From contig JAZKIP010000004.1 in the NCBI GenBank assembly GCA_040384805.1, positions 118,954-168,553 on the forward strand: a stretch of DNA of 49,600 bases, written 5' to 3'. The DNA comes from Patescibacteria group bacterium (GTDB lineage Bacteria; Patescibacteriota; Minisyncoccia; Phycocordibacterales; UBA9973). The translations under genes and the position numbers were made by a program. Position 1 is the first letter of the stretch, and the number at the start of each line of letters is the position of its first letter. Under the pieces are notes generated by a model, which saw nothing but the letters and a program-made list of their open reading frames with translations, was not told the DNA's origin and made no database searches. Below, in pieces: positions 1-49,600 of this stretch.

Positions 1-2
1 CA

Positions 3-452
3 TGGCAGGAATGCATTGAAAAGGACTCAATCTTCTTTTCAAAATTTATAAAAGATTTCGAGCTTGAACTCGCACTGCCTGAAAAATTCACAGAACAGGT
101 GATGAAATCGGATGTTGTCTATCTGCGAGGGGGCCATACTCAGCAATTATTTAGACTATTGAGTCTCGATACTGATTGGATTTCAGAACTTGACGGAAAA
201 ATTTTGGCTGGAACTTCTGCCGGAGCTGAAGTTATTGCTTCCTATTATCATGTACTAAGCACCAATAGGACGGGCGAAGGATTCGGCCTCGTGCCTATTA
301 AGGTTATCCCTCACTGGAAATCTGATTATTTTGATGATACAAAGCAAGATATTGACTGGAAGAAGGCTCTCAAAGAATTAAAAGAATACAAGGAAGATCT
401 TCCCATATATACTCTTGTTGAAGGGCAGTTCGAAGTTTTCCATGATAAATAG
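3..452 (+). CDS. Peptidase S51 / class I glutamine-amidotransferase-like protein (5' truncated by window)
   Basis: Frame is open from base 3. It has the YLRGGHT motif, the nucleophile elbow GTSAGA and VIPH, typical of the PepE/cyanophycinase (S51) family. Confidence 0.75.
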   Translation, partial: WQECIEKDSIFFSKFIKDFELELALPEKFTEQVMKSDVVYLRGGHTQQLFRLLSLDTDWISELDGKILAGTSAGAEVIASYYHVLSTNRTGEGFGLVPIKVIPHWKSDYFDDTKQDIDWKKALKELKEYKEDLPIYTLVEGQFEVFHDK

Positions 453-547
453 TATTGCGATAATAGGGGATAGCAAGATTCCTGTTTGAACTCGTTAATG
501 ATACTATAAAGATAGGCCGATATTATTATCTTTTAAGGTCTTAAAAT

Positions 548-775
548 ATGGAAAATCAAACAAATAATGTTCCCGCGCAGCCGCAAGGTTCATCGGGAGC
601 AAATACAGTATTACTTGTCCTCATTATCGTTATCCTTGTCGGCTTCGGCTGGTGGTGGTACAGCCACGGATCTCGCAGGCAGGCTCCGGCGAATGAGAAT
701 CCGAGTATAAATGTCGATGTGAATCTTCCGGCAGGCGACACAGGTTCCCGCGGAGACACAGCCCCGGCTGAATAG
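548..775 (+). CDS. Small single-pass membrane protein
   Basis: 75 aa with one hydrophobic helix (VLLVLIIVILVGFGWWWY) and a low-complexity tail, followed by a hairpin. Confidence 0.7.
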   Translation: MENQTNNVPAQPQGSSGANTVLLVLIIVILVGFGWWWYSHGSRRQAPANENPSINVDVNLPAGDTGSRGDTAPAE

Positions 776-785
776 ACCTCCTTTC

Positions 786-839
786 ATATCAAAAATACGA
801 AAATCGGCGAGATCTCGCCGATTTTCGTATTTTTGATAT
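786..839. terminator. 54-bp perfect palindrome, probable bidirectional terminator
   Basis: ATATCAAAAATACGAAAATCGGCGAGA|TCTCGCCGATTTTCGTATTTTTGATAT is self-complementary about 812/813. Confidence 0.7.
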
Positions 840-848
840 ACTTTATTC

Positions 849-1250
849 ATGCTCAAAGGGTTCAAACAATTCATTCTGAGGGGAAATGTCATTGATCTGG
901 CAGTCGGCGTTGTTATCGGTGCTGCATTCAACGGAGTTGTGAATTCTTTAGTAAAGGATATTATTACGCCCTTTATAAGCGCTATTGCGCAGGTGCCGGA
1001 CTTCGGCACTCTTTCTTTTACTATCAACGGCACTGCGTTCATGTATGGAGCGTTCATCAATTCCCTCATATCATTCCTTCTTGTGGCCGCCACTGTGTAT
1101 TTCTTTGTCATGACGCCGCTCAATGCTCTTGTCGCTCGCATGCGCAATCAGAAGCCTCTTGATCCGACGACGAAGAAATGCCCGGAATGCCTAAGCGAGA
1201 TCCCTATCGACGCAACGCGCTGCGCTCATTGTGGGATTAAAGTTGCATAA
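849..1250 (+). CDS. mscL: Large-conductance mechanosensitive channel with C-terminal zinc ribbon
   Basis: FKQFILRGNVIDLAVGVVIGAAF and YGAFINSLISF; C-terminal CPEC...CAHC. Confidence 0.95.
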   Translation: MLKGFKQFILRGNVIDLAVGVVIGAAFNGVVNSLVKDIITPFISAIAQVPDFGTLSFTINGTAFMYGAFINSLISFLLVAATVYFFVMTPLNALVARMRNQKPLDPTTKKCPECLSEIPIDATRCAHCGIKVA

Positions 1251-1258
1251 ATAGTATT

Positions 1259-1912
1259 ATGGATAAGAGATTCATACTCCCCAAAGGAATACTCGTACTG
1301 CTTTGTCTTGCGGTTGTTCTTAATATTGTCCGCATTGTCGTATTTGAAACCTACTCATTCGTCTATATATTGTGGAATATATTTCTTGCGATCATTCCTT
1401 TTGCGATAAGTTCGATTCTTTTGTGGTACGTTAAGAATAAGAAGCCGATGAAGATACTTCTTATTATCGGTGGAATATGCTGGCTTTTATTTTTCCCAAA
1501 TGCACCATATATTGTTACCGATATCATTCATGTTAATCGGGGATACGCCATCCGGGCTCTCTATGATTCGTTTCTGCTTTTCAGTTCGGCATGGGCGGGA
1601 CTCCTGCTCGGACTGCATTCTCTTTCCCATATAGAAAAGATCATCCGCATGAAATATTCGCAGGGCAAGACGGAAGCAATGATGATCGCCATCCTGCTTC
1701 TCTCAAGTTTCGGCATTTATCTGGGGAGATTCCTTCGTTTCAATACATGGGATGTGATCGCCGATCCCTTGTCTCTCGGTCATAGGATAATAACGATCGT
1801 AGCATATCCTCATTTGCACGGGATCGTTTTCGCTCATGTGACCCTGTTCTTCGGCTTTATTTATCTGTCCTATAAAGCATGGAAATATGAAAGAAAAGAT
1901 CTTACGCTATAA
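1259..1912 (+). CDS. DUF1361 family membrane protein
   Basis: WNIFLAIIP, WLLFFPNAPYIVTD and GIYLGRFLRFNTWD motifs. Confidence 0.85.
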   Translation: MDKRFILPKGILVLLCLAVVLNIVRIVVFETYSFVYILWNIFLAIIPFAISSILLWYVKNKKPMKILLIIGGICWLLFFPNAPYIVTDIIHVNRGYAIRALYDSFLLFSSAWAGLLLGLHSLSHIEKIIRMKYSQGKTEAMMIAILLLSSFGIYLGRFLRFNTWDVIADPLSLGHRIITIVAYPHLHGIVFAHVTLFFGFIYLSYKAWKYERKDLTL

Positions 1913-2834
1913 CCTGCCCTGCATGAATTGCTTTCTTTGATTTGAGGAAGAAGTAGATGATGATGACTGATGTAACCAGAGGGGAGACATAAGCGGGTAT
2001 ATGAACACCGAACCCGTGAGAAACCATGATTGCCCCCAATGCGAAGATCGAATACATGGCGCCGTTCTTCAGGTACTTGTATCTCTTGATCCGATCAATG
2101 TTGCTTATTGTCAGCTTTCGGAGAACGAATGCACCGATACCGTTACCAACCAAGATAAGCGGGATCGAAAGAGTGAATGCGAATGCCCCGAGAACTCCGT
2201 CGATCGAGAATGTCGCATCAATGACTTCGAGGTATAGGATTTTCGAAACATCGCTCATGCCGCTCTTGTTCTCCAAAAGCTTCTGCTCGCCCTTCTCTGC
2301 GTTCTCCTTAAATCCATGGGTAATGAAGAATGCGGTCGAGCCGATTACCGCTCCGAATGCCATCATCACATTTATCTTCAGCGCATACCAAACAACAACC
2401 GAAAGAATAATCGAGACGATCGCATAAAACCAGACACTGTGTCGCTGGAAGAAAACCTCACCACGAAGACCGATATTCTTCGTTTCAAGAAAAAGCCAGT
2501 GAAAAAAGAGGAAAACAAGGAAGATACCACCTCCCATCAATAGGATCGGAGATGCTGTTTCAATCGCCTGATGAACGCTTGGATCGTTTGAGAACGTTGC
2601 GGTGAATGCTCCGATGGGGCCGAGGCTCGGGATCGTCGCCCAGATGATGATCCACGGAAGGAGACCGCGGACAAGGAAGACGGCGATAAAGAAGCCCCAC
2701 ACAAGGAACCAGCGGCGTGCCTTCTGTTTCATCGTACTTAAGACTTCAGCATTGATAACTGCGTTGTCGATACTTGAGACGATCTCGAAGAGACACAAAC
2801 CTAAGATTGTCACTATCATCATTCCTATTTCCAT
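1902..2834 (-). CDS. DUF475 / TerC-like integral membrane protein
   Basis: FEIVSSIDNAVINA and LEVIDATFSIDGVLGAFA motifs. Start uncertain (2852, 2834 or 2822). Confidence 0.85.
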   Translation of the reverse strand: MEIGMMIVTILGLCLFEIVSSIDNAVINAEVLSTMKQKARRWFLVWGFFIAVFLVRGLLPWIIIWATIPSLGPIGAFTATFSNDPSVHQAIETASPILLMGGGIFLVFLFFHWLFLETKNIGLRGEVFFQRHSVWFYAIVSIILSVVVWYALKINVMMAFGAVIGSTAFFITHGFKENAEKGEQKLLENKSGMSDVSKILYLEVIDATFSIDGVLGAFAFTLSIPLILVGNGIGAFVLRKLTISNIDRIKRYKYLKNGAMYSIFALGAIMVSHGFGVHIPAYVSPLVTSVIIIYFFLKSKKAIHAGQVIA

Positions 2835-2882
2835 ATAGACTATAGTATACATATTTTGGTCTCTTTATGATAGAGTTTAGGC

Positions 2883-4112
2883 ATGTTGAAAAATAAGACG
2901 ATCGTTACGATCTTTTTCACGATCTTTATCGATCTTCTGGGGTTCGGGATTCTTATTCCGATCCTTCCCGAACTTTTTGCGGACCCCCACTCTGAATTTT
3001 TCCTCTTGCCGGGTTCTGTCGGAATCCAGACGGGGTATCTGCTTCTCGGGCTTCTTGTTGCCTCGTATCCTCTGGGGCAATTCATCTCGACTCCGATCCT
3101 TGGACAGCTCTCGGATAAATACGGCCGCAAGAAAATCCTTGCGATATCTCTTTTTGGAACTTCGATTTCATATATTATTTTTGCAATTGGTATCATGATC
3201 GGCAATATCCCGCTTCTATTCGCTGCCCGGTTCTTTGATGGTCTCACAGGCGGCAACATCGCAGTCGCCCAGGCCATGATTGCCGATGTGAGCAAGCCTG
3301 AGAATCGGGCGCGGAATTTCGGCATGATGGGAGCGGCTTTTGGTCTTGGGTTTATCTTCGGCCCGTATATCGGAGGCAGGCTTTCGGATCCGAATACGGT
3401 ATCGTGGTTTACAGCCGCAACGCCTTTTTATTTCGCGGGGATACTCGCATTTCTCAATATGCTTTCGGTTACATTTCTTCTTTCCGAGACAAACAAGAAT
3501 CTCCAGAAGACGAAGATCACCTGGACCAAATCACTTTCCAATATCGCAAGCGCCTACCGGATGAAGGGGATCAATATTCTTTTTCTTACCAATTTTCTTT
3601 TTTACGGAGGATTCGGATTTTTTACAACCTTCTTCGGGGTATTTCTAATAAATAAGTTTAATTTTTCCCAGGGCAATATCGGGGATTTCTTTGCCTATAT
3701 AGGACTCTGGAGCATTTTTACTCAAGCGATCGTCACCCGATTCGTTGCCAAGAGATTCCCCGAGGCGAAAGTTCTCCGGATGACCCTTTTCGGCGCGGCT
3801 CTCATGATCCTTGCGTATTTCCTTCCGGAAAAGTCCTGGCAGATGTATCTTATCCCGCCGATCGGAGGCATCATGAGCGGTCTTGCCATGACCAACCTGA
3901 CAAGCCTGCTTTCACGATCAGCTCCCGCAAATATTCAGGGCGAAATCCTCGGCATCAATGCTTCCGTTCAGGCTCTTGCCCAGGCGATACCGGCAATATT
4001 GTCCGGATTTGTTGCGGCAACTCTTTCGCCCCAGTCTCCGATTATCATTGCCGCTATTATCATGGCTTTCGGAGCCCTTGCATTCCGCATGTTGTATAAA
4101 CCGGCCTCTTAG
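2883..4112 (+). CDS. MFS drug:H+ antiporter (TetA/DHA1-like)
   Basis: Motif A GQLSDKYGRKK, ARFFDGLTGG and GLGFIFGPYIGG; about 12 TM segments. Confidence 0.9.
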   Translation: MLKNKTIVTIFFTIFIDLLGFGILIPILPELFADPHSEFFLLPGSVGIQTGYLLLGLLVASYPLGQFISTPILGQLSDKYGRKKILAISLFGTSISYIIFAIGIMIGNIPLLFAARFFDGLTGGNIAVAQAMIADVSKPENRARNFGMMGAAFGLGFIFGPYIGGRLSDPNTVSWFTAATPFYFAGILAFLNMLSVTFLLSETNKNLQKTKITWTKSLSNIASAYRMKGINILFLTNFLFYGGFGFFTTFFGVFLINKFNFSQGNIGDFFAYIGLWSIFTQAIVTRFVAKRFPEAKVLRMTLFGAALMILAYFLPEKSWQMYLIPPIGGIMSGLAMTNLTSLLSRSAPANIQGEILGINASVQALAQAIPAILSGFVAATLSPQSPIIIAAIIMAFGALAFRMLYKPAS

Positions 4113-4128
4113 ATATACTATATATAGT

Positions 4129-4192
4129 ATGAATCCCGACTCCCGCACCTGTCCCGCCTCCGCTCTCGCTTCGGACGGGCAGGCAGAATTAT
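4129..4192 (+). pseudogene. Fossil N-terminus of a Cys-rich paralog (MNPDSRTC..QN) interrupted by a 31-bp palindromic insert
   Basis: Removing 4153-4183 gives MNPDSRTCQNY in frame with the ATG at 4193. This resembles the start MNPETKQCGNC of the paralog at 5947. Confidence 0.55.
4148..4183. repeat. Short GC-rich imperfect palindromic element (CCTG-T-CCCG...CGGG-CAGG)
   Basis: cctgtcccgcctccgctctcgcttcggacgggcagg; shares the terminal GGCAGG with elements at 21541 and 27225. Confidence 0.6.
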
Positions 4193-5938
4193 ATGATAAC
4201 TGAAACGGAAAATAGAATATGCCAAAATTGCAAACAGGATTTTATCATCGAAGCCGACGATTTCGCTTTTTATGGCAAAATCAATGTACCTGCACCGACG
4301 TTTTGTCCGGAATGCAGATTTGTGAGAAGAATGTGTTGGCGAAACGAAAGAAGCTTGCATAAAAGATTATGCTCTTTATGTGCAAAAAGTATTATTTCTA
4401 CATATAGAGAAGGTGTTATGTTCCCAGTCTATTGCAAAGAATGCTGGTACGGAGATCAATGGGATCCGAGAGCATATGGTCATGACTATGATTTTGATAA
4501 AACATTCTTTGAACAATACAAAGAGCTTTCGAGTAAAGTGCCGAGACTTGCTCTCTGGCAGAGAAATGTCGTTGATTCGGAATTTTCTAATTTAATCGGA
4601 GAATGTAAAAACGTATACATGTCCGTTTCCGTAGTGCTTCAATCAGAAGATGTATATTACTCAAAGGGGGTAGATAGTTCGCGGGGCATTGTTAGCAGTT
4701 ACAATGTTGTAGATTGTGATCAGTGTTTTGAGAATATGGAGGGAGAGAAAAATTACAACAGTCAGTATCTAACGCTTTCTCGAAACTGTATCGACTCATA
4801 TTATCTTTTTGACTGTGTTAATTGCTCCCATTGCTTCATGTGTTCCAATCTGCGCAATAAGGAATTTTGTATACGAAACAAGCAATATACCAAAGAAGAA
4901 TATTTTAATAGATTGACTGAGATGCATTTGGAAAGCAATCTCCAGAGGAAAATACTTATTTCAGAATTCGATGATATTCAGGTTGCGGCTATCCATAGAT
5001 TTGCCCATGTGATTCGCTCGGTTGATTCAACTGGCAATAATCTTTTAAATGTGAAAAATTGCATCAACTGCTTTGATATTCACGATGCTGAGAATGGCAA
5101 GAATTGTTATAGAGCTTTTTTATTTAAAGATAATATGGATGCTGATTATGCCGGCAAGTCGGAATTGATGTATGAATATACAACAGGAGCGAAGGATGAT
5201 TATAATGTAAAATTTTCTTATTCAGCAATGGATAATATTAGAAACGCAGAATATACGGAATCTTGCATATCGTCATCGGATATTTTCGGGTGCATCAGTT
5301 TTAAAAACGGGCAATACGCAATTCTTAATAAAACCTATTCCAAAGAAGAATTTATATCTCTTCGACAAAAGATCATAGATCAGATGATGGAAATGCCGTA
5401 TAGTGATGCAGGTGGCAGGATATATTCATATGGAGAATTTTTTCCTTTTGAACTTTCCCCATTTGCATATAATGAGACACCAGCGCAGGATTTCGTACCT
5501 TTAACCAAAGAACAAGCTTTACGTAAAGCTATTCCATGGAGAGATTTCGAGATAAAATTTTTTAATATAACTGTTGAGCATCAAAATATACCTGACGATA
5601 TATTATCTGTTGATCAGAATATTTTAAATGAAGTTCTGGGTTGCAGTCATGAAGGCAATTGCAATCATCAGTGCGCGACTGCATTTCGTATAACGCCATT
5701 CGAACTGCAATTTTATAAAAAAAATAAAATTCCGCTACCTACAGAATGCGCCAATTGCAGATTTTACGCCCGCTTTAATAAAACTCTTCCTCTTAAACTT
5801 TGGCACCGCTCGTGTATGTGTGATCTTTCGAATCATTCCCATGAAGAAATATGCCCAAATGAATTTGAAACTCCTTATTCTCCCGATCGGCTCGAAAAAG
5901 TGTATTGCGAATCCTGTTATCAGAAAGAAGTGCTATAG
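4193..5938 (+). CDS. Cys-rich CPR-type protein, paralog 1 (N-terminal zinc ribbons, Cys-ladder repeat core, C-terminal CxxC)
   Basis: CQNC-x-FY-x-P(A/P)PTFCPEC, WRNER, YGEFFP and CPNEFET...VYCESCYQ; colinear with the 5947 and 12922 genes. Confidence 0.85.
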   Translation: MITETENRICQNCKQDFIIEADDFAFYGKINVPAPTFCPECRFVRRMCWRNERSLHKRLCSLCAKSIISTYREGVMFPVYCKECWYGDQWDPRAYGHDYDFDKTFFEQYKELSSKVPRLALWQRNVVDSEFSNLIGECKNVYMSVSVVLQSEDVYYSKGVDSSRGIVSSYNVVDCDQCFENMEGEKNYNSQYLTLSRNCIDSYYLFDCVNCSHCFMCSNLRNKEFCIRNKQYTKEEYFNRLTEMHLESNLQRKILISEFDDIQVAAIHRFAHVIRSVDSTGNNLLNVKNCINCFDIHDAENGKNCYRAFLFKDNMDADYAGKSELMYEYTTGAKDDYNVKFSYSAMDNIRNAEYTESCISSSDIFGCISFKNGQYAILNKTYSKEEFISLRQKIIDQMMEMPYSDAGGRIYSYGEFFPFELSPFAYNETPAQDFVPLTKEQALRKAIPWRDFEIKFFNITVEHQNIPDDILSVDQNILNEVLGCSHEGNCNHQCATAFRITPFELQFYKKNKIPLPTECANCRFYARFNKTLPLKLWHRSCMCDLSNHSHEEICPNEFETPYSPDRLEKVYCESCYQKEVL

Positions 5939-5946
5939 TTATGTAT

Positions 5947-7644
5947 ATGAATCCGGAAACCAAACAATGCGGGAATTGTCAGAAAGATTTCACAATAGAA
6001 GCCGACGATTTCGCCTTTTATGACAAGATCAAGGTCCCTCCGCCGACGTGGTGTTTTGAGTGCCGACAGCAGCGCAGATATGCGTGGCGCAATGAGCGTA
6101 CATTATATAGAAGAAATTGCGATCTTTGCTCTAAGAGCATGGTAACTATCTATTCTCCCGAGAAGCCGTACAAAGTGTATTGCCAATCATGCTGGTGGGG
6201 CGATGAATGGGATACTGAATCATACGGAACAGAATTTGATTTTTCCCGTTCTTTCTCGGAACAATTTTCCGAATTGCAGCATAGAGTGCCTCGCATGGCG
6301 CTTTTAAGTAAAAATAGTGTTAATTCAGAATATGCGAACCATAGCGGCGATAATAAGAATGTTTATTTCGGTTTCTCGTGTTTCGGGGATGAAAACGTAT
6401 CCTATAGTACGTGGACTATGCAATCCCGGGACTGTATGGATTGCAGCTTGATTTATGAGAAAGGGGAACGTCTCTATGAATGCATCGATTGCAGATCGTC
6501 ATTTCATTGCCAATATTGCATTTTAGTGAGTGGATCGACAGACTGCTACTACTGTTACGATGTAAATAATTCAAGCAATTGTTTTTTATCGTCGAATCTC
6601 CGCAATCAACATTACGTCTTTATGAATCAGAAATATTCTAGGGAAGAATATTTAGAAAAAATCAAAGAATTTGATCTTGCGTCGCATGCGGTACGCCGCG
6701 CATTGTTCGAAGAATTCAGACGCATGGTAGAATATCACGCTATTCATAAATACATGATAGGCGAGCGGAATGTATCATCTTTCGGCAATATGCTTTTTGG
6801 ATGCAAAAATGTTACTCATTCGTTTGAAGTAGATAAAGGCGAGGACTGCACATATGTCTACGGCACTCTTGATCTTAAAGATTGCATGGATCTTTACCAT
6901 GTCGGATTCAAAACAGAACTCTGTTATGAGTGCCAAGGCAGCACACGATTATATAATTGCCAATTTTGCCACATGTGCTACGACGATTCGCATCTGATGT
7001 ATTGCGATTCATGCCAGAATAGTCAGAATCTTTTCGGCAGCGTCTCTGTGAAAAAAGGAGAATATATGATCTTCAATAAAAAATATTCGAAAGAGGAGTA
7101 TTATGAATTGAAAGATAAGATCATTGAACATATGAAGACAACCGGCGAGCATGGAGAATTCTTTTCGCCTGCGATCGCTCCGGTTTATTTCAATGAAACA
7201 CGAGCATCGATCTATATGCCGCTTTCAAAAGAAGAAGTACTCTCCCGCGGTTGGCAGTGGGAGGATAAAATCCCAGGTATATTCGGGAAAGGAACGATCA
7301 ATATGGAAGCCGTACCTGATCGGATCGATGACATAGGCGATGAGTTCAAATCGCATATATATACCTGCGGTATATGCACGAAAAATTACAATATTACAGC
7401 AGAAGAATTTGCGTTTTATAAGAGAGAAATCATTCCATTGCCGCGGAATTGTCCTGACTGTAGAGAAAAATCCAGAATCGCACAGCGACCACTGCGTAAA
7501 TCGTGGCACCGTACCTGCATGTGCGATAAAAAGACTCATGTTCACGCTGAAAGCCCTTGTTCCAATGAGTTTGAGACGTCATATGCTCCCGACCGACCGG
7601 AAAAGGTCTATTGCGAGTCGTGCTATCAGGCTGAAGTCCTCTAA
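5947..7644 (+). CDS. Cys-rich CPR-type protein, paralog 2
   Basis: Same architecture. Start placed at MNPETKQCGNC, 7 nt after TGCTATAGT. Confidence 0.85.
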   Translation: MNPETKQCGNCQKDFTIEADDFAFYDKIKVPPPTWCFECRQQRRYAWRNERTLYRRNCDLCSKSMVTIYSPEKPYKVYCQSCWWGDEWDTESYGTEFDFSRSFSEQFSELQHRVPRMALLSKNSVNSEYANHSGDNKNVYFGFSCFGDENVSYSTWTMQSRDCMDCSLIYEKGERLYECIDCRSSFHCQYCILVSGSTDCYYCYDVNNSSNCFLSSNLRNQHYVFMNQKYSREEYLEKIKEFDLASHAVRRALFEEFRRMVEYHAIHKYMIGERNVSSFGNMLFGCKNVTHSFEVDKGEDCTYVYGTLDLKDCMDLYHVGFKTELCYECQGSTRLYNCQFCHMCYDDSHLMYCDSCQNSQNLFGSVSVKKGEYMIFNKKYSKEEYYELKDKIIEHMKTTGEHGEFFSPAIAPVYFNETRASIYMPLSKEEVLSRGWQWEDKIPGIFGKGTINMEAVPDRIDDIGDEFKSHIYTCGICTKNYNITAEEFAFYKREIIPLPRNCPDCREKSRIAQRPLRKSWHRTCMCDKKTHVHAESPCSNEFETSYAPDRPEKVYCESCYQAEVL

Positions 7645-7655
7645 AATTTTAAAAG

Positions 7656-7664
7656 TGTGGATAA
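7656..7664 (-). promoter_or_regulatory. Consensus DnaA box upstream of nrdAB
   Basis: TGTGGATAA is the reverse complement of TTATCCACA. Confidence 0.45.
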
Positions 7665-7831
7665 AAGCGAACGAAATTCCTTTGCGTGAAAGTGAATTTT
7701 TCCATCGCATGAGTTCCTCAAAAAACACAACCCAAAAGGGCTTCCAGTAGAACGATTTTTTAGAAAATTCTTAAAAAAATTTGACGGATGACCATGCCTT
7801 TTACATAGTACTCATTTATGAGAGGTTTGCT

Positions 7832-7860
7832 TTGCGCTCCTGTATCAACAGGGGTATAAT
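7832..7860 (+). promoter_or_regulatory. Sigma70-type promoter of nrdAB
   Basis: TTGCGC-17-TATAAT; the spacer contains the inverted repeat CCTGT-atca-ACAGG. Confidence 0.6.
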
Positions 7861-7916
7861 GTGTATCCTATAAGCCGCAAAAAAGTCGTATACTTTATTA
7901 ACTAACCATATTATTC

Positions 7917-10523
7917 ATGAATATCACCATCACAAAAAGAGACGGGACAAAGGCATCATTCAATGCCGACCGGATTAACAAATCCATAGAGCGCGCATGC
8001 CACGGCATGACTGATCCGATCAGCAAAGTGATCCAGATCGCAACAGAAACGCGCCTCACTCTTTATGATGGTATTACGACTGAGGAGCTCGATCTTGCGA
8101 CGATCAATGCAGCTCTCCAAAATACTCAATACGACCTCGAATTCGACAAAATCGCAACCCGGTTGCTCCTGAAGGTGATATACAAGAAGGTGATGGGGGA
8201 CTATGACCCTGACAATGAGGCCGGAAAGCTCTCGGACGAGGATTTTTCCAAGCTCCATGCCTCCCATTTCAAGGACTATATCGCTGTGGCGGTTGAAAAA
8301 GGCCTTCTTGATAAGCGCTTGGCAGAGCTTTTTGATCTTGATGAGCTTTCCAACGCTCTTATTGTTGCAAATGATGATCTTTATAAGTATTCGGGACTTT
8401 CGACGATGCTTAACCGATACCTGATGAAGGATGAGAAGCAGGGACCGCTTGAGACCCCGCAGTATTTCTGGATGCGCGTGGCCATGGGTATGTCTCTTAA
8501 TGAGACTGATCCGACAGCATGGGCGAAGAAATTCTATGCGAAGATGTCATCTCTTGAATACTTGTCTGCCGGATCTACCAATATCGGCGCAGGAACTCCG
8601 CATCCGAAGCTTTCCAACTGTTTCCTGATGGAGATGCATGATGACATGGAACATATCGGCAAGACCGTCTCAGACGTCCTGCTTCTCTCGAAGGCGACAG
8701 GCGGCATCGGAATGTCCGTTACCAAGCTTCGCGCCGAAGGATCGCTTCTTCGATCCAATAATACTGTCTCATCGGGACCGGTTCCTTTCATGCACATCAT
8801 CGACTCTGCAGTCCGCGCAGTTCAGCGCGGAGGAAAGAAAAAGGGTGCGCTTTGTTTCTATATGGAAAACTGGCACCTTAACTTCCAGGACTTCCTTGAT
8901 TTGAAGCAGAACAACGGCGACGACTACCGCCGCACCCGTACTGCCAACACTGCCGTCTTTATTTCCGATGAATTCATGAAGCGCGTTCTTGCAGGCGACG
9001 ACTGGTACCTGTTCGATCCGAAGGAAGTGGCTGATCTTAATGAGCTTTACGGCAAGGAATTCTCCAAGCGCTATAACGAATACGTCGAGATGGCCAAGAA
9101 CGGCAAGCTCAAGCTTCATCAGGTCATTCCGGCCCGTCAGCAGTACAAGAATATTCTTGTCTCTCTTGAAACGACATCGCATCCGTGGCTGACATGGAAG
9201 GATACGATCAATGTCCGGGCTCTCAACAACAATACAGGCACCATCCATTGTTCGAATCTCTGTACCGAAGTGACTCTTCCGACCGACCGCGACAACGTGG
9301 CCGTCTGCAACCTGGTTTCGATCAACATCGCGCGGCATATCAAGAACGGCCAAATCGACTGGCATCGTCTTGAAGAAAGCACCAAGCTTGCCATCCGCCA
9401 GCTCGACAACTTGGTCGACATCAACGAATTGCCGATTGAAGAAGCCCGCCGGGCTGATTCGGAAAACCGCGCAGTAGGCCTCGGATTGATGGGGTTCTCT
9501 GATGCCATTGAGCAACTCGGGTATTCCTATGAAGACAAGGAAGCGTATGACTTCGCCGATCAGGTATTCGAATTCATCTCATACATGGCGATCGAAGAAT
9601 CAGCAGAGCTTGCCGAAGAGCGCGGCGCATACAAAAATTTCAAGGGTTCAGAGTGGTCAAAAGGACATGTGCCGATCGATACGATGGAGAAGCTCGAGAA
9701 GGAGCGCGGCCGCGATGTCCTGACAAAGAAAGATTCCGCCCGCATTCTTCCGGCGCTCGATTGGGACAAATTGCGCGCGAACGTGAAGAAGGGAATCCGC
9801 AATGCGACTCTTCTTGCGATCGCTCCGAACGCCAACATCGGCCTTGTAGCAGGCACTGCTCCCGGCATCGATCCGCGCTTCGCGCAGATGTTCTCCCGCA
9901 ACAAGATCTCCGGCAAATACCTTGAGATCAACCCGAACCTCGTTGAGGCTTTGAAGAAGGAAAATCTCTGGGAGAAAGTCCGCGAGCAGATTCTCGAGCA
10001 CCATGGTGATCTCGAAGAGATCACGGAAATTCCGGATGCTATCAAGCGCATTTACAAGACATCGTTCTCCGTATCTCCGTACGCATATGTCGAAGTCGCC
10101 GCCCGCGCTCAGAAGTGGGTGGACATGGGAATCTCCCGCAACATGTATCTGGACATTCGCGATATCGACGAGATCATGAACATCTATACGAGCGCGTGGG
10201 ATAAGGGATTGAAAACAACATACTATCTTCACATGAAGCCCCGCCATAGCGCCGAGCAATCGACGACCAAGGTCAATAAGTCCGAAGCGATGGGCCGCCG
10301 CGGATTCGCAGCTCTCAGGGATAAGCAGCCGAAGCAGGATGCTCCTGAAACCCTTGTGGCTACCGTTGCTGCTTCTGCGATAGTCGCTGATGCGATATCC
10401 GTTCCGAAGGGAGAAACGATCAACGATGTTGCCCGCATATCTTCGACAGAAGCCGAAGAAGCGTCTCACATCTGCCTTCCCGAAGATCCCAACGACAAGT
10501 TCCTGTGCGAAAGCTGCCAGTGA
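7917..10523 (+). CDS. nrdA: Ribonucleoside-diphosphate reductase alpha subunit with ATP cone
   Basis: ITKRDG ATP cone, LSNCF, SNLCTEV active site, TTYY radical relay and C-terminal CESC. Confidence 0.97.
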   Translation: MNITITKRDGTKASFNADRINKSIERACHGMTDPISKVIQIATETRLTLYDGITTEELDLATINAALQNTQYDLEFDKIATRLLLKVIYKKVMGDYDPDNEAGKLSDEDFSKLHASHFKDYIAVAVEKGLLDKRLAELFDLDELSNALIVANDDLYKYSGLSTMLNRYLMKDEKQGPLETPQYFWMRVAMGMSLNETDPTAWAKKFYAKMSSLEYLSAGSTNIGAGTPHPKLSNCFLMEMHDDMEHIGKTVSDVLLLSKATGGIGMSVTKLRAEGSLLRSNNTVSSGPVPFMHIIDSAVRAVQRGGKKKGALCFYMENWHLNFQDFLDLKQNNGDDYRRTRTANTAVFISDEFMKRVLAGDDWYLFDPKEVADLNELYGKEFSKRYNEYVEMAKNGKLKLHQVIPARQQYKNILVSLETTSHPWLTWKDTINVRALNNNTGTIHCSNLCTEVTLPTDRDNVAVCNLVSINIARHIKNGQIDWHRLEESTKLAIRQLDNLVDINELPIEEARRADSENRAVGLGLMGFSDAIEQLGYSYEDKEAYDFADQVFEFISYMAIEESAELAEERGAYKNFKGSEWSKGHVPIDTMEKLEKERGRDVLTKKDSARILPALDWDKLRANVKKGIRNATLLAIAPNANIGLVAGTAPGIDPRFAQMFSRNKISGKYLEINPNLVEALKKENLWEKVREQILEHHGDLEEITEIPDAIKRIYKTSFSVSPYAYVEVAARAQKWVDMGISRNMYLDIRDIDEIMNIYTSAWDKGLKTTYYLHMKPRHSAEQSTTKVNKSEAMGRRGFAALRDKQPKQDAPETLVATVAASAIVADAISVPKGETINDVARISSTEAEEASHICLPEDPNDKFLCESCQ

Positions 10524-10526
10524 AGT

Positions 10527-10614
10527 AATTACTAATGACTTATTACTACTTACGAAATAGTCTTTCGTCCCTTAGTATTTTCATTAGTAATCAGTAATTA
10601 TCAATTAGTAATTA
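10527..10614. repeat. Inverted degenerate heptamer-repeat hairpin
   Basis: ATTACTAATGA (10528-38) pairs with TCATTAGTAAT (10581-91), and ACGAAA with TTTCGT. Units are ~7-nt periodic (AATTAGT/AATCAGT). Confidence 0.6.
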
Positions 10615-10623
10615 TTTAAATCT

Positions 10624-11646
10624 ATGATCTTAGGAAAAGCCTCGCCGGAAGACATGAATCTTCATCCCATGCGCTATAAATGGGCGTATGAACTTTATAA
10701 TCAAGCTGTCCGCAACACGTGGTTTCCGCACGAGATCGCTCTCGGCGAGGACTTGGTAGACTGGAGAGCGATGACCGACGACGAGCGTCATGCTGTGGAA
10801 TTCCTGATGGCGTTCTTCAATCCGGCCGAGCTTATCGTCAACCGCTCTCTTGCATTGGGAGTCTATCCATATATCAAAAGTCCGGAGTGCCATCTCTACC
10901 TTGCCAAGCAGATGTTCGAAGAAGCCAATCACTGCGTATCATTCGAATATGTTCTTGAAACGTTCCCGCTTGACCGCGAGAAGGTCTACAATGTTCATCT
11001 CGAGACTGATTCGATGGAGAAAAAGGAGGCATTCATCAAGAAGTATCTCATCCGCATGACTGAAGACACTCTCGATATCGAGACTCCGGAAGGGAAGAAG
11101 GATTTCGTCCGCAATCTTGTCGCGACCAATATCGTCATGGAAGGCATCTGGTTCTACTCCGGATTCATGGTGGCTCTTTCCTTCCGCCAGCGCAATCAAT
11201 TGCGCAACTTGGGATCGATGATCAACTGGGTTATTCGTGATGAATCGCTGCATCTGAAGTTCGGCATCAACCTGATCCACACGATCCTCGAGGAGAATTC
11301 AAGCATTCTGACCGCCGAATTCGCCGATGAGATCCGCGACATCGTGATCGAAGGAGTCAATCTTGAGGTTCAGTACAACAAGGATCTTTTCCCGAAGGGA
11401 ATCCTTGGTCTCAATGCCGATTACGTGAATCAGTATGTTCAGTATGTCGCTGATCGCCGCCTCGAAGAGCTTGGATTGTCTCCTCACTACAATGTCACGA
11501 ATCCAGCAAAATGGATGGCGACATCGACCGATGTCTATGAACTCGTGAATTTCTTCGAAGCCCAGAATACCGCCTATGAGGTTGATGCTCATGGCCACAA
11601 TAATGAAAAGAAAAAGGAGGATCTGCCTTCCCAGCCGGGAGAATAA
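10624..11646 (+). CDS. nrdB: Ribonucleotide reductase beta subunit, class Ic (Mn/Fe, R2c) signature
   Basis: FFNPAE (Glu in place of the class Ia Asp ligand), EEANHCVSF (Phe at the radical Tyr position), EGIWFYSGF, RDESLH and NFFE. Confidence 0.93.
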   Translation: MILGKASPEDMNLHPMRYKWAYELYNQAVRNTWFPHEIALGEDLVDWRAMTDDERHAVEFLMAFFNPAELIVNRSLALGVYPYIKSPECHLYLAKQMFEEANHCVSFEYVLETFPLDREKVYNVHLETDSMEKKEAFIKKYLIRMTEDTLDIETPEGKKDFVRNLVATNIVMEGIWFYSGFMVALSFRQRNQLRNLGSMINWVIRDESLHLKFGINLIHTILEENSSILTAEFADEIRDIVIEGVNLEVQYNKDLFPKGILGLNADYVNQYVQYVADRRLEELGLSPHYNVTNPAKWMATSTDVYELVNFFEAQNTAYEVDAHGHNNEKKKEDLPSQPGE

Positions 11647-11661
11647 GATTTCTCTCTATCA

Positions 11662-11692
11662 TAAAAACCCGGGAGTTGCCCCCCGGTTTTTA
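11662..11692 (+). terminator. Intrinsic terminator after nrdB
   Basis: taaaaacccggg...ccccggttttta. Confidence 0.65.
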
Positions 11693-11731
11693 CATTTGAA
11701 AATTAGCACGAGTATCTGGTATAATTAGCCC

Positions 11732-12304
11732 ATGAAGAAACAAACCACATTTATAGTATCTGTTGTTGTCATTATTCTTTTTGTTATCGGACTTGGGATT
11801 TTTATGAATAAGCAGTCACAAGCACCGAGCAAATACGACGATTTCGCCAAGGCTCTTACTTCGGGCGGCGCCCAGTTTTATGGCGCTTTCTGGTGTCCTC
11901 ACTGCAAGGAGCAGAAGGAACTCTTCGGAAACGCGGCTCAATACCTTCCCTATGTCGAATGTTCCAATCCTAACCAGTCAGTAACCCAGATCTGCAAGGA
12001 TGAAAAGATCGAAAGCTACCCGACATGGAAATTCAAGGACGGCATTACTCTTTCTTCAGCTCAGGAACCGGCTGTCTGTGCTCCTAAGCCGGGCGCAAGC
12101 GGAGAACCTGCGGTCTGTCAGAGTATGGCTTCGCAATATGACAAAACATTCGTATTCCCCGGTTATAGATTTTCTATCAAGAGCCCGACGGATCCCGTGC
12201 ACGAAGGAGATGTCTGGACATTCCCGGCCGGAGCCGCGACTCAGGGAGAGGTTCCAATGGAGTTTCTTGCCGCGCAGATTAACTATACTCTTCCCCAAGA
12301 ATAA
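11732..12304 (+). CDS. Membrane-anchored thioredoxin-fold protein (CPHC)
   Basis: N-terminal TM; FYGAFWCPHC...LPYVEC...YPTW resembles the Trx domain paired with bacterial VKOR. Confidence 0.85.
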   Translation: MKKQTTFIVSVVVIILFVIGLGIFMNKQSQAPSKYDDFAKALTSGGAQFYGAFWCPHCKEQKELFGNAAQYLPYVECSNPNQSVTQICKDEKIESYPTWKFKDGITLSSAQEPAVCAPKPGASGEPAVCQSMASQYDKTFVFPGYRFSIKSPTDPVHEGDVWTFPAGAATQGEVPMEFLAAQINYTLPQE

Positions 12305-12306
12305 AT

Positions 12307-12867
12307 ATGCCTCCATACGTCGATACGTTTAACCAGATCATGGCTCTTGGAACGATTGTGCTCATAATTATGAGCACAATCGTTCTCCTGACCCTTCTTT
12401 TCTTCCGTACGCCTGCAAATCCTATCCTTGTGTTCTTCAAGAGACATACGTTTATTATTGCCTTTTTGATCGGTCTTGGGTCAATCGCAATGAGCCTCTT
12501 TTATTCGGAAGTTATTGGTTTTACCGCATGTCATATGTGTCTTATACAGCGGGTATTTCTTTATCCTCAGGCGCTTATATTCGGATACCTACTATGGCGT
12601 CCGCGATCACGCCAGACGCGTCCCCTTGTCGAAACGAGCCTTATTGTGGCTTTATTCGGGAGTCTTGCCTCCTCATATCACCTCTATATCGAAAACGGGG
12701 GATCATCAAGCCTTGCCTGCGCGACGGGCGGACCCGACGTTGTCTCATGCGCCACTATCTATGTCGATCAATGGGGAATCACGATTCCGACAATGGCCCT
12801 CGTGGCCTCGGTTTCGATCATCATTCTTCTCCTTAACTACATATACATGAAAAGAAAAGCCGCGTAA
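12307..12867 (+). CDS. dsbB: Disulfide bond formation protein B (DsbB/BdbC family)
   Basis: ACHMCLIQRVFLYP, a second Cys pair and TIPTMAL; multi-pass membrane. Confidence 0.85.
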   Translation: MPPYVDTFNQIMALGTIVLIIMSTIVLLTLLFFRTPANPILVFFKRHTFIIAFLIGLGSIAMSLFYSEVIGFTACHMCLIQRVFLYPQALIFGYLLWRPRSRQTRPLVETSLIVALFGSLASSYHLYIENGGSSSLACATGGPDVVSCATIYVDQWGITIPTMALVASVSIIILLLNYIYMKRKAA

Positions 12868-12881
12868 GCGGTTTTTTCTTT
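12851..12881 (+). terminator. Intrinsic terminator after dsbB
   Basis: aaagaaaagccgc-gtaa-gcggttttttcttt. Confidence 0.7.
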
Positions 12882-12921
12882 ATCCCTATACGTAAGAATT
12901 TCATTGTGTCATAATTTCTAT

Positions 12922-14667
12922 ATGGACCGACAAGCGGAAACTATAAACTGTCAGAACTGTAAACGAGACTTTGCCATTGAGCCGGAAGATTTTTCATTTT
13001 ATGAAAAAATAAAAGTTCCTCCGCCGACATTTTGTCCGGAGTGCCGAATGATTCGCCGAATGACATGGAGAAATGAACGGTCTCTTTTTCATCGCGATTG
13101 CGATAAAACTGGGAAATCCTTAATTACAATGTTTCATCCAAATGCCCCTGTTGTCGTATATGATCGTGACGTCTGGTGGAGTGATGACTGGAATTCAGCA
13201 GAATATGGAACAGAGTATGACTTTTCTCGGCCGTTTTTTGAGCAGTATAAAGAACTTCTTTCGAGAGTGCCGCTTGCCAATCTTGGTAATACTAATATTA
13301 TAAATTCACCGTATGGTAATCATAATGCCGATTGTAAGGACTGCTATCTTACCTACGCTTCTTTTAATAATGAAAGAGTCGCTTACTCACAAGGAGCAGT
13401 TGGTGTGAAAGATTCTTTTGACCTTTATACTGTTGAGAAATCAGAAAATTCCTATAACAATGTTATTTCCGCAGGTCTTTATAAAACACATTATTCATAT
13501 AATACGGATGAGTCGATTGATTCTTTTTTCTTACATCATTGCATGAATTTGCAAGACTGTATTGGATGCATAAATTTGAGGAATAAGAATTATTGTATTT
13601 TCAACGAAGAGTATTCGAAGGAAGATTATTTAAAAAAGAAGCAAGAGTTAGATTTTGGAAGTTATAATATATTATCCGCCTTTGAAAGAGATTTTACTAT
13701 TTTTGCGCTTTCTTTTCCTCGAAAATACGCCAATCTTTTAAAGACTGTACATTCAACGGGTGACAATATCGCTACTTCGAAAAATATAAAGAACTGTTTT
13801 GATATTTATGGTGATATGGAAGACTCGAAATATATTGCTCACTGCTTGAATATGAAAGACAGCTATGATGTATATGGCGGAGGAGCCGTGGCTTCTTTGG
13901 TCTATGAAGGAGTCGATGCTGGACTGCAATCATCCGAACAGCTTTTTTCAATACTTACTCATAGCTGTCTTAATACAATGTATACATATATGTGCTATAA
14001 CTCTAAAAATCTTTTTGGTTGTATTGGCATACGCAAAGGGGAATACTGCATTCTTAATAAAAAATATTCGAAAGAGGAGTACGAAAATCTCATTCCTCGG
14101 ATTATTGACCATATAAATTCAATGCCCTATGTAGATAAGAAAGGAAACGTATACAAATACGGAGAGTTTTTTCCAAGCGAGTTATCTCCCTTTTCATACA
14201 ATGAAACGATCGCCCAAGAATATTTTCCTAAAACAAAAGAAATTATTCTACAAGAGGCATATTCGTACAGAGAACCTCTTGAGAAAGGATATCTCCCGAC
14301 AATACAGTCTTCGGAATTGCCTGACCATATACGCGATGCTAAAGATGAAGTTGTGAAAGAGATTATCTCATGTCCCAATAATGGGAATGAACTGACACAA
14401 TGTACGCAAGCATACAAAATCACAAGCGAGGAACTTAATTTTTTACGTCATAATAATATCGCCTTACCCCGATATTGCCCAAATTGCCGCCACTATAAGC
14501 GACTCAGTCTTCGTAACCCTTTAAAACTCTGGCACCGCTCGTGCATGTGCGATCTGCCGAACCATGCTCACGAAGGGAAGTGCCCGAACGAGTTTGAAAC
14601 AAGTTATGCGCCGGAACGGCCGGAGAAAGTTTTCTGCGAGAAGTGCTACCAGCAAGAGGTGATGTAA
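12922..14667 (+). CDS. Cys-rich CPR-type protein, paralog 3
   Basis: MDRQAETINCQNC...PPPTFCPEC...YGEFFP...CPNEFETSY...VFCEKCYQ. Confidence 0.85.
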   Translation: MDRQAETINCQNCKRDFAIEPEDFSFYEKIKVPPPTFCPECRMIRRMTWRNERSLFHRDCDKTGKSLITMFHPNAPVVVYDRDVWWSDDWNSAEYGTEYDFSRPFFEQYKELLSRVPLANLGNTNIINSPYGNHNADCKDCYLTYASFNNERVAYSQGAVGVKDSFDLYTVEKSENSYNNVISAGLYKTHYSYNTDESIDSFFLHHCMNLQDCIGCINLRNKNYCIFNEEYSKEDYLKKKQELDFGSYNILSAFERDFTIFALSFPRKYANLLKTVHSTGDNIATSKNIKNCFDIYGDMEDSKYIAHCLNMKDSYDVYGGGAVASLVYEGVDAGLQSSEQLFSILTHSCLNTMYTYMCYNSKNLFGCIGIRKGEYCILNKKYSKEEYENLIPRIIDHINSMPYVDKKGNVYKYGEFFPSELSPFSYNETIAQEYFPKTKEIILQEAYSYREPLEKGYLPTIQSSELPDHIRDAKDEVVKEIISCPNNGNELTQCTQAYKITSEELNFLRHNNIALPRYCPNCRHYKRLSLRNPLKLWHRSCMCDLPNHAHEGKCPNEFETSYAPERPEKVFCEKCYQQEVM

Positions 14668-14696
14668 ATTATTATTAATTATTTTTTTATAAATAT

Positions 14697-15128
14697 ATGC
14701 TTTTCGATACCATTAAAAAAGAAGATAAAGATCTTGTTTTCATATATACGACATGCGCAACGCGCGACGAAGCCCGGGCGCTCGGATTTTCAGCCCTCAA
14801 CGAGAAGCTTGCCGTATGTACCGATTACTGGCCCGTCGAATCGATATATCCGTGGAACGGCGTCATTGAAGACATCGAGCAGTATATGGTTATTTTAACG
14901 ACGCAAAAAAGTCTGAGCGAGAAATTATTCAAATTCATCATGAGTCTGCATCAATATAATATTCCAATGATCGCCGAAGCTGCGGTAAAAATAAAAAATC
15001 CGGCGTATGCTCTGTGGGCGCAGAATATCATTGCGGATATGACAACGGAGTATATTTCCATGGAAGAGAAGAAAAAGCGTGATGAATACGAAGCGGAAGG
15101 GAATTTCCACCCCGGCCGTCTGAAGTGA
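14697..15128 (+). CDS. cutA: CutA divalent-cation tolerance protein with C-terminal extension
   Basis: IYTTC, KLAVC, SIYPW and HQYNIP motifs. Confidence 0.8.
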   Translation: MLFDTIKKEDKDLVFIYTTCATRDEARALGFSALNEKLAVCTDYWPVESIYPWNGVIEDIEQYMVILTTQKSLSEKLFKFIMSLHQYNIPMIAEAAVKIKNPAYALWAQNIIADMTTEYISMEEKKKRDEYEAEGNFHPGRLK

Positions 15129-15151
15129 CTTCTGTGGTATACTAAACTTAT

Positions 15152-15916
15152 ATGCCCAAGAAGCTCATTATCGGTAACTGGAAGATGAATCCGCAGTCTT
15201 TGAAAGAAGCGGACATTTTGTTTAAGAGCATTGGTGCTATCGCACTTAAGGCAAAGAACGCCGATATCGTCATGTGCCCTCCTTTTGTATACTTATCTCA
15301 TCTTAAGGAACTTAAACTCAAGAAAATTTCCCTCGGCGGCCAAGACGTATTTTATGAATCAAAAGGAGCTTTTACCGGCGAAGTGTCGCCTGCTATGTTG
15401 AGTGATGCGGGAGCAAGCTATGTCATCGTCGGACATTCGGAGCGCCGGATGCTTGGAGAGACGGACGAGATAATCAATAAAAAACTTCTTGCTGTATTAA
15501 AAGTAAAACTGACACCTATACTTTGCGTTGGGGAAGAAATTCGCGAGGATGACGGTTCGTATTTATCAGTCGTCAAGCGGCAGCTCTCGTCATGCCTTGC
15601 CGGTATCCCGAAAAATAAGATCAAGGATATCGTCATCGCCTATGAGCCGGTATGGGCGCTGTCCTCGACGGAGAACCGCCGCGATGCGACGCCGCATGAT
15701 TTTGAAGAGATGAGAATATATATACGCAAGATCTTAACCGACATGTATAGTGTCGCTATGGCTTCATCCGTGCGAATCCTGTATGGCGGATCGGCCAATA
15801 AAGATAATGCCGAGAGTTTCTTGAAGGCAGGCGCCTCCGGTCTTTTGTCCGGCAAGGCAAGCCTCGATCCGAAAAATTTCGGAGCCATTATCACTATTGC
15901 CAATAACATCACATAA
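15152..15916 (+). CDS. tpiA: Triose-phosphate isomerase
   Basis: GNWKMN, GAFTGEVS, GHSERR, AYEPVW and LYGGS. Confidence 0.97.
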   Translation: MPKKLIIGNWKMNPQSLKEADILFKSIGAIALKAKNADIVMCPPFVYLSHLKELKLKKISLGGQDVFYESKGAFTGEVSPAMLSDAGASYVIVGHSERRMLGETDEIINKKLLAVLKVKLTPILCVGEEIREDDGSYLSVVKRQLSSCLAGIPKNKIKDIVIAYEPVWALSSTENRRDATPHDFEEMRIYIRKILTDMYSVAMASSVRILYGGSANKDNAESFLKAGASGLLSGKASLDPKNFGAIITIANNIT

Positions 15917-15917
15917 T

Positions 15918-17039
15918 ATGAAATCACTAAAAGACATTCCGACAGTAAGCAATAAGAGAGTCATTGTGCGCGTTGATTTCAACCTTCCGATGCATAACGG
16001 TAAGATCCTCGATGATTTCAGAATCAAGAAGGCATTGCCGACGATACTGTATCTGCAGAAGAAAGGGGCGATCGTCATACTTATCACTCATTTAGGCGAA
16101 GACGGCTCTCAAACTCTTGAGCCTGTTGCCAAGAAACTCTCAACATATGTTTCAAACGTGAAATTCATAAAGTCGAATCTCTTTTCGAACGAGACGGAAA
16201 ACATGCTTCTGTCAGCCAAAAAGGGAGATGTTGTTCTTCTTGAAAATATCCGCCGCGAGGACGGCGAGAAAAAGAACAGCCCTTCTTTCGGCCGGGCGCT
16301 TTCGCGGTTCGGAGATTTTTATGTCAACGAAGCGTTTCCCGTTTCTCATCGCCTGCACGCTTCGATCGTCGGCATACCGAAGCATCTGGAAAGCTTTGCC
16401 GGTCTCCAGCTTCTTGAAGAAGTGAAGAATCTTTCGTCGGCTTTCGGTCCCGGACATCCTTTCCTCTTCATTATGGGCGGAGCGAAATTCAGTACCAAGA
16501 TACCGCTCATTAAGAGATTCATAAAAAATGCCGACAACGTTTTCGTTGGCGGCGCCCTTGCCAATGATTTTTTCAAAGCCAAAGGATATGAAGTGGGAAA
16601 ATCGCTCGTCGATGCCGAACATTCGTCCGTCATATCGCTTATGAAAAACAAGAACCTCGTCCTGCCCGTTGATGTGGAGGCCGCAAAAGGCTCTCAGATC
16701 CGAACCGTGAAGCCGTCCGATGTGGCGGTTGACGAAGCAATAACAGACATAGGCCCGGAGTCGGTCAAAGTCCTCAAGAGCCTTATTGAAAAATCGAAGT
16801 TTATCTTATGGAACGGCCCCTTGGGCAAATACGAAACAGGATCAGGCGGCGCAACTGAAAAAATTTTGAAATTGATCGCACAAAGTAAAGCCCATAACGT
16901 TATCGGAGGAGGCGATACTGTCGCCTTGGTATCGAAACTCAAGCTTGAAGATAAGCTCGGATTTGTCTCAACAGGCGGGGGAGCTACTCTTGATTTTCTC
17001 TCGACAGGCACTCTTCCCGGAATTAAGGCTTTAAAATAA
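15918..17039 (+). CDS. pgk: Phosphoglycerate kinase
   Basis: VRVDFNLP, LLENIR, WNGPLG, GGGDT and VSTGGGA; ATG 1 nt after the tpiA stop. Confidence 0.97.
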   Translation: MKSLKDIPTVSNKRVIVRVDFNLPMHNGKILDDFRIKKALPTILYLQKKGAIVILITHLGEDGSQTLEPVAKKLSTYVSNVKFIKSNLFSNETENMLLSAKKGDVVLLENIRREDGEKKNSPSFGRALSRFGDFYVNEAFPVSHRLHASIVGIPKHLESFAGLQLLEEVKNLSSAFGPGHPFLFIMGGAKFSTKIPLIKRFIKNADNVFVGGALANDFFKAKGYEVGKSLVDAEHSSVISLMKNKNLVLPVDVEAAKGSQIRTVKPSDVAVDEAITDIGPESVKVLKSLIEKSKFILWNGPLGKYETGSGGATEKILKLIAQSKAHNVIGGGDTVALVSKLKLEDKLGFVSTGGGATLDFLSTGTLPGIKALK

Positions 17040-17079
17040 AGGCCGTTTCGGATAAAAATTGTATGGTACAATCGCTTGT

Positions 17080-18735
17080 ATGCCTACGCCCGATGAACTC
17101 CTCGATCTTTTATTAAAGAATAGGGGAATTGCAGCCGAACATAGGGATCGGTTTCTTTCTCCGTCATATACGGATCATCTCTACGACCCCTATCTTCTCA
17201 AAGATATGGACAAGGCAGTGAAGCGCATATTCGATGCTGTAGAAAAGAAGGAAAAAATAATCATCTACAGCGATTACGACTGCGACGGCATTCCCGCGGC
17301 GGTCATTATGCATGATCTTTTCACAAAGATCGGATATCAGAATTTTTCGGTCTATATTCCTGACCGCCATGACGAAGGATATGGCCTCCATACGGATGCG
17401 ATCGAAGAATTCATCGCAAGCGGCGTGAAGCTTATTATCACCTTTGATCTCGGCATAACGGCTGTTGAACAAGTACGCTTGGCAGAGGATGCGGGCATCG
17501 ACGTCATTATCACCGATCATCATCTGCCTCAGGCAAAATTGCCGGATGCGTACGCTATCATCAACCCGAAACAGGAGGGATGCGACTATCCCGACAAGAT
17601 GCTCTGCGGAGCAGGACTCGCGTTCAAGCTTGCCTGCGCGCTCATACAAAAGTATGGGGATGTCTGGAACATACCGCCCGGCTGGGAAAAATGGCTTCTT
17701 GATATGGCAGGCGTCGCCACTCTTGCCGATCAGGTCCCTCTTGTCGATGAAAACCGGCTTTTGGCCTATTACGGCTTGAAAGTTCTCCGGAAATCTCGCC
17801 GTCCCGGTCTTGCCGAGCTTTTCCGCAAGGCGGACGTCGATATTACGAAAGCGACCGAGGAAGATGTGACATTTACTCTTGCGCCGCGATTAAACGCGGC
17901 ATCGAGAATGGATAGCCCCATCAGAGCGTTCGAAGTGCTTTCGACGACTGATCTCTCATATGCCAAGACCTGCGCAGACCACCTTGCTCAAATCAACGCC
18001 GACCGCAAATCAATCGTCGCCCATATCATGAAGGACGTAAAGAAAACGCTTCGCGAGAGGGAAGACAAGCCGATCATCGTCATCGGCAATCCACAATGGC
18101 GCATCGGCGTGCTCGGCCTCATCGCCTCAAAAATAGCCGAGGAATATAAAAAGCCAGCCTTCGTCTGGGGCAAGGAGGGGGGAGAGACGATCCGAGGATC
18201 ATGCCGCACATGCGGAAATATCAATCTTGTGAGCCTCATGACATCGCTCCCGGAAAATAGTCTTCTTGAATTCGGAGGACATAAGAGCGCGGGGGGATTT
18301 TCCGTGTCGCCTGACGCCATTCATTTTCTTGAAGAAAGGCTTTTGTCGGCTCTTGCCGCACAGGAAAATTCCGAAGAAGCGGAGGAAAAAGAGACAACCG
18401 AAGCCTCGATCTTTCTTGATGATGTAACGAATGAAAATTACGCGGTTATTGAAAAATTAGCGCCGTATGGAACAGGCAATCCGAAACCCCTTTTCCTTTT
18501 TGAAAATATAACAATTTCCCTTATGAAAGAATTCGGCAAGGACAAGAATCATCTTGAGCTTATATTTCGAGACAGCCGCAGGCGGCCGGTGAAGGCAGTC
18601 GCATTCTTCAAAACAAGAGACAGTTTTAATAAAACTTTATCCGAGGGCAGTATAATGAATCTTGTGGCGACGTTTGAGAAAAATACGTTTGCCGGCCGGA
18701 CCGAGCTTCGTCTGCGAATTGTTGATATACTGTAA
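17080..18735 (+). CDS. recJ: ssDNA-specific exonuclease RecJ
   Basis: DYDCDG, EGYG, TDHH, PRLNAASR, FGGH and PYGTGNPKP. Confidence 0.96.
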   Translation: MPTPDELLDLLLKNRGIAAEHRDRFLSPSYTDHLYDPYLLKDMDKAVKRIFDAVEKKEKIIIYSDYDCDGIPAAVIMHDLFTKIGYQNFSVYIPDRHDEGYGLHTDAIEEFIASGVKLIITFDLGITAVEQVRLAEDAGIDVIITDHHLPQAKLPDAYAIINPKQEGCDYPDKMLCGAGLAFKLACALIQKYGDVWNIPPGWEKWLLDMAGVATLADQVPLVDENRLLAYYGLKVLRKSRRPGLAELFRKADVDITKATEEDVTFTLAPRLNAASRMDSPIRAFEVLSTTDLSYAKTCADHLAQINADRKSIVAHIMKDVKKTLREREDKPIIVIGNPQWRIGVLGLIASKIAEEYKKPAFVWGKEGGETIRGSCRTCGNINLVSLMTSLPENSLLEFGGHKSAGGFSVSPDAIHFLEERLLSALAAQENSEEAEEKETTEASIFLDDVTNENYAVIEKLAPYGTGNPKPLFLFENITISLMKEFGKDKNHLELIFRDSRRRPVKAVAFFKTRDSFNKTLSEGSIMNLVATFEKNTFAGRTELRLRIVDIL

Positions 18736-18740
18736 GCCAT

Positions 18741-19208
18741 ATGAGCCAAAATATTGAAATATATACCGATGGATCGTCATTAGGGAATCCCGGACCCGGC
18801 GGATGGGGAGCAGTCATAACTCTCGACGGGCAGATTCTCAAAGAGCTTGGCGCCTGCGAAGAAAAGACGACGAATAACAGGATGGAGCTTGCGGCTGTTA
18901 TCGGCGCGCTGGAGTACGTTCTTAAAAATCACAAAGAAGATAATGTTATTATCCACGCCGATTCATCCTATGTCTTGGGAGGAATCACCACATGGATACA
19001 TAACTGGGAGAAGAACGGGTGGAAGACGGCATCCAAAGGGCAGGTCTTAAATCAAGATCTCTGGCAGAAATTGATCGCGCTCGTGCGCGAATTCGGCCCC
19101 GCCCTTTCGTGGCAAAAAGTAAAAGGCCATGCGGGAGTCCTCCACAACGAGCGGGCAGATGAAATTGCAACGACATGTGCGTCCCTCCAGCAGTCGTATG
19201 CTTTATGA
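18741..19208 (+). CDS. rnhA: Ribonuclease HI
   Basis: IYTDGS.GNPGPGGW, TNNRMEL, DSSYV, VKGH and NERAD. Confidence 0.97.
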   Translation: MSQNIEIYTDGSSLGNPGPGGWGAVITLDGQILKELGACEEKTTNNRMELAAVIGALEYVLKNHKEDNVIIHADSSYVLGGITTWIHNWEKNGWKTASKGQVLNQDLWQKLIALVREFGPALSWQKVKGHAGVLHNERADEIATTCASLQQSYAL

Positions 19209-19211
19209 AGC

Positions 19212-19384
19212 ACGAATAAAATTCTCTCTAAAAATTTTCTCCGACTCGAACCGTCGTTCTGCGTGAGTCTTCTCAGGGTATGTTCTTGCTTCCGCGTGAA
19301 GCGAAATCAGACATATATCTTAAAATAGGTTTTTGTTGCTCGACGGAGGGCAAACTGAGAAAATTTTTAACAGAAAATCTTCGT
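19212..19384. repeat. Long nested inverted-repeat intergenic element
   Basis: TAAAAATTTTCTC (19229-41) pairs with GAGAAAATTTTTA (19357-69); also CCGTCG/CGACGG and GCTTC/GAAGC. Confidence 0.55.
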
Positions 19385-19420
19385 ACTGTTTTACGATATA
19401 TGTTTGACGAAGCATAATGT

Positions 19421-20716
19421 ATGCACATTAGAAAGAAAGAGATTTTTATAATAGGGGTTCTAATTGTTGTCGCGGTTATTCGATTCTTCTTTTTTACACC
19501 GCAGTCTCCCGCATATGAAAGTGCAATAGGAAAGGAGATCACATTTGAAGGTGTGGTCATAGATGCTCCCGATGTCAGATTGAGTAATCAGCATCTTGTT
19601 GTAACGCCGGAAGGCGAGAAGACCCACATTCTCGTCATTACTCAAAGGGAATATGAAGTCGCCTACGGCGATCTTGTCCATATAGAAGGCATTCTTGAAG
19701 AGCCGGAAAATTTCATAACATCATCGGAGAAGGAATTTAATTATAAGAGGTATCTGGCGAATCGCGATATTTATTATGTTATAAGCAAAGCCGATATGGG
19801 GGTCATATCGCATGGGCATGGAAATAGGCTCAAGAAAGCACTCTTTGATTTTCGCACGCGATTTATGGGGCATATTGAGCGTGCCATAGATCCACCCGAA
19901 AGCGATCTAGCTAATGGCATCCTTTTAGGGGTAAAAGGGGGATTTGATCCTCGTATGCGCGATGAATTCATCGCGACTGGCACGATCCATATCGTTGCTT
20001 TATCGGGCTACAATGTCTCGATTGTAGCCGAGGGTGTAATGAAAACACTCGGGCTTGTTTTCTCTCAGGCAGTTTCGGTTGTTTGCGGAATTGCTGTTAT
20101 TGTCTTGTTTATTCTGATGACCGGGGCATCGGCGACTGCCGTTCGAGCGGGTATTATGGCTGTCATTATGCTTATTGGTCGTATGACAGGACGCACATAT
20201 GACGCTTTGCGGACATTGGTCATCGCAGGACTACTTATGATCGCCTATGATCCGCGGGTTATAACTGATATATCATTTCAACTATCATTTCTTGCGACAT
20301 TTGGAGTCCTGTGTGTGACGCCGAAAGTTATCGGCTGGGTAAAATTCATACCGATGAGATTCAAGCTTCGCGAGCTTGTCGCAACGACGATCGCCGCAAC
20401 TATTACCGTTTTGCCGTTACTCTTGTATTCAACAGGAATATTATCGCTCGTATCTTTGCCTGCCAATATCCTTATTCTGCCATTTATCTCCTTTACGATG
20501 CTCCTTTGTTTCATAGCAGGAATCCTCGGTTTCTTGTTTTTTCCTTTATCGTTCATATTCGGATTTGTGTCGTATCTCATGCTCGTATACATTCTTTCCA
20601 TCATCCATTTTTTCGCGGGATTGCCTTTTGCAAGCCTGACGATTCAGTCATTTCCACTTAGTATCACGATTGCTCTCTACGGACTACTGGCATTGTGGGT
20701 GTGGAAAAGTCGTTGA
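19421..20716 (+). CDS. comEC: ComEC/Rec2 competence channel (DUF4131 + competence domain)
   Basis: GTIHIVALSGYNV, AVRAGIM and ISFQLSFLA. Confidence 0.93.
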   Translation: MHIRKKEIFIIGVLIVVAVIRFFFFTPQSPAYESAIGKEITFEGVVIDAPDVRLSNQHLVVTPEGEKTHILVITQREYEVAYGDLVHIEGILEEPENFITSSEKEFNYKRYLANRDIYYVISKADMGVISHGHGNRLKKALFDFRTRFMGHIERAIDPPESDLANGILLGVKGGFDPRMRDEFIATGTIHIVALSGYNVSIVAEGVMKTLGLVFSQAVSVVCGIAVIVLFILMTGASATAVRAGIMAVIMLIGRMTGRTYDALRTLVIAGLLMIAYDPRVITDISFQLSFLATFGVLCVTPKVIGWVKFIPMRFKLRELVATTIAATITVLPLLLYSTGILSLVSLPANILILPFISFTMLLCFIAGILGFLFFPLSFIFGFVSYLMLVYILSIIHFFAGLPFASLTIQSFPLSITIALYGLLALWVWKSR

Positions 20717-20740
20717 CAGATCTGGGGAGAGTAGTACTAT
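20713..20740 (+). promoter_or_regulatory. Near-consensus sigma70 promoter for the small ORF at 20880
   Basis: TTGACA-16-TACTAT. Confidence 0.55.
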
Positions 20741-20879
20741 TTTAAATAAGGATTCAACATAATTAATAGTTAAAAGAAACACCTTGATATTACGCAAGGG
20801 ACCTACATGGTTTAAATGTTCAATTATTTATTGAAAATGTTGTCTATAACCTATTTTCGTCAAAGTAAAATCTCTTATT

Positions 20880-21026
20880 ATGAAAAAGATTAAACTGACA
20901 GTCCCTTTCACAGGTACAAAAAACCTCGATGTAGCAAGACAGGCGAACCCGGTTAAATTCAAAGACAGCGGTATCGGCACAGCCAATGCGCAAAAGACTG
21001 AAGCAGCTACCCAGTCCGGCGGTTAA
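20880..21026 (+). CDS. 48-aa small protein ending in Gly-Gly (absent from the ORF track)
   Basis: MKKIKLTVPFTGTKNLDVARQANPVKFKDSGIGTANAQKTEAATQSGG; lies between a promoter and a terminator. Confidence 0.55.
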   Translation: MKKIKLTVPFTGTKNLDVARQANPVKFKDSGIGTANAQKTEAATQSGG

Positions 21027-21056
21027 AAATTTTCAGGATGTTTTCTATTTTAAAAG

Positions 21057-21087
21057 ACCCTTCCGTTCGCGGAAGGGTTACTTTTTT
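21057..21087 (+). terminator. Intrinsic terminator (UUCG loop)
   Basis: acccttccg-ttcg-cggaagggt followed by a T-tract. Confidence 0.75.
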
Positions 21088-21101
21088 ATATAAACAAAAA
21101 A

Positions 21102-21716
21102 TTATTTCGAATTCTCGAAATTCTCCTCTATCACCTCCCAATTAAGATTCTCAAAAAATGCCTCAACATATTTTTTCTTCTCCGAAGTCGGGTAGTCATA
21201 CACATATGCATGCTCCCACATATCAAGAGCAAGAACAGGAGAGAGTCCTGTTAAGTGTCCGAGGTGCTGTTCCTCGACCCACTGGGTCAAAAGATGGCCT
21301 GACTGAGCATCATAATAAAGCATCGCCCAGCCGATACCGCGGGTAAGAGCTATGGCTTTGAACCGCATCATAAATGCATCTAATGATCCCCATTCTTTTT
21401 CGATTCCCGATTTCAGAGCGCTTTCTGTGGCAAGATTATGAGGGCCTCCTTCGAATGAACTAAAATAATATTCATGATTGCGCATGCCGTCGAACTCGAA
21501 ACTGAAGCGCCTTTGCAATTCGCCGAGAACATAGGCGTTTCCTGCCTGCGCAGGCAGGGCTTCTGAGTCTTTAGAAAGTTCGGATATTTTATTTAAAATG
21601 AGATTTGCATTGGTGACATAGCCCTTGTACAACTTCAAATGCTCTTCAATGTTCTTTGCGCTAATGCCTTTTAATTCCGGAAGTGAAAATGTCTTGGGAG
21701 TAAATGTGTCGTTCAT
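21102..21716 (-). CDS. Fe/Mn superoxide dismutase family protein
   Basis: EEHLKLYKGYV, NHEYYF, GIGWA and LDMWEHAY; contains a 6-codon palindromic insert. Confidence 0.9.
   Translation of the reverse strand: MNDTFTPKTFSLPELKGISAKNIEEHLKLYKGYVTNANLILNKISELSKDSEALPAQAGNAYVLGELQRRFSFEFDGMRNHEYYFSSFEGGPHNLATESALKSGIEKEWGSLDAFMMRFKAIALTRGIGWAMLYYDAQSGHLLTQWVEEQHLGHLTGLSPVLALDMWEHAYVYDYPTSEKKKYVEAFFENLNWEVIEENFENSK
21541..21558. repeat. 18-bp perfect palindrome inserted in frame in the SOD gene
   Basis: CCTGCCTGC|GCAGGCAGG encodes LPAQAG; its removal restores DSEANAYVL. Confidence 0.7.
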
Positions 21717-21755
21717 AATTATTTTATATAGCTAATGGTATACATAAAGTATACC

Positions 21756-22625
21756 ATGGAACATTTTAAGAAATATGCCCTGCAAATTCTTCTTTTTACT
21801 CTTATTATTTCAACAATTGCGATCTGCTATTTCGCCTATAGAGGTGAGCATAAAGAGAGATATTTAAAGGTAGCATTCCTTGATATTGGACAGGGAGATT
21901 CGATTTATATCGAAGCTCCCAATGGCAAGCAAATGCTCATTGACGGGGGTCCTAATGCTATTGTCTTGTCCCGGCTTGCCTCTGTCATGCCGTTCGGAGA
22001 CCGGTCGCTTGATCTTGTTCTTGCAACTCATACGGATGCCGATCATATCGGGGGACTGCCGGCAATTCTTGGTAAATATAAAGTAGGATCATTTATCGGC
22101 AACGGAGCGGAGTCAGATACGAAGATATTCCAAACTCTTGAAGAAAAAATTTCTAAAAATAAAGTACCAAAAATAACCGCCCGTAAAGGAATGCATATTA
22201 TTCTTGATAAGGAAAAGAATGTTTATTTCGATATTTTATTTCCCGACCGTGATATTGGCGGCCTCGAATCGAACGAGGGTTCGATTGTTGGCAAGCTCAC
22301 ATATGGTGAAAGCTCATTTATGCTCACAGGAGACGCGACGCTCTATACCGAAAATCTGATCATGCAGACACACATTGCCGAAGTGCTTCGATCAGATGTC
22401 TTGAAGCTCGGGCATCATGGATCTCGCACGTCTTCGAGCGTTCTTTTTCTGGAAAAAGTCGATCCCGAGATCGCAGTTATATCCGCCGGGCTCCATAATC
22501 GCTATGGGCATCCGCACCCTGATATTGTAGAAAGATTGTCGCGTATGAGTATCCCATACATCTCCACGTATGAGAAAGGAACGATCATTTTTGAAACGGA
22601 TGGAAAGGATATAACCCGAAGGTAG
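21756..22625 (+). CDS. ComEC-family metallo-beta-lactamase-fold nuclease (stand-alone)
   Basis: FLDIGQGDS, THTDADHIGG, LTGDA, LGHHGS and NRYGHPH; N-terminal TM. Confidence 0.9.
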   Translation: MEHFKKYALQILLFTLIISTIAICYFAYRGEHKERYLKVAFLDIGQGDSIYIEAPNGKQMLIDGGPNAIVLSRLASVMPFGDRSLDLVLATHTDADHIGGLPAILGKYKVGSFIGNGAESDTKIFQTLEEKISKNKVPKITARKGMHIILDKEKNVYFDILFPDRDIGGLESNEGSIVGKLTYGESSFMLTGDATLYTENLIMQTHIAEVLRSDVLKLGHHGSRTSSSVLFLEKVDPEIAVISAGLHNRYGHPHPDIVERLSRMSIPYISTYEKGTIIFETDGKDITRR

Positions 22626-22628
22626 GAA

Positions 22629-22663
22629 AAAATAAAATCCCCGATAATTGGGGATTTTATTTT
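22629..22663. terminator. Bidirectional terminator
   Basis: aaaataaaatcccc...ggggattttatttt between convergent genes. Confidence 0.75.
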
Positions 22664-22902
22664 ATGATTCCGGCTTTCTTGAGGACTGCGTAGGCTCCAT
22701 GCTTGTTGATGGTCTTGATCGCCTGGGTTGAAAGGGTAAGAGGGAAGTACTTTTTAAGCTCCGGAACATAGATGCGCTTCTTCTGGAGATTCGGATATTT
22801 GCGAACCATGCCTGTCGGGTTGAATTTGGTGGCACGAACAACGTTGGAGTATCCTCCCGCGACCAATGAGCCCTTTTTAGTTATCGCGCAGACTTTCGCC
22901 AT
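22657..22902 (-). CDS. rpmB: 50S ribosomal protein L28
   Basis: MAKVCAITKK...PNLQKKRIYVPE...LSTQAIKTI. Confidence 0.9.
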   Translation of the reverse strand: MAKVCAITKKGSLVAGGYSNVVRATKFNPTGMVRKYPNLQKKRIYVPELKKYFPLTLSTQAIKTINKHGAYAVLKKAGIIK

Positions 22903-22943
22903 AGATGAGACGTATGCTATCATATCTAATAGAGGAATGCAAT

Positions 22944-23220
22944 CCCGTTAGAGATGTCTCATGTTTTATTACACCTATATATTAAAAAGCAAGAAGGATG
23001 GTAGAATTTACACGGGGAGTACAGGAAACCTACGGGAGCGCCTTACTCAACACAATAACGGTGAATCTCAATATACGAATAGATAAAGGCCCATTTATTC
23101 TTATTTATTACGAAGCATGTATGTCAAAACAAAAAGCCCGGTCGAGAGAATTATATTTAAAATCAGGTATGGGCAAGCGCTATCTCAAAAATAGATTAGG
23201 CGCTCCCTATCTCTAACGGG
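22944..23220. mobile_element. 277-bp element with 12-bp terminal inverted repeats carrying a GIY-YIG gene
   Basis: CCCGTTAGAGAT ... ATCTCTAACGGG, flanked by AT on both sides; related ends at 33131 and 37681-37798. Confidence 0.75.
22961..23216 (+). pseudogene. Frameshifted stand-alone GIY-YIG nuclease (UPF0213-like)
   Basis: MFYYTYILKSKKDGRIYTGSTGNLRERLTQHN stops at 23086. It continues in another frame as DKGPFILIYYEACMSKQKARSRELYLKSGMG, with one extra base near 23080. Confidence 0.85.
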
Positions 23221-23871
23221 ATGCAAGTCATCGATCCTATTAATGGAATATTCTATGTGTGTGTCCTCATTATGTCCGTTGTTATTCATGAATTCGCGCA
23301 TGGATACGTAGCATACAGGTACGGTGATCAAACTGCGCGAGCAGCAGGACGGCTGACGCTTAATCCGCTCAAACATCTTGACCTTTTCGGGTCGGTTATT
23401 CTGCCCTTGCTTCTGATACTCATGCAGGCGGGCTTTGTCATCGGCTGGGCGCGACCTGTCCCTTATAATCCGCGGAATCTGCGCGGCGGGCGGAAAAGCG
23501 TTATCATGGTGTCTCTCGCAGGCATTATCGCCAACGTCCTTATAGCGGTTATTTTCGGTCTTCTTATAAGATTCGGTTTTTCTTTTGATATACTGGCATC
23601 TGATTCCAATCCTCTTGGGATGCATCCATTCTACGTGATCGCAAGCATTATTGTTTTTACCAATCTTGTTCTTGCTGTATTCAATATTATATCGATTCCT
23701 CCGCTTGATGGGTCAAAAGTCCTTTTTTCTCTTCTGCCAGCGCGCTTGCGATTCATCGAGAACTTTTTAACGCAATGGGGCATGTTCCTTCTTCTTTTAT
23801 TTATCATCTTTCTCTGGTCACGTATCGAGCCGATCATATCCGTACTATTTTCCCTTATCACCGGTCTTTAA
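23221..23871 (+). CDS. Site-2 protease (peptidase M50)
   Basis: HEFAH, GRLTLNPLKH, GWARPVP and NIISIPPLDG. Confidence 0.95.
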   Translation: MQVIDPINGIFYVCVLIMSVVIHEFAHGYVAYRYGDQTARAAGRLTLNPLKHLDLFGSVILPLLLILMQAGFVIGWARPVPYNPRNLRGGRKSVIMVSLAGIIANVLIAVIFGLLIRFGFSFDILASDSNPLGMHPFYVIASIIVFTNLVLAVFNIISIPPLDGSKVLFSLLPARLRFIENFLTQWGMFLLLLFIIFLWSRIEPIISVLFSLITGL

Positions 23872-23941
23872 CAGCATAAGTTATCCTATCGGGCGCGATG
23901 GAGTTATCTTGTTCCATTAGGTATACTATTATATATAACCC

Positions 23942-25936
23942 ATGAAACTTTTATCCGGAAAATTCCTTCGATATTGTATTCTTGTTCTGCTGTGTACGGC
24001 AGCATTTCATGTTCGGGCCTCGATTATCGACGGCACCATCGACCCGGCAAATCATACCGCACAGGTCTGCGAATTAACAGTGTGCACCGTAACGCCGACA
24101 AGTTCGGTCAACTTTGGGTATTTTACCGATCCGGCTTCTAATCCTGCCACAACCAATGTTCATGTTCTCGATACGGAACTTACGGGCTTTATATGGGGCG
24201 AATCATTCGGGTGGACAGTTCTTAACTGCGCCGATACGACAAGCGGCTGCTCGGCCACAAACGGCAATTTCAAGGTAACGAACGATTATAATGGAAATCT
24301 TTCCGGCTATGCGTGGGGCGACACTGGCGGGTGGATTAGTTTTTGGTGCAACAATGATCCTCTTACCGAACAATGCGCAAGCAATGGGAATTTCAGAGTT
24401 ACGATAAATTCTTCAGGAGAATTTTCAGGCTACGCATGGAGCCAGAATTTCGGCTATATCAAATTCGACTGTACGCTTGGTTCTGATTACTGCGTCAAGA
24501 CTGACTGGCGTCCCCGCAATGCGCGCCCTGCCTGCAGCGACGGTATCGACAATGACAGCGACGGCCTCATCGACAGCGGCGACAGCGGCTGTCTGAATAA
24601 TGGATCATACGATCCGACTGACAGTCAGGAGTTTATTTCAAGCGGCGGAGGCGGAGGGGGAAGTACAGGTCCAACACCGATACCGCCATCAGGTCCCGGA
24701 ACTCCGCCGGTAATACCGGGCGGTACGGTGACTCCTCCGATAAGCACTCCTCCGGGCGGCACGACGCCGGGAGATAATAATCCTCCGCCGACACAGGGAG
24801 ACCCGACAGATACGATCCCCGGCGACACGCCGGGAAGCGGAGATCCGGGCGAAAATGGCGATACGAATACAGGGAACGGAGAGACGATCGACACGCGAAT
24901 CATAGATGCAATCCCTCTTCTTTCCCCGGAAGCGCGAAGAACTCTTATTGATATCTTGTCCGCCATAAAGGAATTCCTCTCTACGAGGATAGGAGACCTG
25001 ATTGCAAGAACCATTACTCTCGTCGGCGCGCTCGCGGGAATTGTCGGCATCATTGCAACAGGAATATTCGCCAATCCTCTGACATTTTCTGAAATATTCC
25101 TGATTCCGTTCCGGCTTTGGAGCCTGCTTCTTGCCGCTTTCGGCCTTAAGAAGCGCAACCGCCCATGGGGAACGGTCTATGACAGCGTTACCAAGCAGCC
25201 TCTTGATCCGGCATATGTGATTCTTCAGGATCTTGAAGGCAATGAAGTAGCCACATCGATTACCGACATTGACGGTCGGTACGGATTCTTGGTTCCTCCC
25301 GGCACATATAGGATGGTCGCTCATAAGACCAATTACGAATTTCCTTCGAAGAATCTCTTGGGCAAGGCGAGAGATGAACTTTATGGGGATCTGTATTTCA
25401 ATGACATCATCACTGTCGTTGAAGGCGGAGTGATTACCAAGAATATTCCTCTTGACCCTCTTCATTTCGACTGGAATGAATTTGCCAAAAGAGATCAGAA
25501 TCTGATGAAATTCTATTCGCGCCGGGATGTTTTCCTTGTCCGGCTCGCCAATATTCTCTTCTGGCTCGGCTTCATCGTTACCATCATCGCCGTCATCGTA
25601 ACGCCGAGGACGTATAACATCATTACATTGGCTGTCTATGTTCTTCTCTTCATACTTAAGCATACGATTCTCAAGCCGCGGCCATTCGGAACGGTCACTT
25701 ATCCAGACGGTACTCCTCTGTCATTCGCTATTATGCGCATATACCAGAACGGTACCGATCATGAAATTGCCCATAAGGTTACAGATCAGACCGGCAGATA
25801 TTATGCTCTCATCCCTAACGGTACATATTATGTAAAGATAGACAAGAAGAATCCTGATGCAAGCTACACCCCTGTTTACACATCTCTTCCGATTGAAGTT
25901 ACCAAAGGCTATATAAACAAAGCATTTAAGCTTTAA
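23942..25936 (+). CDS. Large cell-surface/membrane protein with GYAW repeats, Pro/Gly linker and carboxypeptidase-regulatory-like domains
   Basis: Signal peptide; three G(F/Y)(I/A)W...G(W/Y) repeats; CSDGIDNDSDGLID; TM segments; GTVYDSVTKQPL...TDIDGRY and TDQTGRY. Confidence 0.75.
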   Translation: MKLLSGKFLRYCILVLLCTAAFHVRASIIDGTIDPANHTAQVCELTVCTVTPTSSVNFGYFTDPASNPATTNVHVLDTELTGFIWGESFGWTVLNCADTTSGCSATNGNFKVTNDYNGNLSGYAWGDTGGWISFWCNNDPLTEQCASNGNFRVTINSSGEFSGYAWSQNFGYIKFDCTLGSDYCVKTDWRPRNARPACSDGIDNDSDGLIDSGDSGCLNNGSYDPTDSQEFISSGGGGGGSTGPTPIPPSGPGTPPVIPGGTVTPPISTPPGGTTPGDNNPPPTQGDPTDTIPGDTPGSGDPGENGDTNTGNGETIDTRIIDAIPLLSPEARRTLIDILSAIKEFLSTRIGDLIARTITLVGALAGIVGIIATGIFANPLTFSEIFLIPFRLWSLLLAAFGLKKRNRPWGTVYDSVTKQPLDPAYVILQDLEGNEVATSITDIDGRYGFLVPPGTYRMVAHKTNYEFPSKNLLGKARDELYGDLYFNDIITVVEGGVITKNIPLDPLHFDWNEFAKRDQNLMKFYSRRDVFLVRLANILFWLGFIVTIIAVIVTPRTYNIITLAVYVLLFILKHTILKPRPFGTVTYPDGTPLSFAIMRIYQNGTDHEIAHKVTDQTGRYYALIPNGTYYVKIDKKNPDASYTPVYTSLPIEVTKGYINKAFKL

Positions 25937-25950
25937 GAACTGTCAGAGTA

Positions 25951-25981
25951 AAGTCCCCCGACGTGGCACGTCGGGGGACTT
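25951..25981. terminator. GC-rich hairpin / terminator
   Basis: aagtcccccgacgtg-g-cacgtcgggggactt. Confidence 0.65.
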
Positions 25982-26043
25982 GCAATTTACACATGGGTGT
26001 AGTAAAGTACTACAACTAGTCCAGAGCGGCTATTTTTTAAATC

Positions 26044-26472
26044 ATGCCTACGATCAATCAATTGGTTCGCAAGAGCCGAAAAATCACAAAAAGAAAGTCA
26101 AAAGCCGTAGCTCTTGCCCGCGGTTTTAATTCGATCAAGAACAAGCCGGTATTTTATCCCGCACCATTTAAGCGTGGCGTCTGTACGAAAGTCTCGACAA
26201 CGACCCCGAAAAAGCCTAACTCCGCTCTCCGAAAGATCGCCCGCGTACGTTTGACGAACGGCATGGAAGTGACCGCATATATCCCGGGAGAAGGCCACAA
26301 CCTTCAGGAACACTCAGTTGTCATGATCCGCGGCGGCCGTGTGAAGGACTTGATCGGCGTACGATATCACATCGTTCGCGGACGTCTTGATGCCACAGGC
26401 GTCGACAAGCGACGACAGTCCCGAAGCCTCTATGGAGCGAAGACTCCTAAGAAAGAGGGAGCAAAGAAATAA
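26044..26472 (+). CDS. rpsL: 30S ribosomal protein S12
   Basis: [19 protein letters not shown] and GHNLQEHS. Confidence 0.99.
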
Positions 26473-26658
26473 TTTAGAAAAATAATGAAGCGAAGCGGAA
26501 TATATTTTTCTTGATCCGCCAAACAAATTTATTGATTATACTAGGAAGATGTGATAGGGTAATGTGAGTATTTAATGTATCAAGAATAATATAAAGTAAT
26601 ATATAAATTTGGGGCGGATAACGATTTTTATAGTCGTTCCTCCTTAAAAATCAGTCAT

Positions 26659-27129
26659 ATGCGACGAAAAATCAAAAACCGAAATAGTGTAGACGCTGAT
26701 ATTGCCTATAACTCGCAGAAGCTTGCGAAGTTCATCAATAACATCATGCAGCACGGCAAGAAAGAAACTGCACGCAAAGCTGTGTACATGGCTTTTGATA
26801 TCATCAAAGACAAGACAGGTAATCCAAATCCTCTTGAAGTTTTCGATACTGCTATCAAGAATGCAGGACCCATGGTAGAAGTCCGTTCACGACGCATCGG
26901 AGGCGCAAACTATCAGGTTCCCCGCGAAGTCCGTCCGGAACGAAGAACAGCATTAGCTATGCGATGGATCATCGAAGCCGCCCGCAATAAGAAAGGGGCT
27001 CCGATCCACCAGAAGCTTGCCGAAGAATTGATACTTGCTTCTAAAAATGAAGGTATCGCGGTCAAAAAGCGCGATGACACTCATAAGATGGCGGAATCAA
27101 ACAAGGCATTCGCTCACTTTGCCTGGTAA
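26659..27129 (+). CDS. rpsG: 30S ribosomal protein S7
   Basis: EVRSRRIGGANYQVP and HKMAESNKAFAHF. Confidence 0.99.
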   Translation: MRRKIKNRNSVDADIAYNSQKLAKFINNIMQHGKKETARKAVYMAFDIIKDKTGNPNPLEVFDTAIKNAGPMVEVRSRRIGGANYQVPREVRPERRTALAMRWIIEAARNKKGAPIHQKLAEELILASKNEGIAVKKRDDTHKMAESNKAFAHFAW

Positions 27130-27140
27130 TCATAAACGAA

Positions 27141-27170
27141 AACAAAAATCCCCGAGAGGGGATTTTTGTT
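27141..27170 (+). terminator. Intrinsic terminator between rpsG and fusA
   Basis: aacaaaaatcccc-gaga-ggggatttttgtt. Confidence 0.75.
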
Positions 27171-27224
27171 GCAAAATTAAGCCGTATGTTGTATATTCTA
27201 GGCACACAAGACATGAGAGTGTCT

Positions 27225-27254
27225 CCCGCCCGAACGACTGTTCAGTCGGGCAGG
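27225..27254. repeat. Short GC-rich palindromic element in the fusA leader
   Basis: cccgcccgaacgactgttcagtcgggcagg. Confidence 0.55.
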
Positions 27255-27282
27255 TTTTTATTTTTAGTCATTAATTATACAT

Positions 27283-29424
27283 ATGGAAAGAGATTATCCC
27301 TTAGCAAAAGTTAGAAATTTCGGAATTATCGCTCACATTGATGCGGGCAAGACGACGTCAACCGAGCGCGTGCTCTTTTATACGGGTCTTGTGCATAAGA
27401 TCGGCGAAGTGCATGACGGAGAGACGACGACAGACTGGATGGAACAGGAGCGCGAGCGCGGCATCACGATTACGTCAGCGGCCGTTACATGCTTCTGGAC
27501 GCCGACCTATGCTCCGAATGACAAGTCAAAGAAGCATCGTTTCAATATTATTGATACTCCCGGACACATCGACTTTACTGTTGAGGTGAAGCGGTCTCTT
27601 CGCGTGCTTGACGGCGCAGTCGTCGTGTTTGATGGCGTGGCCGGCGTTGAGCCTCAATCGGAAACGAACTGGCGCTATGCCGATGAGGCCAACGTTCCCC
27701 GTATCTGCTTCATCAACAAGCTTGACCGCACGGGCGCGTCCTTCGAGCACTCCTACAAGACGATCCTCGACCGCCTGACAAAGAAGGCCATCCGCATGCA
27801 GATCCCGATCGGACTTGAAGAAAACCATGAAGGCGTCGTCGATCTCCTTAAAATGAAGGCGTACTATTTCGAAGGCAATATGGGCAGTACGGTCGTCGAA
27901 AAGGAAATCCCCGAAGAGCTCAAGGCTGACGCCGAGAAATATCACGCAGAACTTATCGAAAAAATCGTCGAACAGGATGAAACTGTGATGAACGATTACT
28001 TTGAAGGCACAATTCCCGATATTGATACTCTGAAGAAACTGATGCGGAAAGCTGTTATCGCCAATGATGTTTTCCCGGTATTCGCGGGATCAGCTCTTAA
28101 GAACAAAGGCGTTCAGCTCGTCCTTGATGCTGTCGTAGATTATCTTCCAAGCCCTGTCGATATCCCTCCAATCAAAGGGGTGAATCCTGACACCGAAGAG
28201 CCTGACGAGCGAAAAGCCTCCGACGAGGAGCCGTTCTCCGCTCTTGCCTTCAAGGTTGCAACCGATCCTTTCGTCGGACAGATCATCTTCTTCCGCGTTT
28301 ATTCCGGTACTGTCTCAGCCGGAAGCTATGTCTACAATCCCCGCACGCGCAACAAGGAGCGTATCGGCCGAATTCTTCGCATGCATGCAAATGACCGGGA
28401 AGAAGTGAAGAAAGTCTTTGCTGGAGAAATCGCGGCCGCTGTCGGACTCAAGGATACGATTACCTCCGACACTCTCTGCGATGAAACGCATCCGATCGAA
28501 TTGTACCGCATTGTCTTCCCGGAACCGGTTATCTCTTTGCGTGTTGAGCCGAAGACGAAAGCCGATCAGGAAAAAATGGGCATGGCTCTTAATCGCCTCG
28601 CTCAGGAAGATCCGACATTCAAAGTTTCAACCGATCCGGAAACGAACGAAACAATCATTGCCGGAATGGGCGAACTCCATCTTGAAATTATCGTTGACCG
28701 CATGAAGCGCGAGTTCTCCGTCGAAACCAATGTCGGGAAACCCCAGGTAGCATACCGCGAGACGATCACCGGAACAGCCGATGTGGAAGGAAAATACATC
28801 AAGCAATCGGGAGGACGCGGAAACTATGGTCACGTAAAGATCAAGGTCAAGCCGATGGACATGTCGGTTGATCCTACTGATCTTCCTAAAAACACCAAGC
28901 GTGAAAAAGGATTCGAATTTATCAATACGATCAAAGGAGGCGCGATTCCTCAGGAATACATTCCTGCCTGCGAAAAGGGATTCAAGGAAGGCCTTGATCG
29001 CGGCGTTCTTGCCGGATTTAAGCTCGAAAACGTGTCTGTTGAGCTTTGGGACGGTTCTTACCACGATGTGGACTCCAATGAAATGGCCTTCAAGATCGCA
29101 GCATCAATGGCTATTCAGGATGCCTGCAAGATGGCAAAACCTGTTATCCTTGAACCGATGATGAGCGTCGAAGTAGTGACGCCTGACAAGTTCATGGGAG
29201 ATGTTACCGGAAGCCTGTCGTCGAAGAGAGGGCTCATCGAAGGTATGGAAGCCCGCGGCATGAACCAGGCTGTCAAAGCCGTGGTTCCGCTTTCTGAAAT
29301 GTTCGGCTACATGACGACTCTTCGTTCGATGACTGAAGGGCGCGCCGGATTCACGATGGAATTCCTTCGCTATGACATAGTCCCACAGAATGTGGCAACA
29401 ACGATTATTGAGTCGCGGAAGTAA
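27283..29424 (+). CDS. fusA: Elongation factor G
   Basis: [31 protein letters not shown] and GSYHDVDS. Confidence 0.99.
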
Positions 29425-29439
29425 TTATATTTGTGCAAT

Positions 29440-29473
29440 AGAAATGCCCTTCTCTTGGAAGGGCTTTCTTTTT
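29440..29473 (+). terminator. Terminator after fusA
   Basis: agaaatgcccttc...gaagggctttcttttt. Confidence 0.7.
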
Positions 29474-29489
29474 GTACATACGTGTACGG

Positions 29490-29699
29490 TTACTTTTTTA
29501 CTCCCTGGTCGGCGGGCTTTTTCTCATCAAAGCCGAGGGGAATAAGGCTGGTTTTCGGCTTTGCCTTCTCATTGGATTTTTGTGAGGTAACATTTCCAAA
29601 AGCAGAGGGATTCCCAGAAGTTGGGGCCTTAGCTGAATTACCGGTGGCGAGCACCATAATAATCATAGCGAGAAGCAGGAAGGGAACAAAAACTTTCAT
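29490..29699 (-). CDS. Small secreted/anchored orphan protein
   Basis: MKVFVPFLLLAMIIMVLATG signal-like start; own TTGACA-16-TATACT promoter at 29776-29749. Confidence 0.5.
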   Translation of the reverse strand: MKVFVPFLLLAMIIMVLATGNSAKAPTSGNPSAFGNVTSQKSNEKAKPKTSLIPLGFDEKKPADQGVKK

Positions 29700-29839
29700 A
29701 AATATTAAAGTTTTAACATGAATAGATAAAATTTTAAACTTCATTACAAGTATACAAAGACTATATATCTTGTCAATACAGGCTTTTAAATCTCCGTACG
29801 TATGATATACTGAGACCCATAACAGTTAATTTTCCTCAT

Positions 29840-30346
29840 ATGCAAAATAAAAAAGGAAATACAAGCGTTATCGTTTCTTTTATCATCGTCGTATGTGTCG
29901 TCGGTCTTGTCGTGTATGCTCTTCTTCATAAGAAAGAAAGAGAAAATCCACTTCAGGAATTGGAGAATTCCTCGGTTGCAGGACAACAGGATATACCACA
30001 GGCGTCTGCTGAGATAAAAAAAGAACCGGCTGCGCCTAAAAAATCTATGGAACAACAAGCAAAAAACGGAGATACATTGATTATGAATTATACAGGTCGC
30101 CTAACAAACGGGACGGTCTTTGATTCGAATGTCGATCCGAAATTTCAACATGTTGAACCGTTTGAATTCACTCTTGGCGCGGGCCAGGTGATCAAGGGGT
30201 GGGATGAAGGCCTTCTCGGCATGAAGGTCGGGGAGAAGAGAATCCTGACGGTCCCACCTGAAAAGGGATATGGCGATCGCGCAGTAGGCGGCATACCCGC
30301 CAACTCTACGCTTATCTTTGACGTTGAGCTTGTAGCTATAAAATAA
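29840..30346 (+). CDS. FKBP-type peptidyl-prolyl isomerase with N-terminal TM
   Basis: YTGRLTNGTVFDS, VIKGWDEG and IPANSTLIFDVEL. Confidence 0.95.
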   Translation: MQNKKGNTSVIVSFIIVVCVVGLVVYALLHKKERENPLQELENSSVAGQQDIPQASAEIKKEPAAPKKSMEQQAKNGDTLIMNYTGRLTNGTVFDSNVDPKFQHVEPFEFTLGAGQVIKGWDEGLLGMKVGEKRILTVPPEKGYGDRAVGGIPANSTLIFDVELVAIK

Positions 30347-30352
30347 TAAATC

Positions 30353-31852
30353 ATGAACCAGAAAAAAGTAGAAAAAGCGAAGCGTTTTTTCCTGCGCAAA
30401 AGAGTGCTTATACCGGCAGCTCTGATTCTTCTCATTGTTATTCTTCTCCTTGTCAAAGGCTCTTCAGATGATACGATTTCTGTTGTTTCTCCTACGATCG
30501 GCGACTTGTCTCAGACAGTTCGCGCAACAGGGCAGGTGACATCGAAAACAGATATCAATCTCTCTTTCAATTCAAGCGGAATGGTGAGATCGCTTAAGGT
30601 TGAAACGGGTGACAAGGTCAAAAGCGGACAGATTTTGGCAAGCCTTGATCAAGGTTCCGTTTTAGCATCTCTTACCCAGGCCCGCGGCGCGCTTGCGGCA
30701 GCCGAAGCGCGCCTTAAGAGGACTCTCGAGGGCTCTTCCAATGAGGAAATAGCGCTTGCTCAAATCACTTATGACCAGACAAAGAAAACACAGGAAACCC
30801 TAGTCAAGAATGCATATTATAATCTTCTTAATTCCACTCCGGAAGCTGTGCCTATAACAACAACTAACGATTATGCGGCTCCTGTGATATCGGGAACCTA
30901 TAATCTTAACAAAGAGGGAATCATCAGAATCAAGACATATATCAATTCGGGAGGAAGTTCAAGTTTTACCGTTTCAGGGCTAACAGTGGGCACGGGAATT
31001 GCCACCACGATGATTCCTCAGCCGATCGGCGATTCGGGCCTTTATATTACGTTTCCTTCCTCGACTGATACGAATCTTACCGAATGGGTTGTTGCTATTC
31101 CCAACAAAAAAGCAGCGAACTATCTTTCGAATCTCAATGCCTATGAAGCTGCCGTTACCCAAGGGGAACTCTTGGTCGACCAAAAGGAAGCCGAACTTGC
31201 TTTGAAGAAAGCCGAAGCTAGGGGCTCAGATGTTGATCTTGCCCGAGCAGATATTACGAGCGCTCAGGGTCAGGTTCAGGCGGCTCAGGCCCGCTATGAG
31301 GATACGATCATCCGCGCTCCAAGTGACGGTACGATTACGGATGTCGCCGTCAAATACGGCGAACAGACGGACTCTCAGAAAACGGCAATCGTTTTGCAGG
31401 ATGTCGATCACCTCTATATCGAAGCCGATATCAACGAATCAAATATTGCAACGGTCAAACTCGGACAAAGTGTCGATATTATTTTCGACGCTTTCGGCAA
31501 TGAGAAAAAGTTCACTGGGTCGGTTGCCCAGATTAACCCGTCGTCTGTCGCGGCCGATGGCGTTGTCAATTACAAGATCAAAGTCTCCGTCAATGAGAGC
31601 GACGACGCTATTCGTCCGGGCATGAATGCTGAGATTACGATCACGGCTCTCACGAAAGAAAATGTCCTCTCTGTGCCGCGGGCAAGCGTTACTGTTCGTG
31701 ACAACGTATCGTATGTCAACGTTATCACAAATGAAAAGAGAAAGACGTATGAAGAACGGGAAATAACGACCGGTCTTGTCGGGGACGGCAACCTTGTTGA
31801 AATACAAAGCGGATTATCCGCTGATGATCGCATTGCGCTTTTCGTGAAATAA
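30353..31852 (+). CDS. Periplasmic adaptor / membrane fusion protein (MacA/HlyD-like)
   Basis: VETGDKVKSGQILA, coiled coil, IRAPSDGTI and IRPGMNA. Confidence 0.9.
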   Translation: MNQKKVEKAKRFFLRKRVLIPAALILLIVILLLVKGSSDDTISVVSPTIGDLSQTVRATGQVTSKTDINLSFNSSGMVRSLKVETGDKVKSGQILASLDQGSVLASLTQARGALAAAEARLKRTLEGSSNEEIALAQITYDQTKKTQETLVKNAYYNLLNSTPEAVPITTTNDYAAPVISGTYNLNKEGIIRIKTYINSGGSSSFTVSGLTVGTGIATTMIPQPIGDSGLYITFPSSTDTNLTEWVVAIPNKKAANYLSNLNAYEAAVTQGELLVDQKEAELALKKAEARGSDVDLARADITSAQGQVQAAQARYEDTIIRAPSDGTITDVAVKYGEQTDSQKTAIVLQDVDHLYIEADINESNIATVKLGQSVDIIFDAFGNEKKFTGSVAQINPSSVAADGVVNYKIKVSVNESDDAIRPGMNAEITITALTKENVLSVPRASVTVRDNVSYVNVITNEKRKTYEEREITTGLVGDGNLVEIQSGLSADDRIALFVK

Positions 31853-33129
31853 TGGCTGACCGGACAAAAATTGAAAACTCATTTTCTCAGAATGTTATCG
31901 TCGGCTGGTTTCTAGCCAAGCGTGATTTGAAGCGCGCCAATATATGGACGACGCTTCTGATTGTTCTTGTCATGACGCTCACGTTTCTCAATCTCATCGT
32001 TGTATCGGGCATTCTTGTCGGCCTTATCCAAGGGTCGGAAGACGCACAGAAGAAATATGCGATCGGAGATATTGTTATCTCGTCCTTCTTAAACCGATCC
32101 GCTATCGAGCAGACGCCGCGCGTTGTCGATATCGTCAAAACCATCCCGGGATACAAGAATCATACGGTGCGCTACACGGGCTCGGCGCGGGTAGAATCCA
32201 ATTATCGCGACACGATCAAGCCGGGGGAGAAGCGTGACGGCGCTGGCGCCATGCTCATGGGAATTGATCCTGTCGAGGAGAACAGATTTTCCGGCATTTC
32301 CAAATTTGTCATCCGGGGATCCTATCTTGAGCCGACCGATGGCGACAGCGTCCTGATCGGCAAGAATCTCCTCTATGAATTCACTCCGATCGAGGCTCCG
32401 GGATTTCAAACTCTTAAAGATGTCTCTGTAGGATCCCGCATAAAGGTGACAGTTGGTAATGCCTCAAAGGAGTATTTCGTTAAAGGGATCATTTCAAGCA
32501 AAGTCGACGAATTCGATACGTCGATCGTAACGCTCTCAAACGAGGTCCGGAAATTAACCGGTCGTACCGATCTTGATGCCGGAACGATCGCCATACAGCT
32601 TGAGGAGGGAACCGATCCTGCGGCGGCAAAGCAGTTCCTGCTTGATAGCGGTGTGGGTGAGTTCGCGCGCGTTCAAACAGCCGAGGAAGCGTTCCCCAAA
32701 TTCCTAACGGATATAAAAGCAACATTCGGGATTCTTGGATCGGCCATATCGGGCATCGGCCTCGTCGTCGCTTCGATTACGATCTTTATCGTTATCTTCG
32801 TCAATGCCATTACCCGCAGGCGCTTTATTGGAATTCTCAAAGGCATCGGCATCAATCAGAAAGCCATTCTTTATTCATATATGTACCAGGCGACGATCTA
32901 TGCGTCGCTCGGCATTATCCTCGGCATGATCCTTATTTTCGGGGTGATCAAGCCGTATTTTGCATCCAACCCGATCGACTTCCCGTTCTCTGACGGTATC
33001 TTGGTCGCCACGCTTTCCGGAACATTGATTCGCGCCGGGATACTTTTAATCACGACAATGATTGCCGGATATATTCCGGCGCGGATCGTGGTTAAGCAAA
33101 ATACATTAAGCGCAATTCTGGGAAGGTAA
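31852..33129 (+). CDS. ABC transporter permease (MacB/FtsX/LolC-like)
   Basis: TM1, large extracytoplasmic domain, then 3 TMs; IGILKGIG and YIPAR. Confidence 0.88.
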   Translation: MADRTKIENSFSQNVIVGWFLAKRDLKRANIWTTLLIVLVMTLTFLNLIVVSGILVGLIQGSEDAQKKYAIGDIVISSFLNRSAIEQTPRVVDIVKTIPGYKNHTVRYTGSARVESNYRDTIKPGEKRDGAGAMLMGIDPVEENRFSGISKFVIRGSYLEPTDGDSVLIGKNLLYEFTPIEAPGFQTLKDVSVGSRIKVTVGNASKEYFVKGIISSKVDEFDTSIVTLSNEVRKLTGRTDLDAGTIAIQLEEGTDPAAAKQFLLDSGVGEFARVQTAEEAFPKFLTDIKATFGILGSAISGIGLVVASITIFIVIFVNAITRRRFIGILKGIGINQKAILYSYMYQATIYASLGIILGMILIFGVIKPYFASNPIDFPFSDGILVATLSGTLIRAGILLITTMIAGYIPARIVVKQNTLSAILGR

Positions 33130-33130
33130 T

Positions 33131-33147
33131 CCCGTTAGAAATATTAT
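33131..33147. mobile_element. Solo left end of the CCCGTTAGA element
   Basis: TAAT-CCCGTTAGAAatattat-ATG between the permease stop and the ATPase start. Confidence 0.45.
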
Positions 33148-33831
33148 ATGATACAAGTAAAAAATCTCACAAAAATATTCCAAAGCGGCGACCAGAGGAT
33201 CGTAGCTCTTAATGATCTGTCTTTTACTGTTCCCGAAGGGCAGTTCTTGACTATTACTGGAAAATCAGGATCGGGCAAGTCGACGCTCTTATACCAGCTC
33301 GGGCTTCTTGATATCCCGACAAGCGGGGAAGTATATATCGACGGAAAGGAGTGCGTATGGATTCCCGAAAAGGAACGAACGATAACGAGGCTCAACGATC
33401 TCGGATACATTTTCCAGGATTACGCCATACTCCCGTCGCTTACAGCTCTTGAAAATACTATTCTGCCTCTTTTGATGCAGGGGTATAGCAAGGATGCCGC
33501 TCACAGGAAAGCCAAGAAGGCGCTTGAGCGTGTCGGACTTCTTGACCGCATGAATAACCTGCCGAGCCAGCTCTCGGGCGGTCAGCAGCAGAGAGTATCA
33601 ATCGCCCGGGCCATATCTCATGACCCCAAGATCGTCTTTGCCGACGAGCCGACGGCGAATCTCGACTCGGAAACATCAGAGCAGGTCATCAAAGCTTTCA
33701 TTGATCTTAACAAAGAAGGACAAACGATCGTCATGGTGACTCACGAACCTGAATATGCAAAGATGGCTGACCGGACAATCACCATGGCTGACGGAAACAT
33801 CATAAACGACGTCATGAATAAGAAAAAATAA
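33148..33831 (+). CDS. ABC transporter ATP-binding protein (LolD/MacB-like)
   Basis: GKSGSGKST, LSGGQQQRV, ADEPTANLD and VTHE. Confidence 0.96.
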   Translation: MIQVKNLTKIFQSGDQRIVALNDLSFTVPEGQFLTITGKSGSGKSTLLYQLGLLDIPTSGEVYIDGKECVWIPEKERTITRLNDLGYIFQDYAILPSLTALENTILPLLMQGYSKDAAHRKAKKALERVGLLDRMNNLPSQLSGGQQQRVSIARAISHDPKIVFADEPTANLDSETSEQVIKAFIDLNKEGQTIVMVTHEPEYAKMADRTITMADGNIINDVMNKKK

Positions 33832-33874
33832 AAACTCCTGAAAGCGCTTACTGGTAAGGCTTTCAGGAGTTTTT
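33830..33874 (+). terminator. Intrinsic terminator
   Basis: aaaaactcctgaaagc...gctttcaggagttttt. Confidence 0.75.
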
Positions 33875-33906
33875 CCTCGCTTTTACTTCTATGATATACT
33901 TATTAT

Positions 33907-34704
33907 ATGGAAACATTGTATACAAACAAAAGGTTTATTAAAGCGGCAATCGCGCTTATTATTTTATTATCATTATTCGTTCTTGCATTATTCGTTAATG
34001 AAGTAAAGTCAGGAAGCTATATCGGTCGCGAGGGACAGCCCCTTCCGACCATCACAGTGTCCGGCACTGCCGATGTTATAGCAGTATCGGATCTTGCAAC
34101 GCTTTCTGTCAATCTTACGAAAGACGGAGCAACAGCAAAGGAAGCTCAGGATCTCTTGAATCAATCAATCGCAAAGACTGTTGATTATCTCAAGGGCCAG
34201 AATATCGAAGACAAGGATATCAAATCAGAATACGGCGGCGTGAATCCGAAGTATTCATATGATCAGATGGTTTGTATTACATATCCGTGTCCGCAAAGAG
34301 ATCCGAAGATCGTCGGATATACGGCAACGCAGACGATAACCGTTAAAGTCCGTGCTGCCGACATGGCAAATGAGATCCGCACCGGACTTACGAATCTCGG
34401 CAATACGAACATCTACGGGCCAACCTTTACGATCGATGACGAAGATGTATTTAAGGCAGAGGCTCGCGAAAAGGCTATTACTGATGCACGTGAAAAGGCC
34501 GAAGTCCTTGCGCGACAGCTCGATGTACGTCTCGGCAAGATCATAAACTTCTCTGAAGGCAACAACGGTTCGTACCCAATGTATGAAAAAGCAATGGTGG
34601 CCAATCAGGCCATGGATGCTTCAGGTGCAGCTCCTGCTCCAACCCTTCCAAAAGGGGAGAATACGATAACATCAAACGTTACTATAACGTACGAAATCCA
34701 CTAA
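33907..34704 (+). CDS. SIMPL (DUF541) domain protein
   Basis: TITVSGTA, GYTATQTITV and AITDAREKAEVLA; N-terminal TM. Confidence 0.9.
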   Translation: METLYTNKRFIKAAIALIILLSLFVLALFVNEVKSGSYIGREGQPLPTITVSGTADVIAVSDLATLSVNLTKDGATAKEAQDLLNQSIAKTVDYLKGQNIEDKDIKSEYGGVNPKYSYDQMVCITYPCPQRDPKIVGYTATQTITVKVRAADMANEIRTGLTNLGNTNIYGPTFTIDDEDVFKAEAREKAITDAREKAEVLARQLDVRLGKIINFSEGNNGSYPMYEKAMVANQAMDASGAAPAPTLPKGENTITSNVTITYEIH

Positions 34705-34708
34705 AACC

Positions 34709-34745
34709 AATAAAAATACCCCGCCTCAAGCGGGGTATTTTTATT
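34709..34745. terminator. Terminator upstream of secE
   Basis: aataaaaataccccgc-ctcaa-gcggggtatttttatt. Confidence 0.75.
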
Positions 34746-34773
34746 TGACTTTTAAAAGATTAAAATGTACTAT
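34745..34773 (+). promoter_or_regulatory. Sigma70 promoter of secE-nusG
   Basis: TTGACT-17-TACTAT. Confidence 0.6.
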
Positions 34774-34825
34774 CTCTATATATGCCCCGCGGGGTGTTTT
34801 TTAATAAGAGCTAACCAATCGCACT

Positions 34826-35014
34826 ATGAGCAAAACTGTTGAATATATCAAAGAAGTAAGGGTTGAAATGAAAAACGTAAAATGGCCGACCCAAAGGCAG
34901 ACAATTTTTTTTACGATTGCCGTTTTGGTCGTATCGATCGCAGTCGCCTATTTCTTAGGCTTGTTCGATAAAATATTCGCGAAAGGCCTCGAATGGCTTC
35001 TTCTTATAAAATAA
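34826..35014 (+). CDS. secE: Preprotein translocase subunit SecE
   Basis: EMKNVKWPT plus one TM; lies upstream of nusG. Confidence 0.95.
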   Translation: MSKTVEYIKEVRVEMKNVKWPTQRQTIFFTIAVLVVSIAVAYFLGLFDKIFAKGLEWLLLIK

Positions 35015-35050
35015 ACGCGAGTCCGGACTTTTTCCGGCCTCATTATAACT

Positions 35051-35605
35051 ATGGCAAAACAAGAATTACGTGGAGAAAGAAACTGGTATGCGATCCATAC
35101 CTATGCGGGATATGAGAACGCTGTCTTGCGCAACCTCAAACAGCGTATCGACAGCCTCGGCATGAATGACAAGATTTTCAATGTCATCGTTCCGACGGAA
35201 AAAAAGATCAAGATCAAGGCGGGGAAAAGAGCGGAAGTCGAAGAGAAAGTCTACCCGGGATATGTCCTTGTCGACATGATCGTTGATGACAATTCATGGT
35301 ATGTCGTTCGCAATACGCCCCGCGTGACAGGATTCGTCGGAGCAGGAGTCAATCCAGTGCCATTGAACAAGCAGGAAGTCGAAGATCTCTTCGGCCGCAT
35401 GGATAAGGAAAGCAATGCAGCAGGCAAGCACCAGATCGATGTCGAGATCGACGAGATCGTGCGTATTGCCGACGGTCCGTTCAAGGAACTTGAAGGCAAG
35501 GTGAGCGATGTGGATAAGGAGAGGGGCAAGGTGAAGGTCTTGGTTTCGATGTTCGGGCGCGAAACGCCGGTTGAGCTTGATTTCCTCCAAATCAAGAAGT
35601 TATAA
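35051..35605 (+). CDS. nusG: Transcription factor NusG
   Basis: WYAIHTYAGYE, YPGYVLV, TPRVTGFVG and MFGRETPVEL. Confidence 0.98.
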   Translation: MAKQELRGERNWYAIHTYAGYENAVLRNLKQRIDSLGMNDKIFNVIVPTEKKIKIKAGKRAEVEEKVYPGYVLVDMIVDDNSWYVVRNTPRVTGFVGAGVNPVPLNKQEVEDLFGRMDKESNAAGKHQIDVEIDEIVRIADGPFKELEGKVSDVDKERGKVKVLVSMFGRETPVELDFLQIKKL

Positions 35606-35727
35606 ACAACCATCTAATCCCATCTACTTCGTTAGAAAGGAAAATAGCTCGGTCAATGTATGATTTATACATCTCTCTCGTTATTTTCTTTTCTGCCTCA
35701 TATCTGGAATTATCTGACTGTTTATAA
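35600..35727. repeat. 128-bp rod-like inverted-repeat element between nusG and rplK
   Basis: TTATAAACA/TGTTTATAA ends, AGAAAGGAAAATAGC/GTTATTTTCTTTTCT and ATGTAT/ATACAT. Confidence 0.6.
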
Positions 35728-35833
35728 AAATGAGGGATTTTTCATTTCCTAAATAATGTTTGATTTCCAAGCCTAATTGTGTTACATTACCTCTGTTACG
35801 CTACGCTTCAATTAATATACCTATAAAACTTAT

Positions 35834-36259
35834 ATGGCAGCTAAAAAAATCACTAAAAAAGTAAAACTACAAATCCCGGCGGCAAAGGCAACGCCAGCGC
35901 CGCCACTTGGACCGGCGCTTGGTCAGGCGGGAGTCAATATCGCCGAATTCTGCCAGAAATTCAATGCAATGACTCAGTCAATGGCAGGCGAGATTGTCGG
36001 ATGCGTCATTTCCGTCTTTGAAGACCGCACGTATGACATCAAGGTCAAGACTCCTCCTGTTGCAGGACTTATCTTCAAGGCCGCAGGCATTGAAAAGGGT
36101 TCTGGCAAGCCGAATACCTCAAAGGTAGGCAAGATTACGAAAGATCAGGTTCGCGCGATCGCCGAGAAGAAAATGGTAGACCTCAATGCCAAGAATATAG
36201 AAGGTGCGATGAAGATCGTCGAAGGTTCAGCACGCTCAGCAGGCATTACTGTCGTTTAA
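35834..36259 (+). CDS. rplK: 50S ribosomal protein L11
   Basis: [19 protein letters not shown] and GSARSAGI. Confidence 0.99.
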
Positions 36260-36260
36260 T

Positions 36261-36302
36261 ATACAAAATAAAATCTCCCGCGAGGGAGATTTTATTTTGT
36301 AT
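36261..36302 (+). terminator. Terminator directly after rplK
   Basis: atacaaaataaaatctccc-gcga-gggagattttattttgtat. Confidence 0.8.
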
Positions 36303-36318
36303 GAAATATATTTTATCT

Positions 36319-36960
36319 ATGGAATCAATTTCATTCAAAGATCATAAGAAAATCCTTATCTGTCTCACGCTTTACATCACATCACTCTTTGCGGCCAATA
36401 CGCTTGGCATCAAGTTGATGCCGTTTCTTTTCGGAACTCATTTATCCGTCGGTGTGTTCTGTTTTCCGATCGTTTTCATTATGACCGATGTCATCGGTGA
36501 GATTTACGGCAAAAAAATGGCCAAACAATTTGTTCTCGCGGGTGTTATAAGCATACTCCTGTTTCTTCTTTATTCATTCGTATCGGCTGTTGTTCCCTGG
36601 GCCCGAGAAGGTCTCTGGGCGCGTGACGGATGGAATCAGATCTTCGGATTAAGTGCCCGGATATCCATCGCGTCTCTTGTCGCATTTGCCGTTGCCGAGT
36701 ATCAGGATGTCATTTCGTTCTTTTTCTTCAGGAAATATACCGGCAAGAAGCATTTCTGGCTTCGTTCCAATCTTTCCAATATCTGGTCCCAGCTTCTCGA
36801 CACCGTCCTCTTTATGATCATCGCGTTCCTCGGCATCTATCCTTTCCATACCATTCTTCTCCTCATTATTCCATGGTGGCTATTTAAAGTCGTAATGGGA
36901 TTCTGCTATACTCCGCTTTCATATCTTGCCATTGCTATTCTCCGACCCAAAGAAAAATAA
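36319..36960 (+). CDS. yhhQ: Queuosine precursor transporter family (YhhQ/Vut_1/DUF165)
   Basis: FPIVFIMTDVIGEIYG, RISIASLVAF and WLRSNLSNIWSQLLDT. Start at 36319 or 36301. Confidence 0.85.
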   Translation: MESISFKDHKKILICLTLYITSLFAANTLGIKLMPFLFGTHLSVGVFCFPIVFIMTDVIGEIYGKKMAKQFVLAGVISILLFLLYSFVSAVVPWAREGLWARDGWNQIFGLSARISIASLVAFAVAEYQDVISFFFFRKYTGKKHFWLRSNLSNIWSQLLDTVLFMIIAFLGIYPFHTILLLIIPWWLFKVVMGFCYTPLSYLAIAILRPKEK

Positions 36961-36961
36961 T

Positions 36962-37678
36962 ATGAATATAAAAGCATTTCGTACAAAGATTTTTCGTGAA
37001 AAGGATAATCTCATTTCTTTTATCACATCAAAAATAAAAAAGATTCCTGAGAATTCTATTCTTGTCGTTACGTCAAAAATAGTCGCTTTGTCCGAGGGAC
37101 GTGTTGTCCTTGCTTCCAATGAAAAGAGCCGCGAACGAATCATTCGTTCCGAAAGCCAGTTTGCCATGAAGACCAAATACACATGGCTCACCATTAAGGA
37201 CGGGATGGTATTGGCCTCTGCCGGAGTCGACGAATCAAACGCCGACGGCAAGATCATCCTTCTGCCAAAAGACAGTTTTAGAACGGCATTGCGCCTGCGT
37301 ACCATTCTTAAAAAACACTATAAGGTGAGGAATCTCGGCATAATCATCTCTGACAGCCGTCTCTTGCCCTTACGAGCTGGTGTTGTCGGCATTGCCCTCG
37401 GATACGCGGGGTTTAAGGGCATACGCACGTATGTCGGAACTCCCGATCTCTTCGGGCGTCCTTTGACTATGTCCCGAACCGATAGTGCCGACAGTTTAGC
37501 CACGGCTGCGGTCATGGTCATGGGGGAGGGAGCCGAAAGACAACCACTCGCTCTTGTCACAGGCGCCCCGGTTGAATTTAAGGATAGGATAAATAAAAAG
37601 GAACTTGCCATAGATATAAAGGAAGATCTCTATCAGCCTTTGTTCGAGAAGATAAAGAAGATAAAATACAAAAAGTAA
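36962..37678 (+). CDS. CofE-family gamma-glutamyl ligase (F420-0:glutamate ligase-like)
   Basis: VVTSKIVALSEG, SAGVDESN, IISDS, DLFGRPL, ADSLA and MGEGAERQP. Confidence 0.88.
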   Translation: MNIKAFRTKIFREKDNLISFITSKIKKIPENSILVVTSKIVALSEGRVVLASNEKSRERIIRSESQFAMKTKYTWLTIKDGMVLASAGVDESNADGKIILLPKDSFRTALRLRTILKKHYKVRNLGIIISDSRLLPLRAGVVGIALGYAGFKGIRTYVGTPDLFGRPLTMSRTDSADSLATAAVMVMGEGAERQPLALVTGAPVEFKDRINKKELAIDIKEDLYQPLFEKIKKIKYKK

Positions 37679-37680
37679 AT

Positions 37681-37798
37681 CCCGTTAGAAGCCGCGATCA
37701 TAGTGGTTAAGAAATATAAAAATGAGATCTTATTGCGCAAAATTTACTTTTATAAATTATCAGAAAAGCGAGATGATCGCGATCTGCTTCTAAGCGGG
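37681..37798. mobile_element. 118-bp non-coding MITE-like member of the CCCGTTAGA family
   Basis: CCCGTTAGAAGC-CGCGATCAT ... ATGATCGCG-atct-GCTTCTAA(g)CGGG, with AT on both sides. Confidence 0.7.
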
Positions 37799-38803
37799 AT
37801 GAGAAAGAAAAATTCCATTCCGATACTAGGGAAAATGCTGGAGAAAATTGCGCCAAAGATCGGCGCGAAAGTTATTATCGAACCCGAATGGGGAATTGTT
37901 TCTCAGATCATATTCAAGAACGGCAGGAAACGGTACTCACGTTACAACAGCGTCGATCTTAATTCGCTCGGCGCGTCGGAGATCGCGACTGATAAGGACT
38001 ATGCGAATTTCTTTATGAAGAAAATGGAGTATCCGACGATCGAGGGCAGGAGTTTTTTCTCAGATGCCTGGGCGAAAGTTATACGATCCAATCGGACAAT
38101 CGATAAGGGGTATATCTATGCCCGAAAACTTGGATTTCCGGTTGTTGTAAAGCCGAACAGCGGAAGCCAGGGAACGAGTGTAAGCCTTGTGAATACTAAG
38201 ACAGGGTTTTACCGCGCCATGCGTGCAGTATTCAAGAGTGACAGAGTTGCTCTTGTGCAAAAATATATTGCAGGGAAGGATTACCGAATCGTTGTTTTAG
38301 ATAAAAAAATAATATCCGCATATGAGCGGGTACCTCTTTCGATTACAGGCGATGGCCGGTCAAGCATCGCACGTTTGCTTGAGAAAAAGAAAAGGGATTT
38401 TGGGAAGATCAATCGTGATATTAAAATTGAAATTGTTGATATCCGTATCAAAGAAAAATTAAAGCGGCAAGGGCTGACAATACAGTCGATTATTCCAAAA
38501 GGAGAGAAAATATATCTCCTCGATAATGCCAATCTCTCAACAGGAGGAGATTCTCTCGATGTTACCGATACTATCCATCCTGGATTCAAAAAGATCGCTA
38601 TTGCACTCACCAAAGATATGGGTCTGCGTCTTTGCGGCGTCGATCTTATGATCGAAGGGGATATAACAGAGATACCGAAAAGATATTGGATTATCGAGAT
38701 CAATGCCGCTCCCGGTCTTGATCACTATATAACGACAGGCAAAGCCCAGCAAAAAATCGTCGAGGACCTTTATCTTGAAGTTCTTAAAAGTATGGAAAAA
38801 TAG
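37799..38803 (+). CDS. ATP-grasp ligase similar to the ATP-grasp domains of CphA/GshF
   Basis: FPVVVKPNSGSQG, KDYRIVV, ITGDG, NLSTGG, CGVDL and IEINAAPG. Confidence 0.85.
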   Translation: MRKKNSIPILGKMLEKIAPKIGAKVIIEPEWGIVSQIIFKNGRKRYSRYNSVDLNSLGASEIATDKDYANFFMKKMEYPTIEGRSFFSDAWAKVIRSNRTIDKGYIYARKLGFPVVVKPNSGSQGTSVSLVNTKTGFYRAMRAVFKSDRVALVQKYIAGKDYRIVVLDKKIISAYERVPLSITGDGRSSIARLLEKKKRDFGKINRDIKIEIVDIRIKEKLKRQGLTIQSIIPKGEKIYLLDNANLSTGGDSLDVTDTIHPGFKKIAIALTKDMGLRLCGVDLMIEGDITEIPKRYWIIEINAAPGLDHYITTGKAQQKIVEDLYLEVLKSMEK

Positions 38804-38820
38804 TATTTATATCTTTTTCA

Positions 38821-38927
38821 TACAAGGCAAGACCTTGTACTATTTGTACTAAAATAAACCCCTACATTTCTTTTTCTATTTTAGGCTTTATTTAACAGGC
38901 TGTTTTCATACAAGGTCTTGCCTTGTA
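38821..38927. repeat. REPIN: inverted pair of 19-bp REP palindromes
   Basis: TACAAGGCAAGACCTTGTA at 38821-39 and its reverse complement at 38909-27. Confidence 0.85.
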
Positions 38928-38979
38928 TGGAGTTCTTATTTTTATAATATTTTTATCAATGACTCTCTAAAATGGATGT

Positions 38980-39630
38980 ATGTCATTGAGAAATACCCCA
39001 TTTGTCGCTGATGAATATTATCATCTATATAATCGAGGTAATAGTAAGCAAAAAATCTTTCATGATAAGCAGGATTATAAAAGGTTTTTATTACTTCTCC
39101 ATCTTGTTAATACAAAAGAGAAGATAGTCTCACGACTGATAAAAGAAAAACCATTTTCTAGACATAATACAATGTGTCTAGTTGGTATTGGCGCTTATTG
39201 CCTTATGCCTAATCATTTTCATCTTATTGTTAAAGAGTGCGGAGAAGGGGGTATCAGTAAATTTATGCAGAAGCTTACGACCGCGTATGCTATGTATTAC
39301 AATCAAAAATATAAGCGATCAGGCTCTTTATTTGAGGGTAAATTCAAATCACAGCATACAGAAAGTGACAAATATCTTAAATATCTTTTTTCTTATATTC
39401 ATTTAAATCCCTTGAAGTTGATTGATAAAGATTGGAGAAATAAAAGAACGAAAGATAAAAAATGGTTCCTTGATTTTTTACGCACTTATCATTATTCAAG
39501 TTACCGAGATTATATTTTTATTGTTCGACCCGAGAATATTATTCTTAATAAGGAAATTTTTCCTGCCTATTTTCCTAATGAAGAATTATTTGAGAAAGAG
39601 GTCTTTGAATGGCTCTCCTATGGAGAATAG
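38980..39630 (+). CDS. REP-associated tyrosine transposase (RAYT, Y1/HUH family)
   Basis: YYHLYNRG, YCLMPNHFH, GSLFEGKFK, YIHLNP and YSSY; flanked by REPs. Confidence 0.92.
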   Translation: MSLRNTPFVADEYYHLYNRGNSKQKIFHDKQDYKRFLLLLHLVNTKEKIVSRLIKEKPFSRHNTMCLVGIGAYCLMPNHFHLIVKECGEGGISKFMQKLTTAYAMYYNQKYKRSGSLFEGKFKSQHTESDKYLKYLFSYIHLNPLKLIDKDWRNKRTKDKKWFLDFLRTYHYSSYRDYIFIVRPENIILNKEIFPAYFPNEELFEKEVFEWLSYGE

Positions 39631-39728
39631 TACAAGGCAAGACCTTGTACTAATAGCTTGGTATATATGGATATGTTGATGAGAGAAAAACTTACAGAAT
39701 AAATTTCTGTACAAGGTCTTGCCTTGTA
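39631..39728. repeat. REPIN: second inverted REP pair
   Basis: TACAAGGCAAGACCTTGTA at 39631-49 and its reverse complement at 39710-28. Confidence 0.85.
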
Positions 39729-39731
39729 GAG

Positions 39732-39780
39732 CGAATAGCAAAAAGCTGCTAAGTATTTCTTAGCAGCTTTTTGCTATTCG
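39732..39780. terminator. Long-stem bidirectional terminator at the efp 3' end
   Basis: cgaatagcaaaaagctgctaag-tattt-cttagcagctttttgctattcg. Confidence 0.75.
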
Positions 39781-40352
39781 GATACACGTTCGACATATTC
39801 GCCGGTTTCGGTATTGATGCGGATCTTGTCGCCGGTCTCGAGGAAGAAGGGGACTGTCATGTTGATGCCGTTTTCAAGAGTGGCGACTTTTCCTCCGCCG
39901 TTTGCAGTATTGCCCTTGATTGAAGGAGGAGCCTCCTTGATGACGAAGTCCATCTTAACAGGAACCTTGATGCTGATGATCTTCTCATCACCGTCATCAT
40001 CCCAGACGAGAGCAGAGACGTTTTCATTTACTTTCAGGTATTTCGCAGCGTCGCCGATAATTTTCTCAGAAAGCTGGAACCGGTTCTTGGGATCTTCGGG
40101 ATCGGAGAACCAGTACTCTCCTTTATTGGCATAGAGGAACTTTACGTCGCGCTTCGCGATCTCGGCTTCATCGGCCTTGTCGGAAGCATGGAAAACGGTG
40201 TTCCACGTACGGCCCGAAATCAGGCTTTTGAGTTTGACCTGGTTCTGGGGCTTTCTCTGCTGGGTGCGGGCGACATGGGCCTCCATCACTTCGCATGGTT
40301 CGTCTTCATAAATGATTATTTTCTTTTCGCGGATTTCGCTGTACTCTAACAT
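39774..40352 (-). CDS. efp: Elongation factor P
   Basis: PSIKGNTA, KVATLENG and VPFFLETGDKIRINTETGEYVER. Confidence 0.95.
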   Translation of the reverse strand: MLEYSEIREKKIIIYEDEPCEVMEAHVARTQQRKPQNQVKLKSLISGRTWNTVFHASDKADEAEIAKRDVKFLYANKGEYWFSDPEDPKNRFQLSEKIIGDAAKYLKVNENVSALVWDDDGDEKIISIKVPVKMDFVIKEAPPSIKGNTANGGGKVATLENGINMTVPFFLETGDKIRINTETGEYVERVSE

Positions 40353-40607
40353 AGATATATATGAGATTAATAAGTAATTCTTATTCAGACAATGAAAAAT
40401 GGTATGTCTTGCCCCGTAGGAAATTTTGCACGCATTCGGAGCGTAATTTTCCTTCGGGGTCGCTGTATTCGAGCATGAAGGTATTCTAGCTTATTGTATA
40501 AGCTTTTTCAAGTTCTTGACAATGCATCTCCGGTTATATAGATTAGCAAGAGAATTCTTGATGTTTCTAATCAAAAATCGATCTTTTAAATTTTTAAACC
40601 TCGTTTT

Positions 40608-41147
40608 ATGAGAAAATCTCTTTTTGTTGCGATGATATGCTTTGCTGGTATTTTGATCACAAATCTTTCTTACGCTCAGAATGAATTTCCCACAAGGAAA
40701 GCATTTACCCTAACTATTGTGGTATCTAAAGATACCCTTTATGAAGATAACGTACCGAAAACCCCTTACCTTGTGAACACTTCGGAGGACAAGAATATTT
40801 TGCAACTTTACCCGGGAGAGAGCATCTATCTTGAAGTCCAGGAAATTCAAAATGATAGCATCAAGAAGATGTCTGTTGTCAAAGAAAATCTAAACCCGGC
40901 GAAAACGATACAAGTAACCTTCTTACAAGCGATCGAAAAAGGAGAACATCGATCAATGATCCTCAAAATTTCAAATCCTTTTCCCAAAAAAGTGGGCTTT
41001 AACGCTTTAATTCTTCCTTTGAGAATGGGAAAGTGGGAGGAAACAAGTGTAAATATGGTAGGACCAAAACAGATGGATTTTGAAACAACATGGGATGAAA
41101 TTATCGTTTCTATCGGGCTTGAAGATTGGATTTTCAAGGATGAATGA
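40608..41147 (+). CDS. Secreted hypothetical protein
   Basis: Signal peptide MRKSLFVAMICFAGILITNLSYA|Q; own promoter TTGACA-17-TAGATT at 40516-44. Confidence 0.75.
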   Translation: MRKSLFVAMICFAGILITNLSYAQNEFPTRKAFTLTIVVSKDTLYEDNVPKTPYLVNTSEDKNILQLYPGESIYLEVQEIQNDSIKKMSVVKENLNPAKTIQVTFLQAIEKGEHRSMILKISNPFPKKVGFNALILPLRMGKWEETSVNMVGPKQMDFETTWDEIIVSIGLEDWIFKDE

Positions 41148-41301
41148 AGCTGAGACAAAAACCACAAAATGCGTCGCCCCAAACGATGCATTTTTATTAT
41201 GTGAATAAGCTCTCTTAAGAGGATTGACACTTTACTTAAAAAGTTCATAATAATTTTAATTCTCTAAACTTTCGCTATTTTTTAACCTACAACTAGTTAT
41301 C

Positions 41302-41691
41302 ATGAAGACAAAAACAGCCCTCTTGGTCCTGTTGTCGCTTGCAGGATGGCAGATATTCTTTTTCAGAGATGGGAATATCGTTAGTTTCATCCTGGAAAAC
41401 ACAGTAAGCTGGGCATTGCCCGCGATATGCGCAAGTTTTATTGCCCTCGGCGGTCTGTACACCCATTGGAGCGTTATGTACGGGAGCATTCCGCATAACC
41501 CGCTTGTAAGGGGCCTCACTGCTATTGTAGTGACCGGACCTTATGCAATAGCTTTTAAGAGCTGGGGTGTAGATGTAACGCTTAGTCTTATCATTTCCGC
41601 GCTCATCACAGTCCTTGTTCTCTGTATTGAACTGCTTGTTGTCTGGTTCCTGGGTTGGAACCTATCTTCTTCGTCGGAACCCGAATCCTGA
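41302..41691 (+). CDS. Small multi-pass membrane orphan protein
   Basis: 129 aa with 3-4 hydrophobic segments; own promoter TTGACA-16-CATAAT at 41224-51. Confidence 0.6.
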   Translation: MKTKTALLVLLSLAGWQIFFFRDGNIVSFILENTVSWALPAICASFIALGGLYTHWSVMYGSIPHNPLVRGLTAIVVTGPYAIAFKSWGVDVTLSLIISALITVLVLCIELLVVWFLGWNLSSSSEPES

Positions 41692-41704
41692 GCAAGGCAG
41701 AACT

Positions 41705-41741
41705 AAAAAGGAGCATATCCTTGACAGATATGCTCCTTTTT
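41705..41741. terminator. Bidirectional terminator at the recA 3' end
   Basis: aaaaaggagcatatc...gatatgctccttttt. Confidence 0.8.
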
Positions 41742-42812
41742 CTATTCCCCTGAGCTTGCAACCTGTATTTCACCAAAGCGTGATTTGACCTCTTTGAGGA
41801 TTTCTTCGGCAAGCTTCTTGTTGTCGCGCAGATATGTGCGTGCCGCATCATATCCGCGGCCGAGCTTTACTTCCTCGACAGGGCCTTTCTCCCGGGCCTT
41901 TGAAGTCCCGAGATACGAGAATACCGCGCCGCTTGATTTTGAGATGATGCCGAGCTTCTCGCCGAGAGCCATGAGCTCTCCTTCGCGCGAAATGCCTTCG
42001 CCATAGAGAATATCGAATTCAGTCTGCTTGAACGGAGCGGCGACTTTATTCTTGACCACTTTGACGCGGGTACGGGAACCGACGACTTCTTCGCCTTTCT
42101 TGATCTGGGCGATGCGGCGAATATCGAGTCGGACCGATGTGTAGAATTTGAGAGCCTTTCCGCCCGGAGTGGTTTCCGGATTTCCGAACATGATGCCGAT
42201 CTGCATGCGGATCTGGTTGATGAATATGACGACAGTGTTTGATCGGGCAACGAGCGCGGTGAGCTTTCGAAGCGCCTGCGACATGAGTCGTGCCTGCTTG
42301 CCGACATGGGACTGCCCCATATCGCCCTCGATTTCATCTTTCGGAGTTAATGCTGCGACAGAGTCGATAACGACGACATCAATCTTCCCTGAACGAATCA
42401 GGCTTTCGGTGATTTCCAGGCCCTGTTCTCCGGTATCGGGCTGCGAGATGAGAAGGTCGTTGATTTTCACTCCAAGCTTTGCCGCATAATCCGGATCCAT
42501 GGCATGTTCCGCGTCGATATAGGCGCAGATGCCGCCTTTCTTCTGAGCTTCGGCAACGATGTGAAGGGCAAGCGTCGTCTTGCCCGAGGATTCCGGTCCG
42601 AAGATTTCCATGATGCGACCGCGTGGAACGCCGCCGACGCCAAGTGCCATATCAAGGCCGATTGATCCCGTTGAGATGGTATCGATATTGACCTTCGGCG
42701 TATCGCCGAGTTTCATGATTGCCCCTTCGCCGAATTTTGTTTGGATCGATTTAATTGTATCTTCGATCGCTCCTCCTGTTTCTTTGGGAGCTTTCTTTGC
42801 TTTTTTCTGCAT
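41742..42812 (-). CDS. recA: Recombinase RecA
   Basis: [26 protein letters not shown] and [13 protein letters not shown]. Confidence 0.99.
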
Positions 42813-42820
42813 ATATTTTT

Positions 42821-43219
42821 TTAGTTAGTATTTATAATTCCAACGCCTGCTGCGATTGCGCCGGCTGATTCGCGGTATATGACCTCAAATTTCTTTTCCG
42901 CTGTCTTGCCAAATTTGTCCTGAGCCTCAAGCGTGACAACTCCGAATCCCGGCAGAAGAGCAACGGGCTCAATGAAGACGCCATCCTTGTCTATGAATAT
43001 CTCCCGGCCATTGAGGCTCACATAGACTGCGTTCTTGGCGTTGCCTGTTATATGAATAACAGGGGAGGTGTCCGTGCGGCTGATCTCTGCTTTTATCTTT
43101 ACCCCATTGAGAAGGAAACTCATCTTTTCATAGGCGAATGTTCCGATAGCGCCGAACAATACGAGGCATGCTGCGATCCCGATCCACCATTTTATACTTT
43201 TGTTTTTTACATTCCGCAT
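42821..43219 (-). CDS. Membrane-anchored Ig-like beta-sandwich protein
   Basis: N-terminal TM; [28 protein letters not shown]. Confidence 0.7.
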
Positions 43220-43238
43220 TTTGTATACTCTTTCTATT

Positions 43239-45416
43239 TTATTCTATATTTGCCGTATGGTCCATGGCCTTTTCAAGAACGTCCCGGGGTTTTGCACCAT
43301 TGCCGGGACCGACGACACCGCGCTCTTCAAGCATGTCGATGAGGCGGGCGGCTCTGGCATATCCGACGCCCAACTTGCGCTGCAGATATGAAGTCGAGGC
43401 TTTGCCGGTTTCAATGACTGTTAAGCGGGCGTCTTCATACAAATCATCATCTCCGTCATCACCTCCCACGCTATCACTGAATAAATTATTGCCTTTTTCT
43501 ATTGATCCGGATAATTCGATCGTATCGGGAATTTCGTCAATGTAGGCCCGCTTTAGATATTCTACCACTTTTTTGACTTCATCTTCGGAGATAAAGGCAC
43601 TCTGCAGACGCTCTGGCTGGGACATCTCTCCTGAGGCATAGAGCATGTCTCCGGCACCTAAAAGCTTCTCAGCACCTCCAGCATCAAGAATCGTGCGTGA
43701 ATCTATCTGGGAAGACACTTGGAGCGCCACGCGGGTCGGGACATTGGCCTTAATAAGGCCGGTAATGACATTGACTGAGGGGCGCTGAGTGGAAAGGATC
43801 AGATGGATGCCGACGGCTCTCGACATTTGGGCCAAGCGTACGATAGCGCTCTCAAGCTCTCTGGGATACGCTTGCATGATATCGGCAAGCTCGTCGATCA
43901 TAATGACAATGTACGGCATGCGCTCAACTTCATCGCTTTTCTTGGCCTTGGCGTAGACCGTCTGATGATATGATTCGATGTCGCGGACCGATTCGGCCTG
44001 AAGAACATCATAACGGCGATCCATTTCCTTTGCCGCCCATTTCAGAGCCAGGATCGTTTTCTTCGGATCGGTGATGACAGGGGTCAAGAGGTGGGGGATC
44101 TTGTTATAGAGAGTGAGCTCGACGCGTTTCGGGTCAACCATGATCAGGCGCAGGTCTTCCGGCCCGTTCCTGTACAGCAAAGAGGTGATGATCGAGTGGA
44201 TGGTAACGGATTTTCCCGAACCGGTTGTTCCTGCAATGAGAGCATGCGGCATCTTGGCAAGATTGCCGAATACGGCCTTGCCTGAGAGTCCGCGTCCGAG
44301 AGCGACCGTCAGAGGCTTCGGCGAATTTTGGAATTTATCATCCGACAAAAGAGTTGCAAGACCTACGGTCGATTTGACCTTGTTGGGGATCTCAATACCG
44401 ACGAGAGACTTGCCGGGGATAGGCGCCTCGATGCGGATCGGATGAGCGGCAAGGGCAAGGGCCAGATCGTTCTGGAGGCCGACAATGCGCGAGAGCTTCA
44501 CTCCCTGAGCGGGCTTCAAAGCGTAGCGGGTGACAGTCGGGCCGATGGTGACTTCATCCATTTCAACCGAAATGCCGAAATTCAAAAGAGTCCGTTGGAT
44601 GATATTCATATTGCCTTTGAGATCTCCGACATTTGGCTTGCCCTTATCTTTCTCAAGAAGTGAAAGGGGAGGGGGAACATAGGACGTCTTCCATTTCTTT
44701 TTCGGAGACAGAATCTCCTCTTCTTCGGTTTCCGGCGTGGTCTTGTATGCCATATCATCTGTGGTTGTCGGAAGAGGCGTTTCTCCCTTTTCTTGAGCTA
44801 TATCTTCTTCCATTTCCTCCGGAATGTCATCGACATATTTTTTCTCTCTGGCAGGGAACTTAATATCTTTTCGGAGGAAACTCCATATTTTCTGCCAAAA
44901 GGAGGCAAGATTCGGACGTTCGTCACCAAGAACGATAAGAGAAATAATAAGAAGCGCTCCGAGAAGAAGAATGCTTACATACATGCCGAAAAGTTTTATG
45001 AACGGCCATGCGACAATGCTCCCCAGATATCCCCCGAAGGTGATATTTTCCGAAACGCCTGATCCGTTGCTTGCGATGTCCATGATGCCGAGAGCCGTTA
45101 TGATGATGGCTGCTCCGCAGATCGCATGAAGACGGGCAACGTGAGGTCTCCCTTTGCGCATGAAAGATATGCCGACAGCCCCGAGGATGATGGGCAGGAG
45201 ATAGTAGCCGAATCCGAAGAACGAGTTGAACATGCGATAGAAATATACTCCCGCGATTCCTGCAAGATCAAAAAGCGAGAGGATGATGAAGACCGCCACA
45301 ACGAGAATGCCGATGCCCCACACGCTGTGCCGTGTTTCTTCTTTCAGTTCAATTTTTCTCTTCTCTTTGCCTTTTTTCTTTCCTCGCGCTGGTTCGTCGA
45401 TATCTTTTTTAGCCAT
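43239..45416 (-). CDS. ftsK: DNA translocase FtsK/SpoIIIE
   Basis: N-terminal TM domain, GTTGSGKS, IDELAD, STQRPS and gamma domain STSYLQRKLGVGYARAAR. Confidence 0.98.
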   Translation of the reverse strand: MAKKDIDEPARGKKKGKEKRKIELKEETRHSVWGIGILVVAVFIILSLFDLAGIAGVYFYRMFNSFFGFGYYLLPIILGAVGISFMRKGRPHVARLHAICGAAIIITALGIMDIASNGSGVSENITFGGYLGSIVAWPFIKLFGMYVSILLLGALLIISLIVLGDERPNLASFWQKIWSFLRKDIKFPAREKKYVDDIPEEMEEDIAQEKGETPLPTTTDDMAYKTTPETEEEEILSPKKKWKTSYVPPPLSLLEKDKGKPNVGDLKGNMNIIQRTLLNFGISVEMDEVTIGPTVTRYALKPAQGVKLSRIVGLQNDLALALAAHPIRIEAPIPGKSLVGIEIPNKVKSTVGLATLLSDDKFQNSPKPLTVALGRGLSGKAVFGNLAKMPHALIAGTTGSGKSVTIHSIITSLLYRNGPEDLRLIMVDPKRVELTLYNKIPHLLTPVITDPKKTILALKWAAKEMDRRYDVLQAESVRDIESYHQTVYAKAKKSDEVERMPYIVIMIDELADIMQAYPRELESAIVRLAQMSRAVGIHLILSTQRPSVNVITGLIKANVPTRVALQVSSQIDSRTILDAGGAEKLLGAGDMLYASGEMSQPERLQSAFISEDEVKKVVEYLKRAYIDEIPDTIELSGSIEKGNNLFSDSVGGDDGDDDLYEDARLTVIETGKASTSYLQRKLGVGYARAARLIDMLEERGVVGPGNGAKPRDVLEKAMDHTANIE

Positions 45417-45659
45417 AATTATTCCTCAATTATATCACAAACTAGAGCAGGATGTTGCAGATAAAAAGAAGCAAAATCCCACAGAACGAAACGCGGCGCA
45501 AGAGAAATCAATTACCACTAGAAAAAGTTCCCTGATCTTTTTGCGGAAGCAGATTAAATGGGCTTTTTCTGATCACAATTGATTCTTATGAAGGAGATAG
45601 GTAGCGGGTGATTGTTTGTGCGACTTCTACTTGCGGGAGACCCTGCGCCAGTATATAAT

Positions 45660-46499
45660 GGACACATCAAAGACATGAAATTAGTCTCCTTAATTAAAAA
45701 AGACACCCATGAAAAACCAAAAGGACATAGAAAAGACAGGAATGGAAAGGCAAGACACTGTCCGCAAGGATAGCCAAAAATCATTACTTAATAAGACTTC
45801 GTCTGAATTTATAAACAAAAAGACAGAAAAATTGGTGACGGCTTTATATATGATCACTGATTGCATGGATTCCGGCGATGCGCTAAAGGGGAAGCTAAGA
45901 GGGCTCGGTGTTGATGTCCTTTCGGACATGCACAGGCTTCCTATCCTTTTGCCTGTCGAGAGGCATGTGTGCATCACAGGGGCTCTTTCCCGCATCGGGG
46001 AGATTCTAGCGTTGACGGGGATCGCCCAGACGATCGGATTCGTGTCAGAGATGAACGGCGCTATTCTTAAAAAAGAGTTCGGCTTTTTGGTTGCGGAGCT
46101 TCATTCATATCAGTCAGAGAGTGCGGCCTCACCTTTTGAGGATGTTCTCTTTGAGAATAAGAAAAATCCCTCCTTTACTCTGACCGAAGATATGTTCGCT
46201 GTTGATGGCCGAAGCGAAGGGAAGGGAGAGAGCCCATTTTTGAAAAGCGCGAAAGACAAAAGGACAAAATATAATATGTCCTTTATGACTCCTCCTTCGC
46301 ATCTTCTCTCTCCTATCTCTACCAAAAGTTTGTCTTCGCCTCATGTAAATGTCATAGATAAAAAAGAAAGAATCGATAAAATCGTGTCTCTTATAAAAGA
46401 CAAAAAAGAAGTTTCTATAAAGGACATCTCGGGAGCATTCCTTAATTGCTCGGAGAAGACGATCCAACGCGAATTGAACTCATTGGTTTCCAAAGGACA
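45660..46499. repeat. Dense array of RGACA/TGTCY motifs over the promoter and CDS of the wHTH gene
   Basis: About 18 copies counted by eye, including the inverted pair AAAGGACA-N10-TGTCCTTT (46259-84). Confidence 0.55.
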
Positions 46500-46548
46500 G
46501 ATCAAGAAGAGCGGGGCTAAGCGGTGGAGCAGATATTCAATAGCCTAA
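45709..46548 (+). CDS. Protein with N-terminal helical domain and C-terminal DeoR-like winged HTH
   Basis: VSIKDIS...SEKTIQRELNSLVSKGQIKKSGAKRWSRY. Confidence 0.8.
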   Translation: MKNQKDIEKTGMERQDTVRKDSQKSLLNKTSSEFINKKTEKLVTALYMITDCMDSGDALKGKLRGLGVDVLSDMHRLPILLPVERHVCITGALSRIGEILALTGIAQTIGFVSEMNGAILKKEFGFLVAELHSYQSESAASPFEDVLFENKKNPSFTLTEDMFAVDGRSEGKGESPFLKSAKDKRTKYNMSFMTPPSHLLSPISTKSLSSPHVNVIDKKERIDKIVSLIKDKKEVSIKDISGAFLNCSEKTIQRELNSLVSKGQIKKSGAKRWSRYSIA

Positions 46549-47278
46549 ATGCAATAAATGAATTTTGCCTGAAGCGACCGACCCCAGTGGTCTTTACCCT
46601 CATGGTCAGTCCTACGTATTTCCTCCTTTACTTATCCCCATAGATATATCTATAGTATTGCCTATTATTATTCCTTTGATATATAATGCTAAAGCATATT
46701 ATCGTACTGGCGATTTTTCGCTTCATATGGTACTATGTAATTGTGTTATCTGGCGGAAACGCGTGATAGCATAAACGATCATTGAAAATACAATACCGTG
46801 CATCTTTGATACCGATTGATTCACGGCGTGAGGTTCTGTATGAGTCGTATGTATTTATTTACATGCTTTCTATGGAATCGAACTTATGTTTTATTTTCTC
46901 GTATGGTCGCGCATCCGTTTCGTTTTTTCTTTTGATAGAGGAGAATTTCGAAATGCGATATCGGCCCTGTCGACAAGGCAGATATGTTTATCTCATCAGA
47001 AATGGTGACATAAGCAGTTCATGGTAGGTTTCTCTCTTGTAAATAATTTCGCGTGCTCGTGCTCTCATGATTTTTCTTCGCCTCGATAGAGGGGCGATCG
47101 CAAAAATAGGAAGCATGGGCAGAAAAGATTATTGAAAGAAAACGTTGATTAATAATTGATAGAGATTATTAAAAGACAATCGCATGCACACACATTGGTT
47201 TTTTTCCCGAGGGCATAATCTTATTAGTCGCTCTCCGGAATTAGTCGAAGCTAATATAAACGTGCATAAGAATTAATT

Positions 47279-49498
47279 ATGTTAAAAATCAAATCAAAAG
47301 CTCTTTTGGCTTTCACTGGTTTAATGGTTGCATTGTTCATGCTTGCTGGTGCAAATTTTGCATCTGCTGATGTGATCACCCTTCCATCTTCTGGTGTTTC
47401 AAAAACGAGTGGTATGGAAAACATCCAGAACCTTCAGCTCTTCTTGAACTGGAATCTTGGTGCTCAGATCACTCCTCTTGTCGTAGACGGCAAGTACGGC
47501 GCAAAGACGACTGCAGCTATCAAACTCTTCCAGGCAAACAATGGCTTGGTTGCTGATGGTATCTTCGGACGCATGAGCGCTGCCAAGGCAATGGCCCTTC
47601 AGGTCAATGCTACTGGCGTAGTCTACCCAGCAGGTTGTGCATCAAACACAGGCTACAGTTCAACGACTGGCTGGCCATGTGCAGGTATGGCACTTCCAGC
47701 AGGTTGTACATCAACTGTAGGATTTAGTTCAACAACAGGCGTGCCTTGCGGTACTCCAGTTGGAACAACTCTTCCAGCAGGTTGTGCATCAGCTGCAGGT
47801 TTCAGCACAACGACAGGTGCACCATGTACAGCAACAACAACTGTTAGCGGCACAAATGGTTACCTAGCTGATATCTCAACTGATTCTACAAATCGTGTTT
47901 CAACAGTTTACGAATCTGAAATGGATAAAGTCGTTGCCGGCTTCCGCGCAACAGCTCGCCTTTCATCTCAGACTGTTGATCGTGTTCGCGTTACAATGTG
48001 TAACGACACGGACGGTGTTACAACAAACGGTGTTTGTTCAAACACAACATCTTCATCAAACAACCTTAGCAAATACATAAGCAGTGCTTCTCTATGGTAC
48101 GGTTCTACAAAGATCGCTACTATGGCAGTCGCACAGGCTGATCGTGGTACATCAAACGATGTATACACATTCAACTTCTCTGGTCTTAACGCTGTAATCG
48201 CGAAGGATCAGATTGGTCGCTTCTATGTTTCTGTAAGCGCAAACGGTTCAATTGATACAAACGATGGTACTGCTAAATGGGTAACTACATTCCCAGCTGG
48301 CGGCATCAGCGCAACATCTCCGGATGGTTCATCTGACACATATCCATCAAACGATATCTCTCAGGCTAGCCTTACATTCGGAAAGTTCTCAACAAGCGGC
48401 GTTAAGGCAGAAATAAATCTTTCTGCTAACAACCCTGCTGCGAGCGTTGTTACTGTGCAAAGCACGACTGCAACAAATAACATCAACCTTCTTAAGTTCA
48501 CAATCAAAGCGACAAATTCTGATTTGACGCTTCGAAAGGTTCCTGTCAAGATTGCTGTTAATGATGGTTCAACAGTTGCTGATGACGTTACAAACGTTAT
48601 CAACACTTTGAAGCTTTACCGCGGTACAGACGTTGTTGACTCAGTTGACGGTTCAGCTGGATACCAGTCTGTATCAGGCAGCCTTTCAACAACAACAGCA
48701 GCTTGTGTTAACTCAACCGCTGACGTAGATGACACATGTACATTCTTCTTCTCAAACTTGTCAAACCCTGCAAACTTCATTGCAGCAGGAACGACAGCTG
48801 AGTTTACAGTTGTTGCTGACCTTAAACAGGTTAGTACAAACTATGCAGAAGGTGTTACAGTTACAGCATCTCTTGATAGCGCTGATCTTATCCGTTCTTC
48901 TGCTTTCTCTGTTCAGGACACAAATGGTGACCAGTTGTCAGACAACAACACATCAGTTCGTGTCGGTTCAGCGATCGGTCAGGTTATGACGCTTCGCGTT
49001 AACGGCGTACAGGTTGTCATGGGTACACCAAGCTACACAATGGTTACAGACAATGGTGATGTGACTCAGGTTACATACACTATCCCAGTAACTGCTACTG
49101 CATTCGGCCAGACACTCTACATTGGTCAGTCAGTTGTACTTGGCGATACTGCAGGTGGTACAGGTGCAAGTGCTAATGCGTTCTCATACTCATTTGAGAA
49201 CTCAACTTCACCTTCAGCACACATCAACTCATGTACAAACTGTGTTACAACACTTTCATCGTCTGATGCTTTGATTGAAGGAAACGGTTACCGTCTTGAT
49301 AGTGGAACTGCTAAGCACTTCACTATCACGGTAGTTGAAATCCAGCCTACAACTGGCACAGCTTCATATCGTGTTGTTTTGAACCAGATCCGTACTGACG
49401 TTGAGAGTACTCTTGAAAACGTCACGACTCCTCTTGTCAACCAAGAGCTTGAGCCGGAACAGAACTACCAGACTGGCTTCCAGTACATCACTGGTTAA
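47279..49498 (+). CDS. Major surface (S-layer-like) protein with a peptidoglycan-binding domain
   Basis: Signal peptide; PG_binding_1-like LQLFLN..VDGKYGAKTTAAIKLFQ..ADGIFG; Thr/Ser/Val-rich beta domains; strong ACA/GTT/GGT/TCA codon bias. Confidence 0.8.
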   Translation: MLKIKSKALLAFTGLMVALFMLAGANFASADVITLPSSGVSKTSGMENIQNLQLFLNWNLGAQITPLVVDGKYGAKTTAAIKLFQANNGLVADGIFGRMSAAKAMALQVNATGVVYPAGCASNTGYSSTTGWPCAGMALPAGCTSTVGFSSTTGVPCGTPVGTTLPAGCASAAGFSTTTGAPCTATTTVSGTNGYLADISTDSTNRVSTVYESEMDKVVAGFRATARLSSQTVDRVRVTMCNDTDGVTTNGVCSNTTSSSNNLSKYISSASLWYGSTKIATMAVAQADRGTSNDVYTFNFSGLNAVIAKDQIGRFYVSVSANGSIDTNDGTAKWVTTFPAGGISATSPDGSSDTYPSNDISQASLTFGKFSTSGVKAEINLSANNPAASVVTVQSTTATNNINLLKFTIKATNSDLTLRKVPVKIAVNDGSTVADDVTNVINTLKLYRGTDVVDSVDGSAGYQSVSGSLSTTTAACVNSTADVDDTCTFFFSNLSNPANFIAAGTTAEFTVVADLKQVSTNYAEGVTVTASLDSADLIRSSAFSVQDTNGDQLSDNNTSVRVGSAIGQVMTLRVNGVQVVMGTPSYTMVTDNGDVTQVTYTIPVTATAFGQTLYIGQSVVLGDTAGGTGASANAFSYSFENSTSPSAHINSCTNCVTTLSSSDALIEGNGYRLDSGTAKHFTITVVEIQPTTGTASYRVVLNQIRTDVESTLENVTTPLVNQELEPEQNYQTGFQYITG
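47624..47827 (+). repeat. Three tandem Cys-bounded peptide repeats (xPAGC...G(F/Y)SxTTGxPC)
   Basis: YPAGCASNTGYSSTTGWPC / LPAGCTSTVGFSSTTGVPC / LPAGCASAAGFSTTTGAPC; DNA ccagcaggttgt occurs three times. Confidence 0.85.
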
Positions 49499-49546
49499 TA
49501 GTCTTGTTGTTTTGAACTCTAGTTTTCTTGTCTACTAGTTAGTCAA

Positions 49547-49600
49547 GAAACTGGTTAACAAAAAACCACCCGTACGGGTGGTTTTTTGTTAACCAGTTTC
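49547..49600. terminator. Perfect palindrome / terminator running to the window end
   Basis: gaaactggttaacaaaaaaccacccgt|acgggtggttttttgttaaccagtttc. Confidence 0.7.

What the first reader, a model, noticed from the sequence alone, without database searches (positions are those of the whole stretch)
22942..37801. ATCCCGTTAGA...TCTAACGGGAT element family linked to a GIY-YIG gene; all three copies sit just before start codons
Seen: three copies of ATCCCGTTAGA. (a) 22944-23220 has 12-bp TIRs enclosing only a GIY-YIG nuclease gene, and its right end CGGG is followed directly by the ATG of the M50 protease. (b) 37681-37798 is a non-coding copy with extended TIRs. It lies between the stop of the CofE-like gene (TAA-AT) and the ATG of the ATP-grasp gene. 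(c) 33131 is a solo left end within TAAT...ATG. Deleting each element plus one AT restores gcaATG, taaATG and the overlapping TAATG junction, a type this operon already uses at 31850-54. Known: small GIY-YIG nucleases act as homing or repair enzymes, not as classical TIR transposases. Inference: this is a mobile family with nuclease-carrying and MITE forms that duplicates AT and targets, or is tolerated at, translation starts. That would replace the 5' context of host genes without breaking them. At site (a) an ATGCAA direct repeat (22937 and 23221) is an alternative 6-bp duplication.
Basis: partly seen in the sequence, partly recalled or inferred. Interest (0 to 1): 0.8.

Follow-up and report, generated by a model that had tools for sequence, protein, structure and literature searches.

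The report
Tiny GIY-YIG transposons at start codons
The repeats are the ends of very small mobile DNA elements, whose complete form carries only a tiny nuclease gene, that insert exactly on gene start codons and rebuild them; the family is common in ultra-small (Patescibacteria) bacteria and I found no description of it in print.

Summary
Observation confirmed. Interpretation supported, with one correction. The motif is the 14-bp terminal inverted repeat (TIR) ATCCCGTTAGAGAT of a mobile-element family.

- Window 22942-23222 is a decayed 281-bp copy with a broken GIY-YIG gene.
- Window 37679-37800 is a diverged non-coding copy.
- Window 33129-33139 is an 11-nt relic.

The genome also holds 12 non-coding copies of about 120 bp (MITEs). 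Intact 273-289-bp copies in relatives encode only an 84-95-aa GIY-YIG nuclease, and its reading frame runs into or through both TIRs.

Elements insert at AT|G of start codons with a 1-3-nt duplication (G, GG, GA, GCA), not AT. The element's last AT plus the duplicated G rebuilds ATG. Mobility rests on two results:

- 16 of 29 orthologous M50 loci in the genus are clean empty sites.
- One relative holds three intact copies, 95-97% identical, at unrelated promoter-plus-ATG sites.

That the nuclease drives movement is inferred. The closest characterised relatives are the Ssn single-strand nucleases, but their published repeat motif is absent here.

This scan found the same kind of element in at least eight other genomes. 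My three literature searches found no paper describing it.

The parts
22937..22941 (+). Left copy of the duplicated M50 start: ATG plus the target duplication (GCA at 22939-22941)
   Evidence: Empty orthologous sites read a single ATGCAAGC.
22942..23222 (+). Decayed full-length element, 281 bp, class with its own internal ATG
   Evidence: It is 80.3% identical (224 of 279) to the intact orthologous copy in G073 (L064), with 2 gap columns.
22942..22955 (+). Left terminal inverted repeat ATCCCGTTAGAGAT
22961..23086 (+). N-terminal fragment of the GIY-YIG gene (41 codons, then TAA)
   Evidence: (PF01541, 42 bits, 1 TAA inside)
23088..23216 (+). C-terminal fragment of the GIY-YIG gene in a shifted frame. 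Its TAA stop (23214-23216) lies inside the right TIR.
   Evidence: second PF01541 stretch; 1-nt insertion relative to G073
23209..23222 (+). Right terminal inverted repeat ATCTCTAACGGGAT. Its last AT is the A and T of the M50 start codon.
23223..23225 (+). Right copy of the target duplication (GCA)
23221..23871 (+). Host gene: M50 peptidase, with its start codon rebuilt by the element
   Evidence: PF02163. Its N-terminus aligns with orthologues.
37679..37800 (+). Diverged non-coding copy (subfamily with TIR ATCCCGTTAGAAGC...). Its last AT belongs to the ATP-grasp start codon at 37799-37801.
   Evidence: The TIRs align with the MITE at the M50 start in G025 (L068); the interior is unrelated.
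37799..38803 (+). Host gene: ATP-grasp (RimK-like)
33129..33139 (+). 11-nt relic of a left end (ATCCCGTTAGA) between the FtsX stop and the ABC ATPase start
   Evidence: It is absent from 19 of 19 orthologous junctions.

Best explanation
**What it is (shown).** The three sites are a dead full-length copy, a diverged non-coding copy and a relic of one family of miniature DNA transposons. The elements are bounded by 14-bp inverted repeats (ATCCCGTTAGAGAT ... ATCTCTAACGGGAT). A covarying hairpin sits just inside the right end.

**Forms (shown).**
- The autonomous form is 273-289 bp. Its only gene is an 84-95-residue single-domain GIY-YIG nuclease.
- The roughly 120-bp forms are internal-deletion derivatives (MITEs).

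**Insertion (shown).**
- Elements insert at AT|G of start codons in a fixed orientation, with the hairpin end next to the gene.
- They duplicate 1-3 nt (G, GG, GA, GT, GCA).
- The terminal AT plus the duplicated G rebuilds ATG, so the host reading frame stays intact.

**Coding layouts (shown).**
- In one layout the nuclease frame starts at the left, orphaned host ATG (MNPVRD...). It reads through both repeats (...FLSLTG) and stops at a TGA that overlaps the rebuilt ATG (ATGA). This allows translational coupling.
- In the layout of the window copy, the gene has its own ATG 5 nt inside the left repeat, and its stop lies in the right repeat.

**Mechanism (inferred).**
- The encoded nuclease is the mobilising enzyme.
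- Like its closest characterised relatives (Ssn, which are single-strand-specific and hairpin-guided), it would recognise the ends as single-stranded DNA. It would cut after ...CGGGAT at both ends and after AT at the target.
- Host repair or replication would then complete the integration.

**State in this genome.** Both repeat-flanked nuclease genes are broken, and MITE interiors are only 41-81% alike. The family is old here and probably immobile now.
For: **Family and anatomy.**
- Twelve paired copies were printed with their flanks.
- A profile search finds 12 loci of the roughly 120-bp form in the genome.
- The exact TIR occurs in 18 of 61 genomes, with the reversed control at 0.

**Start-codon insertion and duplication.**
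- Table of 43 copies: 33 form ATG with an open host frame, and 31 have ATG plus the duplication on the left.
- Three further copies that my script mis-oriented read the same way by eye.
- Independent sample from named Patescibacteria records, 60 copies oriented by an internal marker:
  - 53 have the gene at the hairpin end;
  - 55 have a 1-3-nt duplication (GA in 32);
  - 47 have the left ATG;
  - 44 have a frame of at least 100 codons.
  - Caveat: that query required a G after one end.

**Empty sites at the M50 start (29 genus loci).**
- 16 are clean empty sites.
- 3 are filled: an intact element in G073, a different-subfamily MITE in G025, and a degenerate copy in G079.
- 6 carry a second ATGCAA 13-47 nt upstream.

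**Recent movement.** G012 holds three intact 278-bp copies that are 94.6-96.8% identical. Their flanks are unrelated, and each sits at TATAAT + 6 nt + ATG(G/A) with duplication GG, GA, GA.

**The nuclease belongs to the element.**
- It is the only reading frame.
- 2685 homologues score E <= 1e-5.
- The TIR-encoded termini are conserved: 28 of 32 start with PVRD and 29 of 32 end with FLSLTG.

**Hairpin.** 90.1% of cells pair against 69.1% in shuffles. 48 cells show changes on both sides against 16. Slid controls give 36-49%.

**Relatives of the enzyme.**
- Pfam matches PF01541 only.
- The best match in the PDB is UPF0213 protein BH0048, E = 7e-12.
- Ssn are 94-aa GIY-YIG nucleases specific for single-stranded DNA. 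Their genes are flanked by hairpin repeats, an architecture the authors call identical to insertion sequences (PMC11893778; abstract, sections 6-8, 10, 17 and Discussion passages read).

**Other transposase classes.** No rve or DDE_Tnp_1 transposase was found in G000, G012, G016 or G039.
Against: - No enzymology or transposition assay exists. GIY-YIG nucleases hydrolyse DNA and are not known to join strands.
- The published Ssn repeat motif (SRM) is absent: 0 of 29 elements match, and the genome has 1 match against 1-5 in shuffles.
- A REP-associated tyrosine transposase (RAYT)-like gene is present in the window and in 46 of 61 relatives. Mobilisation in trans is therefore not excluded.
- The duplication length varies (0-3 nt). 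Some copies lack the left ATG: copy (b), L009, L022, L072, L075 and the 70-80-bp subfamily.
- Five copies in one other family (G039) sit beside -10 boxes, not on ATG.
- How the host gene is expressed downstream of a MITE is unexplained. The upstream frame ends 26-115 nt before the host ATG.
- This genome has no intact repeat-flanked nuclease gene.
Confidence: 0.7

Rival explanations
1. The repeat-bounded DNA is moved in trans by another enzyme, most plausibly the REP-associated tyrosine (HUH Y1) transposase encoded in the same genomes. The GIY-YIG gene would be a passenger or selfish cargo.
For: - A RAYT-like gene lies in the window at 38980-39630. It matches PF01797 and NF047646 at 38.7 bits, below the 80-bit cut-off.
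- Homologues occur in 46 of 61 relatives.
- HUH Y1 enzymes act on DNA hairpins (established knowledge; also cited in the Discussion of PMC11893778).
- The element has a conserved subterminal hairpin.
Against: - The RAYT gene is flanked by its own, unrelated palindromes: ACAAGGCAAGACCTTGT, 4 copies around it and 10 in the genome.
- Y1 systems make no target duplication and have no terminal inverted repeats (established knowledge). These elements have both.
- The cargo is always the same nuclease, and the repeats lie inside its coding sequence.
- RAYT distribution (46 of 61) does not track the element (18 of 61). G032 has an element but no RAYT hit at 1e-10.
Confidence: 0.12
2. The GIY-YIG gene is a free-standing homing endonuclease cassette. 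It spreads by double-strand-break repair between alleles, and the repeats serve expression rather than transposition.
For: - GIY-YIG is a classic homing-endonuclease fold.
- The proteins give weak hits to the group I intron endonuclease model TIGR01453: 17-25 bits against a cut-off of 56.
- The same site (the M50 start) is occupied in several genus members by different subfamilies.
- Other GIY-YIG cassettes in this genome sit beside tRNA genes with a duplicated tRNA 5' part.
Against: - Near-identical copies sit at unrelated loci with unrelated flanks.
- Short target duplications are present.
- Many non-coding derivatives share homologous interiors.
- The protein is a bare 84-95-aa catalytic domain with no DNA-binding domain.
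Confidence: 0.1
3. The elements are host cis-regulatory leaders (structured 5' RNA) that are not mobile.
For: - They are nearly always directly 5' of a gene.
- The hairpin covaries.
- The repeats are perfectly conserved while interiors are only 41-81% alike.
Against: - Empty orthologous sites exist.
- Target duplications are present.
- Protein-coding versions exist.
- 95-97% identical copies sit in front of unrelated genes.
- The host genes are unrelated to one another.
- No Rfam match falls on any copy in 22000-39000 at E <= 1.
Confidence: 0.03

Closest known systems
Ssn family of GIY-YIG site-specific single-stranded DNA nucleases with NTS/SRM hairpin repeats (Chenal et al. 2025, Nat Commun, PMC11893778)
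   Same: - Both are bare single-domain GIY-YIG proteins of about 90 residues.
- The gene is bracketed on both sides by a cognate repeat that also occurs as many gene-less copies.
- The authors themselves call the repeat-gene-repeat layout identical to an insertion sequence.
- Tyr6, Tyr17 and Glu63 of the G073 protein fall at the positions the paper mutated (Y6, Y17, E64). This is by position only, not by alignment.
   Different: - The published SRM search motif is absent from these elements and not enriched in this genome.
- Here the two ends are inverted copies of each other, not self-contained 20-30-nt hairpins.
- Short target duplications, empty sites, MITEs and strict start-codon placement are seen here.
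- The paper shows no mobility and does not use the words Patescibacteria, start codon or MITE.
- Assignment to cd10448 could not be tested.
- The paper's supplementary tables were not available to me.
Bacterial insertion sequences with MITE derivatives (e.g. Correia/NEMIS of Neisseria; recalled, not checked here)
   Same: - Terminal inverted repeats and short target duplications.
- A full-length form plus abundant deletion derivatives.
- Co-transcription with neighbouring genes.
   Different: - No DDE, HUH, serine or tyrosine transposase is present. The only gene is a GIY-YIG nuclease.
- The autonomous form is under 300 bp.
- The repeats are coding sequence.
- The target is the start codon, which the element rebuilds.
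IS200/IS605 and REP/RAYT systems (HUH Y1 transposases)
   Same: - A subterminal hairpin.
- Probable single-strand recognition.
- Abundant short palindromic derivatives.
- A RAYT with its own REPs lies 1.2 kb downstream in the window.
   Different: - The element carries no Y1 gene.
- It has terminal inverted repeats and target duplications, which Y1 systems lack.
Free-standing GIY-YIG homing endonuclease genes of phages (Seg, MobE; the mobA/gene 60 bypass cassette of T4 is recalled, not checked)
   Same: - The same GIY-YIG catalytic domain.
- A selfish gene inserted at gene boundaries with little harm to the host gene.
   Different: - There is no DNA-binding domain.
- Spread is to unrelated loci.
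- Terminal repeats, duplications and MITEs are present.
GIY-YIG-encoding insertion sequences in rRNA genes of CPR bacteria (J Bacteriol 2024, PMC11270868; four passages read)
   Same: - The same phylum.
- Small GIY-YIG genes in non-intron insertions.
[quoted passage not shown]
   Different: - Those sit inside rRNA genes.
- The terms 'inverted repeat' and 'start codon' have no occurrences in that paper's main text, and the four GIY-YIG passages I read describe no target duplication or MITE.

Membership tests
DNA transposon / insertion sequence with MITEs | Terminal inverted repeats | tested here: met
   A perfect 14-bp TIR in copy (a) and in most copies.
DNA transposon / insertion sequence with MITEs | Target-site duplication confirmed against an empty site | tested here: met
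   Empty sites read ATGCAAGC. The filled site reads ATGCA[AT...AT]GCAAGC. Duplications of 1-3 nt occur in 55 of 60 copies in the second sample.
DNA transposon / insertion sequence with MITEs | Near-identical copies at unrelated loci | tested here: met
   G012 holds three copies that are 94.6-96.8% identical. Identity ends at the TIRs. This does not hold in the window's own genome, where interiors are 41-81% alike.
DNA transposon / insertion sequence with MITEs | Element-encoded transposase of a known class (DDE, DEDD, HUH, Ser, Tyr) | tested here: not met
   The only reading frame matches PF01541 GIY-YIG. rve and DDE_Tnp_1 were not found in 4 of 4 genomes.
DNA transposon / insertion sequence with MITEs | Demonstrated transposition | not testable with these tools
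   This needs a mobility assay.
Ssn nucleases with SRM repeats | Single-domain GIY-YIG protein of about 90-100 aa | tested here: met
   The proteins are 84-95 aa and match PF01541 only.
Ssn nucleases with SRM repeats | Assignment to CDD family cd10448 | not testable with these tools
   No CDD search is available. The best PDB relative is labelled UPF0213 (1ZG2, E = 7e-12).
Ssn nucleases with SRM repeats | Flanking repeats that match the published SRM search sequence | tested here: not met
   0 of 29 elements match. The genome has 1 match against 1-5 in ten shuffles. No match lies within 1 kb of the four small GIY-YIG loci.
Ssn nucleases with SRM repeats | Cleavage of single-stranded DNA only, next to the repeat | not testable with these tools
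   This needs purified protein.
Homing endonuclease genes (GIY-YIG class) | Catalytic domain plus a DNA-binding domain, reaching the family model cut-off | tested here: not met
   TIGR01453 scores 17-25 bits against a cut-off of 56, and only the N-terminal catalytic part matches.
Homing endonuclease genes (GIY-YIG class) | Spread confined to the cognate allele | tested here: not met
   Copies lie in front of many unrelated genes.
IS200/IS605 or REP/RAYT | Y1 HUH transposase inside or adjacent, with no TIR and no duplication | tested here: not met
   The element has no Y1 gene. TIRs and duplications are present. The RAYT in the window has different REPs.

The most novel reading that the evidence does not exclude
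This would be a new class of autonomous DNA transposon, and the smallest known at under 300 bp. Its transposase would be an Ssn-like, single-strand-specific GIY-YIG nuclease.

It would find start codons because, in these Shine-Dalgarno-poor, leaderless-rich genomes, the start codon lies in the DNA that RNA polymerase melts at the promoter. The nuclease would cut the exposed non-template strand after AT.

The element would then take over the host promoter and start codon for its own gene. It would hand translation back through an ATGA stop-start overlap.
Probability: 0.25. Interest if true: 0.9.

Novelty: new variant of a known kind. Interest (0 to 1): 0.8.

Why it matters
**If the nuclease drives movement.**
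- It would add a sixth catalytic class to prokaryotic transposases.
- It would set a new lower size limit for an autonomous mobile element.
- It would supply the missing mobile ancestor for the Ssn repeat-gene-repeat units, which their discoverers suspected were domesticated.

**Independently of mechanism.**
- The elements rewrite the 5' context of many essential genes in Patescibacteria without breaking them. Hosts seen here include the M50 protease, a probable dnaA, rplB, rpmB and a probable murG.
- They mislead gene callers. Collections hold both 95-aa forms that include the repeat-encoded ends and 86-aa forms that start at an internal Met.
- They mark start codons and leaderless promoters in genomes where translation initiation is poorly understood.
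- A compact nuclease with AT|G or hairpin specificity on single-stranded DNA could also be useful as a tool.

Tried and rejected
**Searches that found nothing useful.**
- Rfam at E <= 1 over 22000-39000 gave no match on any copy. The only hits were sub-threshold sRNA models at 34684-34803.
- NCBIfam gave only a sub-threshold group I intron endonuclease hit.
- The Ssn SRM motif was absent.

- A loose regular expression for right ends had an index error, and its output was useless.
- My orientation rule mis-oriented several copies (C1_90553, L014, L027). I re-read them by eye.
- In one search I also ran a test using '9 of 11 start-like'. That figure was never computed for the elements, so I do not use it.

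**Sequencing runs.**
- No RNA holder was listed.
- Laying contigs of three DNA runs of one study on 22400-38400 covered the stretch in X1. The only joints came from other organisms' copies, and no empty allele of this population appeared.
- This has no bearing either way.

**Ideas considered and rejected.**
- AT as the target duplication. It would require tandem ATGxATGx at every pre-insertion site, and the empty M50 sites contradict it.
- A 3-5-nt duplication (ATG...) with a right end that lacks AT. Three of the five G039 copies fit only the AT-ended reading.
- The element's TATCTC acting as a -10 box for a new leaderless transcript. It is a weak match and was not testable.
- Enrichment of leaderless promoters among targets is only modest. 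17 of 31 targets have a -10-like motif, against 33% of all start-like ATGs in this genome (p = 0.009, with non-independent copies).

**Literature.** Three searches found no paper on GIY-YIG transposons, MITEs at start codons or such elements in Patescibacteria. The phrases 'GIY-YIG transposase' and 'GIY-YIG transposon' had 0 occurrences in the 20 papers listed of 1,390 matching.


Full report
**1. The observation.**

The 9-mer CCCGTTAGA is present exactly at 22944(+), 23212(-), 33131(+) and 37681(+). Loose matching is uninformative:
- With one mismatch the window has 6 matches against 7.6 expected.
- With up to 3 mismatches to the 14-mer the genome has 113 matches against 75-94 in shuffles.

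Exact matching is informative. The window is G000:C4:118954-168553 in an 877,708-bp, 12-contig, 44% G+C genome that is 97.8% complete. That genome holds 23 exact 9-mers and 18 copies of ATCCCGTWWGAGAT. The reversed control pattern occurs 0 times in all 61 genomes searched.

**2. Anatomy of the family.**

Printing the pairs with their flanks shows one architecture, always in the same orientation relative to the downstream gene:
- a left flank ending in ATG plus 0-2 nt;
- the left repeat, ATCCCGTTAGAGAT followed by GTG...;
- an A+T-rich interior;
- a hairpin (GATAcGGAAG...CTTCCTATC);
- the right repeat, ending CTAACGGGAT;
- then G..., which is the host gene.

A profile built from 25 copies finds 12 such roughly 120-bp loci in this genome. 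The hairpin is supported by covariation in 22 copies from relatives:
- 90.1% of cells pair, against 69.1% in shuffles.
- 48 cells show changes on both sides, against 16.
- Slid controls give 36-49%.
- Five pairs show compensatory changes.

Variant subfamilies share the CCCGT core:
- CCCGTATGAG;
- CCCGTTAGAAGC, to which window copy (b) belongs;
- a 70-80-bp form with GTCCCGTTAGAAAAT, seen at the rplB start and another gene in this genome;
- ATTACGTATGAAAT, seen around a second broken GIY-YIG gene at G000:C4:174232.

**3. The coding form.**

PF01541 finds four small GIY-YIG loci in the genome:
- Two are repeat-flanked and broken: the window copy and C4:174232.
- Two are intact but lie beside tRNA genes and lack these repeats.

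Pairs spaced 270-290 bp apart in relatives are intact elements. In L007 and L008 the frame begins at the left host ATG (ATG AAT CCC GTT AGA GAT = MNPVRD). It runs through the left repeat, the GIY-YIG domain and the right repeat (...FLSLTG). It stops at a TGA that overlaps the rebuilt host ATG (GGGATGA).

The copy orthologous to the window's, in G073 (L064), is intact. It uses its own ATG 5 nt inside the left repeat and a TAA inside the right repeat. The window copy is 80.3% identical to it (224 of 279). The window copy carries a 1-nt insertion and a premature TAA.

A search with the 95-aa form returns 2685 proteins at E <= 1e-5 among 2693 candidates. Where source labels exist, they read Pacebacteria, Parcubacteria, Tagabacteria or Patescibacteria. 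Of 32 proteins fetched:
- 28 start M(x)PVRD. The other four are 86-aa calls that start at an internal Met.
- 29 end FLSLTG.

The repeats are therefore conserved coding sequence across the family. Pfam sees only PF01541. The best solved relative is the UPF0213 protein BH0048 (1ZG2, E = 7e-12).

**4. Target and duplication.**

Table of 43 paired copies, 11 from this genome and 32 from relatives:
- In 33, the element's terminal AT plus the next base forms ATG, followed by a frame open to the end of the fetched flank.
- In 31, ATG plus the same 1-3 nt lies at the left.
- Three copies that my script mis-oriented read the same way by eye.
- The seven exceptions are five copies from one other family (G039), plus L009 and L022. 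The G039 copies have duplications GCT, GAT, ATC, TTC and CA. At least three of them sit directly beside a -10 box.

The left and right extra bases always agree with each other (GG/GG, GA/GA, GCA/GCA, GT/GT). They are therefore duplicated target, not element sequence.

In this genome 10 of 11 copies abut an ATG with at least 100 open codons. The background is 17.8% of 18,220 ATGR sites, p = 3e-7.

The records were labelled Lloyd-, Wolfe-, Yanofsky-, Nomura-, Taylor- and Jorgensenbacteria, Paceibacterota, Minisyncoccia and 'Saccharibacteria'. Of 60 copies oriented by the internal hairpin marker:
- 53 have the gene at the hairpin end.
- 55 have a 1-3-nt duplication (GA in 32).
- 47 have the left ATG.
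- 44 have at least 100 open codons.
- Caveat: the query imposed a G after one end.

Serial insertion into a rebuilt ATG is seen in L008, L125 and L196.

**5. Empty sites and recent movement.**

The M50 gene was found in 59 of 61 genus genomes, and 29 relatives' loci were read:
- Sixteen are clean empty sites, reading TATCAT + 13 nt + a single ATGCAAGC.
- Three are filled at the same point with the same ATGCA...GCA junction. G073 holds an intact element, G025 a MITE of the other subfamily, and G079 a degenerate copy.
- Six have a second ATGCAA 13-47 nt upstream, which may be relics.
- Four carry the 70-80-bp subfamily on the start codon of the divergent rpmB gene.

This refutes an AT duplication for copy (a). 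It supports a GCA duplication, equivalently ATGCA.

For copy (b), the ATP-grasp gene was found in only 11 of 61 genomes. One of them, G077, keeps the CofE-like neighbour and has a bare TAATG overlap. The left junction of copy (b), TAA|AT, lacks a duplicated ATG, so its pre-insertion state is ambiguous.

For copy (c), 19 of 19 orthologous FtsX-ABC junctions have short spacers without the motif. The 11-mer is best read as a relic.

G012 has three intact 278-bp copies that are 94.6-96.8% identical. Identity starts and stops at the repeats. Each copy sits at TATAAT + 6 nt + ATG(G/A) in front of a different gene.

In the window's own genome the interiors are only 41-81% alike while the repeats stay perfect. 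This indicates old copies drawn from a diverse pool.

**6. Why start codons, and how the host copes (inference).**

The genome is poor in Shine-Dalgarno (SD) ribosome-binding motifs and rich in apparently leaderless genes. Of 787 start-like ATGs:
- 6.6% have an SD-like 4-mer.
- 33% have a TAnnnT motif 4-9 nt upstream, against 10% of all ATGR sites.

Among element targets 17 of 31 have such a motif. That is only modest enrichment over start codons in general (p = 0.009, with non-independent copies).

SD-independent initiation would make an insertion directly 5' of the ATG tolerable. A single-strand-specific nuclease would meet the start codon of a leaderless gene in the promoter's melted region. 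The G039 copies at the upstream edge of -10 boxes fit the same idea. This is a hypothesis, not a result.

In MITEs the frame from the left ATG ends 26-115 nt before the host ATG. Coupling therefore cannot explain host expression there.

**7. Comparison with what is known.**

The closest characterised system is the Ssn family (PMC11893778; abstract, sections 6-8, 10, 17 and Discussion passages read):
- They are 94-aa GIY-YIG nucleases that cut only single-stranded DNA next to a hairpin repeat.
- Their genes are flanked by that repeat, which the authors call identical in architecture to an insertion sequence.

The published SRM motif is not present here. Assignment to cd10448 could not be tested. 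That paper reports no mobility, MITEs or start-codon placement.

A J Bacteriol 2024 paper notes GIY-YIG genes in non-intron insertions of CPR rRNA genes (PMC11270868, four passages read).

rve and DDE_Tnp_1 transposases were not found in four element-rich genomes. A RAYT-like Y1 gene is present in the window at 38980-39630 and in 46 of 61 relatives. It has its own unrelated REPs, so it remains a weak rival.

Three literature searches found no description of this family. The scan's own notebook holds eight earlier notes of the same kind of element in other genomes. I reached the start-codon and borrowed-ATG reading before that look-up. I took from it only the lead to the Ssn paper, which I then read and tested.

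**8. Verdict.**

The duplication detail needs correcting.

That the GIY-YIG protein is the transposase is the best-supported inference but remains untested. The window's own copies are old and dead.

Noticed in passing
window 38822-39727 (gene 38980-39630): A REP/RAYT unit. A 216-aa Y1 (PF01797; NF047646 at 38.7 bits, below cut-off) tyrosine-transposase-like gene is flanked on each side by two inverted copies of the palindrome ACAAGGCAAGACCTTGT (38822, 38910, 39632, 39711). The genome holds 10 copies of the palindrome. Homologues of the protein occur in 46 of 61 relatives.
   Followed up: partly
L001 (G000:C8:34442-34642) and L002 (G000:C4:94574-94786); also L076 (G045): Intact small GIY-YIG genes without these repeats sit directly upstream of tRNA genes. 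In L001 the first ~30 nt of the tRNA-Leu gene are duplicated upstream of the nuclease gene, interrupted by a palindrome. This looks like a second, tRNA-targeting lineage of the cassette.
   Followed up: no
L003 (G000:C4:174232-174432), L071 (G026): A sister element with different repeats (ATTACGTATGAAAT / ATTTCATACGTRAT) has the same ATGG|...|GGA placement on a start codon. The copy in this genome is broken and the G026 copy is intact.
   Followed up: partly
G000:C1:103776-103844, G000:C9:17781-17850; L047, L053, L056, L060: A 70-80-bp subfamily (GTCCCGTTAGAAAAT...TTTTTAAYGGGAT) ends on the start codons of rplB, rpmB and another gene. It is always preceded by ACCT and has no duplicated ATG on the left. 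Its insertion geometry may differ.
   Followed up: partly
whole genome G000: Only 6.6% of 787 start-like ATGs have a Shine-Dalgarno-like 4-mer. 33% have a -10-like TAnnnT 4-9 nt upstream. This suggests widespread leaderless or Shine-Dalgarno-independent initiation.
   Followed up: partly
L008, L125, L196: A new element is inserted into the ATG rebuilt by an older, diverged element. The rebuilt start codon therefore remains a target.
   Followed up: partly
L048, L050, L059, L057, L058, L044: A second ATGCAA lies 13-47 nt upstream of the M50 start in six genus members. These may be footprints of lost elements.
   Followed up: no
window 34684-34803: Overlapping sub-threshold Rfam sRNA hits occur on both strands (BSnc120, 28 bits against a gathering score of 114). 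This is probably just a palindromic intergenic terminator.
   Followed up: no
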